Of a stretch of 64,000 nt of DNA, positions 1 to 64,000 are shown piece after piece. Location: assembly GCA_044224905.1 (NCBI GenBank), contig JBGAJN010000001.1, forward strand, positions 1,079,266-1,143,265, read 5' to 3'. The position numbers were made by a program, and so were the translations under genes. The notes under the pieces are model-generated. The model made no database searches, was not told where the DNA came from, and saw only the letters and a program-made list of their open reading frames with translations. The stretch comes from Limisphaerales bacterium (lineage in GTDB: Bacteria; Verrucomicrobiota; Verrucomicrobiia; Limisphaerales; JBGAJN01). Within the stretch, counting starts at the first letter, position 1, and every line of letters starts with the position of its first letter.

Positions 1-499
1 ACGCCAGGACGCGGTGAGTCAATTGCCGCAAGCGCTTTTGAAGCTGGAGCGACTCCTCGAGGCATTTGTTGTGGTGTTTCCCGGTCTTCGCGAATGCATT
101 TTCCATCACCTTGCTGCGGGCGACGCCGCGTTGCAGTTGCCGGTTGGTGGCTGCCAGTTCGTGCGTTCGCTGGTCCAGTTCCTCGGTCAGCCAGTTCTCA
201 CGAACTTTGCTTTGTCGGGCGGTGCGATGCGTTTCTTCGATCGGATTATTCGCTGCGGAGAAAAACAATCCCGCACGTTTGATCGCTCCCAGTCGCTTGC
301 TTCGTGAGATGGTGGACCCAAGGAGCATTGCCACCGAACGCTCATGAACTTGAGCCAGTTCCAACGTCTCCAGACCTAGTTCGACCGCTTCACGTCCCAG
401 TCTCGACGCGGCGGGGGAGTCTGCGCGCCGGCTCAGCTTTAAGTGAGTTCGCAAGGCGGTCAGGTATCGGTGAGACCACCTGAGTAGTTTCTGTTTCAT
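1..499 (-). CDS. sensor histidine kinase, N-terminal part (gene runs off the window start; C-terminus missing)
   Basis: Absent from the ORF track because there is no stop inside the window. Hand translation of the minus strand from ATG 499-497 stays open to position 1: MKQKLLRWSHRYLTALRTHLKLSRRADSPAASRLGREAVELGLETLELAQVHERSVAMLL...ELAATNRQLQRGVARSKVMENAFAKTGKHHNKCLEESLQLQKRLRQLTHRVLA. An RsbU_N-like helical module followed by a coiled coil is the usual N-terminus of HisKA_3-type kinases in PVC bacteria (recollection). Confidence 0.6.
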   Translation of the reverse strand, partial: MKQKLLRWSHRYLTALRTHLKLSRRADSPAASRLGREAVELGLETLELAQVHERSVAMLLGSTISRSKRLGAIKRAGLFFSAANNPIEETHRTARQSKVRENWLTEELDQRTHELAATNRQLQRGVARSKVMENAFAKTGKHHNKCLEESLQLQKRLRQLTHRVLA

Positions 500-598
500 T
501 TTGGAGCGCCGAAATCAGCGGAACCCGCCGGCTTGCTTGCTTATTCGCAAACATCCGGAAATCCAACGTGAACATCATTCAACCGCCGTCCACTGTAT

Positions 599-613
599 AT
601 GGGGTGAATTCCC
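599..613 (-). promoter_or_regulatory. CACCCCAT-box copy, minus orientation (GGGAATTCACCCCAT, preceded by TA, followed by ATAC)
   Basis: The plus strand reads ATGGGGTGAATTCCC at 599-613. The copy is intergenic, points at the kinase gene and ends 100 nt upstream of its ATG (499). It is a 4-nt-spacer variant of the box found at 2070, 3199, 12912 and 19629. Confidence 0.5.
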
Positions 614-641
614 TATCCCGCGCACTATGACCTCCGTCGGC

Positions 642-1049
642 TCAGTTCTGCCCGCCCGGTCGCTTGCCCGCCTCGCGCTGATCTTCTTTGCGTTCGTCCT
701 CCGGGGTTTCGAACTCCAGATGAAACTTGTGCAAGAAGCGGTTCACGACGGGCGCCAGCAGGACCGCGACTGAAGTAATGAACACTACGCCGCTGAACAA
801 CGCGTAGAATGATGCGAAGAGTTTCCCCGCCACCGTGTGCAATTCGTTCACCGGCCCCATTCCCGTTAGAATCATCGAGGCGTTGAGTAGCGAATCCAAC
901 CACGTGAGTCCGGCGCAGTAGTGATATCCGACAATGCCAAGCCCCAGCGAAAAGCTGAGCATGGCCCATGCGATCCCCAAGCTCCGCAGCACGCGTAGAA
1001 CAAAGATCCGCCGCGGTAACAACGCTCTCTTTTTCCCGTGATCAGCCAT
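642..1049 (-). CDS. small two-TM ion-channel-like membrane protein (degenerate pore loop)
   Basis: 135-aa ORF with two hydrophobic helices flanking WLDSLLNASMILTGMGP. This resembles the W-D-x-x-Y...TTVGYG pore-helix/filter of 2-TM K+ channels, but with a non-canonical filter. The C-terminus is acidic. Co-oriented with cheB and the kinase. Confidence 0.6.
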   Translation of the reverse strand: MADHGKKRALLPRRIFVLRVLRSLGIAWAMLSFSLGLGIVGYHYCAGLTWLDSLLNASMILTGMGPVNELHTVAGKLFASFYALFSGVVFITSVAVLLAPVVNRFLHKFHLEFETPEDERKEDQREAGKRPGGQN

Positions 1050-1177
1050 AGCAATTGGTCTAGATGCGGCACATCACCCGTCCGAGAGGATTCCTCAGCA
1101 GAAGTGTGGCGGACGCTAAAGAATGGTCGCCCGATGCTGGTGCCCAAGCAAGTCAACTGGTTGCACAGTTTGTAAAT

Positions 1178-1846
1178 TTAACGCTGGACCGAAGTCGGCT
1201 TTCTATGGCGCACCTTCAAGTTTTCCTTGGCGCTTCGCCGGGGATTTCTAACTTTCTTGGTCGCGTCAACGAGTTGCATCAATTTTGGCGCAATGGCATT
1301 CAAAGGCAGGATAAAATCCACGTCGCCCGTGTTGATCGAACTTTCCGGCATGCTGAAATCCTGAGACGTGAGTCGATCTTGAGCAATGACCTTGCCCCCT
1401 TTCTTTTTGATGATCTGCACGCCCGTCGAGCCGTCGCCATCTCCACCGGTCAATACTACGGCGATGGCATTCGTTTTGTATAATCTGGCAACCGAAGCAA
1501 ACAGGGGTTCCGCAGATGGGCGTGCGTGATGAACTTTTTCCGCTGACGTGAGTTTGAGACGACCACCTTTAGCCACCACCAGGTGATGATTGGGTGGGGC
1601 AACAAAAACACTGGAACGGCACAGCACGTCGCCGGTATGCGCCTGAGCCACCAGCAAATCTGTGCGACAACTCAGGATTTCGGCCAGGATGCTTTTATGC
1701 TCGGGAGACACGTGCATCACGATGGTAATGGCCGCTCCGAAATCCTTCGGGAGACCGCTCAGAATCACAGACAACGCCTTCAAGCCACCGGCGGAAGCCG
1801 CCATGGCAATCACACAATTTACCGCGTCACATTTCGCTTCACGCAT
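1178..1846 (-). CDS. cheB: CheB-type protein-glutamate methylesterase, catalytic domain only (no REC domain)
   Basis: 222 aa. Carries the CheB catalytic signatures MAASAGGLKAL (Ser), VMHVSP (His) and AQD...FSMPESSI (Asp/GMP region). At this length there is no room for an N-terminal receiver domain. Confidence 0.85.
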   Translation of the reverse strand: MREAKCDAVNCVIAMAASAGGLKALSVILSGLPKDFGAAITIVMHVSPEHKSILAEILSCRTDLLVAQAHTGDVLCRSSVFVAPPNHHLVVAKGGRLKLTSAEKVHHARPSAEPLFASVARLYKTNAIAVVLTGGDGDGSTGVQIIKKKGGKVIAQDRLTSQDFSMPESSINTGDVDFILPLNAIAPKLMQLVDATKKVRNPRRSAKENLKVRHRKPTSVQR

Positions 1847-1969
1847 GAACAGATTTGAAAAAGTTAACAGCCGATCCTATTGGTGGACCCTGATGGCTCG
1901 CGTTGAGCAGAGTCGAGGCGGTTACCTGTTACAGCGTGCTGACGCTGGCGCACGCGTGTCCGCGACACC

Positions 1970-1987
1970 ATGGGGTCTTCACCCCAT
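1970..1987. promoter_or_regulatory. perfect 18-bp palindrome ATGGGGT-CTTC-ACCCCAT (palindromic CACCCCAT-box copy)
   Basis: Read directly at 1970-1987 in the cheB / ohr divergent intergenic region. It lies 124 nt upstream of the cheB ATG (1846) and 83 nt upstream of the next box copy (2070). Confidence 0.5.
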
Positions 1988-2067
1988 CGCGCACCCGTGG
2001 CGGTGTCGGATCGAGTTTCCAAACGGGCCGTCGCTGGGGCTCGGCGACGCGGGCACATGAGAAGTGG

Positions 2068-2085
2068 TAGGGTTACACCCCATGG
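2068..2085 (+). promoter_or_regulatory. CACCCCAT-box copy (TAGGGTTACACCCCATGG)
   Basis: Exact 14-mer GGGTTACACCCCAT at 2070-2083, identical to the copies at 12912 and 19629. It ends 79 nt upstream of the mini-ORF at 2162 that heads the ohr-csbD unit. Confidence 0.55.
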
Positions 2086-2161
2086 GTGGAAGCGCTCTTG
2101 TTGCGTAGGGTGATTTAGACAACGACGGCAATTGAATTGCCATCAAACCGAAAGACTTCTT

Positions 2162-2269
2162 ATGCATTTCCTCGCTACCCCGCTCTTGGCGAACTTTTAC
2201 TACATCGGCGGCGGTTCGGTCGGGGTTCTCCTCGTAATCATCGTTGTGGTGCTCCTGTTGCGCCGCTGA
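2162..2269 (+). CDS. 35-aa hydrophobic mini-protein (single TM, C-terminal RR)
   Basis: Not in the ORF track (<60 aa). ATG 2162 to TGA 2267-2269 encodes MHFLATPLLANFYYIGGGSVGVLLVIIVVVLLLRR. Its spacing behind the box (79 nt) matches the other boxed units (70 and 78 nt). It sits immediately upstream of ohr. Confidence 0.4.
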   Translation: MHFLATPLLANFYYIGGGSVGVLLVIIVVVLLLRR

Positions 2270-2305
2270 TGCCTGACCGGCGGCACGCCAACTCTCGTTC
2301 AATTC

Positions 2306-2743
2306 ATGATCAACAATTCAACTTCGACTATGACCACACTCTTCACTGCAGAATCCATTTCCAAGGGCGGCCGCTCTGGAACGATCAAAACACCCGACGG
2401 CAAGCCGATCGTCACCTTGGGAAATCCCTTGGAGAAGGGTGCGGAGAAGCGCGGCCCCAGTCCCGAGATGCTGTTCGCGGGCGCCTACTCGGCTTGCTAC
2501 CACGGGGCTTTGATCAATGCCACGAAGAAGCTCGGCACCTCGGTCACGGATTCCACCGTGCGGGCCTTGGTCAGTCTAATTGAAGACGATCAGGGCGGAT
2601 ACCGCCTCGGCGTTGAGTTGCACGCCCATCTGCCGGGAGTCGATCGCGCACGGGCGCAACGCATCATGGAGGAAGCGCACAAAACTTGTCCCTATTCCAA
2701 AGCTTTGCGGGGAGATGCGGCGGTCGCACTGATCGTAGATTAG
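2306..2743 (+). CDS. ohr: organic hydroperoxide resistance protein (Ohr/OsmC family)
   Basis: 145-aa ORF; the likely true start is ATG 2330 (MTTLFTAESISKGGRSG). Both catalytic Cys contexts of the Ohr family are present (AYSACYHGAL and HKTCPYSKAL). Confidence 0.9.
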   Translation: MINNSTSTMTTLFTAESISKGGRSGTIKTPDGKPIVTLGNPLEKGAEKRGPSPEMLFAGAYSACYHGALINATKKLGTSVTDSTVRALVSLIEDDQGGYRLGVELHAHLPGVDRARAQRIMEEAHKTCPYSKALRGDAAVALIVD

Positions 2744-2850
2744 CCGTAATTCGCAACGTGCTGGCCAAACAGCGCGCGCGTCGGCCGGTCACAAAATGCT
2801 TTTACCGTCATGACGACGGCGAATGAACCACACAACAACACCAAAACATC

Positions 2851-3051
2851 ATGACCAAACTCGAAATCAAAGGCGACTGGAACATCACCAAGGGCAAGTT
2901 GAAACAGAAGTGGGCCAAGCTCACCGACGACGATCTTCAGTATGCCCAAGGCAAACAGGAGGAACTTGTCGGCCGCATTCAGAAGCGCACGGGCGAAACC
3001 CGGGAAGCGGTCGAAAAGGCTCTGAAGGAATCCTCGTCCACCTGCTGCTAA
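2851..3051 (+). CDS. csbD: CsbD-family general stress protein
   Basis: 66 aa. MTKLEIKGDWNITKGKLKQKWAKLTDDDLQYAQGKQEELVGRIQKRTGETREAVEKAL is the canonical CsbD repeat pattern. Confidence 0.9.
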   Translation: MTKLEIKGDWNITKGKLKQKWAKLTDDDLQYAQGKQEELVGRIQKRTGETREAVEKALKESSSTCC

Positions 3052-3134
3052 TAGAGCACCGACTTAGGCGCGCCCTGATTTCCAACGCCAGCCGTTGATA
3101 AAAGGGCCGCGCAGCCAACCGCGGAGTTAGAACC

Positions 3135-3172
3135 CAGCCGCTCGGTTTACACCGGGCGGCTGTTCCCTTTTT
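3135..3172 (+). terminator. rho-independent terminator after csbD
   Basis: Stem CAGCCGC(t)CGG 3135-3145 pairs with CCG(g)GCGGCTG 3152-3162 and is followed by TTCCCTTTTT. Confidence 0.7.
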
Positions 3173-3196
3173 AGGCGCGAATGATTGCTGAATCGG

Positions 3197-3214
3197 TAGG
3201 GTTTCACCCCATGG
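3197..3214 (+). promoter_or_regulatory. CACCCCAT-box copy (TAGGGTTTCACCCCATGG)
   Basis: GGGTTTCACCCCAT at 3199-3212 has one mismatch to the 14-mer. It ends 26-47 nt upstream of the three candidate ATGs (3238, 3247, 3259) of the OMP gene. Confidence 0.5.
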
Positions 3215-3237
3215 TTGCAGGCCTTCCGAGCGGTAGC

Positions 3238-3792
3238 ATGACACTTATGAAAAAACTAATGAAACACGGAATGGTCATCGGCGGAACGATCCTGTTGCTG
3301 GCCGCAAAGCCTGTCCTTGCGGCTGACACGAACACATACAATCAGGACGACAGGTATCGCGCCCACGAAACCAGCCTCGATCTGTTCGGCACCGCGGCGA
3401 TCGGCCAACAGACTATCAATCACATCACCGGCATCCGTGCCAATCGCGACGTCGCCTTGGGGGCAGGCGCAGGAATGAACTATTTCCTCACCCGCAACTT
3501 CGGTTTCGGCGCGGAAGCCTACTCCCAGAACATCGGCCACAGCTTCATCGACAACGCGTCGGCCAGCTTGATTGGTCGCTTCCCGCTCGGTTTGAGTGGA
3601 TTTGCCCCTTACGTCTACGGCGGCGGTGGCTATCAATTCGATCCGAACGAACTGTGGTTCGCCCACGTGGGTGCCGGAATCGAGTATCGCTTCACGCGGA
3701 ACATTGGCGCCTTCGTTGACGCCCGTTACGTGTTGACCGACGGCACGAGAAATTATGGTTTGGGACGCGCTGGTGTCCGTTTCGCCTTCTAA
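3238..3792 (+). CDS. outer-membrane beta-barrel protein (OmpW/OprF-N-like small porin family)
   Basis: Signal peptide MKKLMKHGMVIGGTILLLAAKPVLA, alternating beta-strand pattern, Gly/aromatic-rich, and a C-terminal ...GLGRAGVRFAF ending in Phe (OMP sorting signature). The track ORF starts at 3181; I trimmed it to the first ATG after the box. Confidence 0.8.
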   Translation: MTLMKKLMKHGMVIGGTILLLAAKPVLAADTNTYNQDDRYRAHETSLDLFGTAAIGQQTINHITGIRANRDVALGAGAGMNYFLTRNFGFGAEAYSQNIGHSFIDNASASLIGRFPLGLSGFAPYVYGGGGYQFDPNELWFAHVGAGIEYRFTRNIGAFVDARYVLTDGTRNYGLGRAGVRFAF

Positions 3793-3810
3793 ACTTTCGC
3801 TGTATCAACT

Positions 3811-3841
3811 GCGCCTCCAGAAAAACTGGAGGCGCTTTTTT
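3811..3841 (+). terminator. rho-independent terminator after the OMP gene
   Basis: GCGCCTCCAG 3811-3820, loop AAAAA, CTGGAGGCGC 3826-3835, then TTTTTT. Confidence 0.85.
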
Positions 3842-3905
3842 GTGCAGATAGTTGGTTGCTACAGTTAGCGAAATCAAATCGAGCAAGACGAACGCCGAGT
3901 TGCAA

Positions 3906-6900
3906 TTAAAGCTTCATCTCCACGAAATGTTCTTTGCGGTCGTCGATTAGCGGAACCGTTTTCCCTGTGAGCGCTGTGCCGTCGAGGAAGAGTTGATTCG
4001 CGTTTGGCGAATCCGCGGATACTCGGCTGAAGGTGATGTGATAGACCGTTTGCTGGTAGCGATAATGAATCTTGTAGCTCGTCCAACTGTTCGGCAGCCG
4101 CGGCGTTAAACGCAATTGATCGCCTTCCCGGTTCACGCCCAGGAGTGTTTCGATCAAGAGCCGATACATCCAGCCAGCGGACCCCGTATACCATGTCCAA
4201 CCGCCACGACCGGTGTGCGGCGCGATCGCGTAGACGTCCGCCGCGACGACATAAGGTTCCACCTTGTAGGTGGCGATCTGTTGGGCGGTCCCGCCGTGAT
4301 GAACGGGATTGAGCAGTGAGAACAGCTCCCACGCGTGGTCGTTTTCGCCCCTGAGCGCGAAGGCCATGACGGTCCAAATCGCTCCGTGAGTGTATTGCCC
4401 GCCGTTTTCGCGAACGCCGGGAATATAGCCTTTGATGTAACCCGGGTTCAGAGACGACTTGTCGAAAGGCGGATCGAACAATTGGATGAGTTCGGCTTTG
4501 CGCCGAACGAGGCGTTCGTCCACAGAGTTCATGGCCTGACGCGAACGCACGGGATCGCCCGCACCGCTGATGACCGACCAGCTTTGCGGCAGGGAATCGA
4601 TCTGACACTCTGGATTGCTCTGGGAACCGAGCGGTTCGCCATTGTCGAAGTAGGCGCGCCGATACCACTCGCCGTCCCAGGCGTGTTGCTCGATGTTCCG
4701 TTGCAATTGACGCGCCTGCGAGAGGCAGCGCTGGGCGAACGGGAGATCGTTGCGTGACCGCGCCAGTTCGGCGAAGCGGTTGAGCACATCGTAAAGAAAA
4801 AAAGCCAGCCAGACGCTTTCGCCCCGTCCGCCTTTTCCCACCATGTTCATGCCGTCATTCCAGTCGCCGCAACCGATCAGCGGCAAACCGTGTTCACCAA
4901 ATCTCAACGCCCGCTCGATAGCTCGAACGCAATGCTCATAGAGCGTCGCGGATTCCTCGGAGCGATGCGGCAGATCGTAGTAAGCCTCCTCCTCCGGTTT
5001 GAGGAGCCTTGCTTCCAGAAAAGGAATCTTTTCATCCAGCACTCCGGTGTCCGCAATGCACGCGACGTAATGGCAGGTCACGTACGGCAACCACAGCAAG
5101 TCGTCGGAAAAATGCGTGCGCACGCCGCGTCCTGCCGGTGGATGCCACCAATGTTGCACGTCGCCTTCGCGAAATTGATGCGAAGCGGCGCGGAGCAAAT
5201 GCTCGCGGATAAGTGCCGGTTCGGAATGCACCAGTGCCATTGAATCTTGCAACTGGTCGCGAAATCCATAAGCGCCACCCGATTGATAGAATCCCGTGCG
5301 ACCCCAGAGCCGGCAGCTCAGCGTCTGGTACAACAACCATCCGTTGGCCATGACGTTCACCGCAGGATCCGGCGTATCGACGTTCACGGACCCGAGCGTG
5401 CGGTTCCAATATTCCCAGACGGCTTCGAGCGTCACGCGACTCGCGTCGGCGCGGCGGAAGCGACGGATGAGATTCTGCACTTCACCAGCGTTGCGCCCCA
5501 CTCCGAGGCGGAAACAAAACTCACGCTCCTGCCCGTCCGCGAGGCTGAAGGCAACCTGCACCGCGCCGCAGGGATCGAGTCCGGCACCGACTTTTCCCGA
5601 GAGCCGAGCGCGCTTCATGGCCGCCGGCTGGGCGAGGTCTGCGTTCCGGCCGATAAACTCTTTTCGATCACCGGTAAGCGTTCGCGTGATGTCGTTCACG
5701 TCGATGAAGGCGATGCGATCCGGGAAATCAGTGTTGTAGTGATTGCGCGCCAAGAGTGCGCCAGTCTTGAGGTCGACCTCTGTTTGCACATGCAGCAGGC
5801 TCTTGTGTCGCAGGTCACCCAACACCCACTCGACGTAGCCCGTGACGGAAAGCCGGCGGGAATCCCCCGAGATGTTGCGCAATTTCAGCACGGAGAACTT
5901 CACTGGCGCATCCATCGCCACATAAACCCACAACTCGGAGGCAATGCCGTGCTCGGTGTGCTCGAACACCGTGTAGCCGAAGCCGTGGCGAATCACATAA
6001 GGCGTTGTCCCCTGCGCAGGCAGCGGCGTGGGCGACCAGAAAGCACCGGTCTGGTCATCGCGAATGTAGAACGCCTCGCCCGTGGTGTCCTGGACCGGAT
6101 CGTTGCTCCATGGCGTCAGTCGAAATTCATGCGAGTTCTCTACCCACGAGTAAGCCGCGCCGCTCTCGGAGATCACGGTGCCGAAGTACGGATTGGCTAG
6201 CACGTTGACCCACGGCGCGGGCGTCATCTGGCCGGGTTGAAGCGTGATCACGTATTCGTGACCGTCGCGAGTGAAGCCGCCGTAGCCATTGGGAAAAATT
6301 AATTCACGTTGCGGAACGTGTTCAGGGAGTTCCGGTGAACGAGAGCGACTGATTTTGAGCGCCGGAATGGCCGGCTCGAGGACGCTGCGATGCTCCATCT
6401 GTTCGGCGAGCGTCCCTTTTTCGTCATCGAGGACAATGCGCGCCGCGGCTTGGAGAAGCACTCGATCATCGTTGGGGATTTGTTCCAATCGCCGAACGAA
6501 AATTCCGCCCGGCTTGTCCAGCATCTGCGCCTCGATGCCTGACGAAATGTGGCTGGTGATCTGATCCTGCAACGTTTGACGGTAAACCGAGACGTCTTCG
6601 TTCACGATCACGAGATCGACCGTCAATCCCTTCATGCGCCAGTAGGAGTGGGCTTGGATCAACTGCCGCACGATCTCGATCTTCGCCCCGTCGCTAATGC
6701 GGAGCAGCACGATTGGGGCATCACCGGAAATTCCGTAGCTCCAGAGCCCGTTTTGGCCGCGTCGATTGTTGAGCAACACTGCGGGATTGGCGCGCCGTGC
6801 AGGGTCCGCGTAGATCAACGCACCGGCGAGTCGCCCGTAAAGCTGAGCCTCCGCCTCGGTGACGTTGAGTTGGTGCAATGTTACTTGGCTGTGAGTCCAC

Positions 6901-9900
6901 GCGAGATCGAATGCGCGGTCGGCCATGCGCGGGCTTTGATACTTCTCCACTTGGGCCAACGCCGCTTCTCGGCTCTCTGTCACACCGATCACGAGATCGA
7001 CGATCGCAGTTTCGTGCGGCGCCAAAGCAATCGTGCGGCGGAGCGAAACGATGGGGTCGAGCACGGAGCCCACGGTGTTCGAAAGCGGCGCCGAATCCTG
7101 CATCGCCGCCGGATTGGCTAGGCTGCCGCCGCGACCGACGAACCGCGATCGATCCGTTTCGCAGGAGACTTGACCCTGGCCACCGCCTTGACCCAGCAGC
7201 AGATGCAGCAACCACGGCGGCTTCTCTTCCGCTGATCGAGCGCGGCGGGTGCAGAGAATAGCGGAGGAGTCGCGAGCGAATTCGGTTTGCACAAAAAGAT
7301 TACTGAAGGCGGGATGCGCCGCATCCGCGCTGGGAAGTGCGAGCACCACTTCGGCGTAGCTCGTCAGTTCAATCTGCCGCGCGACGGGCGAGCGATTGGT
7401 GATGGTGATGCGTCGCAACTCGATATCGTCCTCGGGCGAAACGCTGATCTCGGTATGAATTTCGAGACCCGCGTGACGTTGCCGAAACTCCGCGCGCGCC
7501 TGCGTGAAAATCGCTTCGTAACCCTTCGTGGGGCGCAAGGTGGGTTGGTACGCGGTCGACCAGAATTCACCGGTCACCAGATCGCGCAGATAGACAAACG
7601 TTCCCCAGCAATCGCGCGTCGCGTCTTCACGCCAGCGGGTAACCGCCAGATCGCGCCAGCGACTGTAGCCGCCGCCAGCGCTGCTGATGACGACGTGATA
7701 GCGACCGTTGGAAAGAAGATGAACCTCGGGCACGGGCGGCGAAGGGTTCGTGAAAATCCGCATGATGGATTCGCCGTCTCCGGTGAACGCCCGCGATTCC
7801 TCCAACTTCAAATCTTCGGCGAGCACGCTGGCCGCGGCCTTGGGCACGCGCTCCTGCAACAGGAGATCCGCCGCCTTCAACAATGGACACGCCATGAAGC
7901 GCCGTTGCATCGGGTAGTCGCGCAACAGATTTACCAACGCGAGGAGGCTCATCCCTTGATGATGCGCCATGAACGATTGAATGGTGGCGCTCGTCGTGTC
8001 CGGAGGCAGACGCGACGGCGTGTAATCCACCGCTTCATAGAAACCGTAGGGACCGGAGCGGCCGTCGCTCGCGAGACGTTGCAAGTTTTCGCAGGCTTCG
8101 ACGGGCGCCACCATCAGCGCCATCGCGGTGGCGTATGGGGCGATTACCAAGTCCTCGGCGAGCCCGCGTTTCAATCCCAGACCCGGCACGCCGAACGCGC
8201 GGTATTGGTAATTCAGTTCAACATCGGTGCGGTTGTAGCCCGACTCGGAAATGCCCCACGGCACGCCGCGCAGTTTCCCGTATTCGATCTGCTGTTGCAC
8301 CGCGGCGCGACAGGTGTGATCAAGCAGCGTGTTTTCAAAATTGGGCGTCACGAGCAGCGGCATCAGGTATTCGAACATCGAACCGCTCCACGAAACCAAG
8401 ATTGGCTTGCCTTGCGACGCGACCAGCAATCGTCCCATTGAAAACCAATGGTCTTGAGGAACCTGTCCGAGTGCGATGGCGACGTAGCTGCACAGACGTG
8501 CCTCGGAGGCGAGGAGGTCATAAAAGCTCGTGTCGGCGCGGCGCTCGGTGACGTTGTAGCCGGTGGCGAAAAGGTCCCTTGCTGTGTCGAACAGAAACAG
8601 AAAATCCATGCGAGCCAGGTCATCGCATTGCGTCGCTAATGCTTCCAATGCGGCCAAGCGCTGGCGGGCATGGTCGCTAGCTTCACGCATACAGCGCGTC
8701 CATTCATCGCTGTGCCCGCTGGTTTCGCTCACGACGCCGAGCTGCTCATCCAATTTGGAAACTTCGCGCAACGACAGCGCTTGATCGAGTTGACCCGGGT
8801 TTCCTTCCGACTTCTCAGCGGTTGGTCTGGGAGCGATCGAATCAATTTGCGATTTCGGATTTCGGATTTCGGATTGGGTGATCGCGCCATCTGCGGATTG
8901 GTTGAGGTCACCGCGAGCGGGCAAAGTTAGCCACGGCGCGAGGAAAACCAGTTCTTCAAAATGCTCGTCGCAACTCCGCTTTAGTGTCTGCGTCCAGTCA
9001 TTGAGTTGTTCATCACCGTTCCCAAGTGCGGCGACGAGTGCGTTCGCATGTTGCGTCGTGCTTTGAAGCAGGCGGAACGACGCTCGAAGTCCCGAAGGCG
9101 CGGCGTCGAGTTCGGCATCGAGCTTGGCCAGCGTCGCGTTTTCGTGAGTCAGACCACGAAGCAACTTCACGGTGTCGCGCAGACCGATGAAGATCTGCGG
9201 CGTGAAAATTTTCTCATCGGCTTGTTCGCGCAACCCAGCGGCAAGCGTAAGCAAATGACCCGCGAGGTTGCCGCTGTCCACACTCGATACGTAGAGCGGA
9301 AGGAGAGGCTGCAATGTTCGCGTTTCATACCAGTTGTAAAAATGGCCGCGATGCCGTTCGAGACGTTGCATCGTAGCGAGCGCGGCTTGGGTGCGGCGAA
9401 TCAGGCCACCCGTCGAAAGATATCCAAAGTCGTGAGCCGCCAGATTGGCGAGCAGCGCCAAGCCCATGTTCGTGGGCGAAGTTCGCGACGCAATGACGGG
9501 CGCGGGAATTTCCTGAAAATTGTCCGGCGGTAGCCAATTCTCGCGCGCGGTAACGAAGGTCTCGAAAAAGTGCCAAGTCTTGCGGGCGGTTTGGCGGAGA
9601 AAGCTCAATTGGTCCGCGGACAAATCCGGCGGGCGGGTCTCGATAGGCTGGCTGATCCGCCACGCGATCCACGGAGCCGCGAGCCAGACGCCAATAAGGG
9701 GCAAGGCTGGCAACATCTCGTTGGGTTGGAAAAGTGCTATGGCAAAAGCGCTCGCCAATGCCACCGTTGGCGAAATCCACATGGTGGAGAAGAAGTCCCC
9801 GAGTTCGGCGCGAGTGGAACGCTCCGAATCGCTCGACGTCTGCCATTCGAGAAGTCGCTTATGCGTCACCAGCAGGCGCAGCACGGTTCTCCCGATGGCG

Positions 9901-12719
9901 TCGAGACTGATGAAGGCATCGTAAGGGAGAAATGTCAGCGTGAGGATGATTTGCCCCAATTGTCGCCCCGCCGATCCCGCGACCGCGCGAAGATGCATCG
10001 CCCACGGCAGTTCCGCTGCCTTGCAAAAGGCCTCCACCAGCGCGGCCAGGAAACCGGGCAACGCAATGATCGCAATTACGAACAGCACACCTCTTCCGCC
10101 GACCCCAGGGAGGAGAAGCCAATGGCCGAGAATCAGGAGAAGCAGCGCGATGGGGACGAGGCTGCGCCGAAGGTTGTCGAATATTTTCCACTGCGAAAGC
10201 CACGAGAGCGGATTGGCTATGCGGCGCGCGTCCGCGCCGGGAACCCGCGGTAGAAGCCACTGGGTAATCTGCCAGTCACCGCGAATCCACCGGTGCCGTC
10301 GATCCATGTCCACGTTGTAGCGGGAGGGAAATTCTTCGTAGAACTCCACGTCACTCACTAAGGCAGAGCGCGCGTGGCAGGCTTCCAGCAAGTCGTGACT
10401 GAGGATCGTGTTCTCGGGAAAGCGTCCCTCGATGGCCCGTTGAAATGCGTCCACGTCGTAGATGCCTTTTCCGATAAACGAACCTTCCTGAAAAACATCC
10501 TGATAAACATCGGACACTTCTCGCGTGTACGGATCAATCCCCGCATCGCCGGCGAAAAGCCGGACAAACCACGAGCGTCGCGCGCTCGGCAGGCTGACGC
10601 CCACGCGCGGTTGCAGAATGCTGTAACCCTCGGTGACGATCCCGCGTTCTGGATGGAATTCCGGGCGGTTCAACGGATGCGCCATCGTGCCCACGAGCTG
10701 ACGTGCGGCGTCGCGCGGCAACTTCGTATCCGTATCCAACGTGATGACGTATTTAACTGCGGGCAGAATGGCGGTGTCTCCCACGATCACCGAAAAGCAT
10801 TCGCGGGATCCTCCGCGAAGGAACGCGTTCAATTCCGTCAGCTTCCCCCGCTTGCGTTCGTAACCCATCCACACGCCCTCGCCGGCGTTCCAGCGACGCG
10901 GGCGATGAAAGAGGAAGAACAGATCCTGGGTGTCTGAGAGATATTTACGATTGAGTAGTTCGATCCCGGCCCGCGCGCGTTGGAGCAACTGTGAATCAGC
11001 GGGCTGAAGCTCTTCCAGCGCGTCGCGGAAATCGGTCAGCAAAGCGAAGTGAAGGTTGGGATCGCGATTTGCAAGATGATGAATTTCCAAGGTCTCGATG
11101 AGGCGGTCCACGCCGTCGATGCTCGTGAGCATCGTGGGCACGACTACGAGCGTCCGGCAGTCGGACGCGATCCCAGAGGAATAGTCCAAGCGCGGCAACA
11201 GGCGCGGTTTCATGAGCACGGTGGACAACCAGTTCATCAACGCGACTCCCAGTTGACTGGCGCAGACCGCGAAGACAGCGGTGAAGAAAATCAGCTTCCA
11301 TCCCTGCACGTGGAAGACCAGAGCTTGCAGCATGAATGCAAACGTGGCGACCAAGGTGAGCGCCCCAATTCCGCCGGCGTAAAATGTGAGTGGAAAATGG
11401 TGAATGCCTCGCTCAATGGTTGTTCGCATTGGCCAGCGCACCGCGACCGCGCGTCCGAGTTTCGCCCGTCCCTTGTCGATCAGATAGAAACCTACGTGGG
11501 TTGTGCGGATTTCCCGCGCGCCGTGCCGCGCGTGGCTTCCGGCTAATTCGACGACTTTTGCCGCGACCTCCGCTTCCGAAGACATGCTGTATCGCGCGAA
11601 GAATTCGACCGCGTGCCGATAGCGGTCACGCGTGGCAAAATCCATTTCGCCGTAGATGCCGGCGGGGTCTTTCCGCAAAGTTGCCTCCACGACGCTCAAC
11701 GATTCCACGAACTCTTTCCAATCAGTCGCGCTCAGAAATCGCAGGCTCGCAATGCTGTGGCTGACGGAAACCTGATCCGCGGCTTGATTCTGACTCTCCA
11801 GATGGACGAGTTGTTCGATCGACAACCCGCGTTCGACGAGTCGTTGTTCCAGCCAGCCGCGCGCGAGGTGCAACACGGGACTTTGACGCGACAGGCGTTG
11901 ACAAAACTCCGCAACGAACGAGCTGGAAGTGGGCAGATCTGCCTTCGCCATGTCCGCCACCACGATGACGAGATGAGAAGGATTTTTCTCCGCCATGTCC
12001 TGCAATCGATCCACCCACAGGTCCGCCAGATCGCGGTCTAAGCGTGCGAGCGTAAGGCGAGTGGTGACGCGCTGGAGATTTTCAATCAACCCAAGACGCA
12101 GCATGATGGGAATGGCCCATAGTTCTCCGAGTTTCAGCGGCACGACCGTTTGGTAGGCGGCCACGAAAGCGCTGAGCGGACCGGCGTCGATCTGCGCGTC
12201 CACGTGGGAGATCAGTTCAAGCACGATGTCGTAAACGCGAGGCAATCCGGCGGAGTATGAATTCAGGAGTCGGGGCAATTCCCGACTGTAGCCGCGCGGC
12301 AAATGCCTTCGGGCCATCTGAATTTGCTCTTCAATCAGGTAGAAGTTGTCGAGCAACCACTCGGCGGCGGGCGTGATCCGTCGGCTGGGGTTAACGGAAA
12401 GCGTGGCGTGATTAAAAGATCGTAAGACGGTTTCGTTTTGTTGCAGCTGGGCTAGCAGGCGGTTCGAACCTTGCGCGGTGACGAACTGATGCTCGGCCGC
12501 GATCTTTTTCGCGTGGCGTGCCAACTGTTCCACACTAAACAACTCAGCCCGCAATGGCGGTTCGCCCACGACTGTCGACGAACGCGGGTGACCCGCCATC
12601 CAGCTTTGAATGAGTGATGGCAGTATTTGCATGTGTTTCCGGATTCCCGTCGCAACCGCCGCAAAGCATTTCTGTAATGGGCTGTCTTTGACGTGACTGC
12701 CGATTTGCCGCACTGCCAA
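3906..12719 (-). CDS. ndvB: cyclic beta-1,2-glucan synthase (Cgs/NdvB/ChvB type: membrane GT domain + cyclisation region + C-terminal GH94-like phosphorylase)
   Basis: A single 2937-aa ORF. It has N-terminal TM segments and a GT motif region (ITLDTDTKLPRDAARQLVGTMAHPLNRP ... RHRWIRGDWQ). The C-terminal third carries GH94 glycosyl-phosphorylase hallmarks (GFRDQLQDS, WWHPP, GCGDWND). Size and architecture match the roughly 2800-2900-aa Cgs family. Confidence 0.9.
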   Translation of the reverse strand: MAVRQIGSHVKDSPLQKCFAAVATGIRKHMQILPSLIQSWMAGHPRSSTVVGEPPLRAELFSVEQLARHAKKIAAEHQFVTAQGSNRLLAQLQQNETVLRSFNHATLSVNPSRRITPAAEWLLDNFYLIEEQIQMARRHLPRGYSRELPRLLNSYSAGLPRVYDIVLELISHVDAQIDAGPLSAFVAAYQTVVPLKLGELWAIPIMLRLGLIENLQRVTTRLTLARLDRDLADLWVDRLQDMAEKNPSHLVIVVADMAKADLPTSSSFVAEFCQRLSRQSPVLHLARGWLEQRLVERGLSIEQLVHLESQNQAADQVSVSHSIASLRFLSATDWKEFVESLSVVEATLRKDPAGIYGEMDFATRDRYRHAVEFFARYSMSSEAEVAAKVVELAGSHARHGAREIRTTHVGFYLIDKGRAKLGRAVAVRWPMRTTIERGIHHFPLTFYAGGIGALTLVATFAFMLQALVFHVQGWKLIFFTAVFAVCASQLGVALMNWLSTVLMKPRLLPRLDYSSGIASDCRTLVVVPTMLTSIDGVDRLIETLEIHHLANRDPNLHFALLTDFRDALEELQPADSQLLQRARAGIELLNRKYLSDTQDLFFLFHRPRRWNAGEGVWMGYERKRGKLTELNAFLRGGSRECFSVIVGDTAILPAVKYVITLDTDTKLPRDAARQLVGTMAHPLNRPEFHPERGIVTEGYSILQPRVGVSLPSARRSWFVRLFAGDAGIDPYTREVSDVYQDVFQEGSFIGKGIYDVDAFQRAIEGRFPENTILSHDLLEACHARSALVSDVEFYEEFPSRYNVDMDRRHRWIRGDWQITQWLLPRVPGADARRIANPLSWLSQWKIFDNLRRSLVPIALLLLILGHWLLLPGVGGRGVLFVIAIIALPGFLAALVEAFCKAAELPWAMHLRAVAGSAGRQLGQIILTLTFLPYDAFISLDAIGRTVLRLLVTHKRLLEWQTSSDSERSTRAELGDFFSTMWISPTVALASAFAIALFQPNEMLPALPLIGVWLAAPWIAWRISQPIETRPPDLSADQLSFLRQTARKTWHFFETFVTARENWLPPDNFQEIPAPVIASRTSPTNMGLALLANLAAHDFGYLSTGGLIRRTQAALATMQRLERHRGHFYNWYETRTLQPLLPLYVSSVDSGNLAGHLLTLAAGLREQADEKIFTPQIFIGLRDTVKLLRGLTHENATLAKLDAELDAAPSGLRASFRLLQSTTQHANALVAALGNGDEQLNDWTQTLKRSCDEHFEELVFLAPWLTLPARGDLNQSADGAITQSEIRNPKSQIDSIAPRPTAEKSEGNPGQLDQALSLREVSKLDEQLGVVSETSGHSDEWTRCMREASDHARQRLAALEALATQCDDLARMDFLFLFDTARDLFATGYNVTERRADTSFYDLLASEARLCSYVAIALGQVPQDHWFSMGRLLVASQGKPILVSWSGSMFEYLMPLLVTPNFENTLLDHTCRAAVQQQIEYGKLRGVPWGISESGYNRTDVELNYQYRAFGVPGLGLKRGLAEDLVIAPYATAMALMVAPVEACENLQRLASDGRSGPYGFYEAVDYTPSRLPPDTTSATIQSFMAHHQGMSLLALVNLLRDYPMQRRFMACPLLKAADLLLQERVPKAAASVLAEDLKLEESRAFTGDGESIMRIFTNPSPPVPEVHLLSNGRYHVVISSAGGGYSRWRDLAVTRWREDATRDCWGTFVYLRDLVTGEFWSTAYQPTLRPTKGYEAIFTQARAEFRQRHAGLEIHTEISVSPEDDIELRRITITNRSPVARQIELTSYAEVVLALPSADAAHPAFSNLFVQTEFARDSSAILCTRRARSAEEKPPWLLHLLLGQGGGQGQVSCETDRSRFVGRGGSLANPAAMQDSAPLSNTVGSVLDPIVSLRRTIALAPHETAIVDLVIGVTESREAALAQVEKYQSPRMADRAFDLAWTHSQVTLHQLNVTEAEAQLYGRLAGALIYADPARRANPAVLLNNRRGQNGLWSYGISGDAPIVLLRISDGAKIEIVRQLIQAHSYWRMKGLTVDLVIVNEDVSVYRQTLQDQITSHISSGIEAQMLDKPGGIFVRRLEQIPNDDRVLLQAAARIVLDDEKGTLAEQMEHRSVLEPAIPALKISRSRSPELPEHVPQRELIFPNGYGGFTRDGHEYVITLQPGQMTPAPWVNVLANPYFGTVISESGAAYSWVENSHEFRLTPWSNDPVQDTTGEAFYIRDDQTGAFWSPTPLPAQGTTPYVIRHGFGYTVFEHTEHGIASELWVYVAMDAPVKFSVLKLRNISGDSRRLSVTGYVEWVLGDLRHKSLLHVQTEVDLKTGALLARNHYNTDFPDRIAFIDVNDITRTLTGDRKEFIGRNADLAQPAAMKRARLSGKVGAGLDPCGAVQVAFSLADGQEREFCFRLGVGRNAGEVQNLIRRFRRADASRVTLEAVWEYWNRTLGSVNVDTPDPAVNVMANGWLLYQTLSCRLWGRTGFYQSGGAYGFRDQLQDSMALVHSEPALIREHLLRAASHQFREGDVQHWWHPPAGRGVRTHFSDDLLWLPYVTCHYVACIADTGVLDEKIPFLEARLLKPEEEAYYDLPHRSEESATLYEHCVRAIERALRFGEHGLPLIGCGDWNDGMNMVGKGGRGESVWLAFFLYDVLNRFAELARSRNDLPFAQRCLSQARQLQRNIEQHAWDGEWYRRAYFDNGEPLGSQSNPECQIDSLPQSWSVISGAGDPVRSRQAMNSVDERLVRRKAELIQLFDPPFDKSSLNPGYIKGYIPGVRENGGQYTHGAIWTVMAFALRGENDHAWELFSLLNPVHHGGTAQQIATYKVEPYVVAADVYAIAPHTGRGGWTWYTGSAGWMYRLLIETLLGVNREGDQLRLTPRLPNSWTSYKIHYRYQQTVYHITFSRVSADSPNANQLFLDGTALTGKTVPLIDDRKEHFVEMKL
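8851..8875. repeat. 7-nt tandem repeat (GATTTCG x3.5) inside the glucan synthase gene
   Basis: gatttcggatttcggatttcggatt read at 8851-8875. It encodes part of a low-complexity linker (..QSEIRNPKSQIDS..). Confidence 0.8.
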
Positions 12720-12911
12720 CGAAGCAAGAGCGATGAACGCGCGAACCCGACGCGGAGCCGCGTCAAGCCCGCCGAATCGACTTTGTTGCGCTGGCTATGC
12801 TTTGCCTCAAGACGTTGCGTCACGGTTCCGGACCGGCATATAAGGTGTTTCCCCCTCTTGTGCGGCGGCGCCCTGAGCTCGCGACCGTTCCCGGCGATCA
12901 AAACTAAGGTC

Positions 12912-12929
12912 GGGTTACACCCCATAGCT
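12912..12929 (+). promoter_or_regulatory. CACCCCAT-box copy (GGGTTACACCCCATAGCT)
   Basis: 18-mer identical to 19629-19646. It lies in the divergent region between the glucan synthase (start 12719) and the lipoprotein gene. The 14-mer core ends 70 nt upstream of ATG 12995. Confidence 0.55.
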
Positions 12930-12994
12930 GGATGTTAAGCCAGCAACTAGTTTCATCTCGGTCATCACTGCGACCTTTAACCCGCACATTAATT

Positions 12995-13441
12995 ATGAAA
13001 CACAAAACATTACTCGTCACTTTCCTCTCCGTTGCCGCTTTTACGGTCGGTTGTGACAAATCGGAGACGACTTCCAAGCAACTCGACAAGGTTCAGGAGA
13101 AAGCGGCCGACGCCGCGCAGGATATGAAGGACTACACCTTCGCGCAGAAGTCCGAGTTCGTGGAAAAGATGCAGGCTCAGTTGAGCGAGCTGAACCGCGA
13201 CGTGGACCAGCTCAACGCCAAGATCGAAAAGTCCAGCGACGCAATCAAAGCCGAGGCGCAACCGAAGCTCCAGGCTTTGCGCGACCAAACCGCCCAATTG
13301 AACAAGCAGCTCGACGAAGCGCGCAACGCGACTGAATCCACGTGGGACAGTGTCAAAAGCGGCTTCAAGAAAGCGTACGAATCTTCCAAGCAAGGTTTCC
13401 AACAAGCTCGCCAATGGGTGAGCGAAAAAATAGCGCCGTAG
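12995..13441 (+). CDS. coiled-coil (apolipoprotein/LEA-like) lipoprotein
   Basis: MKHKTLLVTFLSVAAFTVGC lipobox, then an all-helical, Lys/Glu/Gln-rich sequence (148 aa). The track ORF begins at 12932; I trimmed it to the signal peptide start. Confidence 0.75.
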   Translation: MKHKTLLVTFLSVAAFTVGCDKSETTSKQLDKVQEKAADAAQDMKDYTFAQKSEFVEKMQAQLSELNRDVDQLNAKIEKSSDAIKAEAQPKLQALRDQTAQLNKQLDEARNATESTWDSVKSGFKKAYESSKQGFQQARQWVSEKIAP

Positions 13442-13458
13442 AGCGCAAAGGAATTTTT

Positions 13459-13908
13459 ATGAAACAACTTAGTCACTCCAAAATCCGAATCGTTCTCGTC
13501 GCGGTGGCGCTTGGCGCCTTCACGGGTTGCGTCGGGTTCGTCGATGAGCCGCGTCACGGCGGCGTATATGTGGAACCTCGCGGTGTCGTCGTTGGAGCGG
13601 GAGTCGCCGTGCGGGATGACTACGTTTATTATCCCGGCTACGAGGTTTATTACAGCAGCAGCCGGCGCCAATACGTTTACCTCGATGGCCGCTCTTGGGT
13701 CTCGCGACCGGCACCGCCGCACGTCTCCGTCGATGTGTTGTTTGCATCGCCTTCGGTAAGGTTGGATTTCCATGACTCGCCATCGTTCCACCACTCAGCG
13801 GTGGTTCGGCAGTATCCGAGACATTGGGCGCCGTCGGGATCGAGATACAACCGCGGAGACGAACGCCGCTACGAAGGGCAAGGAAACGAACGCGGTCGCG
13901 GCAGATAA
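13459..13908 (+). CDS. lipoprotein, Tyr/Arg-rich, unknown function
   Basis: MKQLSHSKIRIVLVAVALGAFTGC lipobox, then ..RDDYVYYPGYEVYYSSSRRQYVYLDGRSWVSRP.. and a basic C-terminus. It starts 17 nt after the previous stop. The track ORF was trimmed from 13342. Confidence 0.65.
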   Translation: MKQLSHSKIRIVLVAVALGAFTGCVGFVDEPRHGGVYVEPRGVVVGAGVAVRDDYVYYPGYEVYYSSSRRQYVYLDGRSWVSRPAPPHVSVDVLFASPSVRLDFHDSPSFHHSAVVRQYPRHWAPSGSRYNRGDERRYEGQGNERGRGR

Positions 13909-13956
13909 ACCAGAGAGCCGCGCAATTGCTGCGGTTCCGAGAAAGCAAATCCCGTC

Positions 13957-15876
13957 ATGAATGCCATCAACATTTGCAACAAGATCCCCGCATGCTCCGC
14001 ATCGCGCGCCGCCATGCATTGCCTGACCGTAGCGCTAGCTCTGCTAATGGGTTCTAGTTGGAATTCCGCACACGGCCAACTTCAGCCGGCTTACAACGAT
14101 GCGCCCGGAGCACAGGTGCTCACGCGCGGTCCAGTACATGAAGCGTTCGCCGGAATCGTCAGCTTTAATCCCGAGCCGGGCGTCGTGGTTCCGAAAACCC
14201 CGCCGGGCGTCATCGAAGAAATGCCGCCCGAGGAACGGCCTGACGGAGACAACGTCACGTGGATCCCCGGCTATTGGGCGTGGGACGACGAGCGAAGTGA
14301 CTTTCTGTGGGTGAGTGGAACTTGGCGCGCGTTGCCTCCGGGGCGCGAGTGGATCGCCGGCTACTGGGGAAATACCGCGCGCGGCTTCCAATGGACGTCG
14401 GGCTATTGGGCCGACGCCGCTGCCAGGGAAACCATTTATCTGCCCGCGCCGCCTGCGACTGTCGAAACGGGGCCGAATATTGCGGCACCTTCAATTGATT
14501 ACGGTTGGTCGCCGGGATGCTGGGTTTGGTATAGCGGGCGTTACGCGTGGCGTCCGGGCTATTGGGTGCAAGGGCGAGCCGATTGGGATTGGTGTCCGGC
14601 ACATTACGTCTGGACTCCGCGCGGATACATTTTTGTCGGCGGCTTTTGGGATTATCCGGTGGAACGACGCGGCGTGCTTTTTGCGCCGGTCTATTTTGAG
14701 GCCGGAGTTAACGCCCGCCGCGGCTATTCCTATTCGCCCCGAATCGTGATTGATCTGGGCGTTTTCTCGGCCCACCTCTTCCTGCGGCCGAGTTACAGTC
14801 ATTATTATTTTGGCGACTACTATGGCGCGAGCTACGTTCGAGGCGGCTTCTACGCTTCGTTTTCGTTCCAATCCAGCCGACACGGCTACGATCCGATTTA
14901 CTCTCACCAGCGTTGGGAACATCGCCAGGATCGGGAGTGGGATCACCGCGTAGCAGCGTCCTATCAATATCGCCATGACCACGAGAGCGCCCGCCCGCCG
15001 CGCACTTGGGCGGCTCAGCGGTCGATCAACCCGGGTTCCGCGGACTCCCGGCAGAATCACTTGGTGGTAGCCACGCCCTTTGAGCAACTCGCGAAGGGAG
15101 CCGAAAATCCAATCCGCTTCCAACCGGTGGCGAGAGACGAACGGCAGCGTCTTGCCCAGCGAGGCCAGGAAGTGCAACAAAACCGTGATCAGCGTCGTAC
15201 GCTGGAGTCGAAAGTCGCTGCAACGCCCGATCGCAGGGTAAACGCCGTGGTCGAGCCAGCCCGAGTGCAACTCCCGAGATCGCCGATTGTTTCGAAGTCC
15301 GGCAACGGATCGGGAAGAAACTCAGCCCCACCGACGGCACCGCAAGCGCCCAAGCCGGATCCCAAGTTTAGGCCGCAACCGCAATCAACCGTTCGCCCGC
15401 CAAATGTTGAACGGGCAACGCCCCAACCGGACGTCCGCAGGCCCGAAGCGGGCAAGCAACCGGCACCTGTGCGCCCGGAAGCGCTGCGCGCGCCGACGCC
15501 GACTCAACGTGAGACGGCTCCTCGCACCAAGGAATCGAGAATCAAAGGACAGGAGGAAGCGCAACGAAAAGCGATCGAAGCGAATCAGAACGCTGTCCGT
15601 GAACGGGAAACCCGCGCAAAGATGGCAACGCAGAAAGCGAACGAAGATTCTCAACGTTATTTGAAGGATATTGAAAATCGAGCGCGGCAGGACGCCGAAC
15701 GACGCGCGAAAGAATCCGTGGTGAGAACTCCGGAGCCTTCGCCGCGGAACGCAAAGCCTGTCGAGGTGCGACCGCAACCCGCGCCGAAAGGTGCTGCTCC
15801 GAAACGTCCGGATTCGAATGACAAGGCCGACCCGAATGCCGGGGAAAAAGGCCGTGAAAAGAAATCTAAAGATTAG
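13957..15876 (+). CDS. YXWGXW-repeat secreted protein with long Pro/Arg/Glu-rich disordered C-terminal half
   Basis: Signal-like N-terminus, with an alternative start at 14014 (MHCLTVALALLMG). Repeated W-x-x-G-Y-W units are present: WIPGYWAWDD, WVSGTWRA, WIAGYWGN, WTSGYWAD, WSPGCWVWYSGRYAWRPGYWVQ, FVGGFWDYP. Confidence 0.8.
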   Translation: MNAINICNKIPACSASRAAMHCLTVALALLMGSSWNSAHGQLQPAYNDAPGAQVLTRGPVHEAFAGIVSFNPEPGVVVPKTPPGVIEEMPPEERPDGDNVTWIPGYWAWDDERSDFLWVSGTWRALPPGREWIAGYWGNTARGFQWTSGYWADAAARETIYLPAPPATVETGPNIAAPSIDYGWSPGCWVWYSGRYAWRPGYWVQGRADWDWCPAHYVWTPRGYIFVGGFWDYPVERRGVLFAPVYFEAGVNARRGYSYSPRIVIDLGVFSAHLFLRPSYSHYYFGDYYGASYVRGGFYASFSFQSSRHGYDPIYSHQRWEHRQDREWDHRVAASYQYRHDHESARPPRTWAAQRSINPGSADSRQNHLVVATPFEQLAKGAENPIRFQPVARDERQRLAQRGQEVQQNRDQRRTLESKVAATPDRRVNAVVEPARVQLPRSPIVSKSGNGSGRNSAPPTAPQAPKPDPKFRPQPQSTVRPPNVERATPQPDVRRPEAGKQPAPVRPEALRAPTPTQRETAPRTKESRIKGQEEAQRKAIEANQNAVRERETRAKMATQKANEDSQRYLKDIENRARQDAERRAKESVVRTPEPSPRNAKPVEVRPQPAPKGAAPKRPDSNDKADPNAGEKGREKKSKD

Positions 15877-15933
15877 TCAACGGAGCACGGTGGGTCGGTC
15901 TCTTCGGTCAAACACCAAACCATCAAGAAAACT

Positions 15934-16293
15934 ATGAACACAAATCCAAGAAACATCGGAAAATCCCTCAAGACATTCGGAATGATCGCCTCATTGGTCG
16001 CGCTGCCATTAGTCGTGGGCGTGACCGGCTGCACTACCGGCAGTCGCTACGAACAAAGCACGGGCGAGCGAATCGACGACCACGGTACCACCTCTCGCGT
16101 CCGCTCCGCCCTGGCTGACGACTCGCAGTACAAGTATGGCGGAGTGACGGTCGATACGTTCAAGGGCACCGTTCAATTGAGCGGCTTCGTCAATTCTCGC
16201 GACCAGAAAAATCGAGCTGGCGACCTCGCCAGGACCGTCGTTGGTGCGCGCGAAGTGGTGAACAACATCACCGTCAAAGAGTCCGCCAACTAA
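15934..16293 (+). CDS. BON-domain lipoprotein (OsmY-like, single BON)
   Basis: Lipobox VVGVTGC, then DDHGTTSRVRSALADD...VTVDTFKGTVQLSGFVNSRDQKNRAGDLARTVVGAREVVNNITV, which is the BON domain pattern. Confidence 0.85.
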   Translation: MNTNPRNIGKSLKTFGMIASLVALPLVVGVTGCTTGSRYEQSTGERIDDHGTTSRVRSALADDSQYKYGGVTVDTFKGTVQLSGFVNSRDQKNRAGDLARTVVGAREVVNNITVKESAN

Positions 16294-16321
16294 ACTGTGA
16301 GTTGATTTCGGTTCCTTGCGA

Positions 16322-16370
16322 CTTGGTGGCGCCGTTATCCGAACCCGGGTTTCCGCCACCAAGTTTCTTT
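16322..16370 (+). terminator. terminator-like hairpin after the BON lipoprotein gene
   Basis: CTTGGTGGCG 16322-16331 pairs with CGCCACCAAG 16354-16363. There is an inner AACCCGGGTT palindrome, and TTTCTTT follows the stem. Confidence 0.55.
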
Positions 16371-16538
16371 GGTCTTCGCGCTGGGGTTTCCTCGCGGGGA
16401 CGAGATCGAAGAATTGAACGACCGTGCTATGGCGCTGTGCTTTAGCGCCGATATCAACCGACGCAAAGCACCGGAATTCCGATCGCTCGGGGAATCGAAA
16501 TTCAATCGACGACGACTGCTTTTCATCCGCATTCCGAT

Positions 16539-17699
16539 ATGAACGAGCCCCCGTCAACGACGCCGATCCAAGGCAAGCCCGGCTCAGCCGTCGAACCGGT
16601 TCCAGCGGTGGACTCGGCGGGTGTCGACGCGCCAATTGTTGCACCGTCAGACGCCCCGGCCACCGAAACCAATCCTATGCAAGTCGCCCTGGTGGTGATG
16701 GGGGCGATTGCTTTTCTGTATTTCGCTCGTCCTGTGGTGATGCCCGTTTTCCTCGCGTGCATCATTGGCATGGCGTTGAAACCGCTGATCCGTTGGCTGG
16801 ATTCCTGCCGCGTTCCGCCACCGCTTTCTGCAGCGATCCTGCTTCTGCTCTTTGTGTCCGCTGTCGTCATTGGTTTCGCTCAACTGGGGCGCCCAGCAGT
16901 CGCGTGGATGAATGAAGCGCCCCAACACATGACCGAAGTGCGCCACCGCGTTTTGAAAATGGTTCCACGGCTGGCCCACCTCGGGGAGATGGCGGCCGCA
17001 GTCAATAATTTAGGGGCGACGGACGACGAGCAGAACAAGGCCCCCAAAGTGGAATTGAAAGCCAGCCCGGTTCCCGGTGTGTTCATCAACTGGACCGGAA
17101 GCTTTCTCGCTGGTTTGGGCGAGACGCTCGTCCTGTTGTATCTCCTCCTCGCGTCCGGTGATTTGTTTTTGCAGAAACTCGTGCGGGTGATGCCCACGCT
17201 GCGTGACAAAAAAAGCGCCGTGGAAATCAGCCGTGAGATTCAGCAAAACATCTCGAGGTATCTATTCTCCGTCACGTTGATCAACCTCGGCTTGGGCTTG
17301 GTGGTCTGCGGTGGACTCTATTTCATGCACGTGCCCAACGCTCCGATGTGGGGAATGCTCGTGGCCCTGCTGAACTTTGTTCCCTATTTCGGTCCCGTGG
17401 TGGGAATCATTTTACTGGCGACCGTCGGATTGCTCACGTTCGATTCCTTGTGGCAGGCGATTCTCCCTCCGGCTTGGTACCTCCTCCTGCATCTTCTGGA
17501 GGCGAATTTGATTACCCCCGTCTTACTCGGACGCCGGTTCACGCTGAATCCAGTGGTCATTTTCGTTTCATTGATTTTCTGGACGTGGCTCTGGGGCGTG
17601 CCCGGCGCGTTGTTGTCGGTGCCGATTTTGGTTTCGGTCAAAGTCGTTTGCGATCGAGTTCCCGCGATGTCGCACTTCAGCGAACTCCTTTCCACGTGA
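16539..17699 (+). CDS. AI-2E family transporter (PerM/YhhT-type permease)
   Basis: 386 aa with multiple TM helices and the characteristic C-terminal block NFVPYFGPVVG...GRRFTLNPVVIFVSLIFWTWLWGVPGALLSVPIL. Confidence 0.85.
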   Translation: MNEPPSTTPIQGKPGSAVEPVPAVDSAGVDAPIVAPSDAPATETNPMQVALVVMGAIAFLYFARPVVMPVFLACIIGMALKPLIRWLDSCRVPPPLSAAILLLLFVSAVVIGFAQLGRPAVAWMNEAPQHMTEVRHRVLKMVPRLAHLGEMAAAVNNLGATDDEQNKAPKVELKASPVPGVFINWTGSFLAGLGETLVLLYLLLASGDLFLQKLVRVMPTLRDKKSAVEISREIQQNISRYLFSVTLINLGLGLVVCGGLYFMHVPNAPMWGMLVALLNFVPYFGPVVGIILLATVGLLTFDSLWQAILPPAWYLLLHLLEANLITPVLLGRRFTLNPVVIFVSLIFWTWLWGVPGALLSVPILVSVKVVCDRVPAMSHFSELLST

Positions 17700-17702
17700 T
17701 GT

Positions 17703-18554
17703 ATGAATAAACCAACGCCCACGGCCACGCCGACGGACTCCATGGAACGGCCGAGAAATCTCGGGCGGCTTGTCGGTCGTTTGGGCGGATGGGTTTGGGC
17801 GCAATGGGACGAAATGAGGTACGCCGCAGCCGTGATTGGAACGGTGCTGTTCGCCAGCCTTCAACCCAAGCATTGGGTCCGCGTCGTTCGGCGCGCGCTG
17901 GCGCGGCAAGTGGTGAACATCGGTGTCGAATCGGTAGGGTTTGTTCTCGCCCTCGCTTTGTTGGTTGGGATCGCCGTCGTGGTGCAACTCGCGTTTTGGA
18001 CCGGCGAAGTAGGGCAGTCGCAATTGCTGGGACCTTTGTTGGTGACGGTGATCGCTCGCGAACTCGGTCCCGTGCTGATCAACATCGTGGTGATCGTGCG
18101 CAGTGGCAGTGCCATGGCGACAGAGTTGGGCATCATGCAAATCGGTGGGAGAATTGATGAACTCGAGACCCAAGGAAACGCGCCGTTCATTCATCTGGTC
18201 ATGCCGCGTGTGCTGGGCGCCGCGGTGTCGACGTTTTGCCTGACGATAATTTTCATCCTTGGCGCACTGGCGAGCGGGTTCTTCTTCGGAGCGATTCTTG
18301 GGACGAGCAGTTCAGATCTTTCCCTTTTCCTCAACAGCGTGGCGAATGCGGTTCATCCCAAGGACGTGGCGAATGTCGCTGCGAAAAGCATCCTCCCTGC
18401 GCTGTTCGCCAGCGCGTGTTGTTGCATTGGCGGGCTAAGTGTCGGCGGATCCCAGATTGAGCAACTGCCTCAGGCCGCGCAACGGGCGCTTGCCCGCTCC
18501 ATCACGGGACTGTTCGTCATCGCCGCAGTAGTGACGCTGTTGACCTATTTTTAA
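17703..18554 (+). CDS. mlaE: MlaE-family ABC transporter permease
   Basis: 283 aa. ARELGPVLINIVVIVRSGSAMATELGIMQIGGRIDELETQG matches the MlaE/Ttg2B signature (ELGPVLTA..RAGSA..AEIG.M...EQ). Starts 3 nt after the AI-2E gene stop. Confidence 0.85.
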   Translation: MNKPTPTATPTDSMERPRNLGRLVGRLGGWVWAQWDEMRYAAAVIGTVLFASLQPKHWVRVVRRALARQVVNIGVESVGFVLALALLVGIAVVVQLAFWTGEVGQSQLLGPLLVTVIARELGPVLINIVVIVRSGSAMATELGIMQIGGRIDELETQGNAPFIHLVMPRVLGAAVSTFCLTIIFILGALASGFFFGAILGTSSSDLSLFLNSVANAVHPKDVANVAAKSILPALFASACCCIGGLSVGGSQIEQLPQAAQRALARSITGLFVIAAVVTLLTYF

Positions 18555-18583
18555 TCACCATGAAAACGCCACTTATTTGACTG

Positions 18584-19579
18584 ATGGAACCACGCCTTAA
18601 ATTTCGACACGTCAACGAACTCACGGGCACATTCGTGATCGTGGTCATGCTGGCGCTGGTTGTCGCCGTGGTGTGGGCGGGACGCAGTCAACGATGGTTC
18701 AAAAGCAATGTCACGCTGCGGATCTCCCTGCCGGAGGACGGAGCGGCAGGCATTCGTCAGGGATCCGAGGTTTACTTTTTGGGCACACTTGTCGGATCGG
18801 TTTCCGACGTCATCGTAGCGACCACGGGCCGCATGGAAGCCAAGGCAAACATCCGCCGTGACTTTTTCCGTTTCGTGCGGACTGATTCTTCCGCCGTCGT
18901 CAAAAAGAAATTCGGCGTGGCAGGCGACTCATTTTTTGAGATCACCCGCGGCGCAGGCCACCCTCTTCCGGAGGAAAATGCCGCAATCGTTTGCAACGAG
19001 CAGTTCCAGAGCGCGCTCGAATCCGCAGTGGAAGAAATCCGGCGTGAGGCGCTGCTCATGTTGAAGAAAGTAAACAGCGGGCTGGACACGTGGACGAAAT
19101 TGGGCACCAACCTTGGTGAAACGCAGCAGCATCTCGATCAATTCACCGTTCGCTTGCAAAACATGGCAGCGAACGTCGAAGCGGGCAAAGGGACCGTGGG
19201 TAAGCTGCTCACCGAACCCGCTTTGGCTGACGAGGCGAAGCGTTTGCTGGCCCGCGCGAACGACGCCATGAACGCATTGCAGGGCGTAGTCACCAATTTG
19301 AACGGCGTCGTGAAGAACATTCAGAACGGCACCTCCCGACTGCCGGAGATCACCGACGCGGTGGCGAACGAAGCCAAAGACCTTCCCGGGCTCGTACAAC
19401 AAACACAGGCCTCAATGCGGGAAGTGGAACGGTTGATCGAAGCCATGCAGCGGCACTGGCTCTTGCGAAAGTATGTGAACAAAACAAACCCACCGCCGTT
19501 GCTCCCGCGGGACTTCAACGACCGTTCGGAGAAGGAGTCAGCGCCGCCGCTGCGATCACCGAGGAATTCAGGGAACTGA
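18584..19579 (+). CDS. mlaD: MlaD/MCE-domain substrate-binding protein with long helical C-terminus
   Basis: N-terminal TM anchor, then the MCE core (VTLRISLPEDGAAGIRQGSEVYFLGTLVGSVSDVIV) and a coiled-coil tail. Confidence 0.85.
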   Translation: MEPRLKFRHVNELTGTFVIVVMLALVVAVVWAGRSQRWFKSNVTLRISLPEDGAAGIRQGSEVYFLGTLVGSVSDVIVATTGRMEAKANIRRDFFRFVRTDSSAVVKKKFGVAGDSFFEITRGAGHPLPEENAAIVCNEQFQSALESAVEEIRREALLMLKKVNSGLDTWTKLGTNLGETQQHLDQFTVRLQNMAANVEAGKGTVGKLLTEPALADEAKRLLARANDAMNALQGVVTNLNGVVKNIQNGTSRLPEITDAVANEAKDLPGLVQQTQASMREVERLIEAMQRHWLLRKYVNKTNPPPLLPRDFNDRSEKESAPPLRSPRNSGN

Positions 19580-19628
19580 TGGTTGCGCAGAAAACGCAGT
19601 CGGCTGATTTCGAACACCGACTTCAGTA

Positions 19629-19646
19629 GGGTTACACCCCATAGCT
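19629..19646 (+). promoter_or_regulatory. CACCCCAT-box copy (GGGTTACACCCCATAGCT, preceded by TA)
   Basis: 18-mer identical to 12912-12929. The 14-mer core ends 78 nt upstream of ATG 19720. Confidence 0.55.
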
Positions 19647-19719
19647 TGGAGTAGGCGCCTCATTCAACGTGTTGAGAGTGATAAAAACCTCAAAAACCAG
19701 CATCGAAAGCTCCTGCACT

Positions 19720-20502
19720 ATGAAACTTAAATCCAATCGCTCGCTCGCCATTCTCGTGGCGGCCGGCACAATGTTTGTTACCTCCGCGTCGCTCCGCGCT
19801 ACCGAGACCGACGATCGTATCGAGTCATCCGCGAAACAATCGTACGTCTTCAAGACCTACCTTGCGGAAGACTCTATCAAGACCCAATCCAAAAACGGCA
19901 TGGTCACGTTGACCGGCACTGTTGCCACCGACGCCCACAAATCGCTCGCGCAAGACACCGTCGAGAGTTTGCCCGGCGTCACCGGCGTGGATAATCGTCT
20001 CAAGGTCAAAGGCGAAAATCCCACGGAACATTCGGACACTTGGATTGGCATGAAAGTGAAATCCGCGCTCCTTTTCCACCGCAACGTCAGCGCCAGCAAG
20101 ACGACTGTGAATGTTAAGGACGGAGTCGTCACCTTGACCGGCGAAGCGTCGAGCATGGCTCAAAAGGAATTGGTTACGGAGTACGCCAAAGACATCGACA
20201 ACGTCAAAGAAGTGAAGAACCAAATGACCGTTGCCACCTCGCCGGCGAAGGAAGAACTGACCATTGGCGACAAGATTGACGACGCGTCGATCACCGCACA
20301 GGTCAAAGCCACCTTGCTGTCGCATCGTTCCACCAGCGCCGTGAAAACCAAGGTCACGACCCAAAACGGCGTCGTCACCGTCAGCGGAATCGCCAAGAAC
20401 GCCGCGGAGAAAAGCCTCGTTACCAAACTCGTCACTGACGTCAACGGAGTCAGCAGCGTGATCAATAACATGACGCTCGCCGTGCCCGTGGTTAAGAACT
20501 AA
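19720..20502 (+). CDS. osmY: periplasmic triple-BON-domain protein (OsmY-like)
   Basis: Signal peptide MKLKSNRSLAILVAAGTMFVTSASLRA, then three repeats of the BON pattern (..VTLTGTVATDAHKSLAQDTVESLPGVTGVDNRLKV.., ..VVTLTGEASSMAQKELVTEYAKDIDNVKEVKNQMTV.., ..VVTVSGIAKNAAEKSLVTKLVTDVNGVSSVINNMTL..). The track ORF was trimmed from 19669. Confidence 0.85.
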   Translation: MKLKSNRSLAILVAAGTMFVTSASLRATETDDRIESSAKQSYVFKTYLAEDSIKTQSKNGMVTLTGTVATDAHKSLAQDTVESLPGVTGVDNRLKVKGENPTEHSDTWIGMKVKSALLFHRNVSASKTTVNVKDGVVTLTGEASSMAQKELVTEYAKDIDNVKEVKNQMTVATSPAKEELTIGDKIDDASITAQVKATLLSHRSTSAVKTKVTTQNGVVTVSGIAKNAAEKSLVTKLVTDVNGVSSVINNMTLAVPVVKN

Positions 20503-20519
20503 TTCGATCGATCTCTGTG

Positions 20520-20543
20520 GGCCGGTGCGGAAACGCACCGGCC
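20520..20543 (+). terminator. GC-rich hairpin after the BON gene (no U-tract)
   Basis: GGCCGGTGCG-GAAA-CGCACCGGCC forms a perfect 10-bp stem with a GNRA-like loop. The following sequence, TCCGCTG, lacks a T-run, so terminator function is uncertain. Confidence 0.35.
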
Positions 20544-20577
20544 TCCGCTGACTCAATCTTACAATCCGGATACTTTT

Positions 20578-20727
20578 ATGTTGTACACTATAGCGGTTTT
20601 GCTTCTGGTTTTGTGGCTGCTCGGTTTGGTGAGCAGTTACACCATGGGCGGATTCATTCACATCCTATTGGTGGTTGCCGTTGTGATGATTCTGGTGAAT
20701 CTCATCTCCGGTCGTCGCCGCGTGTAG
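20578..20727 (+). CDS. 49-aa lmo0937-family small membrane protein
   Basis: Not in the ORF track (<60 aa). ATG 20578 to TAG 20725-20727 encodes MLYTIAVLLLVLWLLGLVSSYTMGGFIHILLVVAVVMILVNLISGRRRV. Two TM helices and the GGxIH.LLV..V pattern match the lmo0937 family (recollection). Confidence 0.7.
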   Translation: MLYTIAVLLLVLWLLGLVSSYTMGGFIHILLVVAVVMILVNLISGRRRV

Positions 20728-20819
20728 CAATCAGTTTGGCGAGGGGCTCAAAAGGTGCGGAATATAGCTGATTCATTTTGAGAGTTTGTTCGACCGGAAA
20801 TCTCCAGGAAACAATTCAC

Positions 20820-21038
20820 ATGAATACAAGAACTACAATCGGGGTAATCCTAATTGCCCTTGGTATCGTCGTGCTCGCCTATTCCGGCATCACGTTCAAG
20901 ACACCCGGTAAGCCCATCGAGTTTTTCGGTATCCACATTGCCACCACCGACAGTCACTTCGTACCGCCGGTCGTAGGAGCGATAGCGTTGGTCGGCGGAA
21001 TTGCACTCCTCGCGATAAAGCAGAATCGCGTCCGATGA
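20820..21038 (+). CDS. 72-aa two-TM small membrane protein (DUF3185-like architecture)
   Basis: MNTRTTIGVILIALGIVVLAYSG...VVGAIALVGGIALLAIKQNRVR. The track ORF starts at a TTG at 20778; I trimmed it to ATG 20820. Confidence 0.65.
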   Translation: MNTRTTIGVILIALGIVVLAYSGITFKTPGKPIEFFGIHIATTDSHFVPPVVGAIALVGGIALLAIKQNRVR

Positions 21039-21256
21039 AGGATGCGCGAACGGTTGCAAGTCTACCACTGCCTCTTGTGGGTTGGATATCCGAAGAAGTA
21101 CCAGTTTTAGTTTCCGGGACGGCTGATTGGTCGCGGCATTTCGAGGCAGTCGCTCAATTCTGTCAGAAGCGCATGTTGATTGGCGCGTTGGAAAGGGCCA
21201 TAGCAGTGCAGTGCGATATAAGCGCCTGGTTGTCGCGGTTGGCATGGCGGCGTTAA
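21035..21256 (+). CDS. possible 73-aa protein, unknown function (weak call)
   Basis: Its ATG overlaps the preceding stop as ATGA (21035-21038). The sequence MKDARTVASLPLPLVGWISEEVPVLVSGTADWSRHFEAVAQFCQKRMLIGALERAIAVQCDISAWLSRLAWRR is not Arg/Ala-biased like shadow ORFs. However, third-position GC is only about 55 percent (hand count) and I recognise no family. Confidence 0.3.
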   Translation: MKDARTVASLPLPLVGWISEEVPVLVSGTADWSRHFEAVAQFCQKRMLIGALERAIAVQCDISAWLSRLAWRR

Positions 21257-21272
21257 TACGACGCACCAAGCC

Positions 21273-21280
21273 GGGGGGGG
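21273..21280. repeat. G8 homopolymer tract in an ORF-poor intergenic region
   Basis: ccGGGGGGGGatg read at 21271-21283. Confidence 0.9.
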
Positions 21281-21458
21281 ATGCTGGGTAATAATTGGAC
21301 GAGTCTCTACCGGCATAGGGATTGCAGTCCGTGCTGGGGCCTATTTTACGATAGCCATCCGCCCAGAATCTCGGAACGCGTGGAAACGAGGATCGTAGAC
21401 CTTTCTGAGCGTTGGGAATCTGTCAGAACGCTTTGGAAGTTGCTGGTGCCTGTGCGGC

Positions 21459-21764
21459 TTAGGCTTTTTCTTCGGCAATCGCCCGCTCGACAAATTTAGG
21501 TTTCAGTAAATCCTTCCACTCGTTCGGAGCAAAAGGAGCGTCCAGTCTGCGCAATCCGTCTTCGTTCGGCTGGGGACAGATCGTGATGCCTGCGTTGCAT
21601 GCGGGACGCTTGAAATAAGACCCATATTTTAGGCCTTCGACAGGCTCGTGCGGTTCGTGACGCGGAGTGTGGCCTTCCTTTCGCGGTACCCAATTGATGG
21701 CCGAACTGCGGGACATTCGGCTGGCGCGGTGGAATTGAATGCCGTGCTTGGATTTCTCGTCCAC
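21459..21764 (-). CDS. hypothetical protein (101 aa, His/Pro/Lys-rich, soluble)
   Basis: This is the only ORF here with protein-like composition (..INWVPRKEGHTPRHEPHEPVEGLKYGSYFKRPACNAGITICPQPNEDGLRRLDAPFAPNEWKDLLKPKFVERAIAEEKA). The overlapping frame 21496-21810 looks like a shadow ORF. No family recognised. Confidence 0.45.
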   Translation of the reverse strand: MDEKSKHGIQFHRASRMSRSSAINWVPRKEGHTPRHEPHEPVEGLKYGSYFKRPACNAGITICPQPNEDGLRRLDAPFAPNEWKDLLKPKFVERAIAEEKA

Positions 21765-21970
21765 TTTTCACTGCCCCTACCAATCGATTCTCACTTGTCC
21801 CCGCGCCCATCGCGACGTTCGACAGTTTCTTTGTTTAGTCCGCCCGCTGGTCGAAGCCGCTTAACTCAGTCCGTGGCTGGCGGAGTTTCGTCTCTGGTGT
21901 CGGCGGCCCTACAACTCAATTGAAATCTCGTGCCTTTCGTCAAGATGCCCGAAGGACGTCGTGAGCGCCC

Positions 21971-23497
21971 TTAGCGCGCCTGAAAACTCTCCGCTAAGGC
22001 CACAGCTTTCAGCATCGCCTTGGACTTGTTCACCGTTTCCTGAAACTCCGCTTCGGGCGTGGAGTCGTTCACCCAGCCGCCACCGGCTTGCACGTAGGCT
22101 TTGCCGTCTTTGAGCAGCGCCGTGCGGATGGTGATGCAGCAATCGAGGTTGCCGTTGAAGGAAAAGTAGCCGACGCAACCGCCGTACGGGCCGCGCGCGG
22201 TGCCTTCGAGTTCGGAGATGATTTGCATCGCGCGAATTTTCGGAGCGCCGCTCAACGTGCCGGCGGGGAACGTGGCGCGCATGAGATCATACGGCGTGCG
22301 CGACGCGGAGAGACGGCCCTCGACCTGCGAGACGATGTGCATTACGTGGCTGTAACGCTCGATCGTCATCAGGTCTTTCACCTGCACGCTGCCGTAATCG
22401 CACACGCGACCAAGGTCATTTCGGGCGAGATCGACGAGCATCACGTGCTCGGCGCGTTCCTTGGGATCGGCGAGCAATTCTTTTTCGAGCGCGAGATCTT
22501 CGGCGGTGTCTTTCCCGCGCGGACGCGTGCCGGCGATCGGACGGATCTCGATCGTGCGCTCTTCGCAACGCACGTGAATCTCCGGCGACGCGCCGACGAG
22601 CGCGAACCCGTCGAGTTCGAGGAGAAACATGTAGGGCGATGGATTGATGGAACGAGCCGCGCGGTAAACGTCGAGCGGCGGTGCCTTCACGGTCGTGGAA
22701 AAACGCTGCGAACCGACGACCTGAATGATGTCGCCCGCGGTGATGTATTCCTTCGCCTTGAGCACGTTCGCGAGGAACTTTTCCTTCGCGACGTTCGACT
22801 CGAACGGCACGGACGGCACTTGTGTCGGCACCGTGACAGGCGTGTGGTGCGTGGGTTGTTCGAGCAACGACACGAGGCGATCAATCTCGCTCGTGGCGGA
22901 TTCGTAGGCTTCCTCGGGCTTGGTCTGGTCGTCGAGGATGGCGTTGACGAGCACGGTGATCGTCTGTGCGACGCGGTCGAAGATGAGCAGTTCATCCGCG
23001 ATGAGGAAATACATCACGGGCGTTTTCAAATCATCCTGCGGAGGACGCGGCACGATGGGTTCGATGTCGTGGATGAATTCGTAGCCGATGAAGCCGACCG
23101 CGCCGCCAGTGAACCGCGGCAAGCCCGGCACCGCCACTGCCTGGTATCGCTTCATCACGAGTTCGACCACTTCGAGGCCGTCCTTCACGCACTTTCCGCA
23201 GTCTTCGTTGGGCTTCGTGGGGATCGCGAATTTTTCGACCACCTTGCCGCCTTCGATGACTTCGATGCGGTTGGCTGTTTGACGGATGATTGCGCGCGGG
23301 TTGCAGCCGACGAAGGAATAGCGTCCGAGGTGTTCGCCGCCTTCGACGGATTCGAATAGGAACGATTCACCCTGACCGCGGATTTTCTGATACGCCGAGA
23401 GCGGCGTTTCAAAGTCCGCGAGCAACTTGCGCGTAACGGGGATGAGGTTTCCCTGTTGCGCGAGCTTCAAAAATTCAGGCTGCGTCGGAAAGTGCAT
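21971..23497 (-). CDS. trpE: anthranilate synthase component I
   Basis: 508 aa. N-terminal LIPV.R.L.AD.ETPLSAYQK motif and C-terminal chorismate-binding block (GTLSGAPKIRAMQIISELEGTARGPYGGCVGYF...). Confidence 0.95.
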   Translation of the reverse strand: MHFPTQPEFLKLAQQGNLIPVTRKLLADFETPLSAYQKIRGQGESFLFESVEGGEHLGRYSFVGCNPRAIIRQTANRIEVIEGGKVVEKFAIPTKPNEDCGKCVKDGLEVVELVMKRYQAVAVPGLPRFTGGAVGFIGYEFIHDIEPIVPRPPQDDLKTPVMYFLIADELLIFDRVAQTITVLVNAILDDQTKPEEAYESATSEIDRLVSLLEQPTHHTPVTVPTQVPSVPFESNVAKEKFLANVLKAKEYITAGDIIQVVGSQRFSTTVKAPPLDVYRAARSINPSPYMFLLELDGFALVGASPEIHVRCEERTIEIRPIAGTRPRGKDTAEDLALEKELLADPKERAEHVMLVDLARNDLGRVCDYGSVQVKDLMTIERYSHVMHIVSQVEGRLSASRTPYDLMRATFPAGTLSGAPKIRAMQIISELEGTARGPYGGCVGYFSFNGNLDCCITIRTALLKDGKAYVQAGGGWVNDSTPEAEFQETVNKSKAMLKAVALAESFQAR

Positions 23498-23512
23498 AAA
23501 CGGCCCGCGAAT

Positions 23513-24037
23513 CTAACCGCTTCGCCGCCGGATGCGCCAGACTGAAAGCGTCGAGTAAAACGCCACCGCCACGGCGTAGGCAACCATCCCCATGCCGATC
23601 GAAAAGGGAATGAGTTCGTTGTCGGAGAAATACACGAGCGCCGCCCCGATCAAGGCCGTGAGCGCGGATTGCGCAAACATGCAGACGAGGTAGATGCCGA
23701 TGCCGGTGGTCTCGAGCTGGTGCGCGATGAAGCTGCGGTAGGAGTGTTCGCCGAGGGAGCGCGTCAACCACGCATGGTGAAAATTCCGCGCGGCCACCAA
23801 AAGGCTCGTGGTGCAGATCACGATGGAGGTGACCGCGTAAAAGGCGAACGCGAGGCAAAGCCCGACGTTCACAACCGCGCCCCACTTCCAGCCGAGTTTC
23901 TTGGCGATGGGATTGCCTTCGAGCACAAGATTGGGCGTCGCCACCCACGTACTCAGGAAATCCATCGCGCGGGAAAAAATCATCAACCCGAGGAAGACGA
24001 GGTATTCCCGACTGCCGAATGGGAGGAGATCTTCCAT
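23513..24037 (-). CDS. polytopic membrane protein, DUF5658-like
   Basis: 174 aa with about five TM helices. The motif DFLSTWVATPNLVLEGNPIAKKLGW resembles the EGNP signature of DUF5658 proteins (recollection). Its stop lies 15 nt upstream of the trpE start. Confidence 0.65.
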   Translation of the reverse strand: MEDLLPFGSREYLVFLGLMIFSRAMDFLSTWVATPNLVLEGNPIAKKLGWKWGAVVNVGLCLAFAFYAVTSIVICTTSLLVAARNFHHAWLTRSLGEHSYRSFIAHQLETTGIGIYLVCMFAQSALTALIGAALVYFSDNELIPFSIGMGMVAYAVAVAFYSTLSVWRIRRRSG

Positions 24038-24115
24038 GTGTTAAAAGTTGAGAGTGTTTTGAGCTGAGAGGAAGAATCGCGCGCTGGCGGCGCTCAACTT
24101 TCAACTCCCCAACTC

Positions 24116-24508
24116 TCAACTCTTTTTTCCGTAAATCTGTTCGGGAGTCTCGAGTTGCGGCTCGGTGATCTTGAAGTCGCCCGCCTTGTCGGCCACGGAG
24201 CGGAAGAAGCACGAACGATAGCCTTCGTGACACGCGGCGCCGATTTGCTCGACCTGAATGAGCAACGTGTCGCCATCGCAATCGAACGAGAGATCCTTCA
24301 CGGTTTGCGTGTGGCCGCTGCTCTCGCCCTTCATCCAGAACTTCTGGCGCGAACGGCTCCAGAAATGCGTCTTGCCCGTGGCGATGGTCGATTCGAGCGA
24401 GGCGCGGTTCATCCATGCCATCATCAGCACGCGTCCATTGGTGGCGTCCTGAACGATCGCGGGGATCAGTCCGTCGGCGTTGAATTTCAATTTGTCGATG
24501 AAGCTCAT
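24116..24508 (-). CDS. hisI: phosphoribosyl-AMP cyclohydrolase
   Basis: 130 aa. GLIPAIVQD...[11 protein letters not shown]...G..HFWSRSR...W.KGE.SGH.Q.V......DCDGD.LL..VEQ.G.ACH.G..SCF is the HisI pattern. Confidence 0.95.
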
Positions 24509-24523
24509 GCGGCGGGAACTTTA

Positions 24524-24547
24524 GATTTACGATTCGTGATTTACGAT
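24524..24547. repeat. 10-bp direct repeat GATTTACGAT x2 (4-bp spacer) just upstream of hisI
   Basis: gatttacgat tcgt gatttacgat at 24524-24547, in the 64-bp gap between the DMT gene stop (24573) and the hisI start (24508). Confidence 0.8.
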
Positions 24548-24572
24548 GGAAAAGAGCGCGGCTCGAAATCGA

Positions 24573-24956
24573 TCACTGCTTGGGCAAGAACGTGAACGCG
24601 ACCGCGCACAAGATGCACACGAAGGCGGCGACGTGGTTCCATGCGGGTTTCACACCGAAATAGAAGAGCGCAAATCCAATGAACACAGCGAGAGTGACAA
24701 CCTCTTGGATGATCTTGAGTTGATAAGGCGAGAAGTTCGCGCTGCCCCAACGGTTCGCCGGCACCATCAGGCAATACTCGAAGAACGCGATGCCCCAACT
24801 CGCGAGCACCATCAGCCAGAGGGGCTTGTTGGTGAACTTCAGGTGTCCGTACCACGCGAAGGTCATGAAGACGTTGGAGAACAAGAGGAGCGCGATGGGG
24901 AGCCAGCGGGATTCGATGAGATTGGTCATGTGATTTATCGGGTAGGGGTCAATCAA
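24573..24956 (-). CDS. DMT-superfamily small membrane protein (DUF486 family)
   Basis: 127-aa ORF; the likely true start is ATG 24929 (MTNLIES..). LLLFSNVFMTFAWYGHLKF....W.....SWGIAFFEY.L.VPANR.G is the DUF486 signature (recollection). Confidence 0.8.
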   Translation of the reverse strand: MIDPYPINHMTNLIESRWLPIALLLFSNVFMTFAWYGHLKFTNKPLWLMVLASWGIAFFEYCLMVPANRWGSANFSPYQLKIIQEVVTLAVFIGFALFYFGVKPAWNHVAAFVCILCAVAFTFLPKQ

Positions 24957-25377
24957 GGGGACGGAGATCCGGTTCCACCCAATCGCGGCGGGCGCGGACG
25001 GACATCAGCAATTCTTTGGAATAGTAGGTGATCGGCACGTTCTTGTCGGCCAGCGGCGAATCCATCAATTGATTGAATAACGCGACCACGTCGGAGCGGT
25101 CTCGGACCCGCTGGAGCCACTCGGAAATCTGGTGGACGAAAAACCGCGTCAACGTTTCGTGGTAGCCAGAGGCGTCGCTGTTGACGGTACCGACGGATAC
25201 GTTGTACGACGAAATCAGCGGGCGCAGTTGAGCAAGAACTTCCTTCTCGGAATAACGGAGCAAGAACCACAAGCCAACGGTGAGATGCGCTTGATGGGTC
25301 CATTGAACCTTGGGCAGCGTGCGACCTTCGAAACCGTCGACCAACGCACGAATCTCCGCTTCGGTTTGAAATCTCAT
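24949..25377 (-). CDS. hypothetical soluble protein (142 aa)
   Basis: Protein-like composition and a good fit between hisF and the DMT gene on the same strand. No family recognised. Confidence 0.6.
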   Translation of the reverse strand: MRFQTEAEIRALVDGFEGRTLPKVQWTHQAHLTVGLWFLLRYSEKEVLAQLRPLISSYNVSVGTVNSDASGYHETLTRFFVHQISEWLQRVRDRSDVVALFNQLMDSPLADKNVPITYYSKELLMSVRARRDWVEPDLRPLD

Positions 25378-25401
25378 GCGGCCAGGTGCGCGCCGTCACG
25401 A

Positions 25402-26175
25402 TTAGAGGCGCACTGGAATGCCCTGCGCTGCCAGATGCTTCTTCACCTCGGCGACGCTGAATTCCCCGAAGTGAAAAATACTCGCGGCCAGCACGGCGTC
25501 AGCCCGGCCTTCGAGAAGCACGTCCGCCATGTGCTGCAACGTGCCCGCGCCGCCGCTCGCCACGACGGGCACGCCGACGGATTCGCTGATGCGCCGCGTG
25601 ATGACGAGGTCGAAACCTTTCTTCGTTCCATCGGCGTCGATGCTGTTGAGCACGATTTCGCCGGCGCCCAGTTGCACGGCGCGCTTGGCCCATTCAACGG
25701 CTTCGAGACCGGTGGCCTTGCGACCGCCTTGGGCGAAGACTTCCCAGCGATCCGGCGCGACCTTCTTAGCGTCGATCGAGACCACGATGCATTGGCTGCC
25801 GAATTTTTCCGCGCCGGCACGGATGAGATCGGGATTGGCGAGGGCCGAGGAATTGATGCTCGTCTTGTCCGCGCCCGCGCGGAGCATGGCATACATGTCG
25901 TCCACGGTGCGGATGCCGCCACCCACGGTCAGCGGCATGAAGCATTCGTCGGCGACACGTTCGATCACGTCGACCATCGTCTTGCGGCCGTGCGCGCTGG
26001 CGGTGATGTCGAAGAAAACCATTTCGTCGGCACCCTGCGCGTTGTAGCGGAGCGCGAGTTCGACGGGGTCGCCGACATTGCGCAATTCGCCGGCCTCGGC
26101 CTTGCCGAATTGCTGGCCGCGCGTGACCTGTCCGTCGTGGACGTCGAGGCAAGGGATGACTCGTTTGGCGAGCAT
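25402..26175 (-). CDS. hisF: imidazole glycerol phosphate synthase, cyclase subunit
   Basis: [21 protein letters not shown]...G DPVELA..Y...[12 protein letters not shown]... ends in the typical HisF C-terminus. The track ORF (to 26325) was trimmed to the conserved MLAKR start, giving 257 aa. Confidence 0.93.
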
Positions 26176-26348
26176 GTGTTTGTTCTTCGGCCCGTTCAGG
26201 CCGGACGACATGTTTGCCATTCCTCGCGCGCGAACACAATGCTGATGATGGGTAAATGACTGACAACGCGTGGTTTTACGGATCAGATTTCCCGTGCTAG
26301 CGTGCTGTTGAATAGAGAAGCTCAATGGTTGTCCAACGATTTGTATTT

Positions 26349-26804
26349 ATGAAGAAGCTGCTCGTCATGGTCGTGTTTGCCGTGAGTTGCCTGGGCGTTC
26401 GCGCGCAATTGTTCACGCCGGATTCGTTCACTGGCGCGTTGCTGGGAGCGGGCCTCGGCGCGGCTATCGGTCACGGCGCGGGTGATGCCGGCAAAGGCGC
26501 GGCCATCGGAGCAGCGTCGGGGTGGTTTCTCGGCACGGTGGCGAATGACTACCGCCGCTCGCGTTATGATGGTTTTTATGGCTACGGGTATTCGCCGTAT
26601 CGGCACCATTACTATTATGCGCCCGGCTACGGTTACGCGCCGTATCGTGTCGCCTACGCGAACAATCCCGTGGTCGTATATCAACAACCCGCAGCGCCGG
26701 TCGCGCAAACGGAGACGGCTCCACCGCCCACCGACCCCCAACCGAACTACACCCCGCGTCCAGCGCGCGCCATGGACGGTGCGAATAGCTTGTTCGGGCG
26801 TTGA
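26349..26804 (+). CDS. secreted glycine-zipper protein with Tyr/Pro-rich tail
   Basis: Signal peptide MKKLLVMVVFAVSCLGVRA, then a glycine zipper GALLGAGLGAAIGHGAGDAGKGAAIGAASGWFLG, then YGYGYSPYRHHYYYAPGYGYAPY. Confidence 0.7.
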   Translation: MKKLLVMVVFAVSCLGVRAQLFTPDSFTGALLGAGLGAAIGHGAGDAGKGAAIGAASGWFLGTVANDYRRSRYDGFYGYGYSPYRHHYYYAPGYGYAPYRVAYANNPVVVYQQPAAPVAQTETAPPPTDPQPNYTPRPARAMDGANSLFGR

Positions 26805-26854
26805 TTTGATTGAGTGCTTTCGGCACCCTCCGTGTCCCTAGATTGAATCTGACT

Positions 26855-27478
26855 ATGAAAATGAAATTGTCTCTTCTCGTTGCCGTCGCAGCCGCCGCCG
26901 TTTTCACCGGTTGCGCCACCAGTGGTGTGAAAAATCCCTCCGGCGTGCCCGTTACCGTGATGAAGGCCGATGAACAAGGCTTCGTCGCCGGCACCGGCAT
27001 CGAATCGCAAGATCTCGTATCGGTGACCGAGAAAATGGCGCGCGGCATTGTCGGCATCCCGCAGATTGCCGCCGCGAAGACTCCCCCGCGCGTCGTGCTC
27101 GAACCGGTTAAGAACGAGACGCGCTTCCCTATCAACAAGGACATTTTCCTCACCCGTATCCGCACGCAGCTAAACTCCAAGGCCACCGGTAAGGTGATCT
27201 TCCTGGCGCGCGAAAACATGGCGGCGCTCGAACGTGAACGTGCGCTCAAGCAATCCGGCCAAGTCACCGCGAGCAGCGATCCCAACGTGGTTGAATTCAA
27301 GGGCGCGGATTATTTTCTCACCGGCTCGTTGCAGGGCATGACGACCAAGGCGGCCGCCGGCACCAGCGATTACGTGCTCTATAGCTTCCGCCTCATCGAC
27401 GCGCGCACCAGCGACATCATCTGGGAAGACGCGGCCGAGATTAAGAAGCAGGGCCTCGAAGACGCGGTGTATCGCTGA
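26855..27478 (+). CDS. LpoB-like (penicillin-binding protein activator LpoB family) lipoprotein
   Basis: Lipobox AAAVFTGC. The body pattern VVLEPVKNETRFPINKDIFLTRIRTQLNSKATGKVIFL ... ADYFLTGSLQGM ... YVLYSFRLIDARTSDIIWED parallels E. coli LpoB (VDSVNNRTNG..LRNAL..NGKFTLV...AHYVLYSS...LQMQLMLVQTGEIIW). Confidence 0.7.
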   Translation: MKMKLSLLVAVAAAAVFTGCATSGVKNPSGVPVTVMKADEQGFVAGTGIESQDLVSVTEKMARGIVGIPQIAAAKTPPRVVLEPVKNETRFPINKDIFLTRIRTQLNSKATGKVIFLARENMAALERERALKQSGQVTASSDPNVVEFKGADYFLTGSLQGMTTKAAAGTSDYVLYSFRLIDARTSDIIWEDAAEIKKQGLEDAVYR

Positions 27479-27508
27479 GCTTCGCTGCGAAGTTCTCTTC
27501 TCACGCGC

Positions 27509-28624
27509 ATGAAACCGCTTGGCTGGTCGTTGCTTTGTCTTGCCGTCGTCGGCCTCACCGGCTGCGCGACCACCAACACGCCCGAAGCCCGCGCTGCCGC
27601 GGAGAAGCGCGACAAAATGATGTGGGATTGCCGCAAGGCGACCACGGCCATGCGCCAGGGAAAATTCGAGGAAGCCAAGCCGCTGCTCGACGACGCGTTG
27701 CTCACGATCAACGCGAGTTCCGCGCAGGACAAACAGGCGAAGAAGGCGCGCGGCACGTTTCATCGCGAGAGCGAAAAGATTTTTCGCGGCGAGCCCTACG
27801 AGCGCGTGATGGCGTACTTCTATCGCGGGATGATCTACTGGATGGAAGGCGAGCTCGACAACGCGCGCGCCTGCTATCGCAGCGGTCAGCTCGAAGACGG
27901 CGACACGGAAAACAAAGCGTACGCGAGTGACTACGTGTTGCTTGATTATCTCGACGGCTTCATCACGACGAAACTGGGCGGCGATGGCAGCGAACATTTC
28001 AGACGTGCCGAATCCGTCAGTAACCAAAAGCCTCTGCCGCCCTACGATCCGAAGGCGAACACGGTATTCTTCGCCGAGTTCGGTCGCGGTCCCACGAAGT
28101 ACGCTGCCGGCCAATATGGTGAACAGTTGCGCTTTCATCCGGGCCACTCCGATGCCACGCGCGCCGAAGTGAGCGTTGCTGGGCAGACCCTGAAGCTGGT
28201 CGCCTTGGATGACTTGTCGTATCAGGCGACAACCCGGGGCGGTCGCGTGATGGATCACATTCTCGGCAATAAAGCGGTGTTCAAAACTTCTACGAGCGCG
28301 TTGGGCGACGCCGCGATTATCAGCGGCGCCGCAGTCGGCGCAACGACACGCAACAGCGAAGTCGCTCTCGGCCTGATCGCCGCGGGCATTCTCAGCAAAA
28401 TCGTTTCGGGAGCGGCGACGCCCGAGGCTGACACGCGGGAATGGGGAACCCTGCCGCAGTATTTGAGCTTTGGCGCGTTGGCGCTGCCGCCGGGACAACA
28501 CACCGGAACGATCGAATTCTTCGATGCGAAAGGCCGCCGCTTGCCAAATATGAAAAAGACCGTGACCTTTAACGCGTTGAAAGATCGCGACACTGTCGTT
28601 TTCATCAGCGACCAAAACAACTGA
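27509..28624 (+). CDS. lipoprotein with N-terminal TPR-like helical region, unknown function
   Basis: Lipobox VVGLTGC, 371 aa. The motif GEPYERVMAYFYRGMIYWMEGELDNARACYRSG is TPR-like. Members of this uncharacterised family are, to my recollection, often sandwiched between lpoB-like and ycfL-like genes. Confidence 0.7.
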   Translation: MKPLGWSLLCLAVVGLTGCATTNTPEARAAAEKRDKMMWDCRKATTAMRQGKFEEAKPLLDDALLTINASSAQDKQAKKARGTFHRESEKIFRGEPYERVMAYFYRGMIYWMEGELDNARACYRSGQLEDGDTENKAYASDYVLLDYLDGFITTKLGGDGSEHFRRAESVSNQKPLPPYDPKANTVFFAEFGRGPTKYAAGQYGEQLRFHPGHSDATRAEVSVAGQTLKLVALDDLSYQATTRGGRVMDHILGNKAVFKTSTSALGDAAIISGAAVGATTRNSEVALGLIAAGILSKIVSGAATPEADTREWGTLPQYLSFGALALPPGQHTGTIEFFDAKGRRLPNMKKTVTFNALKDRDTVVFISDQNN

Positions 28625-28638
28625 GTTCAAATCCGTTT

Positions 28639-29055
28639 ATGAAATCATCCCTTGTTGCCCTCCTTTCGCTCGCCACCGCGGGCGCGGTGTTCACCGGTTG
28701 CCAGACGCACGAAGGCGCTTATGCCCCTGTGAACACGACGACCCACGCGCTCGAAAACACCGAACCGTTCGTACTGCTCGATGCGGGCGCCCAACGCTCG
28801 GTCACAACGTCCGGCATTCAACAAGGCGTGACGACCGACGGACGGCTCACGATCGCTGTGAACCTGCGCAACCGCGAGAACCGACGCATTCAGGTGCAGG
28901 TGAATTGCGTGTTCAAGGATGAGCAGGGTTTCGCGGTCGATGATCTGCCATTCCAAGACGTGATCCTGACCGAGAACGCGCAGGAGACGGTGCGGTTCAC
29001 CGCGTTGCACACCACGGCGAAGAAATACACCGTGCGCGTGCGTGAAGCGCGTTGA
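28639..29055 (+). CDS. YcfL-like (DUF1425) lipoprotein
   Basis: Lipobox GAVFTGC. The beta-rich C-terminus LTIAVNLRNRENRRIQVQVNCVFKDEQGFAVDD...VILTENAQETVRFTAL...AKKYTVRVR parallels E. coli YcfL (..VTVHYRFYWYDARGLEM...VTIPAHSAVTL...AHKVRLYL). Confidence 0.65.
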   Translation: MKSSLVALLSLATAGAVFTGCQTHEGAYAPVNTTTHALENTEPFVLLDAGAQRSVTTSGIQQGVTTDGRLTIAVNLRNRENRRIQVQVNCVFKDEQGFAVDDLPFQDVILTENAQETVRFTALHTTAKKYTVRVREAR

Positions 29056-29100
29056 TCTTTGGATTTGTCGGTGTCGGAAAAACTGAAACGGAGAAACGTT

Positions 29101-30000
29101 ATGAAGACTGCTGCGATGATTTTGCTGGCGATGACTTCGGTGGCGCTCGCGCAAAAGCCCGAGCCGCTCAAAGTGCAAAACGTTCCCGAAGCGCCACTGG
29201 CACCCGCGCCGATTTTCTCGGCGACCACCGCGGCGATGCCCTCAGGTGGCTACGTATACGAACAGAAAGCTTACGCCGGACGTTCGTACCTGATCTCTCC
29301 GGAGCAAGCGCAGGGGATCATTGAAAAATTCAAGGGCGCTCTCGCCAAGGCAAACACGCAGCGTTTCGTTGTCTATGTCAACCGCGAACTGGTGGACGAC
29401 AAATCCGGACTGAAACTGACCAGCCGCAGGGAAGATACGCGCACGGAGAAGAGCTCCACTTCGGCGGCCGGAAAAACCGACGGTGGCTCAACCACGGAAA
29501 CCGTGAAGGGCGAGAATCGCTATCGCGTTCAAGAATCGGAAACGCCGACATTGGCGGACAAGCAAACGGTTCGCGACTTGGAACGGTTGTTCGGTCGTCC
29601 GATGCGCGCGGCGGGAGTGAAGCTGGTGGATCAACGAGTCGCCGCGCAGATGCTTTCGGAAAAGCCGCTCGAGAATTACCTTTCGGCCAAAGACGGTCAG
29701 GCGGCGAAGGATCGCGAAGTGCTTAAGGGGCTGACCGATATTGTGATCGAGGTGTTGATCACCTCGAAGAACGTCACGGTTCCCGAAGTTTCGGGCGATC
29801 GGACTTACGTGGTTCCCGATCTCCAAGCCACCGCGATCCGACTCAGTGATTCGCAGATCGTTGGCCAAGCGACCGCCGCAGAACTGACCGGTCGCGGAAG
29901 TTCCGCCGGCTTCACGGCGCGCCAATTTGACGTCCACGACATCGCGGAGGCGACTTCGTTGCTGCTGATGCAGGATATGGCGACTTCGCTGGACAAATAA
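29101..30000 (+). CDS. secreted protein, C-terminal half LpoB/CsgG-like (unknown function)
   Basis: SPI-type signal MKTAAMILLAMTSVALA. The C-terminal pattern TDIVIEVLITSKN...VVPDLQATAIRLSDSQIVGQATA echoes the LpoB-like gene at 26855. The track ORF was trimmed from 29059. Confidence 0.6.
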   Translation: MKTAAMILLAMTSVALAQKPEPLKVQNVPEAPLAPAPIFSATTAAMPSGGYVYEQKAYAGRSYLISPEQAQGIIEKFKGALAKANTQRFVVYVNRELVDDKSGLKLTSRREDTRTEKSSTSAAGKTDGGSTTETVKGENRYRVQESETPTLADKQTVRDLERLFGRPMRAAGVKLVDQRVAAQMLSEKPLENYLSAKDGQAAKDREVLKGLTDIVIEVLITSKNVTVPEVSGDRTYVVPDLQATAIRLSDSQIVGQATAAELTGRGSSAGFTARQFDVHDIAEATSLLLMQDMATSLDK

Positions 30001-30020
30001 TTCTGCGTTTCCAACGCGAG

Positions 30021-30052
30021 GCTCCACGGGTGTTAACCGGTGGAGCTTTTTT
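30021..30052 (+). terminator. rho-independent terminator closing the lipoprotein cluster
   Basis: GCTCCAC 30021-30027 pairs with GTGGAGC 30040-30046 and is followed by TTTTTT. Confidence 0.7.
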
Positions 30053-30084
30053 GTCGGTGCGATCCGGCGGGACGGGCCGGCAGT

Positions 30085-30819
30085 CTACACCGGCTTTTCG
30101 GCAACGTTGATACTCATGATGCCACCCAGGAGATTGACGATGCGCGGATTCACGAACCGAAGCTCGCGCATCTTCGCGTCGACGCCGCGTTGGCCGGGAT
30201 AGTGTTTGAGGGATTCGAGGATATAAGCGTGCGTCGCCGCATCGCCGCAGAGGAGTTTGCCAAACACCGGAACGAGCCAACGCAGGTAGGCGAAATACAG
30301 CGCGCGCCAAGCAGCGTTGTCGGGCTTGCCGAAATCGAGCACTAGCACGCGACCGCCGGGTTTCGCGACACGGAACATTTCGCGCAAACCACGTTCAAGA
30401 CTCGCGAGGTTCCTCAATCCGTAGCTGATCGTCACCACGTCGAAGGAATTGTCGGGAAATGGAATGCTTTGGGCGTCACCGCGTAGGAAATGCGGCGCGT
30501 GGGGCGCGTCGGCGGCACGTTTTCCCGCCACAGCGAGCATCGGCGCACTGAAATCCAATCCCGTTACGTCGGCTCCACACGCAGCTAGCGCGAAGGCGAC
30601 GTCACCCGTACCGCAGCAAAGGTCGAGGGCGCGTTGCTGGGATTGCAGGCCGGTGAGTTTTACCAACCGACGCTTCCAAGCGCGGTGCAGGCCAAGGCTT
30701 TGAAGGTCGTTGATCAGGTCGTAACGCGGGGCGATGGCCGCAAAGAGATCGTTGACCCGCGCGGCGCGCGCTTCGCTCGGATCGTAGAATTTATTGGCCA
30801 TGCCGGAGGAGGTTAGCAC
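30085..30819 (-). CDS. ubiE: demethylmenaquinone / ubiquinone biosynthesis C-methyltransferase
   Basis: 244 aa. Contains YD.IND..S.G.HR.WK, the SAM motif LDLCCGTGD, and NSFD.VTISYGLRN. Confidence 0.9.
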   Translation of the reverse strand: MLTSSGMANKFYDPSEARAARVNDLFAAIAPRYDLINDLQSLGLHRAWKRRLVKLTGLQSQQRALDLCCGTGDVAFALAACGADVTGLDFSAPMLAVAGKRAADAPHAPHFLRGDAQSIPFPDNSFDVVTISYGLRNLASLERGLREMFRVAKPGGRVLVLDFGKPDNAAWRALYFAYLRWLVPVFGKLLCGDAATHAYILESLKHYPGQRGVDAKMRELRFVNPRIVNLLGGIMSINVAEKPV

Positions 30820-30973
30820 AGAGCCGCAGGAGAATGCACCGCTTCAACTTTTCCCGGAAGATTGTCGATTATCAGAATTGGAAACAGAGCGTCCCTGATT
30901 GGCGCATTTAAGTAATTGCAGACATTTGACGAATTGAGAATAGGCCCAGGCTGATTGGCAGGGCGAAAACTTT

Positions 30974-31825
30974 ATGGCAACCGAAGCAGCAAATCCGGCG
31001 GCGGCAAAAGAAGATCCTCAGTTGTTGCAGACAATTGAGATGTTCGAGGTCATTACCCAGTCGCAGCCGCACGATTGCCAGTCGCTCGAAATCCTCAAAG
31101 AAGCCTACGCCAAACTCGGTCGCCACAAGGATTACATCGATGCTTCCAAGCGCATCGCGCAAGCTTACGTGGCGATGGGGCAACTTTCCTCGGCGATTCT
31201 GGAATACGAGAGCATTCTCCAGCGTTTTCCCGATGATCCCGACGTTCAGAAGGCGCTGAATGCCATCGAAGGCCAGGCGAATAATCTCACCGCGGCACCG
31301 GCGACGTTCGACACGGATTTCCACAAGAAGACGACCGACGGCAAGAAGAGCCAGCCGGGACGAATTATCACCGACTTTGATGACGGCAAGAGCTCGATGC
31401 ACAAGCTTTTCGTTGAGAGCAAAGAAATCACTCAACCGGACTTCGATCTTTGCTGGGGCAAGCCTGATCCGAATGACGAGCCATCGCAGGTGATTGAACC
31501 TTTCCTGCAGGTTGTCGCCGATCGCGCGCTGATGGCGATTGAAAAATCCATGAAGCTCCTGGCCTCCAGCACTGGGCTTTGTTACCTGCCGCTGGAACGT
31601 TACGACTTTGACATCGATCTGGCGCGCACGTTTCCCAAGGCGGTTTGCCGCCGTTGGTGCGTGTTGCCGATTGATCGCATGAGCAAGTCGGTGATGGTCG
31701 CGACGTGCAATCCTTTTAACAAGCAGGCGGCCCTCGAACTCGAGGCGGCCACGAATCATCGCCTGCTTTGGTATCTCTCGCCCCCCCACGAAATCGTGAA
31801 AGCGATCAAAAAGGCTTTCCGGTAA
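30974..31825 (+). CDS. TPR + T2SSE_N (GspE/PilB N-terminal-like) domain protein
   Basis: N-terminal TPR-like helices (EAYAKLGRHKDYIDASKRIAQAYVAMGQLSSAILEYESILQRFPDDPD). The C-terminus LPLERYDFDIDLARTFPKAVCRRWCVLPIDRMSKSVMVATCNPFNKQAALELEAATNHRLLWYLSPPHEIVKAIKKAF matches the second half of the secretion-ATPase N-domain. It ends 18 nt before pilB. Confidence 0.7.
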   Translation: MATEAANPAAAKEDPQLLQTIEMFEVITQSQPHDCQSLEILKEAYAKLGRHKDYIDASKRIAQAYVAMGQLSSAILEYESILQRFPDDPDVQKALNAIEGQANNLTAAPATFDTDFHKKTTDGKKSQPGRIITDFDDGKSSMHKLFVESKEITQPDFDLCWGKPDPNDEPSQVIEPFLQVVADRALMAIEKSMKLLASSTGLCYLPLERYDFDIDLARTFPKAVCRRWCVLPIDRMSKSVMVATCNPFNKQAALELEAATNHRLLWYLSPPHEIVKAIKKAFR

Positions 31826-31843
31826 ACCCAGACACCTAGTCAC

Positions 31844-33580
31844 ATGGCTCCAGTCAAAAATTTTGGTGAACGCATCGCCGATGCCCTGATCGAAGATGGG
31901 CTGTTGTCGCCGGAACAGTTGACCGAACTGCTCGAGTTGCAGAAGAAGGAAGGCACGCGCCTTCTGAAGCTGATTCTCGGCAAAGGCTACGTCAACGAAG
32001 TCGACATGTCGGTGTCCATGGGCCGCGTGTTGAATACGCCGCCGGTCAATCTCGCCCGCGTTGGTATTCCGCCCGAAGTCAGCGAACTGGTCCCTAAGGA
32101 CATGGCGCAGAGCCACAAGGTCATCCCCGTTTCACGACTGGGAAATCGCCTTTACCTCTGCATGGCCGATCCGCTCAACGTGCTCGCGCTCGACGACGTC
32201 AAGCGCATCACGAAGTTGGAAGTCAGCCCGTTGATCGCGCCCGAGAAGGCCATTCTCGACAAGCTCAACAATCTCGACACGAAGACGGGCAGCATGGAGG
32301 ACATCATTCAGGACGCCGAGAAAAAGGCGGAACTGGATGCCGATGCTGAGAACGTTGAAGTTGCCAAAGAGAACGTCGAGCACATCAACCTTGATCAACT
32401 CGCCGCCTCCACCGAGGAAGCGCCCGTCATCAAGCTGGCGAACCTCATTCTCGTTCAGGCGATCAAGGATCGCGCGAGCGATATCCACATCGAGCCGTTC
32501 GAAAAAATGGTGCGCTTGCGTTACCGCATCGACGGCGCGCTCGTGGACGCGACGCCGCCGCCGAAGAATTTGCAGGTCGCGCTGATCTCGCGTTTGAAAA
32601 TCATGAGCAACCTCGACATCGCCGAGCGCCGCTTGCCGCAAGACGGCCGCATGCGCATGCGTGTTGGTGGTCGCGATATCGACGTCCGGGTTTCATTTCT
32701 CCCCACGGTACACGGCGAGAAATGCGTGCTCCGTATTCTCGATAAATCGAATCTCTCCGCGAGTCTCGACAAGCTGGGCCTCGATCCGGAAACATTCAAG
32801 CGCGTGAAAGCCGCCGTCGACGCACCGCATGGTTTGATCCTCGTCACCGGTCCGACTGGCTCTGGTAAGACCACCACGCTCTACTCGATTCTCAACGAGC
32901 TTAACAATCCCGACTACAACATTGTCACCGTTGAAGACCCGGTCGAATTCCAGATTCCCGGAATCAACCAGGTGCCGGTGCGCAAGGAAATCGGATTGAG
33001 CTTCGCCAACGCGCTGCGCTCGATTCTGCGTCAGGACCCGGACATCGTGATGATCGGTGAAATTCGCGATACGGAGACGGCAGAAATCGCCGTTGAAGCA
33101 TCCCTCACTGGTCACCAGGTGCTCAGCACGATGCACTGTAACGACGCTCCCGGCGCTATCTCGCGTCTCGACGACATGGGCATCGCCCCGTTCCTCATTT
33201 CGTCATCGGTGATTCTGTCGTGCGCACAACGCCTCATTCGCCGCATCTGCCCGAGTTGCAAAGAGCCGGTCACTTATCCGGCCAAGATGTTCAAAGACCT
33301 CGGTATCGAACCGAACTATTTCAACGGCGTGCAACTCTTCCGCGGTCGTGGCTGCGAACGCTGCAAGAACACCGGTTACGCCGGGCGTGCGGCGATCATT
33401 GAAGTCATGCCGATGAGCGAAGAAATCCACCGGCTGATCATCTCGCGCGGAAGCGCGCAGGATATTGGCAAAGTGGCCGTTGCTGAAGGCATGAAGACGT
33501 TGCGTTACGCCGCACTCGAGAAAGCTCGCGAAGGCCTCACGTCATTGGAGCAAGTGCTTGTCGTGACGGCGAATCACTAA
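31844..33580 (+). CDS. pilB: type IV pilus / type II secretion assembly ATPase (GspE/PilB family)
   Basis: 578 aa. Walker A GPTGSGKTT, Asp box, Walker B DPDIVMIGEIRD, His box, tetracysteine motif (CPSC...CERC), and an N-terminal T2SSE_N domain. Confidence 0.93.
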   Translation: MAPVKNFGERIADALIEDGLLSPEQLTELLELQKKEGTRLLKLILGKGYVNEVDMSVSMGRVLNTPPVNLARVGIPPEVSELVPKDMAQSHKVIPVSRLGNRLYLCMADPLNVLALDDVKRITKLEVSPLIAPEKAILDKLNNLDTKTGSMEDIIQDAEKKAELDADAENVEVAKENVEHINLDQLAASTEEAPVIKLANLILVQAIKDRASDIHIEPFEKMVRLRYRIDGALVDATPPPKNLQVALISRLKIMSNLDIAERRLPQDGRMRMRVGGRDIDVRVSFLPTVHGEKCVLRILDKSNLSASLDKLGLDPETFKRVKAAVDAPHGLILVTGPTGSGKTTTLYSILNELNNPDYNIVTVEDPVEFQIPGINQVPVRKEIGLSFANALRSILRQDPDIVMIGEIRDTETAEIAVEASLTGHQVLSTMHCNDAPGAISRLDDMGIAPFLISSSVILSCAQRLIRRICPSCKEPVTYPAKMFKDLGIEPNYFNGVQLFRGRGCERCKNTGYAGRAAIIEVMPMSEEIHRLIISRGSAQDIGKVAVAEGMKTLRYAALEKAREGLTSLEQVLVVTANH

Positions 33581-33639
33581 AGCGCGCCAGTCGGCTTTTC
33601 CCGCTTGTTCAATCCTCCGCGTTCGCGGAATCATCTTCC

Positions 33640-34845
33640 ATGCTCGATGTGGAAGCCGCGCAACAGCGCATCCTCGCCGCCGTCAGCCCGCTGGGCAGCG
33701 AAACAATTCCCCTCGCCGACGCAATCGGCCGCATCCTCACGGTGCGCACTCTGGCGGCGGTTGAACTTCCCGGTTTCGACAACTCCGCCATGGACGGCTA
33801 TGCCGTGCGCTCGAGCGATGTGGGAACCGCAAGCGCCGAGCGCTCCGCTCGGCTAAGGGTTATCGGTCGCTGCGCCGCGGGAGAAACATTTTCTCAATCA
33901 ATTCAGGCCGGCGAATGCGTGCGCATTTTCACTGGCTCCGTCATGCCACCGGGAGCGGACGCAGTCGTAATGCAAGAAGACGTGAGGGTGGACGCGGCCG
34001 ATCCCGCAGTGGTGCACGTCGTGGATTCCGTGAAGCCGTGGGAGAACATCCGCTTCCGAGGCGAGGACGTTAAAAGCGGATCAACGCTCATCGAAGCAGG
34101 TGCGCGGCTTACGGTAGGACGCTTGAGCTTGCTCGCCGCGACAGGTGTCGCCGAGGCGCGAGTTGGTCGTCGGCCGCGCGTGGGGATCGTGGCGACCGGA
34201 AGCGAATTGCGTGAACCGGGTTCCGCTCTGCAGTCTGGACAACTCTACGAAAGCAATCGCCTCGGCCTCTCCGTGCTTGCCCGCCGAGCCGGCGCGCTCG
34301 CCAAGGTATATCCACTCGTCCCCGACAATCTCGCCGCGACTCAAAACGCGCTGCAAAATGCGCTAGACGAAAATGACGTGGTCGTGACCTCAGGCGGAGT
34401 ATCGGTCGGTGAATTTGATTTCGTGAAGGAAGCTTTCGAAAAACTCGGCGGTAAGTTGGAGTTCTGGCGCATTGCAATTAAACCGGGGAAACCGTTCGTG
34501 TTTGGTCGCTGGCGGGAGAAGCTGCTTTTCGGTCTGCCGGGAAATCCCGTGTCGGGTCTCGTTGGCTTCTGTGTTTTCGTGGCTCCTGCGCTGGCACGCA
34601 TGCAGGGCGCAAGCGATTTGGGATTCTCCCACTCGCACGGCGTATTGGCGGAACCGCTCGAGAACCGGGGTGACCGTCCGCATTATATGAGGGTCAGCAT
34701 TGACAGCAAAGCTGAGGTCCGCTCAACGGGAGTTCAGGCATCACACATTTTATCTTCATTGGCCGAAGCCGACGGCCTGCTGTGCGTGCCGGCTAGAACA
34801 CTGTGGGAAACGGGTCGCGCAGTGAAAGTGCTGCGCTGGGACTAG
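33640..34845 (+). CDS. moeA: molybdopterin molybdotransferase
   Basis: 401 aa. Contains LP.FDNSAMDGYAVRS, GADAVVMQE, SGGVSVGEFDFVK and LPGNPVS. Confidence 0.92.
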   Translation: MLDVEAAQQRILAAVSPLGSETIPLADAIGRILTVRTLAAVELPGFDNSAMDGYAVRSSDVGTASAERSARLRVIGRCAAGETFSQSIQAGECVRIFTGSVMPPGADAVVMQEDVRVDAADPAVVHVVDSVKPWENIRFRGEDVKSGSTLIEAGARLTVGRLSLLAATGVAEARVGRRPRVGIVATGSELREPGSALQSGQLYESNRLGLSVLARRAGALAKVYPLVPDNLAATQNALQNALDENDVVVTSGGVSVGEFDFVKEAFEKLGGKLEFWRIAIKPGKPFVFGRWREKLLFGLPGNPVSGLVGFCVFVAPALARMQGASDLGFSHSHGVLAEPLENRGDRPHYMRVSIDSKAEVRSTGVQASHILSSLAEADGLLCVPARTLWETGRAVKVLRWD

Positions 34846-35975
34846 AACTTCCGACGGGGAATTTCAAGAACTGTCGGACGGGGTTGAACGTAGACCTGTG
34901 ATTGGGGAGCGATCACTGTCGGCGAAAGGCTCGAGGTGCCAAGCATTTTTGTGCTCAATTCCGGCAGCCCGGCGGGGCGGCTGATGCCATCCATTCCAGC
35001 GCCGCGATTAATCGAATCGAATGCGTTGCGATTCTCTGTCGGTCGCGAAAGTTCTCCCGGATTACTGACCACTGGATTAAGTGGTTGGCGGGTGGCGTCA
35101 TTCAGGGCGTTAATTGGGTCACCCAATCCGCTGCGGCGTTCGTTGACCAGCGGCCGACCATCGAGCAACTGTTTGAACTCATCAGCCCAAGCCTTTTGCT
35201 CTTCTGTCTTTCTGGCGGGAACGGAACTGCCACTGGAAAGAAAACTCGAACGGTCCAACTCAAACGGCGCGGCGATGCTGCCCGTCGATGATTCCCCATT
35301 CATGCGGGTAAACACAGACGGCGCACCCGAACGGTCGGATGAATCTTTCTTTTCTTCCCGATCTTTCGCGTCTTTCCGACTGCGTTTGTCGTCGCGCTCA
35401 AGCGGGCTGGGAAGGGGATCGCTCTTCAGTCCGAAGCGCGTGTCATCCTGGCCGGGATCCAATTCGTCGCGTACCTTTTCCGTATTATTGGTGCGGCTGG
35501 ACGGATCCTTATCATTCTTCTTGTCCGCCTTGTCCTTCCGGTTGTCTTTTTCCAGATAGGACTGCATCACGCCCTTGAACTCCTTGTCTTCGCCGAATTC
35601 TTTCTCTTTGCGGACGCCAAGCAGGGATTCAGGCGTTTCGGTGCTGTTTTGGGGGGTTACAAAAATCCAGTTCTTCTTTCGGTCAATGGCTTCTTGACGC
35701 TCGCGGGTCAACGGCATGCGCGGTTGTTGCGGCGGCGTGATCATCGGCGTATCGATGATGGGGCCGAGGGAACTGTTTGGAGTGAGAAAATCCAAGCCCT
35801 TGCTAGACTCGCGTCCGCCGTTTGGTTGGGTAAACGTCGGCACCAGACTTTTGACTGGCTGCCGGTAAACTGGTTCGTCTGCCGCGGGGCAGGTCGCTAC
35901 GCCACAAAGCCACGCAAGCCCCACAAATGCGGGCCAAACGCGCAGGCTTGAGCTGGCGATTTCGATTCCTGCCAT
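34842..35975 (-). CDS. secreted, largely disordered Lys/Asp/Ser/Pro-rich protein
   Basis: 377 aa with a signal-like N-terminus (VWPAFVGLAWLCGVATCPA). It is the only long ORF here without a better alternative on the opposite strand. Low complexity, so the family is unknown. Confidence 0.55.
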   Translation of the reverse strand: MAGIEIASSSLRVWPAFVGLAWLCGVATCPAADEPVYRQPVKSLVPTFTQPNGGRESSKGLDFLTPNSSLGPIIDTPMITPPQQPRMPLTRERQEAIDRKKNWIFVTPQNSTETPESLLGVRKEKEFGEDKEFKGVMQSYLEKDNRKDKADKKNDKDPSSRTNNTEKVRDELDPGQDDTRFGLKSDPLPSPLERDDKRSRKDAKDREEKKDSSDRSGAPSVFTRMNGESSTGSIAAPFELDRSSFLSSGSSVPARKTEEQKAWADEFKQLLDGRPLVNERRSGLGDPINALNDATRQPLNPVVSNPGELSRPTENRNAFDSINRGAGMDGISRPAGLPELSTKMLGTSSLSPTVIAPQSQVYVQPRPTVLEIPRRKF

Positions 35976-36215
35976 AACAAGTGATTTCTAGACCGATTTC
36001 CGCACCAAGTCAAAGGTCGAATCAAGGTATCTTTGTCGTGGTGGACGGCCATTCGACCTCAACGGGTTGCGTTGCGTTCAAACAGCCAAGAATGACATCG
36101 GCGGAAACCCGCTACGGCTGGACCGAGCCTTCCGCCAATGGTCGACGCGTCAACACCTTGAACGCTTGCCGATTGACTGACGCGGCTTGTCCCGTATTCT
36201 CGCCCGACATTTTTT

Positions 36216-37526
36216 ATGCGTATCGTCGAAATGCGGGTTCACAAGATTGCCATCGCGGACCCGCCACTCCGCAGCTCTTACGGATTGCACCAGCCGTACG
36301 CGTTGCGCACCATCCTCGAACTCAAGAGTGACGAGGGCGTCGTGGGCATTGCCGAAGCCCACGGCGGCGAGGCTCCCGCTGCGGCCATCGAATCCGTTCG
36401 CGGTCAAATTATCGGCGCCGATCCCTATCGTATTCCCGGCCGGCTTATCTCGTTGATTGAAGGCGACGTGAAGGGGAATAACGCCGATCGTTCGCAAACC
36501 TTCCTCGTTCCCGGAGAAAATCCCCACGACGCCGCGGCGCGCGTGTTCGGCGCGGTTGAAACGGCCTGCCTCGACTTGATCGGCAAGACTGTCGGGCAGC
36601 CTGTCTGCGATTTGCTGGGCGGCCGCGTGCGCGATGAAGTTCCGTTTTCCGCGTATCCTTTTTACAAACACGTCGGCGGCGGCGGCGAAGGCGATGACAA
36701 ACGCGAAGACGAATATGGTGAAGCGCTCTCGCCGGAAAACCTCGTCAAGCAAGTCGTGCAGATGCGGAAGCAATACGGCTTCGGCTCGATTAAGTTCAAA
36801 GCCGGCGTGCTCCCGCCGGATGTTGAAATCGAAACGATCAAGCAACTCTACCGTGAGCTTGGCCCGGACGTTCCTTTACGCATTGATCCGAACAGCGCGT
36901 GGACCGTGGAGACTTCCATCCGCGTCGGCATTGAATTGAAGGAAGAGCTCGGTCGCGGTGGCTACCTTGAAGATCCGACCGCAGACATCGCCGGCATGGC
37001 CGCGGTGCGTCGCGGATTGCTGAAGGCCGGCGTGGACACGCCGCTGGCGAGCAACGTCGCCGTCACGAGTTTTGCCGACATTCCCGAAGCGGTGAAACAG
37101 GACGCCGTGCAGATCGTGCTTTGCGACCATCACTATTGGGGTGGCATGCGGCAGGTGCAAAACCTCGGCAAGCTTTGCAAGACCTTCGGCCTAGGCATGT
37201 CGATGCACTCCAACTCGCACCTCGGCGTTTCTCTCATGGCGATGGCGCACGTTGCTGCCGCCACGCCGCATCTCACCTACGCCTGCGACACGCATTACCC
37301 GTGGTCGCAAGCGAAGGACGAAGTCGTCCTCGGCGGTCGCATCCAGTTCGTGAACGGTTGCGTGAAGATTCCGAACAAGCCCGGCCTCGGCGTGGAACTC
37401 GATTACGACCAACTTGCGCGCGGCGTCGAACGCTACAAGAAATGTCCGTATCGCAAACGCGACGACACGGCGGAAATGCGCAAGCATGTTGACCCGAACT
37501 GGACCCGCGTTTTGCCGAGATGGTAA
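36216..37526 (+). CDS. gudD: glucarate dehydratase-like enolase-superfamily enzyme
   Basis: 436 aa. It aligns by eye with E. coli GudD along its length (FKLKGGVL / FKFKAGVL; ITLDPNGAW / LRIDPNSAW; YAEDP / YLEDP; HSNNHFDISLAM..HVAAA.P / HSNSHLGVSLMAMAHVAAATP; PGLGVE.D). It is followed directly by kdgD. Confidence 0.8.
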   Translation: MRIVEMRVHKIAIADPPLRSSYGLHQPYALRTILELKSDEGVVGIAEAHGGEAPAAAIESVRGQIIGADPYRIPGRLISLIEGDVKGNNADRSQTFLVPGENPHDAAARVFGAVETACLDLIGKTVGQPVCDLLGGRVRDEVPFSAYPFYKHVGGGGEGDDKREDEYGEALSPENLVKQVVQMRKQYGFGSIKFKAGVLPPDVEIETIKQLYRELGPDVPLRIDPNSAWTVETSIRVGIELKEELGRGGYLEDPTADIAGMAAVRRGLLKAGVDTPLASNVAVTSFADIPEAVKQDAVQIVLCDHHYWGGMRQVQNLGKLCKTFGLGMSMHSNSHLGVSLMAMAHVAAATPHLTYACDTHYPWSQAKDEVVLGGRIQFVNGCVKIPNKPGLGVELDYDQLARGVERYKKCPYRKRDDTAEMRKHVDPNWTRVLPRW

Positions 37527-37557
37527 TTCGCCTCAGCGTCGAAACAGAATCACTCCT

Positions 37558-38466
37558 ATGAAACCAAACGACCTCCGTCAGAAACTCGGCCGCGGCGTCA
37601 TTTCCTTTCCCGTCACGCCGTTCAAGAAAGATCTCTCCCTCGACCTCGAGGGGCATCGCCGCAATCTCCGCTTCATTCTGAAATTCCCGGTGACCGCGAT
37701 CGTCGCGCCCGCCGGCACGGGTGAACTGTATTCGCTCTCGCCCGAGGAACATCTGGCCGTCGTGAAAACCACGGTGGACGAAGTGGGCGGCCGCGTGCCC
37801 GTGCTGACCGGCGTGGGTTTCAATTACCCCATCGCCATTCAGCAAGCGAAGCAATCGGCGAAAGCTGGCGTCGACGGCATTCTCGCGTTGCCGCCGTATT
37901 TCCCGCACTCCGACGAGGAAGGTTTGTTTGATTATTACAAAGCCATCGGCGACGCCACGAAACTCGGCCTGCTCGTTTACAGCCGCGACTGGGTGAACCC
38001 CGGCCCGGCGTTCGTGCAAAAGCTCGCGGACAAAGTCCCGACGCTCATCGCTTGGAAAGATGGCCAGGCGGACACGCGCCGTTACCAAATGATCATGCAC
38101 AAGGTCGGCGACCGCTTGCATTGGATCGGCGGCGCAGGCGACGACGCGGTGCCGGCGTATTACTCCATCGGCATTCGCACTTACACGTCGAGCATCGCGA
38201 CCATCGCGCCGGGCTTGTCTAATCAGCTTCACGACGCCGCGTCCGCTGGTGACTCCGCCACGCTAACGAAGTTGATGCACGATTACGTCACGCCGCTCTA
38301 TGCTTTCCGCTCGCGTCGCAAGGGCTACGAAGTCTCCGTGATGAAATCCTGCATGGACATTGTCGGCCTGCGCGGCGGTCCGTGCCGTCCGCCACTGCCC
38401 GATGTGCGCCCCGAGGAACTCAAAGACCTCCGCGCCATGATGGCGAAGTGGAAACCTGTCTTGTAG
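37558..38466 (+). CDS. kdgD: 5-dehydro-4-deoxyglucarate dehydratase (DapA/NAL family)
   Basis: 302 aa from ATG 37558 (track ORF trimmed from 37414). LGRGVISFPVTPF.....D......N........AGGTGE is the DapA-like fold pattern. The size and the gudD neighbour fit KdgD. Confidence 0.8.
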   Translation: MKPNDLRQKLGRGVISFPVTPFKKDLSLDLEGHRRNLRFILKFPVTAIVAPAGTGELYSLSPEEHLAVVKTTVDEVGGRVPVLTGVGFNYPIAIQQAKQSAKAGVDGILALPPYFPHSDEEGLFDYYKAIGDATKLGLLVYSRDWVNPGPAFVQKLADKVPTLIAWKDGQADTRRYQMIMHKVGDRLHWIGGAGDDAVPAYYSIGIRTYTSSIATIAPGLSNQLHDAASAGDSATLTKLMHDYVTPLYAFRSRRKGYEVSVMKSCMDIVGLRGGPCRPPLPDVRPEELKDLRAMMAKWKPVL

Positions 38467-38623
38467 ACGCATGCCGAAATAAGGGGCCGTTACTCGTTGC
38501 GCAGGCCGGCTTATACCTTGCCGCAACTCATTGACGGTCGGAGGACGGCGGCTACACTCGCGCTTCGGTCGAAGAAGCTCCGACGAGTTCGGAGCTTTGC
38601 CGCGGCGGTGTCTGTGTGAATCC

Positions 38624-39406
38624 ATGAACTTGCTTAATCGAATCTGGCAATCCTCCTTGGGGAAGAAATACGTGATGGCCCTCACCGGCGCGGCACTGTT
38701 CGCGTTTGTCATCGGCCATCTCGTCGGCAACCTCCAGGTATTCGGCGCTCCCGAACTCATCAACACCTACGCGCACTTCCTCAAATCCAAGCCCGCCCTG
38801 CTGTGGAGCGCGCGCCTTGGGTTGCTCGTGATGGTGACGCTGCACGTCGCTTCGGCGGTGACGCTCAGCGCGCTGAACAAAGCCGCGCGGCCGGAACCTT
38901 ACGCGGGCAAGTCCGCTTACGGCTCGACCGCTCAATCGCGCTATATGCTGGTGAGCGGGTTGGTCATCCTCGCGTTCGTCCTGTATCACCTCGCGCATTT
39001 CACGGTGATGTTGCCCGGGGTAAATGGCGTCGGCGATTTCTCCAAACTCACCACCACGCTCGAAGGCCATACGGTGCCGGACGCCTATGCGATGATGGTG
39101 CTCGGCTTCCAAGTCTGGTGGGTCGTGCTGTTCTACCTGGTCGCGCAGGGACTTCTGTTCGCGCATCTCGGTCACGGACTGGCGTCGATGTTCCAATCGC
39201 TCGGCTTCCGCAATCACGTCTGGTGGCCGCGCATCGAGTGCTTCGCGAAAATCGCGAGCATCGCGATCTTCATCGGCTACGCGGCGATTCCGCTCGGCAT
39301 TTTCACCCGCGTCGTTGGTGCGGATTACGCGGAGAAGAAACGATTTGAACTGAGAGACGCCTCGCTGATGCCGGAGAAAGCTCCTGCCGGAAAGGAGACG
39401 AAGTAA
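38624..39406 (+). CDS. sdhC: succinate dehydrogenase/fumarate reductase cytochrome b subunit, b558 family
   Basis: 260 aa from ATG 38624 (trimmed from 38531). Five TM helices with conserved His residues (..[28 protein letters not shown].., ..VLYHLAHF.., ..[16 protein letters not shown]). Confidence 0.88.
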
Positions 39407-39407
39407 C

Positions 39408-41369
39408 ATGGCCACGCTGAATTCCAACGTCCCGTCCGGACCCCTCGAACAAAAGTGGGAACACCACAAGTTCTCCACCAAGCTCATCAACCCGGCCAAC
39501 AAGCGGAAATATAAAATCATCGTCGTCGGCGCAGGCCTCGCCGGAGCGTCGGCTTCGGCCACACTCGCGGAACTCGGCTACGAGGTGCACAACTTCGTGT
39601 TTCATGATTCACCCCGGCGCGCGCACTCGGTCGCGGCGCAAGGCGGCATCAACGCGGCGAAGAATTATCAGAACGACGGCGACTCCGTGCATCGCCTCTT
39701 CTACGACACGATCAAAGGCGGCGACTTCCGCGCCCGTGAAGCGAACGTCCATCGTCTCGCGGAAGTGTCGGTGAACATCATCGACCAATGCGCTGCACAG
39801 GGCGTTCCTTTCGCCCGCGAATACGGCGGACTGCTCGACAACCGCTCGTTCGGCGGCGCGCAGGTCTCGCGAACGTTCTACGCGCGCGGCCAAACGGGTC
39901 AGCAGCTTCTGCTCGGAGCGTATTCGGCGCTCAACAAGATGATCGGCGCCGGCGGCGTGAAATCCTACACGCACTCTGAAATGCTCGACCTCGTGGTCGT
40001 GGACGGTCACGCGAAGGGCATCATCGTCCGCAATCTTCAGACTGGCGAAATCACGCGCCACAATGGCGACGCCGTGGTGCTGGCGACGGGCGGTTACGGC
40101 AACGTATACAACCTCTCGACTTACGCGCGCGGCGCGAACGTCACGGCCAGCTGGCGCGCCTACAAACGCGGCGCGTGCTTTGGCAATCCGTGCTACACGC
40201 AGATTCATCCGACGTGCATCCCGGTGAGCGGCGATTACCAGTCCAAGCTCACGCTCATGTCCGAGTCGCTCCGTAACGACGGCCGTGTGTGGGTGCCGAA
40301 GAAGAAAGAGGACTGCGGCAAGAAGCCGGCGGACATTCCGGAAGCGGATCGCGATTACTATCTCGAGCGCATGTATTCCGCGTTCGGCAACCTCGCCCCG
40401 CGCGACATCGCCAGCCGCGCCGCGAAGACCGTGTGCGACGAAGGCCGCGGCATTGGCGAAACGGGCCTCGGTGTTTACCTCGATTTCTCCGCCGCGATCG
40501 CGCGGCTCGGCGAGGACAAGGTGCGCGAGCGTTACGGCAACCTGTTCTCGATGTATCACGAGATCACCAACGAGAGCGCCTACCAAACGCCGATGCGCAT
40601 CTATCCCGCCGTGCATTACACGATGGGCGGCCTGTGGGTGGACTATAACCTGATGAGCAACGTCCCGGGCCTGTTCGTCCTCGGCGAGGCGAACTTCTCC
40701 GATCACGGCGCGAATCGTCTCGGCGCGAGCGCGCTGATGCAGGGTTTGAGCGACGGCTACTTCGTTTTGCCCGCGACGATCTCCGGCTATCTCGCGACGC
40801 AGAATCCCGGCAAACGCCCGGCAACGGACAATGCCTCATTCAAGCAGGCCGAGGAAAATGTTCAGGGCCTCACCAAGAAACTTCTCGGCAACAAGGGCAA
40901 GCGCACGCCCGACAGCTTCCACAAGGAACTCGGCAAGCTCATGTGGGAATACTGCGGCATGGCGCGCAACAAGGCCGGCCTTGAGAAAGGCATCAAGCTC
41001 ATCAGCGCGTTGCGCGAAGAGTATTGGAAAAATGTCAGCGTGCTCGGCGAAGCGAACGATTGGAACCAGTCGCTCGAACGCGCCGGTCGTATCGCGGACT
41101 TCATCGAACTCGGCGAGCTCATGTGCCGCGACGCGTTGCATCGCGAGGAAAGCTGCGGCGGCCATTTCCGCGAGGAATATCAATACACGCCCGACGATCC
41201 GGAGACGAAGCAGGGCCTCGTGAACCCCGGCGACGTGAAGCGCCGCGACGACCAGTTCGCCTACGTGGCCGGCTGGGAATACGCCGGCGCGCCCGACAAG
41301 GCGCCGATCCTCAACAAGGAACCGCTCGTTTACGAGGAAGTGAAGATGAGCACGCGCTCCTACAAGTAA
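39408..41369 (+). CDS. sdhA: succinate dehydrogenase/fumarate reductase flavoprotein subunit
   Basis: 653 aa. FAD motif [11 protein letters not shown], covalent-FAD His context [17 protein letters not shown], and the catalytic HYTMGG and RLGASAL blocks. Confidence 0.95.
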
Positions 41370-41397
41370 GCCGCAACCAGCAACCTTTTCCCGACGC

Positions 41398-42174
<777 letters not shown>

Positions 42175-42221
42175 GCGGAAATCTTCGTGCAATTCTTAAC
42201 GGCCTTGGGCTTAATGGGCGC

Positions 42222-43031
42222 ATGGCCGAAACCGCACCCAAACCATTGCCGCCGGACCAACCGACGGTGATTGCGCGGTCGCTCTGCCTCGGCTCATTGA
42301 TTCTCCGGGGCGTTTTGGAGCGATTGATCCAATCGCCGGACGATCCCACCAATCTTGCCGCTCATAAGGAACTGACCGCCCGTTTGAGCCGATGGCTGAA
42401 CGAACAGGATTTCACCGCGAACTTCACCCTCGACGAACTCAACGGCCTTTCCCAACCGCCCGGAGCATGGGATGCGGCTCGTTTGTCGGGTCAATTTCAT
42501 CGCACCGAGTCCTTGGGCGTTCTCTTCTGGGCGTTGTCGATCCATCATGAGATGCCGACGTATGACATGCCTTTCGAGCCGCCGAATCTCGAAGGCTTGC
42601 TCGGTTGGCCGGACGATGCCGTGGCCAACCCCGTTGATGCGAAGCTCGGAAAATTTCCCCACATCGCGCCCAACTGGTTCAAGCAAGTCGCACAACTACG
42701 TCCGGCGCCCATCATTGCCGCCCATCGCGGCGCTGCCGAATGTTGGCAATGGCGTGCGCACGTTGCCGCATTGCAGCGAACAAACGTTCCGCCGCCCGAA
42801 GGTCAGAACTACGAGATGTTGATCGCGATCGCTGCGGAAGAAGCGTTTGAAGCCGCCGCGATTCCGCGCCCGATCGAAAGGGATTTTCCGCTCTTCCAAA
42901 AACCGTTCAGCCAGCTCACCGAAGACGAAGCCACGCAGGCTGCCGCCATTGCGGCGTCACGGCGGATCGCGCTCGACTGGCTGTGTGGTTACGCGACCGA
43001 GTGGGACAACGTTTCCGTCGCCAACTGGTGA
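42222..43031 (+). CDS. hypothetical protein (DUF4272-like, 269 aa)
   Basis: Real start taken at ATG 42222 (MAETAPKPLPP...), because the upstream part of the track ORF (from 41871) overlaps sdhB in another frame. Protein-like composition; the family assignment rests on recollection only. Confidence 0.6.
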   Translation: MAETAPKPLPPDQPTVIARSLCLGSLILRGVLERLIQSPDDPTNLAAHKELTARLSRWLNEQDFTANFTLDELNGLSQPPGAWDAARLSGQFHRTESLGVLFWALSIHHEMPTYDMPFEPPNLEGLLGWPDDAVANPVDAKLGKFPHIAPNWFKQVAQLRPAPIIAAHRGAAECWQWRAHVAALQRTNVPPPEGQNYEMLIAIAAEEAFEAAAIPRPIERDFPLFQKPFSQLTEDEATQAAAIAASRRIALDWLCGYATEWDNVSVANW

Positions 43032-43034
43032 TCA

Positions 43035-43403
43035 TCACAAACCCGACGGCGACACGCCGACGCCGACGATGCTGCAGGCTTGAATGACGTTCAGCCCGAG
43101 TCGTTCCGCTTCCGCAAGCACCGCGTCCGATTCCGTTCCCGGATTCAGCCACAATTCCTCGCAACCTTTCGCTGCGATGTCCGGCAACACTTTCAGCAGC
43201 ACGGGCGGTGGCAAGTAAACGCTCACCATGAACGGTCGCGTTGGAACATCGAGTATCGTTTTGAACGCCGGCAATCCCTCGATCTCCGACTCCTTCGGAT
43301 TCACCGGGTAGACTGCGTAGCCCTGTTGTTGGAACGCGCGGACGGCTTTGTTTCCGAATTTGTTCCGGTCACTCGACGCACCGATGATCGCGACAGATTT
43401 CAT
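43035..43403 (-). CDS. CoA-binding domain protein (YccU/YneT-like)
   Basis: 122 aa. MKSVAIIGASSDRNKFGNKAVRAFQQQGYAVYPVNPK...I.G is the CoA_binding_2 signature. Confidence 0.88.
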   Translation of the reverse strand: MKSVAIIGASSDRNKFGNKAVRAFQQQGYAVYPVNPKESEIEGLPAFKTILDVPTRPFMVSVYLPPPVLLKVLPDIAAKGCEELWLNPGTESDAVLAEAERLGLNVIQACSIVGVGVSPSGL

Positions 43404-43455
43404 AAGGAAACAATTCCCGAGGTCTGCTCTGCGGGCAAGGGTGCGTTGCGCGCTC

Positions 43456-44226
43456 CTACGCCACGGTCATCCCGCCATTCACGTGCAGGTTCTGCCCGGT
43501 GACAAACGAAGAGGCATTGCTGGCGAGAAACACCACCGCGCCGCCCAAATCTTCCGGCACGCCGAAGTGGCCCGCAGGAATCGTCGCCTCGTAGGCGTCC
43601 TTCGCCGACTGCGGATAGTTCACACTGCGTTCCGTCGGAATCCAGCCGGGCGAAATCATGTTCACCGTGATGCCGGCGGGCGCGAGCTCCGTGGCCATGC
43701 TGCGTGACCAGCCATTCTGCCCGCCCTTGGCCGCGACGTAGGCGCTGAACTCCGGGACGCCGCGCGCGAAGACTTCCGAACCGATGTTGACGATGCGCCC
43801 CCAGCGCTGCGCCTTCATGTGTGGGAGACACGCGCGCGTGAGCAAGAACGGGCTCTTGATGAAGAAGTCGAGCATCTGCTGGTAGAACGCCCAGTCGTAT
43901 TCCTCGATCGGTTTCTGCGGTTGATCCGGCGTGGCGTTGACGACGAGAATATCCACCGGCGCGAGTGACTGCGTGATCTCGCGCACGAGCCGATTCACGT
44001 CGGACTCATCCACGACGCTGCCGCGAAACAATCCACCGGCGTAGCCTTTCGCTTTGAACTCCACGAACGTCTGTTCCGCGCGCGCGACGTTGTTTTGAAA
44101 ATTGATCGCCACCTTTGCGCCGGCCGCGCCGAGCGCGAACGCCATCGCCTTGCCGAGCCCCGTCGAACTTCCCGTCACGAGCGCGACGCGTCCGGCGAGC
44201 GAGAATGGATTCGGAGCAGATGGCAT
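43456..44226 (-). CDS. short-chain dehydrogenase/reductase (FabG-like)
   Basis: 256 aa from ATG 44226. TGSSTGLGKA cofactor motif, NATP, and catalytic S...YVAAKGG. The start lies 1 nt after the stop of the cupin gene. Confidence 0.9.
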   Translation of the reverse strand: MPSAPNPFSLAGRVALVTGSSTGLGKAMAFALGAAGAKVAINFQNNVARAEQTFVEFKAKGYAGGLFRGSVVDESDVNRLVREITQSLAPVDILVVNATPDQPQKPIEEYDWAFYQQMLDFFIKSPFLLTRACLPHMKAQRWGRIVNIGSEVFARGVPEFSAYVAAKGGQNGWSRSMATELAPAGITVNMISPGWIPTERSVNYPQSAKDAYEATIPAGHFGVPEDLGGAVVFLASNASSFVTGQNLHVNGGMTVA

Positions 44227-44227
44227 T

Positions 44228-44743
44228 TCAGGCAATCTTGCCATCTCCCCAAACGCACGGCGGACGGCCCTTCGACTTGCGCAACGACGCCCATGGTTCC
44301 TGCGTGCCAACATCGATCGGATCCGGATCGTTCGCTTTGTCGGCCGGGAGATTTGCCGGCGAGAGAATGGCGAGGAAGACGAGCGGTTCCTTGTGCGGAT
44401 TGTAGGTCGCGTGGATTGTGCCCGGTGGAATGTGCGCCATCTCGCCCGCGCTCAGGAGGCGATAATCATTGCCCACCCATTGCTCCGCGCGACCGTAGAC
44501 GACGTAGATGATCTCCTCGCGATGCGGATGGTAGTGAAACGGATGGCAATGGCCGGGGTCCATGTTCGCGCGCACAAGCAGAAGCTTGTCGGCGCCGACG
44601 ACGTCGGGGCGGCAAAGCCACTCGTTGTTCGTCCACGGATTGGTTTCGCGGAGCGCGTCGGCGATCTGAACAAAACGGCGGAGTTCGGGATTCATTGTGT
44701 CAGGTGCTGTTTTGCCCAAGGTGTCCCAAGTTCTTTCGCTCAC
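44228..44743 (-). CDS. cupin-domain protein
   Basis: Metal-binding cupin motifs GHCHPFHYHPHREE and GEMAHIPPGTIHAT. A GTG start at 44743 overlaps the stop of the upstream giant gene (GTGA). An alternative ATG lies at 44695. Confidence 0.85.
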   Translation of the reverse strand: MSERTWDTLGKTAPDTMNPELRRFVQIADALRETNPWTNNEWLCRPDVVGADKLLLVRANMDPGHCHPFHYHPHREEIIYVVYGRAEQWVGNDYRLLSAGEMAHIPPGTIHATYNPHKEPLVFLAILSPANLPADKANDPDPIDVGTQEPWASLRKSKGRPPCVWGDGKIA

Positions 44744-47700
44744 TTCAAGGATTTCAAGTAGGCGAACAAGTCGCTCACCTGCTCGGGCTTCATGCTTTCG
44801 AGCAAGCCCTCGGGCATGATCGAGAGATTGAGGAACGCGGAACGCTTCACGTTCGCGCGCGGGATGCGCTGATCGGGGACGTTCGGCTGGCGGAGAACAA
44901 TCGAGCTAGCGTCCTCGGACACGAGCAAGCCTTCGACGAGTTCGTCATCCTTCGTCTCAACGCGATACTTGCGGTAACCACCTTCCATCGCCGCACTCGG
45001 TGTCAGGATGTTTCGGAGCAACGCCTCCACGCCCGTGTTGCCCACGCCGTCGAGTGCGGGCGCGATCTGTCCGCCTTTGCCGCCTTGTTGATGGCAGGTG
45101 AGGCAAATGCTCGTGAAGAGTTCCTTGCCGTGATCGGAACTTCCGCGCTGCTCGGCGAGCGTCCGGAACTTCGCGAATTTCTCCGCCTGCACCTTCGCCT
45201 CCGCTTCCGTCAGCAACGTCGGCAAATCCTCGACGGACTCGGTGCGCGCGGCACCGCTGAGCTTGCCCCAGTTCGCTCCGCTGAAGTGATGCGCGAGACC
45301 AGCCGGCTTCGCTTCGCCTTGGAAGGTGCGGTCGAAATTCTCGCGAATGTCCTTTGCCGAGCGCGCGACATTCCATATCCGATACTCCGCGAGCCAGCCC
45401 GCCGTGCCGCCGGCATTCACGGTTGTGCGACCAACATCCAAACCGGTCAGCTGTGCGGTGCTGGTTTTGGTGCCGGTCGCATCGAGTTCGCCATTGATGA
45501 AAATGCGGAACACACCCTGCGCATCGCGCGTGACCGCGTAATGAGTCCACGCGCCGGGCGTGGTCTTCTTCTTGGCCACCACGACGTCGTTAGCGCCTTT
45601 GACCCACGCGCGGAACTGCGAGTTGAAGAAGTTGATGCTGAGTTGACCGGGCGCGCCGAGGATTGCGTCCTGATTGCCGATGTTCGCATCCAGCTTCGCC
45701 CAACACTCCACCGTGAACGGCCCGTCGAGTGTGAGTTTAGTTTCCACGAAGTCCTTCGTCCCGCCGCTGAGACGCAACGCACGCTTCGCATCGCCGCCGA
45801 GTTCCTTCCACAGCGCGGTGATGCTTTCGTCCTTGGGCAATAACACGCGCAAGCGCTCAACGGTGTTCAAGCCCACGTCCGCCTTCGCAACTGCACCCGA
45901 TTTCAATCCAGCCATCAGCGCCGTCGCACCCGGCTTGCTGGCGGCAAGGCGATCGAGCGCCGCGCCGCGCTGCACCACGGAAATTTTCGGGAGTAACTTC
46001 ACGAGACGCTCGCTGGCATCGGGCGATTTCGATGCGCCAAGAGCGGCGAGGGCCTCGGATTGCACCTCCGGATTCCGCGCGTTGAGCACGATCTTTTCAA
46101 AAACGTCGACCGGACCCGCGCCAAGTTCACGCAGCGCGCGCAGGGCGATCACGCTGTGCGGTCCGATCTTTGCATGCTCGCCCGCTCCCGCATTCGCGCG
46201 GATGCCTTCGGTGAGCAACTTCACCAATTCGGCTTCGGTGCCCGACAGCTTGAACGCACCGGCGACCTCGGCCCCGAGCATGACCTCGGGAACATTTGCG
46301 CTGGCGAGCAACGCCTTCGCGGCAGCGGTGAGCGCGGGCGTGAGCTTCGTGGTATCGAGGCTGGTGCGAAGGTTGAGCAACGCCCGCAACACTCCGGCGC
46401 GTGAACCGGCGTTCGCCAGCGCAGAACCGAGCGAGTCGCTGACGGCGGGTTCGCCGAAATGCGCGGCGAGTGTGCGGACTTCCTCGTCGTCGAGCGGGCG
46501 CTTCAAATCGGGAACCAGTTTCGCGAGGCCGATGGCGGATTCCTTGCCGCCGAGCGCGAGCGTGGCGAGGACGCGATTCTCGAGCGGCAACGCCTTGCCT
46601 TCGCTCGACGCGAGTAGTGCAGCAGTGCTTTGCGGATTCGCCTCCATTGCCCAGCGCGCGAGATAGCGCTCAAACTCGCGTTCGTATTTCTCCGTGTCGC
46701 TACCAGTCGCGAGCGGTTCGCGACCAAGCCCGGCAGCGAGCGCCATCACGCGGGGACTCGCTTTGGGCACACGCCGCAACGCATCGCCCACGGCGGCGCG
46801 GACGCTCGGTTGAGCGTCGGTGATCAACGGAGCAGCGATGCTGACGAACTCCGTTTCCGGTCGCGGTTGCGCAGCGGCAATGCGCGCCGCTTCGTGGCGG
46901 AGGTTGGGATTTTTATCAGCGGCGAGAACTACCAGCGTCGCCGTCGCAATCGGCTTCAATCCTTCAAGAGCCCAAAGCGCGCCGAGGCGGCGATCAGCCG
47001 AAGCGGTTTTATCGGCGACGATCTTCTCCAAGTCCGGCGCGAGGCCGATTGCTTTGCTATCAATGATCTCCAACCACGCGAGCCGCGAGACGACGGCGTT
47101 GGGACCACCGAGTTGCGCAACCAGTTCTTTCTCCGAAAGCTTCGTGAGATCGGGCGGTGTGACGCGAGGCTGGCCTTTCGCGCGCACGCGCCAGATGCGG
47201 CCGCGCGTCTTGTCGCGGTCGGGATGCGTGCGCGGCACCTCGTTGTGCGAAATGATTTTGTTATACCAATCAGTGATGTAGAGGCAGCCGTCGGGACCGA
47301 ACTCAATCGCCACGGGACGGAACCAGCGGTCAGTGGTGGTGATGAAGTCGGCGAGTTTCTCGTAGCGATAACGCGGGCCGTCGGGCGTGGCTTTGATCAC
47401 GTTGATCACGCTGGTGATCGGATTCGCGAGGTAGAAAATCTTCGAGCCCGCATCGGTCGTGAGATGTTTCTTGAACGGCGTGTCGCGATCGTCGGCCAGC
47501 GCGAGGCCGCTCAAGCCGGTGCCACCCATCTGCGGCGGATTGATCGTGCCGGGAAACAGCGGTTGATAGGGACGCAGCTTTTCCTTCGAGCCGGTGCGGA
47601 TGAGGATGCCCGGCTCGTAGGGCACGATGGGGTTGCCCTGATCGTTCGCTTCCTGAATCCACGTTTCGCCCTCGCGACCGATGGTGAGGCCCCAGATGTT

Positions 47701-49098
47701 GTTGGGGCCGGCGGTGAGATTCTCGAAAAGCGAACCGTCCAGCGTGAAGCGCGCGAGCTTGCACTGGTTGAAGGCCACTTCGGTCGCGCCGTCGGCGAAA
47801 GGTTTTCCGCCGGGACGAACGACCGTGGAGCGATTGAACAATCCCTGCGCCACAAGCATCCAGCCGCCGGGCACGCGTGTGAACTGGTGCGGAAACAAAT
47901 GGGAATCCTGCGTGCCAAATCCTGTGAGAATGACGTCGTGCTTCTCGGCGCGACCGTCGCCGTTCGCATCGCGATAGAAACGGATGTCGGGTCCGTATTG
48001 GACGAACGCGCCGTCCTTGTAGGGCTGGAGGCCGAGCGGCATCACGAGACCGTCGGCGAAAATGCGCGGCTGGGCGGGCGCGGTGCCGTAGGGATTGTCG
48101 AACACCACCACTTTATCGCGACCGCCCTTCGCGAAGAGCGCGTCGGAAGAGGCTTTGTTTTCGTTCGCGTCCACGGGGTATTCGAGCGCAGTCATCGTCC
48201 AGAGGCGCATCTTCGCGTCCCAAACCGTGGTGATGAATTTGCCGAGGCCCTCGCTCTCGGCGGCGACGAGCTCGATTTCAAAACCGGCCGGAAGCGTGAA
48301 TGACTTGCGCTGCTCCTCGGGCGTCTGCGCCGTGGAGGTGATGGCGTTGTAGCTAATGTCGCGCTTCGCGCCTTTTGCGTCGGCATTCTTCTTCTCGCCG
48401 GCCTTGGGCGCCGATTGGGGGCGCGGCTTGAAGCCACCGAGCTTTTCCCACGTCGGCGCGTTGGACGTGGGCGGCAGTTCCTCGATGAACACATCTTTCA
48501 CCTGCACGAGCGCCGCGCCGCCGCTGTGAATCTGAACACCGATGCGACCGTCCTGCGCAATGTCCGGCTCGGTTTCGGTGAAATCCAGCGCGGGCACGCC
48601 GTTGATCCACGAACGGATGCGCGGTCCCTCGGTGCGGATGCGATACTCGTTCCAGTCACCCTCGTGAATCGCCGCTGCCGCCGCTTTCGGATCGACCGAG
48701 TCAGCGATGACTTTGTTGCGGCGCGCCTCGTCGTAAAGTTTCCCATACCAGCCGGGGCCGTAGTCCACCTGATAACCGCTCATGTGACTGCCACCGGGCA
48801 CGCGGACACTGCGGATCTGCACGCCGCTGTTGATCATGCCGGTTTTGGGATCGCCGGTGAGTTTGATTTTGATGCGCAGGTCGAAGTTGTGAAACGACTT
48901 CACAGTGGCGACGAAATCATTGTGCGAGATCTTGTTCACGCCATCGCCGCCGGTGATCAAGCCGTCCTGCACGCGCCAGAGCGTTGGATCGGCATCCCAA
49001 CCGTTGAGCGTCTTGCCGTCGAAGAGCGAGACGGGCTCCGCGGCGAACGTCGCGAAGTGTGCGAGCAACAGAGCGGTGAGGGTGAGGAGTTGTTTCAT
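44740..49098 (-). CDS. PVC-type multidomain heme-binding protein (signal peptide, DUF1080, dehydrogenase-like beta-propeller, HEAT repeats, LamG, C-terminal cytochrome c CxxCH)
   Basis: 1452 aa from ATG 49098 (MKQLLTLTALLLAHFATFA). The DUF1080 pattern is LFDGKTLNGW...W.V.DG.I.G. A propeller region follows (DGCLYITDWYN). There is a long HEAT-like helical stretch and a LamG block (FTVECWAKLD...WTHYAVTRD..G..RIFINGEL). The C-terminus reads GKELFTSICLTCHQQGGKGG. The ATG overlaps the stop of the upstream sulfatase (ATGA). Confidence 0.88.
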   Translation of the reverse strand: MKQLLTLTALLLAHFATFAAEPVSLFDGKTLNGWDADPTLWRVQDGLITGGDGVNKISHNDFVATVKSFHNFDLRIKIKLTGDPKTGMINSGVQIRSVRVPGGSHMSGYQVDYGPGWYGKLYDEARRNKVIADSVDPKAAAAAIHEGDWNEYRIRTEGPRIRSWINGVPALDFTETEPDIAQDGRIGVQIHSGGAALVQVKDVFIEELPPTSNAPTWEKLGGFKPRPQSAPKAGEKKNADAKGAKRDISYNAITSTAQTPEEQRKSFTLPAGFEIELVAAESEGLGKFITTVWDAKMRLWTMTALEYPVDANENKASSDALFAKGGRDKVVVFDNPYGTAPAQPRIFADGLVMPLGLQPYKDGAFVQYGPDIRFYRDANGDGRAEKHDVILTGFGTQDSHLFPHQFTRVPGGWMLVAQGLFNRSTVVRPGGKPFADGATEVAFNQCKLARFTLDGSLFENLTAGPNNIWGLTIGREGETWIQEANDQGNPIVPYEPGILIRTGSKEKLRPYQPLFPGTINPPQMGGTGLSGLALADDRDTPFKKHLTTDAGSKIFYLANPITSVINVIKATPDGPRYRYEKLADFITTTDRWFRPVAIEFGPDGCLYITDWYNKIISHNEVPRTHPDRDKTRGRIWRVRAKGQPRVTPPDLTKLSEKELVAQLGGPNAVVSRLAWLEIIDSKAIGLAPDLEKIVADKTASADRRLGALWALEGLKPIATATLVVLAADKNPNLRHEAARIAAAQPRPETEFVSIAAPLITDAQPSVRAAVGDALRRVPKASPRVMALAAGLGREPLATGSDTEKYEREFERYLARWAMEANPQSTAALLASSEGKALPLENRVLATLALGGKESAIGLAKLVPDLKRPLDDEEVRTLAAHFGEPAVSDSLGSALANAGSRAGVLRALLNLRTSLDTTKLTPALTAAAKALLASANVPEVMLGAEVAGAFKLSGTEAELVKLLTEGIRANAGAGEHAKIGPHSVIALRALRELGAGPVDVFEKIVLNARNPEVQSEALAALGASKSPDASERLVKLLPKISVVQRGAALDRLAASKPGATALMAGLKSGAVAKADVGLNTVERLRVLLPKDESITALWKELGGDAKRALRLSGGTKDFVETKLTLDGPFTVECWAKLDANIGNQDAILGAPGQLSINFFNSQFRAWVKGANDVVVAKKKTTPGAWTHYAVTRDAQGVFRIFINGELDATGTKTSTAQLTGLDVGRTTVNAGGTAGWLAEYRIWNVARSAKDIRENFDRTFQGEAKPAGLAHHFSGANWGKLSGAARTESVEDLPTLLTEAEAKVQAEKFAKFRTLAEQRGSSDHGKELFTSICLTCHQQGGKGGQIAPALDGVGNTGVEALLRNILTPSAAMEGGYRKYRVETKDDELVEGLLVSEDASSIVLRQPNVPDQRIPRANVKRSAFLNLSIMPEGLLESMKPEQVSDLFAYLKSLK

Positions 49099-50687
49099 AA
49101 AGCGGGTGCGGTGCGGGACTGAGTTTGACATTCCTTGAGGCGGGCCTTCAAGCGGGCGGCGATTTCGGGATGTTCGCGGACCACGTTGCGGGATTGCCGC
49201 GGATCGGCCGCGAGATCGTAGAGTTGTTCAGCGGGCGCATCGGGTTTGAATTTGCCGCCGACAATATCGCTGTTCTTTTCGCCAGCAAATTTAAGCGCAG
49301 CCGGACCGCCCAGTCCGTGTTCGCCCGGCTTGGTGCCGCCGAAACCGCCGCCGCCGCGGGCGCCGATGTAAACCCAATGTCCTTCGCGCAACGCGAGGTT
49401 GGCACTTTTGTGGGGAGCCAGCACCGCGTGATCACGAATCGCTTGGGTGGGCGCGCCGATGAGAGTGGGGAGTTGATTGAAACTGTCGGGCGCATCGGTG
49501 CCCGTGATTCGAGCGCCGGTGAGCGCGGCGAAGGTGGCGAGAAAATCCACGTGACACAGAAGCTGCTCGGACACGGAGCCGGCGGGAATTTTGCCTGGCC
49601 AGCGCGCGATGAATGGGACGCGGTGCCCGCCTTCCCAGGCGTCGAACTTGAAGCCGAGCAGATCGCCATTGAGACGATGACCGGCCTTCCACGCATCCTG
49701 ACCGCCTTGGTTCAACATCCCGCCGTTGTCGCTCGTGAGGATGACGAGGGTGTTGTCGCGCAGCTTGAGTTCATCGAGCGTGCGCATCACCTCACCGACC
49801 ATCCAATCGAATTCCTGGATGAAATCGCCGTAGCGACCGGCTTGGCTGCTGCCTTTGAATCGCGCACCCGGCGTGAACGGGTGATGAATGTGCGGCGTGG
49901 CGAAGTAGAGAAAAAACGGCGCGTCTTTGTGCGCGCGCATCCAAGCGATGGCTTTGTCGGTGAGGGTGGAACCGACTTCTTCATCGCGGTAAAGCGCGTG
50001 CGCGGCTTTCGCACCTGACATTGCGGGCGCCAGCATTTTCTCGGGAAATTCCTGCGTGATTTCCTTCCCGCCGTAAACGAGCGGGTTCGTCGGATCGAGT
50101 CCGACCACGCGATGATCCTCGACCCAGACGAACGGCGGATGACTGCTCACCACTGGAATGCCAAAGTAGTGATCGAAGCCCAGTTCCAGCGGGCCGGGGT
50201 TGAGGTCGTCATTCCAATCGGGCTTCGCTTTACTGCCGAAACCGAGATGCCACTTGCCGAAGCAGGCGGTTGCGTAGCCTTGGTGCTTGAGCAGACTCGC
50301 GACCGTTGTGCGCGCGGTGTCCACGACCAGCGGGCTGGGATTCATCACGGGGCCCCAGAGATTCTTGCGGAAAGGATATTCGCCCGTGAGCAACGCGTAG
50401 CGTGATGGCGTGCAAACCGCCGAGGCCGAATGCGCATCGGTGAATCGCCGCCCCTCGCTCGCGAGACGATCCATGTTCGGCGTCTTCACCTTTGTCGCGC
50501 CGTAGCAGCCTACGTCGCCGTAACCCAGATCATCGGCGAGGATGAGAACGATGTTCGGCTTCGGAGGCTCCGCGGCGTCGAGGCGCTCCAGACCGAACAG
50601 GCCGCCGAGCACAAGCAGTGACACGGCGCCGATGGAGGAGAACATTTTCATCGCGGATTTGACGGTGTTGGTAGCATATCGCGGCAA
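49095..50687 (-). CDS. arylsulfatase-family sulfatase (Cys-type, formylglycine)
   Basis: PNIVLILADDLGYGDVGCYG and the active-site motif AVCTPSRYALLTGEY (C-x-P-x-R). There is a signal peptide. The true start is probably ATG 50651 or 50645 (MKMFSSIGAVSLLVLGG). Confidence 0.92.
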   Translation of the reverse strand: MPRYATNTVKSAMKMFSSIGAVSLLVLGGLFGLERLDAAEPPKPNIVLILADDLGYGDVGCYGATKVKTPNMDRLASEGRRFTDAHSASAVCTPSRYALLTGEYPFRKNLWGPVMNPSPLVVDTARTTVASLLKHQGYATACFGKWHLGFGSKAKPDWNDDLNPGPLELGFDHYFGIPVVSSHPPFVWVEDHRVVGLDPTNPLVYGGKEITQEFPEKMLAPAMSGAKAAHALYRDEEVGSTLTDKAIAWMRAHKDAPFFLYFATPHIHHPFTPGARFKGSSQAGRYGDFIQEFDWMVGEVMRTLDELKLRDNTLVILTSDNGGMLNQGGQDAWKAGHRLNGDLLGFKFDAWEGGHRVPFIARWPGKIPAGSVSEQLLCHVDFLATFAALTGARITGTDAPDSFNQLPTLIGAPTQAIRDHAVLAPHKSANLALREGHWVYIGARGGGGFGGTKPGEHGLGGPAALKFAGEKNSDIVGGKFKPDAPAEQLYDLAADPRQSRNVVREHPEIAARLKARLKECQTQSRTAPAL

Positions 50688-50695
50688 CTTTCAAC

Positions 50696-51541
50696 ATGTC
50701 CAAAACCCACCAAGACTTGCGCGAGACGACGGTGAACGGCACGCGCACCCAACTGGCGATGCTCACGGCTGAGCACTGTGCGCCGCTGCGATTGCATCGC
50801 ATCGCGCACGTCGGCTGGGCGGATGCGGCGGTTCCATTTCGTCGCGTGCGATTGCAGCCGAGCGGGAGCTACGTGCTCGTGTGCGTGTCGGGTGAGGGGA
50901 GGATATTGCTCGATGGCCGCTGGCAACATTGTCGCCAAGGCATGGCGTGCCTCGCTCCGCCGCGCGTGCTCAATGCCTTTCACTCCGTGCCTGGGAAACG
51001 CTGGCGCATCTGCTGGGTGCGCTACGATGAACCCGCAGGCATACGGCCGGTCGTCAGCGCGGCGTCGCCGGTGAAGGCGCGGTGCGATGCGCGCGTGATG
51101 GCGTGTGCGATTGAAGGTCTGATGGCCGAGTCGGCCGGCCGTGCCGACGCACGGCTGGCGCATCACTGGATCGAACTCATCCACGCGCAGGCGCAACGAC
51201 TCGCCCGTCCGTGGCATCTGAATGAGCGTCTGTGGCAAGTGTGGAAGAAAGCGGAGGCCAACCTCGCCGCCGATTGGTCCGCGCGCGAACTCGCAAAGCT
51301 CGCGCATTGCAGCGAAGAACATTTGCGCCGCCTTTGCCTGCGCGAACTTGGCCGCAGTCCGATGCAGCAGCTCACTTCTCTCCGCATGCAACGCGCCGCG
51401 GAATTGCTTGAGCGCACCGATGACAAACTCGAAGTCATCGCCGCCGCCGTCGGCTACGGCAACGCCTTCGGACTTTCGAAGGTCTTCAAGAAGTGGATCG
51501 GCACCAGCCCGTCCGAGTATCGGGCGAAGTCAGCTGGCTGA
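50696..51541 (+). CDS. AraC-family transcriptional regulator
   Basis: 281 aa. C-terminal double HTH (LAKLAHCSEEHLRRLCLRELGRSPMQQLTSLRMQRAAELLERTDDKLEVIAAAVGYGNAFGLSKVFKKWIGTSPSEYR). Divergent from the sulfatase operon. Confidence 0.92.
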   Translation: MSKTHQDLRETTVNGTRTQLAMLTAEHCAPLRLHRIAHVGWADAAVPFRRVRLQPSGSYVLVCVSGEGRILLDGRWQHCRQGMACLAPPRVLNAFHSVPGKRWRICWVRYDEPAGIRPVVSAASPVKARCDARVMACAIEGLMAESAGRADARLAHHWIELIHAQAQRLARPWHLNERLWQVWKKAEANLAADWSARELAKLAHCSEEHLRRLCLRELGRSPMQQLTSLRMQRAAELLERTDDKLEVIAAAVGYGNAFGLSKVFKKWIGTSPSEYRAKSAG

Positions 51542-51598
51542 CAGCGCGACGCGATTTGGGCGCCCACGTCCGGAGTCGGATCAAACGCACGACAAGTT

Positions 51599-53038
51599 CT
51601 AGGAATTCCCGCGACTCGTCTGGGCGGCTACAGCCGCGCGGCGATACCGGTACGCGATGTGCATGCCGAGATAGATCAAGCCCAGCATCGTGGCGAAGGG
51701 CACGCTGTGTTCGCGTAACCAGCGTCCGATTCCCGGGAGGCGTGCGAGAATATCGATCACCATGAAGAGGCTCAGGCACGTGGTGACGGTCCAGTCGTTT
51801 TTGCCGACCGCGAGCGCTTCATCGACGAGCCCTGCGATCAGCGGCATCAAGAGCAGGAAGTAGTAATTGTGCGCCACCGGGCTGATGACGAGCGTAATGC
51901 CCATGAGGCTACCCAGCACGAGAGCCATTTGGCGCGGTGAATCCGTGCGCTGTTGCCAACCCGAGACGAAACACCACGCCAGCAACATCAGGCTTCCGAC
52001 GGCATACACGGTCAGGCGTTCCCACGGCTCGGCCTTCAGCGGTCGCTGTCCCGCCGGAAAACTCCAGCGATGAATGTTGGCGAGCAGCGATTGATTGTCA
52101 GTGGCGCCCATGTTGGTGAGCTCCTGCGCGCGCGACGCGTCCTGTCCTGTCCCGAGGCCGGGCTTGATGAGGACGTCGACGTAAGTTTGATAGGCGTCGA
52201 TCGTGCCCTTGGGCCCGAACGCGATGACGGGAATAATCACCAGCAGCAGTGTTAACCCGAGCGCGACGCCCAGAATCATTCGCCAGTGCCGACGCCACGC
52301 GGGGTAAAACAAAATTACGGTCGGGAAAACTTTCATCGACGCCGGCACCGAGAGGAAAATTCCGGCGAGGACGTTGCGTCCGCGCGATGCAAAATAGATC
52401 GCCAACGAAAGCGCCGCTAGCATCACCAAGTCGACCTGTCCACGTGACAAGTCCGTGCCGATCGAGGTGATGCAAATAAGCATGGGGATCACGCGCAGCG
52501 TCCACCAGCGTCGGCGCTGCCCTTTCTCCGAAGGCGGCGGCTCATTCCAACGACAACCATCAAGCGCGCAGGCCAGCGCTTGCGCGGAAACGAAGGTGAG
52601 AAAGACGCTGATCACATACCACGCGCCGGCGATCCAAAAGAACCGCAGATTGTCATCATGGAGTCCGTAATAATTTCCCGGCGCGTCGATCGGGTATCCC
52701 CACGGAGTGTTCTCGGCGGTGCGCGGCGTGCCCGGAGGCAGCGGTTTCGGCGGCACGGGAACCGGATGGGCAAGCGGCCGCATCAGGATCGCGGTGGCCG
52801 GCGGATAGTTGTAATGCCAGTCGCGCCAGTCTACGACGTGATAAAGATCTTGGCCGTAGCGAACCGCCCCGGCACCCACGACGTAGACGCCGAGATCGGT
52901 CATCGGAACGCGACGCAGCGCCGTGCGGCGTTCCAAATTGTAGCCGAAGCCCAGAATGATCAGCAGGCCAAAGGACAGGAGGGAGATTTCGAGGCGACTC
53001 AAGCGCCACGTGCGAGTTGATGAAATGGGATCAGCCAC
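51599..53038 (-). CDS. polytopic membrane glycosyltransferase, GT87/DUF2029-like
   Basis: 479 aa with more than 10 TM helices. The N-terminal loop motif DLGVYVVGAGAVRYGQDLY....W.YNYPPATAILM is typical of DUF2029 mannosyl/arabinosyl-type transferases. Confidence 0.75.
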   Translation of the reverse strand: MADPISSTRTWRLSRLEISLLSFGLLIILGFGYNLERRTALRRVPMTDLGVYVVGAGAVRYGQDLYHVVDWRDWHYNYPPATAILMRPLAHPVPVPPKPLPPGTPRTAENTPWGYPIDAPGNYYGLHDDNLRFFWIAGAWYVISVFLTFVSAQALACALDGCRWNEPPPSEKGQRRRWWTLRVIPMLICITSIGTDLSRGQVDLVMLAALSLAIYFASRGRNVLAGIFLSVPASMKVFPTVILFYPAWRRHWRMILGVALGLTLLLVIIPVIAFGPKGTIDAYQTYVDVLIKPGLGTGQDASRAQELTNMGATDNQSLLANIHRWSFPAGQRPLKAEPWERLTVYAVGSLMLLAWCFVSGWQQRTDSPRQMALVLGSLMGITLVISPVAHNYYFLLLMPLIAGLVDEALAVGKNDWTVTTCLSLFMVIDILARLPGIGRWLREHSVPFATMLGLIYLGMHIAYRYRRAAVAAQTSRGNS

Positions 53039-53136
53039 GCGCGGAGACTATGAATACACCGGTTCGACGACAACCCCCTTTTGTCGCGAAATCGATTTGC
53101 GAACGCTGGCGAAGTCCACGCGACTACGTCCCGATC

Positions 53137-56100
53137 TTAAATCGGTTGCGCGCCTAGTGTTCCGCGGAGGCTTTCAAGATGAGCCGGCGTTTTCACCTTC
53201 GCCAGCGTCGCGCGAGCCAACGCGAGACGTTGCTGGATGCCGAGTCGAGCGGCTTCGTCGGCGTAGTTGGCCTTGGCGACGAAGCTTTCGAGACAGCGCA
53301 CGTGACGATCCCACAACTTCACGTCGAGCTGCTGTTTCGCGGCGATGCGCGCGGCGTACCAGTCGCTCGCCAGCAGGCTCTCGCGAGTGAACAACGCGCG
53401 CAGCTCGGGGTGATTGAGGTCTTTGCCCTCGAACGCATCGTCCCGCATGATGTGCAGCAGCGCGCGCAACGGCGGACACGCCAGGGCAATGCTGCCGTCG
53501 TCGAAATACGCCTGCGCCACGCGACGTTGCGTGGCAACGATGTTATCCATGCCGTCGACGAAAATGTCCCAGTCCTGCTGCTCAGGTCGGAGCATCTTCT
53601 CATTGAAGACGACGTAAGGATGGTTGAACACGCGGCCGAAAAAGGCGTTCACGAACCGCGTGGTGATGCGGTAGCCAAGTCGGCTCGATAAGACCGTGCC
53701 GTTGGCGTGTTTGAAGTCTTCGATTTTTTCGAGATAGCCTTCGCGGATCAGAAATTTCGGATCGCGTTCGGCAACGCTCATTCGGCACCAGACCTCGGGG
53801 ATCAAGAGGCTCACGTCGTGATCGACGCGCAGGTGAGGTCCAACGCAGCCGGCCGAAGTGATGAACGCGTTGGCTTGCGTGAGGATGTGCGAAACGAGCG
53901 CGTTGTTCAGATCGATGATCGGCGGGAGCGCGTTGAACGGGCCCTTGGTGAGCGCGCCTTCGGAGCCCGCGCCCGTGGTCGAGGGCGACTTGCCGGTCAT
54001 GCTGCAAATGAACTCCATGAAGAGCTCCGGCAATTCCATGTAGTGAATGGGATTGAACACCGCGAGCGAACGGATTTTTCCTTCGGGCGGATTGTTGCGG
54101 CGTCCGGGCACCACAGCCGTGACCGGTGTATGCAACGGTTCATCCGGCGGAATTCGCCGGCGCAAACGCGCGCCCATCTCGGCGAGATACACGCCACGCG
54201 GGTTCAGCAGATCTGGGCGCACTTGGAGGTAGCGCGGGTTCTTGGACGGCTTACCCTCGACGATGCGGGGGTGCGCGGAGGAAACGAAGTAACTGGGCAC
54301 TCCGGTTTCCACCATCGAGCGGATGATGTTTTGCATCGGCTCGGTGAACTTCACGAAGCCGATCGATTCCTCCACGAGTTCGCGCGCTTGCGCGACCGTC
54401 AGCGGCTCGTAGTTGGAAAAGAAATTACCCGGCTGCGCGAAGTCGATCTCGGTTTGCTTGTCGTAGCCGCGATGAATCGCGTCGTCGGGACGTTGAAACA
54501 GGCGTTGTTCGCAGTTCTTCACGAACTTCACGGACGGCGACTGATCCTCTTCGTTGAGATTCTTCAACGCCGCCGCCGGCACGACGACAGACGCGGTGAT
54601 GTCGTCCTCGAGTTGCACTTTCATCGCGGGATGAAAATCCTTCCGCAGTCCGAACGTGCGCCACGCGCCATCCGCATCGTAGCCGACGCGAAGATAGTTC
54701 GAGGCGAGTTTGCGGTTGTCGCACTTGAGCTCGTTCCCCGGCGTGCCGTTGATGATGTCCACGCTGAAGTGCTCGCGCCACGCGTCGCCCCACTCGGGCT
54801 TGTAGAAACGCTTCACGACGAAGACGAGCTCCTTGATGTATTGCGGAATGGAGCGCAGCCACTCGTTGTAATCGTCCGTGTAATCCTGCGACGACGGCGT
54901 GAGCAGCTTGATCACGGATCCAAGTGAACGCTCGGCGCTGAGGATGGAACGGCTGTCGGAGTTTTGCTTGGCGGGATCGCGGAAACGATCCGAGTAATCA
55001 CGGCGGATCATCTTGCTGATGAGATCGAACTCACGTTTGAAATCCGCAACGAACACGGGGCCTTGCAGCACGGCGTCGGTGATCGGCTTGGAAATTTCCG
55101 ATTTGCCACCACCGGAAACGGTGCATGGCTTGTGGCACAACGTGCCTTCCGCGACGGTGCCGATGAGCCGCCACGCGCGATTGCCCGGCGGCTTTTCCAT
55201 GTGAACTTTGTAGCCAGACGGGCGCACATAAGTTCTACCCGCCAGCAACTTGATACTGCGCGTCACCGTGCCATCCACCCAGCTCACCGTTTGCTTGTGC
55301 AGGTCGAAATGAACGTGTTCGGGCACGTAGACGATGTCGGGAAACTTTTTGTCGATCGCGTAACCCTCGGGCTTCACCTCCATCACGTCGCCGTAGAGTG
55401 AAACCATTTCGGCAAACGTGTGGGGCAACGGGCGCACGTGATGTTCTCCGTGAAATTCCTCACCGAGATCGTAGCTCGCGAATACCAGCGCGCCGCCAGC
55501 GTGTTCTTCCTCGCACAAGCCGAAAAGATTCGCCGAATAGCTGATCTGCGTTTTGACCTCTTTCTTGCAGTAGCCGTAGTAGTTGTCGGCGATGATGGTG
55601 ATCATCACGCCGTTCGCATCGCGGCTCGTCAGCTTGAAGGCGTTGCCGTTGTTGTAACGTTCCTCGGGCGTACGCCAGCAGAGACCATCGCGGCGCTGGC
55701 GTTCGGTGGCTTGATCCCAATGCGGAAGCCCGCAGTCCTTCTTGGTCACGGTGACCAGGTGCGGCGCGAGAATCACGCAGCCCGTGTGACCGGTCCAGTG
55801 TTCCACGTCCAGTGCAGCGTCGTTTTCCGGCAAATAAGGATCGCCAGCGTTGCTGAAAATACTCTCAATGAAATCGAGATTGCTCACGAGGTTACCGGGA
55901 ACGAAGAAGCGCATCTCCATCGATTTTTCCGGCGTGAAACCCGGAACCTCCGGACACACCAGTGGACGCAACAGCAACGAAACGAAACATTCCGCCTGCG
56001 CGGTTTGCGAAGACGTGAACGGCAAGCGCATGAGTTCGCGCGGAGGGTTCAGCGCGACGTGCAGCAAATGCCCGAACGCATTTGTCGGCACCGACAACTT

Positions 56101-56571
56101 GTCATCGGGAATTGGCAGTCCGCCCTCCGCGACGTGGAAGCTCCCTTGCGTCGTGCGGCGATCGCTCTTCGGGTTGTGCAGCACGCCTTGCTTCACGCGA
56201 TACGAACGCACGATGTCAGAGTTGAACTCGTCACGATCCGGCGGCAACGAAAGCAGGCGCGCCAGCCCGAGCCGATCCAGCACAAAGCTCCGCGAGGGCA
56301 GCCGGGTCGAGGCTTTGCCGAGCAAGCCATCGAGATAGTTTTGAATCCGTTGATCCGCCGGACAGAGATAATCAGCGAGCAACCGGTCGGTTTCCTGGTG
56401 ATGTTGGAGCAACGCCGTCGCCATCGTGGCGAATTCGTCCGCCATCGGTAGCTTCACCTGCGGACATCCGAGCAGGGCGAGCTTGAGGTTGATGTACCGC
56501 AGCAATTGCTTTTCGTCAGCTGCAGTGGCGGTGGGTGCAGCCGTGGGAGTCGCTTTCAGTGAGGCGTTCAT
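53137..56571 (-). CDS. probable PPi-dependent phosphoenolpyruvate carboxykinase (PPi-PEPCK family; usually annotated hypothetical)
   Basis: 1144-aa soluble protein. Its size (about 130 kDa) fits the family. The blocks [55 protein letters not shown] and [26 protein letters not shown] match my recollection of the Entamoeba/Propionibacterium PPi-PEPCK family. This needs database confirmation. Confidence 0.55.
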   Translation of the reverse strand: [1144 protein letters not shown]

Positions 56572-56796
56572 TCGTGCGACCGGGGTTGTTGGTCGCGGGG
56601 TAAAACTTACGGCGCGATGAATTGTCCGCGCAAGACTTTGTGTGAGACTTCAGCGGTGTTTCTTTCATCGTTGGTCTGGATTGCTTGAATGAAACCAATC
56701 GATTGCAGGGCTTGGTTGACGGATGGCGAGCCCGCTGATAACAATCACGGCCATGTTTGCGCGCTGCTGTCTTTCTTCACTTTCCTTTGCGCCTGA

Positions 56797-57555
<759 letters not shown>

Positions 57556-57632
57556 ATAAGTTGCAAGTTGCAGGTGACCGGTTCCAAGTTGAATCGACCT
57601 GCGACAACCAACCGGCAACCGGAATAGAATTT

Positions 57633-58193
57633 ATGGCACTCGATGACATTTTGTTGGAAGCGGAAGAGAAGATGATCAAGACCGAGGAGGTCGTGCAGCA
57701 CGAATTCTCCGCCGTGCGCACCGGCAAGGCATCGCCGTCGCTCGTGGAAAACATCCTGGTGGAAGTTTACGGCTCGATGATGCGCCTCCGCGAACTCGCC
57801 GGCATCACCGCTCCTGAAGCCCGCATGTTGATGATCACGCCGTGGGACGCCACCACCGTCGGTCCGATTGAGAAGGCGATTCAAAAGGCGAACCTGGGCC
57901 TAAATCCCGCCGTGCAAGGTAAAGGCATCCGTATTGTCCTGCCCGATCTTAGCACCGAGCAACGCGAGAAATTCTGCAAAGCCTGCAAGAAGATGGCCGA
58001 AGATGGTCGCGTGGCGATTCGCCATGTCCGTCGCGACGCCATGGAAGCGCTGAAGAAAGAATCCAAAGACGGCGGCGTGACCAAGGACGATACCGAAAAA
58101 GCGGAAGCGGAAGTGCAAAAGCTCACCGATCAATACATCAAGAAGATCGATGAACATCTCGCGCACAAAGAAAAAGAGATCATGACCGTGTGA
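57633..58193 (+). CDS. frr: ribosome recycling factor
   Basis: 186 aa from ATG 57633 (track ORF trimmed from 57450). Contains F..VRTG.ASPSL...I.V.YYG, NLGLNP and IRNIRRDA-like RHVRRDA. Confidence 0.95.
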   Translation: MALDDILLEAEEKMIKTEEVVQHEFSAVRTGKASPSLVENILVEVYGSMMRLRELAGITAPEARMLMITPWDATTVGPIEKAIQKANLGLNPAVQGKGIRIVLPDLSTEQREKFCKACKKMAEDGRVAIRHVRRDAMEALKKESKDGGVTKDDTEKAEAEVQKLTDQYIKKIDEHLAHKEKEIMTV

Positions 58194-58216
58194 GTTGCGG
58201 CTGAATTTTCAAACAC

Positions 58217-58252
58217 AAAACCCCAAGCGACGTTGAATCGCTTGGGGTTTTT
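58217..58252. terminator. bidirectional rho-independent terminator between frr (+) and ftsB (-)
   Basis: AAAA-CCCCAAGCGA (58221-58230), loop CGTTGAA, TCGCTTGGGG (58238-58247), then TTTTT. A-run and T-run flank the stem, so it serves both convergent genes. Confidence 0.85.
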
Positions 58253-58268
58253 GTTGAAAGGGAATCGT

Positions 58269-58592
58269 TCAGCGCGCGGACGCGGCGTTTTCGGAAGCCT
58301 GCTCAAAGCGGATCACCGTTTCGCCCGGCTTGGCGTAGCCGAGTTTTTCCCGCGCGAGACGTTCGACAGTTTTAGGATCCGAGCGCAGCAGTTCGAGTGA
58401 CGTATGAAGTTCGCGGGCGAGATCCTCCTGTTTCTTGACCTCGGCTTCGAGGCGGAGAATCTCCTTCCGCATATTTTCGTTGGTCTTGATGAGCGGCAGG
58501 TACCAGAAGCCGACCGCCACGGCCACCGCGACGATCAAAAGGACGAGCACTACTTTGGAAAGCTTGTCCCAAATGCCAAGGTCGACGTTCAT
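58269..58592 (-). CDS. ftsB: septum formation initiator (FtsB/DivIC family)
   Basis: 107 aa with an N-terminal TM helix, a coiled coil (MRKEILRLEAEVKKQEDLAREL) and the DPKTVERLAREKLGYAKPGE signature. Confidence 0.85.
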   Translation of the reverse strand: MNVDLGIWDKLSKVVLVLLIVAVAVAVGFWYLPLIKTNENMRKEILRLEAEVKKQEDLARELHTSLELLRSDPKTVERLAREKLGYAKPGETVIRFEQASENAASAR

Positions 58593-58636
58593 CGCGGCCA
58601 GTTAAACACTGGCCGCGCAAAAAAGGGAAGCGGGTT

Positions 58637-59011
58637 TTACTTCGAGTATTTTCTCCAAGCTTTCAAAACCCCATCGGGGCCGAACGTCAGCCGGAGAAAC
58701 CATTCGTAGGATGGATAGCTGTCAACCGCGTAAGCAGGGTAGCTGTAGCCAGAATACGCGTAAGGCGGCGGTCCGATCAGCACGCTGCGGCCGGGATTGC
58801 GCGAGATCAGCCACTCCTCCACCGCCGTGCCGTCGGTGAGTTTGGCGGACTTGTCGGGCGGTCCGAGATCAGTCACAGCCTGATCGTGAGTGTAAACACC
58901 GACGCGCGCATTCCAGTCGATCTTCGGTCCGGTGACGCAACCCGCGAGCAAGCATGCGAATGCGGCGGCGAAAGCGATCAGCTTCCACGATCGGGTAGCG
59001 AACAAGTTCAT
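58637..59011 (-). CDS. lipoprotein, unknown function
   Basis: 124 aa with lipobox ACLLAGC. Protein-like composition; no family recognised. Confidence 0.65.
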   Translation of the reverse strand: MNLFATRSWKLIAFAAAFACLLAGCVTGPKIDWNARVGVYTHDQAVTDLGPPDKSAKLTDGTAVEEWLISRNPGRSVLIGPPPYAYSGYSYPAYAVDSYPSYEWFLRLTFGPDGVLKAWRKYSK

Positions 59012-59072
59012 GTCTGAACTCTAAACCGTGCCCATCTGAATGCAATCCACTGACCAAACCGACGGTCGCCCG

Positions 59073-60041
59073 CTAAGCGCGCGGGTGCGCTTGATCGTAA
59101 GCCTTCTTCAACCGTTCCGTGGAAACGTGCGTGTAAACCTGTGTCGTCACCAGGTGCGCATGGCCGAGTAATTCCTGCACGCTGCGGAGATCCGCGCCGT
59201 TATCGAGCAGATGCGTGGCGTAACTGTGCCGCAACTTGTGCGGCGTGAGCTTGGGATCGAGTCCCGCGAGCGCGAGATACTTCTTCAATCGCGCCTGCAG
59301 CGCCCGCGGCACCACCGGCGTAATCTCACGAGTGACAGCGAGAAACACGGGCTCACGTCCCGTCGGTGGCGAAGGGAGTTTTCGCCAATACGCTTTGATG
59401 GCGTCGAGCGCTATTTGACCGATGGGAACTTGCCGTTCTTTCTTCCCTTTGCCGCGCACGCGAATGAGTTGTTCGCTGAAATCAACGTCCTCAACGAGCA
59501 GGCCGCAGAGTTCGCTGATACGCAGGCCGCAGGAGTAAATGGTTTCGAGAATCGCGACATCGCGCAGCGGCAAAGTGGGATCGACCGGTCGACCGCGCCC
59601 TTTCTTCTCCGGCGACGGCGCCTGCAGTTGCAGCGGCGCCGCGAGCAGCGAACTCAACTGATCCACCGTGAGAAAACGCGGCAGTCGTTTCTCGAGTTTT
59701 GGCAGCGCGACGTTCTTGATCGGCGAGGTCTCGACTTTGCCGCGACGGATTAGGAATTTGTAGAATGATCGCAGCGCGGAAAAACGCAGTTGAATTGCCG
59801 CGCGACCGAGCCTGTTGCGGCCGAGATAACGGAGGTAACTGCGGAAATCATCGCGATGGAGAGTCGGCCACGGAGGAGGTGACTGCCGTTCCTGCTGATG
59901 CCAGCGGTGAAATTCCGCCAACGCTTGCCGGTAGTTTCGCTGCGTGTAAATCGAAGCGCCGCGATCGGAGCCGAGGTGTTGAAGGAAACCCTGCAGCAAC
60001 GAATCGTTGGCGATGGGATCGTGGTTCGGCTCTTCAGCCAT
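59073..60041 (-). CDS. xerC: tyrosine recombinase XerC/XerD
   Basis: 322 aa. N-terminal SAM-like domain (..YTQRNYRQALAEFHRW..) and catalytic region ...GLRISEL...HKLRHSYATHLLDNGADLRSVQELLGHAHLVTTQVYTHV. Confidence 0.9.
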   Translation of the reverse strand: MAEEPNHDPIANDSLLQGFLQHLGSDRGASIYTQRNYRQALAEFHRWHQQERQSPPPWPTLHRDDFRSYLRYLGRNRLGRAAIQLRFSALRSFYKFLIRRGKVETSPIKNVALPKLEKRLPRFLTVDQLSSLLAAPLQLQAPSPEKKGRGRPVDPTLPLRDVAILETIYSCGLRISELCGLLVEDVDFSEQLIRVRGKGKKERQVPIGQIALDAIKAYWRKLPSPPTGREPVFLAVTREITPVVPRALQARLKKYLALAGLDPKLTPHKLRHSYATHLLDNGADLRSVQELLGHAHLVTTQVYTHVSTERLKKAYDQAHPRA

Positions 60042-60089
60042 GGGACGAGCGTAACCGACGCGGAGAAAAAGCCAAGTGCGCCGCCCGGT

Positions 60090-62879
60090 TTAATCGCGCG
60101 GCGGGAAGTCGAAGGTGATCTTGCCCTTCTTGTCCATGACCAGGTACGCCGGGAACGGCTTGCCCGCTTTGGAGATGAACTTGTCGAGCAGGTCGCTCTT
60201 GCTGGTCGCGAGAATCTTCGTCGCCTGCGCCGGATCGATCGGCTGTTCCAGAATCGTCTTGCCGATCTTGAACTTGCACGCCTTCGCGTCGAGCTGAGAG
60301 TTCTCGCACAGATAGCCAGCGTCCGTGTCGCAGACTTTGCCGCCGCACTTCGGACACTTACCGACGACTGCCTTGCCGGTGAAATCCACCTTGGGCGGCG
60401 GTTCGCTCGGCGTGGCGCCCTTGCCCTTCTTCTCGCGGGGCGCGAACTCGAAGGCAGTCTTGCCGTCCTTCAACACGAGGAATGCCTCGAACTTGCGGTT
60501 CGTCTTCTTCGAAACGAAGCCCTTGAGCAAATCCGTCTTGCCCGTCGCGAGCATCTTGGTGATCTGCGCCGGCTCGATGGTTTGCTGCAAAATAATTTTG
60601 CCGGTTCGGAACGAGCAGGTCTTCTCGGGCGCGGCCTGCTTCTCGCAGACGTAATTCATGCCGGCATCGAAAACATTCCCGCCACACTGCGGGCATTTGC
60701 CGAGCGGCTCCTTCCCGGTGAAATCAACCGGCGCATTTGCCTCGCCTTCCTTGTTCTGGTCGTTGCCGAAATCAAACTCCGGCTTGAACTCCGCGTTCAT
60801 CTTGATGATGGCCGCGAACGGGAAACCTTGCTTGCTGCGGAATCCTTGCAGCGGCCCGACGACGCCCTTCGTGATGAGTTCCTCGACTTCGGAAATCTCC
60901 AACTGCCGGCTTGCGACAATTTTCCAGAGCGCGAAGTCGCACTTCTGGCACTGGAACTTCTTGTAGTTCTCGTGGATCTCGCCGCCGCACTTCGGGCACG
61001 GGACGTTGAGCTTGCCGTAATCGCCCGGCACGGTGTCGCTCTCGTGAAGCTTCGCTTTCGCCACGATGTCGCGCGTCGCATCGGCGATTTCCTTCATGAA
61101 CTCGTCGCGCTTCATTTTGCCGCGCGCCATGAGGTTTAATTTGAATTCCCATTCGCCCGTGAGTTCCGGCGAACAAAGCTGAGGGATCTGGAGTCCGCGC
61201 AACAATGTGATCAGCGAGAACGCTTTCGCCGTCGGCTGCAATTCACGACCGTTGCGGTGAATGTATTTTTCCCAGAGCAAACCTTCGATGATGGTCGCGC
61301 GAGTCGCGGGCGTGCCGAGACCTTTGTCGTGCATTGCTTCGCGAAGCTCTTCGTCGTCAATCAGCTTGCCTGCACCTTCCATCGCGCCGAGCAATGTCGC
61401 TTCCGAATAGCGTGCCGGCGGTTTGGTGACGTTCGCCTCGACGTCGACTTTCACGGTCTTCACCGTTTCGTTCGGCTTCACCGGCACGAGGCTCGGCGTG
61501 TCATCGGATTCCGCGGCTTCCTTGCCGTAGACCGCGAGCCAGCCGGCGTTCACCATCACTTTGCCTTCGCTCTTGAACGGCTCGTTCTCGACACGCGTGA
61601 TGCGGGTGGTCACGAGGAATTCTGCCGGAGGAAAAAAGATCGCGAGGAAGCGCTTCGTGACGAGGTCGTAAAGTTTCTGTTCCGGCTCGCTCAATCCCTT
61701 GGGCGCAATGAGCGTCGGGATGATCGCAAAGTGGTCCGAGACTTTTGCGTTGTTGAAGATGCGCTTGTTCGGGCGCACCCAGCCGTTCTTCAAAATGTTT
61801 TCGGCGTGCGTGCCGTAATTCGTGTCCGCGAGCATGCCCATCGTCGCCTTGACGGTTTCGATGTAATCCTCGGGCAACGCGCGCGAATCCGTTCTCGGAT
61901 ACGTTAGCACCTTGTGCTTTTCGTAGAGTGCCTGCGCCAGTCCGAGCGTGTTCTTGGCGGAGAAACCAAAGCGTCCGTTCGCCTCTCTCTGCAACGTCGT
62001 CAGATCATAAAGCGCGGGCGACATCGAGGTCGTCGGCTTGCTTTCTTCGGTGACGATGCCGGGCTTGCCGAGGCACTTGGCCTGGATGGCTTCGGCCACC
62101 TTGACGTCCCAAACGCGCTCCTGCTTGAGCTGGTCGTCGCCTTCTTTCTTGGAAAACTTTTCGTCGAACCAGCGGCCGACGTATTCGCCCGCCTCTGCGC
62201 CGAAGGTGCCGTGGATTTCCCAATAGTTGCGCGGGACAAACTTCTTAATCTTCTCCTCACGCTCGACGAGAATTGCCAGCGTCGGCGTCTGCACACGGCC
62301 AACCGTCGTGAGATGGAAGCCGCCAGTCTTGGAATTGAACGCGGTCATCGCCCGCGTGCCGTTGATGCCGATGAGCCAGTCGGATTCCGACCGGCAGGTC
62401 GCGGCGTCCGCGAGCGGCATCATTTCCGTATCCGTGCGCAAGTGGGCAAAGCCTTCGCGAATCGCCGCCGGCGTCATCGATTGCAGCCAGAGGCGTTGGA
62501 TGGGTTTGTCGCTCTTCGCGTATTGAGCGATGTAACGGAAAATCAATTCGCCTTCGCGCCCGGCGTCGCAAGCGTTGACCAGCGAGGTGACGTCTTTGCG
62601 TTTGATGAGCTTGACCAGAACTTTGAGCCGCGCCTCGTTCTTCTCGATGGGCAACAGATCGAAGTGCGGCGGAATCACTGGCAAATGCGCGAACGTCCAC
62701 TTGCCGCGTTTGACCTCAAACTGTTCGGGAACCGCAATCGTCAGCAGGTGGCCGACCGCGGATGAGATGATGTAGTTATCATTCTCATAGAAATCCGCGT
62801 TCTTCTCAAACTTACCGAGCGCTTTGGCGATGTCGCCAGCGACGGATGGTTTTTCGGCGATGATGAGAGCTTTGCCCAT
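60090..62879 (-). CDS. topB: DNA topoisomerase III (type IA) with three C-terminal zinc-ribbon + Topo_C-repeat modules
   Basis: The N-terminus MGKALIIAEKPSVAGDIAKAL...GHLL......KW....LP..P is the TopB-type TOPRIM signature (AEKPS, not the TopA ESPAKA). DAGREGE is present. The C-terminus has three copies of a CP.CGG zinc ribbon followed by ..I.....I.....L......LL.GF.SK.G..F.A.L. Confidence 0.88.
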   Translation of the reverse strand: MGKALIIAEKPSVAGDIAKALGKFEKNADFYENDNYIISSAVGHLLTIAVPEQFEVKRGKWTFAHLPVIPPHFDLLPIEKNEARLKVLVKLIKRKDVTSLVNACDAGREGELIFRYIAQYAKSDKPIQRLWLQSMTPAAIREGFAHLRTDTEMMPLADAATCRSESDWLIGINGTRAMTAFNSKTGGFHLTTVGRVQTPTLAILVEREEKIKKFVPRNYWEIHGTFGAEAGEYVGRWFDEKFSKKEGDDQLKQERVWDVKVAEAIQAKCLGKPGIVTEESKPTTSMSPALYDLTTLQREANGRFGFSAKNTLGLAQALYEKHKVLTYPRTDSRALPEDYIETVKATMGMLADTNYGTHAENILKNGWVRPNKRIFNNAKVSDHFAIIPTLIAPKGLSEPEQKLYDLVTKRFLAIFFPPAEFLVTTRITRVENEPFKSEGKVMVNAGWLAVYGKEAAESDDTPSLVPVKPNETVKTVKVDVEANVTKPPARYSEATLLGAMEGAGKLIDDEELREAMHDKGLGTPATRATIIEGLLWEKYIHRNGRELQPTAKAFSLITLLRGLQIPQLCSPELTGEWEFKLNLMARGKMKRDEFMKEIADATRDIVAKAKLHESDTVPGDYGKLNVPCPKCGGEIHENYKKFQCQKCDFALWKIVASRQLEISEVEELITKGVVGPLQGFRSKQGFPFAAIIKMNAEFKPEFDFGNDQNKEGEANAPVDFTGKEPLGKCPQCGGNVFDAGMNYVCEKQAAPEKTCSFRTGKIILQQTIEPAQITKMLATGKTDLLKGFVSKKTNRKFEAFLVLKDGKTAFEFAPREKKGKGATPSEPPPKVDFTGKAVVGKCPKCGGKVCDTDAGYLCENSQLDAKACKFKIGKTILEQPIDPAQATKILATSKSDLLDKFISKAGKPFPAYLVMDKKGKITFDFPPRD

Positions 62880-63044
62880 TCGAGTAATCAGGCTCTAATA
62901 TTCTTCGTCGGCAGATTTGTGCAACGCGTTCTTCTCAATGAATCGGGGACGCTTGCGAAAAAACATCGCGAAGTCAAAGCCCGATTTACGGTCATCGGAC
63001 GTTTTTCCGGGAAACTTCAGCCGGTAAATTCTGACGGGGTGCGT

Positions 63045-64000
63045 TTACAATGCCGGTTTCAGCCTCACTTCGCGTAAGTCCATCACGGCACTCTTGGCCT
63101 TTTTCTTTGGTTTCACGGTGAGCGTGTAACGGCCCGGCGCGGCAATCTTTACGGTGCCAATGTTACGGGGAACAAAGTTTTGGAAATGGCCGGTATCCTC
63201 CACGGTCATCGCGAGAGTTTGACCGGCAATCGTGAACTCCACTTCGCTGCCGCCCGCGCCTTTCCCGCAACCTTGCAGCGGCTCGACGACAAACTTGCCG
63301 GGTTTGGTCACGGTGAACTCCCAACTCGCCCAATCTTCCTCGCGCACCCAGAAGCCAAGCGTGTTCTTGTGCGGAAGCGGTTCGTAACGCAGCGTCGTGC
63401 CGTGGATCTCAGCCGTGCTGGCGGGAAGCCGGATTGAGCCGTCGGCCGCTTGCGGATTCGGCACGAAATCAGGATTCGGTTGCATCATCTGCGCGCCGGT
63501 TTCGCGCCGCCACGCATCGAGCTTCGCACCGAGTTTGTCGGCGATCTTGGGCTCCTTCTCGATCAGGTTGCTCGATTCACGGATGTCCTTCGCGATGTTG
63601 AACAGTTCCCAACGACCCGTTTCGTAGAACTCGATGAGCTTCCATTCGCCCTCTCGAATCGCCGCGCCCGGTTTGCCGCCTTGATTGCTGTAGTGCGGGT
63701 AGTGCCAATAGAGCGAGCGCGGTTTCAATTCCCCGCCTTTCAACGTGGGCACGAGACTCACACCGTCGGGCTTCGCGGCACTCTTCACGCCGCACATGTC
63801 GAGAATCGTCGGGAAGAAATCGATGCTGCACACGGGTGTGTGATTCGTCGTGCCGGGCTTCACGGCGCCCGGCCACTTGATCAGCAGCGGCTCGCGAATC
63901 CCACCGTCGTAGAGGAAGCCTTTGCCCTCGCGCAACGGCGCGTTGATTGTCGCGGGAGTAAATGGGCCTTCGAGCACGCTAAGTCCGCCGTTGTCGGAGG
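63045..64000 (-). CDS. sulfatase, C-terminal part with extra beta-sandwich (CBM-like) domain; gene continues past the window end
   Basis: The frame stays open upstream of the track start. Hand translation of 64000-63975 gives ..SDNGGLSV.., the conserved sulfatase SDNGG block. Then REGKGFLYDGGIREPLLIKWPG. The last 140 aa or so (SIRLPASTAEIHG...WASWEFTV...VRLKP) form an added beta-rich domain. Confidence 0.85.
   Translation of the reverse strand, partial: SDNGGLSVLEGPFTPATINAPLREGKGFLYDGGIREPLLIKWPGAVKPGTTNHTPVCSIDFFPTILDMCGVKSAAKPDGVSLVPTLKGGELKPRSLYWHYPHYSNQGGKPGAAIREGEWKLIEFYETGRWELFNIAKDIRESSNLIEKEPKIADKLGAKLDAWRRETGAQMMQPNPDFVPNPQAADGSIRLPASTAEIHGTTLRYEPLPHKNTLGFWVREEDWASWEFTVTKPGKFVVEPLQGCGKGAGGSEVEFTIAGQTLAMTVEDTGHFQNFVPRNIGTVKIAAPGRYTLTVKPKKKAKSAVMDLREVRLKPAL

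Follow-up and report, generated by a model that had tools for sequence, protein, structure and literature searches.

Six copies of a short DNA box lie in the first 20 kb of a 64-kb stretch of a Limisphaerales genome (hereafter the window, meaning the whole stretch analysed), and we asked what this box does and which protein is likely to read it. We conclude that the repeated CACCCCAT box acts as a control site of 17-18 bp, nearly invariant in sequence, immediately upstream of general-stress gene promoters. No published description of the box was found in the literature.

Box copies and promoter geometry

Rescanning of the window reproduced the positions of all six copies reported in an initial annotation of this DNA. 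The 14-mer GGGTTACACCCCAT occurs at 2070-2083, 12912-12925, and 19629-19642, a copy reading GGGTTTCACCCCAT at 3199-3212, and a minus-strand copy, GGGAATTCACCCCAT, at 599-613; the sixth copy is the palindromic box B (Table 1). The earlier claim that these copies are unlikely to be due to chance was upheld: with up to two mismatches the 14-mer gave 4 matches vs. 0.11 expected, CACCCCAT gave 6 vs. 1.07 expected, and neither count was reached in any of 100 shuffles. All six copies were also confirmed to be intergenic and oriented towards the neighbouring gene. The remaining 44 kb contains no box, and looser scans of 21-64 kb agreed with the annotation in yielding no further copy, the sole near-miss being a look-alike at ~24.03 kb with 4 mismatches and without a -10. 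Two of its statements did not hold. The conserved block is longer than the 14-mer first delimited, comprising 17-18 bp (GTAGGGTTWCACCCCAT or ATGGGGTNNNNACCCCAT) plus a flanking R-G-C, and a -10 at fixed distance, of which none had been seen, is present: an xAnnnT hexamer follows CAT by 22 nt (21 nt at box D) at 6/6 window sites.

Table 1. Boxes, -10 hexamers, and genes in the window.
Feature	Position	Strand	Remarks
Small RsbU_N + HisKA_3 protein, 5' part	1-499	-	Cut by window edge; RsbU_N E=0.008
Box A	599-616	-	4-nt-spacer form ATAGGGAATTCACCCCAT; putative promoter of RsbU_N/HisKA_3 gene opening kinase/regulator cluster
-10-like GATGTT, box A	571-576	-	22 nt after CAT
135-aa membrane protein	642-1049	-	Downstream of cheB; no family match
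Stand-alone CheB-like methylesterase	1178-1846	-	CheB_methylest, 1e-51
-10-like CAGCGT, box B	1942-1947	-	
Box B	1970-1987	-	Palindromic 4-nt-spacer form ATGGGGTCTTCACCCCAT; putative promoter of cheB-like unit
Box C	2067-2083	+	GTAGGGTTACACCCCAT
-10 TAGGGT, box C	2106-2111	+	
35-aa hydrophobic mini-ORF	2162-2269	+	First gene of unit C; gene call in L125, L126
OsmC/Ohr-family protein	2306-2743	+	OsmC 1.4e-13
CsbD-like protein	2851-3051	+	Strong terminator after it, 3135-3162
Box D	3196-3212	+	GTAGGGTTTCACCCCAT
-10 TAGCAT, box D	3234-3239	+	Spacer 1 nt below usual
Outer-membrane beta-barrel protein	3247-3792	+	Terminator at 3811-3835
Box E	12909-12925	+	GTCGGGTTACACCCCAT
-10 TAGTTT, box E	12948-12953	+	
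Unit E	12995-16293	+	Four genes
Coiled-coil lipoprotein, unit E	12995-13441	+	
YXWGXW-type protein, unit E	13459-13908	+	
639-aa WXXGXW protein, unit E	13957-15876	+	
BON protein, unit E	15934-16293	+	
AI-2E-family transporter, MlaE, MlaD	16539-19579	+	246-nt gap after unit E
Box F	19626-19642	+	GTAGGGTTACACCCCAT
-10-like CAACGT, box F	19665-19670	+	
Unit F	19720-21038	+	Three genes
3xBON protein, unit F	19720-20502	+	
DUF5670/lmo0937-like peptide, unit F	20578-20727	+	
72-aa two-TM protein, unit F	20820-21038	+	

The same geometry was found across genomes. The xAnnnT hexamer peaks at offset 22 (139/193 sites; ~4-6 at most other offsets), and among the 139 aligned sites T39 is conserved in 84, A40 in 113, T44 in 110, and G18 in 122. 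The -35 slot beside the box holds only a weak T-R-G-C. With TAnnnT placed exactly 22 nt beyond ...CCCCAT, the box would span approximately -51 to -35. Start codons support this placement: ATG peaks at nt 35-36 after CAT (49/224 sites; background ~3-4 per position), and in ~22% of box promoters it lies 7-8 nt past the -10, which suggests that these mRNAs are leaderless. Many of the peak ATGs open real genes, e.g. for CsbD, OsmC, OMP, and lipoproteins. The beta-barrel mRNA behind box D is probably leaderless as well, since its ATG is located 8 nt after the -10; its orthologues in loci L025 and L071 have identical start positions. A sigma-70 consensus scan did not call the box promoters because their -35 is weak, and such a weak core promoter fits activator dependence. 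We regard the motif and its promoter geometry as established.

Conservation within the box is dyad-symmetric. The least variable positions are G3, G4, G5 and C11, C12, C13, symmetric about position 8, with T1 and A15, and the central positions 7-9 are the most variable. The 4-nt-spacer form has the perfectly palindromic consensus ATGGGGTGWWCACCCCAT. Tandem boxes occur in some Lentisphaerae and Limisphaerales loci, and divergent genes have either one common palindrome or two back-to-back boxes; such layouts are characteristic of regulator sites. In the window, palindromic box B has a correctly spaced -10 on the minus strand only, towards cheB. The symmetric conservation, together with a palindrome of DosR-box geometry, points to a dimeric regulator and not to a sigma -35 element.

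Distribution of the box and a linked two-component system

At least 120 genome loci contain the 17-mer GTAGGGTTWCACCCCAT; almost all of them belong to Verrucomicrobiota, Lentisphaerae, or Kiritimatiellae, and a few to Planctomycetota and Acidobacteriota. Behind it recur genes for BON, DUF5670, CsbD, OsmC, PRC-barrel, and DUF883 proteins, and also for DUF3185 and SOD; OsmC is a recurrent first gene among the 150 first genes surveyed. Of all box-driven operons, unit F is conserved most widely, with BON and DUF5670 each present in 21 loci and the small TM protein in 13, and clusters orthologous to unit E also stand behind boxes in other loci. The AI-2E/MlaE/MlaD genes may be transcribed by read-through from unit E or as a separate unit, given the 246-nt gap, in which the box scan found no copy. 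The stress island of locus L124 also holds an AI-2E transporter. Conservation across phyla and the content of the gene set are firm observations, and they, like the symmetry described above, sustain the two central proposals of the initial annotation, a promoter or operator of a general-stress regulon and a site for a dimeric regulator, which it preferred to an alternative-sigma promoter as its second option.

One operon behind a box contains genes for RsbU_N/HisKA_3 kinases and for a NarL-type response regulator. The RsbU_N domain was matched at 5e-8 in the kinase and at 2.6e-6 in orthologues of the small paralogue, which also carry HisKA_3; the small protein is 239 aa in full (complete gene from L125) and has no ATPase domain. 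The ...CACCCCATATACAG promoter seen in box A also stands before the orthologous operon of L044, L116, and L039. In this genome the regulator gene lies outside the window, ~8 kb to its left and downstream of box A, and is followed by a seventh box; a CheB-like gene follows the regulator in L004, L075, and L100.

The genomic linkage between box and operon is reciprocal and well established. Of 120 loci of 8 kb (950 kb together) chosen solely by the DNA 17-mer, 30 contain part of the kinase/regulator operon and 17 a regulator orthologue. Conversely, 80 metagenome loci chosen by regulator homology contain ~105 boxes in 408 kb vs. ~1 expected by chance. Of those with at least 4 kb of sequence, 30/40 have a box and 10/40 have none under the thresholds used. 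The box lies upstream of the operon in 3/3 loci selected by the kinase. The recognition helix of the regulator, S[VI]KT[VI]EKHR, and its tail, IHDTAGLTRYAI..GIIESSVQ, are invariant in Verrucomicrobia and in one Kiritimatiellae and one Lentisphaerales locus, an invariance that matches that of the box. No named NCBIfam equivalog is matched by the regulator above its cut-off, and the regulator's best matches in the PDB are VraR entries, with DevR (3c3w) at mid-rank only.

Mode of action and competing explanations

We consider it probable, judging from sequence, that a transcription activator uses the box as its operator within a composite promoter, with a NarL/FixJ-type regulator as the likeliest binder. 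A dimer would bind two inverted half-sites, CACCCCAT being the promoter-proximal one and GTAGGGTT, or ATGGGGTG in the palindromic form, the distal one. The site, centred near -43, would abut the weak T-R-G-C slot at -35, followed by a 17-bp spacer and the TAnnnT -10, and transcription would begin 7-8 nt after the -10, often right on the ATG. Because the site abuts a weak -35, RNA polymerase would depend on the regulator for initiation. The candidate binder has a REC and a GerE HTH domain and is co-encoded with the RsbU_N/HisKA_3 histidine kinases. Several observations count against this reading: the commonest box form is asymmetric and one-directional, which a simple symmetric dimer does not predict; the half-site spacer is either 3 or 4 nt; the island of Opitutaceae also contains a gene for an ECF-type sigma, with a box-like promoter of its own; and the box and the regulator operon do not always occur together, as in the 10/40 regulator-selected loci above and in the Acidobacteriota loci described next.

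Linkage and autoregulation would look alike if the two-component system were just a target of another regulator. A different dimeric factor, encoded elsewhere, would then bind the box, with the kinase/NarL-type operon a simple member of the regulon. Dyad symmetry demands a dimer and does not name it, stress regulons commonly target regulators, and five Acidobacteriota loci (L001, L031, L064, L065, L102) have exact boxes and stress genes with no regulator operon seen in their 8-kb slices. We nevertheless find this unlikely, as neither the 150 first genes nor the islands show another recurrent DNA-binding family. Of the DNA-binding proteins, the NarL-type regulator alone is linked in every sampled lineage, and its recognition helix equals the box in invariance.

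General-stress regulons elsewhere are driven by sigma factors (sigma-B, RpoS, EcfG), and the box could by analogy be the recognition element of an alternative sigma such as the Opitutaceae ECF-type protein. The gene for this sigma adjoins the kinase/regulator genes in Lacunisphaera limnophila and two metagenome loci, with the box-like promoter TAGCAYTWCACCCCAT-N22-TAGnCT; the 3-nt-spacer box is directional, and CCCCAT is similar to the sigma-32 -10 element. Sigma-dependent promoters are nonetheless improbable. The conserved block stops 22 bp ahead of the -10, too far for a -35 hexamer, the -35 slot itself holds T-R-G-C only, and the block is 17-18 bp long and dyad-symmetric with a perfect palindrome used in both directions. 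The -10 is TAnnnT and not an ECF-type CGT motif, and both the ATG peak 35 nt downstream and the lack of a conserved -35 upstream contradict a -10 role for CCCCAT. Just 2 sigma-like ORFs were found in the 950 kb of motif-selected loci; the Opitutaceae sigma has orthologues in only 3/~207 loci, and its named matches are all from Opitutus or Lacunisphaera, bar one (Ancylobacter sp.).

Palindromic repressor operators are common and the site overlaps the -35 slot, so a protein, this regulator or another, might instead block the -35 region until stress releases it. We rate this as very improbable. Unaided transcription should be poor, because the -35 and -10 are far from consensus and were not called by the sigma-70 scan. 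In addition, a site phase-locked to the -10 within 1 bp, with tandem upstream copies, is typical of class II activators, and NarL-family regulators bound at ~-43 (LuxR, DosR, RcsB) are activators. Finally, although GGGT-N3-ACCC is able to fold into a short hairpin and the palindrome could give a 7-bp stem, a dispersed REP-like repeat (a possibility raised in the initial annotation) or a transcribed RNA structure is almost certainly the wrong explanation, as orientation and distances to the -10 and to leaderless starts are fixed and the set of genes behind the box is conserved across phyla. The inferred start site lies downstream of the box, which would thus not be transcribed, and an Rfam search gave no match at E up to 1.

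Relation to known stress regulators

DevR/DosR, the NarL-family regulator of the Mycobacterium tuberculosis dormancy regulon, resembles the proposed activator: it consists of REC and GerE domains and works with HisKA_3 kinases (DosS/DosT). Of its boxes, the one nearest the promoter overlaps the -35 near -43; boxes are also found in tandem, and some divergent promoters share them. The DosR box is TTSGGGACTWWAGTCCCSAA (PMC2275270). Both it and the palindromic consensus of the present box, cyATGGGGTGWWCACCCCATrg, have a WW centre flanked by a G-triplet and a C-triplet in a palindrome. The regulons both contain stress/survival proteins and the regulator operon is autoregulated, here presumptively. 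The systems differ in half-site sequence, sensors (GAF-haem vs. RsbU_N-like), taxa, and regulon content, and the prevailing form here has a 3-nt spacer and is asymmetric.

NarL "7-2-7", LiaR/VraR, RcsB, and LuxR boxes likewise consist of inverted heptamer or octamer half-sites for GerE-type HTH dimers. The centres of LuxR and RcsB boxes fall near -42 to -43, and the C-rich core resembles that of the NarL heptamer TACCCCT; the order of G-rich and C-rich halves in 7-2-7 sites is, however, opposite, and the LiaR, VraR, and RcsB boxes are unrelated in sequence. The kinase and its small paralogue share an RsbU_N-type N-terminal domain with the RsbU/RsbT (stressosome) module. In Bacillus subtilis this domain docks RsbT. 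Here it is joined to HisKA_3, in some cases together with HATPase_c, and a PP2C phosphatase domain is absent; no RsbT, RsbS, RsbV, or RsbW homologues were found in the window or the 950 kb of loci.

In gene content the box regulon is similar to those of sigma-B (Firmicutes), RpoS (Gammaproteobacteria), and EcfG (Alphaproteobacteria), with CsbD, OsmC/Ohr, BON/OsmY-like, DUF883/ElaB-like, DUF892/YciE-like, PRC-barrel, and SOD genes in common and regulator genes within the regulon. Those systems use an alternative sigma and a bipartite -35/-10 promoter, whereas here a dyad operator stands beside an ordinary TAnnnT -10 and, except for the Opitutaceae ECF-type sigma, no sigma/anti-sigma pair is linked. 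Binding of the box by the NarL-type regulator, activation rather than repression, and induction by stress are predictions. With a box ahead of its own kinase/regulator operon, the two-component system would activate its own expression and that of a general-stress regulon of BON/OsmY-like, CsbD, OsmC/Ohr, DUF5670, PRC-barrel, DUF883, and envelope proteins, which may extend through Verrucomicrobiota, Lentisphaerae, Kiritimatiellae, and some Planctomycetota and Acidobacteriota.

Copies of the box in the window

Re-scanning the window placed the six copies of the box (a 17-18 bp site with a 3-nt or 4-nt spacer) exactly where the initial annotation had put them, and looser scans of the 21-64 kb stretch, in which it had seen no comparable copy, also yielded none. 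When up to two mismatches were allowed, the 14-mer GGGTTACACCCCAT gave 4 matches in the window vs. 0.11 expected, and the 8-mer CACCCCAT gave 6 matches vs. 1.07 expected; no shuffle scored as high in either search. The proposed gene descriptions beside the boxes agreed with our re-annotation. The adjoining genes encode an RsbU_N-type protein truncated at the edge of the window; a CheB-like methylesterase standing alone; a mini-ORF product, then OsmC/Ohr and CsbD; a beta-barrel protein of the outer membrane (OMP); a lipoprotein with YXWGXW and WXXGXW proteins and a BON protein (unit E, after site E); and, in the last unit, a 3xBON protein together with a DUF5670 peptide and a small membrane protein.

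The mini-ORF that opens the ohr-csbD unit encodes a hydrophobic peptide of 35 aa (MHFLATPLLANFYYIGGGSVGVLLVIIVVVLLLRR); it was called as a gene in Logan assemblies and had no family match. Between the stress units lies a gene for a protein of 2937 aa that carries GT2 and Glycoamylase domains plus two GH94 domains and resembles a cyclic beta-1,2-glucan synthase; no box was found upstream of it (12720-12908). A box-free gap of 246 nt (16294-16538) separates the BON gene of unit E from genes for an AI-2E transporter, MlaE and MlaD, which may belong to the same unit, and an AI-2E transporter is also present in the stress island of the kinase-selected locus L124. The 15-nt string GAATCGGTAGGGTTT is common to site D (3190-3204) and the interior of mlaE (17929-17943), and was taken as coincidence because chance alone should produce about two direct pairs of 15-mers in a stretch of 64 kb.

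Coordinates of box copies, -10 hexamers and associated genes (window positions unless a locus is named; L125 is a Logan contig of the same genome; L189, L190 and L207 are Opitutaceae loci)
Feature	Position	Strand	Detail
Site A copy, GGGAATTCACCCCAT	599-613	-	-10 at 571-576 (-), matches pattern
Site B palindrome, ATGGGGTCTTCACCCCAT	1970-1987		-10 at 1942-1947 (-), matches pattern
Site C, exact 14-mer GGGTTACACCCCAT	2070-2083	+	-10 at 2106-2111, matches pattern
Site D copy, GGGTTTCACCCCAT	3199-3212	+	-10 at 3234-3239, matches pattern
Site E, exact 14-mer GGGTTACACCCCAT	12912-12925	+	-10 at 12948-12953, matches pattern
Site F, exact 14-mer GGGTTACACCCCAT	19629-19642	+	-10 at 19665-19670, matches pattern
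Mini-ORF	2162-2269		First gene of ohr-csbD unit
GT2/Glycoamylase/GH94 protein	3906-12719	-	2937 aa
Region left of window position 1	L125 11348-20669	genes up to regulator: same strand as small RsbU_N/HisKA_3 gene	CheB-CheR-PAS fusion (910 aa), HATPase+REC hybrid kinase (568 aa), PAS-HisKA_3 kinase (857 aa), regulator (225 aa), seventh box, PAS-HisKA kinase
Seventh box	L125 20039-20051		Beyond regulator, then PAS-HisKA kinase
ECF-type sigma gene	L207 7417-8211; L189 ~5693-6490; L190 ~5708-6505		Opitutaceae
DUF883-holin operon promoters	L207 6258-6310; L189 6525-6580; L190 6540-6595		Proximal half AACACCCCATAGC alone, correctly spaced -10

Promoter architecture, symmetry and spread of the box

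Promoter anatomy was examined in an alignment of 139 sites, with positions numbered 5' to 3' towards the promoter and CAT denoting the end of ...CCCCAT. From -60 to -5 upstream of the box the alignment revealed no conserved -35 or other element. Downstream, the box is extended by R17, G18 (122/139) and C19 (86/139), and TAnnnT follows at a fixed distance (T39 84/139, A40 113/139, T44 110/139). In a scan of all offsets, which served as its own control, 139 of 193 sites had xAnnnT at offset 22; most other offsets gave about 4-6, offset 17 gave a lesser peak, and offsets 21 and 23 formed shoulders. The peak at 22 places the -10 hexamer 22 nt past ...CCCCAT; with a 17-bp spacer, the -35 slot is consequently T16-R-G18-C19 and the box covers about -51 to -35. 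Start codons also hold a fixed position: ATG peaks at nt 35-36 past CAT (49/224 sites vs. about 3-4 per position elsewhere), 7-8 nt beyond the -10, and many of these ATGs begin CsbD, OsmC, OMP or lipoprotein genes. The ATG peak fixes the start site and excludes CCCCAT as a -10. Leaderless mRNAs appear to be made from about one fifth (~22%) of box promoters, across Verrucomicrobia. Starts of this type were seen at window position 3247 (the OMP gene, probably leaderless), in loci L025, L071, L049 and L114, and in many more.

A sigma-70 consensus scan did not call the box promoters, as would be expected if the core promoter is weak and needs an activator; we do not take it as absence of a promoter. 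The computed geometry fits a class II activator, with the site centre within about -41 to -44, a phase-locked -10 and a poor -35. The promoters of a DUF883-holin operon carry the proximal half alone, which may be sufficient at some promoters.

Symmetry was examined on 76 non-exact sites of the same loci, all with a correctly spaced -10. The least variable positions, grouped around position 8, were G3, G4, G5 and C11, C12, C13, together with T1/A15 and T6/A10; variation was greatest at the centre (7-9) and at positions 2 and 14. The 4-nt-spacer form has a perfect palindromic consensus, ATGGGGTGWWCACCCCAT. The box is an inverted repeat of the 16-20 bp size expected for a GerE-HTH operator, the commoner form being an imperfect, asymmetric dyad, and such symmetry suggests that the protein which binds it is a dimer. 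The 4-nt-spacer form recurs at divergent promoters with a correct -10 both ways (L124 5225-5238, L044, L057, L116), and the window palindrome has a correctly spaced -10 towards cheB only. The commoner 3-nt-spacer form is directional, and divergent genes then bear two back-to-back copies. We infer that directionality arises because the proximal half-site overlaps the -35 slot, which explains the asymmetry only partly. Box forms include an GTAGGGTT half and a 1-bp spacer difference. Tandem boxes occur in Lentisphaerae and Limisphaerales loci, spaced 22-23 bp start to start in L034 (5108-5147), L022 and L010 and ~15 bp in L087; a proper -10 is missing from the copy that lies upstream.

One genome per GTDB species was scanned for the 17-mer GTAGGGTTWCACCCCAT, which returned at least 120 stretches; about 140 matches are expected by chance in the whole 596-Gb collection, scattered over all phyla. 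By record title, 82 of the 120 matches listed belong to Verrucomicrobiota (Limisphaerales/Pedosphaera, Verrucomicrobiales, Akkermansiaceae, Opitutae), 13 to Lentisphaerae or Victivallales, 4 to Kiritimatiellae, 5 to Acidobacteriota and 2 to Planctomycetota; 3 are labelled 'PVC group', and the remaining 11 bear labels that are unspecific or odd. The odd ones include Bifidobacteriaceae (L071, L094, L107, L117), Burkholderiaceae (L091), Dehalococcoidales (L024) and Limnocylindria (L085). These MAG contigs bear box loci of Verrucomicrobia type, with OMP, BON and RsbU_N genes, and their labels are probably binning errors or mislabelling.

ORFs downstream of 214 sites were clustered and then scanned with Pfam. 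3xBON proteins and DUF5670 peptides were found at 21 loci each and a small two-TM protein at 13. Also recurring were OsmC, CsbD, PRC-barrel, DUF883 (ElaB-like), DUF3185, AMPK1_CBM, DUF892 and Fe/Mn SOD, as well as the OMP, the coiled-coil lipoprotein and YXWGXW/DUF6600 proteins. Loci of Acidobacteriota and Planctomycetota hold the same families (BON x4, DUF6600-FecR, DUF5670, SPFH, small TM protein). The general-stress character that the initial annotation had assigned to the units of the window thus extends across taxa, the hallmark families recurring after boxes. We consider it very probable that the box is a cis-element of a conserved stress regulon and that a protein binds it.

A two-component system linked to the box

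HisKA_3 was the second commonest first-gene family after boxes, behind BON. A conserved, box-preceded operon encodes, in order, a small RsbU_N + HisKA_3 protein of ~240 aa without an ATPase domain, an RsbU_N + HisKA_3 + HATPase_c kinase of ~390 aa, and a NarL-type regulator (REC + GerE) of ~225 aa, often followed by a stand-alone CheB-like esterase. The small kinase paralogue always comes first and keeps RsbU_N and the HisKA_3 histidine (L004 2517-3245, L121, L122, L124, window 1-499); it may be a kinase modulator or phosphotransfer partner.

Linkage was assessed in each direction. From motif to regulator, part of the operon was present in 30 of the 120 listed 8-kb loci, which had been picked solely by the DNA motif, and a regulator orthologue in 17, including loci from Lentisphaerales (L036), Kiritimatiellae (L046) and Phycisphaerae (L002); by our estimate, chance would put a given single-copy gene in ~0.2 slices of this kind. 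From kinase to motif, a box preceded the operon at all three protein-fetched kinase homologues (Terrimicrobiaceae, Chthoniobacter, Verrucomicrobiaceae), and at least 8 boxes were found in 13 kb of L124. From regulator to motif, 80 metagenome loci chosen by regulator homology held ~105 boxes in 408 kb vs. ~1 expected, and 30 of the 40 such loci of at least 4 kb contained a box. A REC + GerE regulator with its cognate HisKA_3 kinase is therefore linked to the sites. Neither the recognition helix nor the C-terminal tail of the regulator varies among Verrucomicrobia, one Kiritimatiellae locus and one Lentisphaerales locus (orthogroup signature KT[VI]EKHR...IHDTAGLTRYAI...G[IV]IES). Among the regulator-selected loci those of highest GC were Opitutaceae. 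A tblastx comparison with the acidobacterial loci showed that L001 and the regulator-selected L157 share a gene at 73-81% identity, and the label of L001 is possibly a binning error.

The window is identical (100% over 11.8 kb, 11,846 nt) to Logan contig L125 (SRR28480385_9561), a contig that reaches further left. Box A drives the small RsbU_N/HisKA_3 protein, and the genes that come after it in this extension lead, on one strand, to the orthologous regulator, which is encoded on the same contig, ~8 kb left of the window.

Alternative readings and biological meaning

Motif, statistics, promoter geometry, conservation, regulon content and reciprocal two-component linkage were computed directly. 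On sequence evidence we lean, with some reserve, towards a model in which the NarL-type regulator would bind the box and activate transcription, with stress as the signal. Were a special sigma factor to read T-R-G-C plus TAnnnT, the 17-18-bp dyad upstream of the -35 slot would nonetheless need a dimeric binder of its own. phmmer searches of 950 kb of motif-selected loci with RpoE, SigW and SigB found only two sigma-like ORFs, neither of them box-preceded, and no homologue of RsbT, RsbS, RsbV or RsbW was found in the motif-selected loci. No autoregulated sigma/anti-sigma pair was found in or beside the regulon in these loci; the sole exception is an ECF-type sigma with a box-like promoter, in Opitutaceae only. 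Its gene (248 aa) adjoins the kinase and regulator genes in Lacunisphaera limnophila CP016094 (L207) and two metagenome loci (L189, L190), only 3 of ~207 loci. A variant box, TAGCAYTWCACCCCAT-N22-TAGnCT, serves as its promoter, and the ATG follows the -10 by 7 nt in L207 and by 13 nt in L189 and L190. Named homologues come from Opitutus or Lacunisphaera; the single other record, from an Ancylobacter sp., probably carries a wrong label. In our reading this sigma is a regulon member confined to one lineage, and it may form a second regulatory tier.

The nearest solved structures to the regulator are VraR, DesR, DevR and NarL, and the 4-nt-spacer palindrome has the same layout as the DosR box TTSGGGACTWWAGTCCCSAA (PMC2275270). 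The regulator is not a DevR/DosR orthologue: it falls under the cut-off of every named NCBIfam equivalog, DevR is a distant PDB match (1.1e-26), and the half-site differs. The likeness is one of mechanism, not membership. The conserved block is not a sigma -35 hexamer, which must lie 15-19 bp from the -10; its end is 22 bp short of the -10, its length is 17-18 bp, and it is dyad-symmetric. CCCCATnT as an RpoH (sigma-32) -10 was rejected because nothing is conserved upstream (no CTTGAA-type -35 at 13-15 bp), start codons peak 35 nt past CAT when a start site at ~7 nt is expected, and the downstream genes are not the expected chaperone/protease genes. A REP-like dispersed repeat is contradicted by the fixed orientation and spacing to gene starts, and an RNA element was dropped because Rfam gave no match in window 1-22000 at E up to 1.

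The binding of the box by the NarL-type regulator would belong to a familiar mechanism class, a two-component class II activator on a palindromic box; what is notable is its breadth and near-invariance. Literature searches found the literal motif in no relevant paper of the library searched and no general stress regulon described for PVC phyla or Acidobacteria, the sole verrucomicrobial motif paper concerning LexA. Verrucomicrobiota, Lentisphaerae, Kiritimatiellae, Planctomycetota and Acidobacteriota occur in large numbers in soil, freshwater and the gut, and little work has been done on how they regulate their genes; to our knowledge, no general stress response has been described for any of them. 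We give an even chance to a broader proposal, under which the PVC superphylum (Verrucomicrobiota, Lentisphaerae, Kiritimatiellae and part of Planctomycetota) and some Acidobacteriota would use this system as their master general stress response. RsbU_N/HisKA_3 kinases and a NarL-type regulator would run it in place of an alternative sigma factor. It would be recognisable by a 17-18 bp operator, nearly invariant and fused to the -35 region, that has persisted through divergence at the level of phyla and often drives leaderless mRNAs.

A near-invariant operator, a defined geometry and a named candidate regulator make the question directly testable, and cultured carriers exist, such as Lacunisphaera limnophila, Opitutus sp. 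GAS368 and Brevifollis gellanilyticus. The simple pattern makes the regulon readable from any genome or MAG, and stress-induced genes predictable in uncultured lineages. If the regulator assignment is true, a two-component activator can drive a programme with the gene content of the sigma-B, RpoS and EcfG regulons. The box would also serve as an off-the-shelf inducible promoter for genetic work in these phyla.
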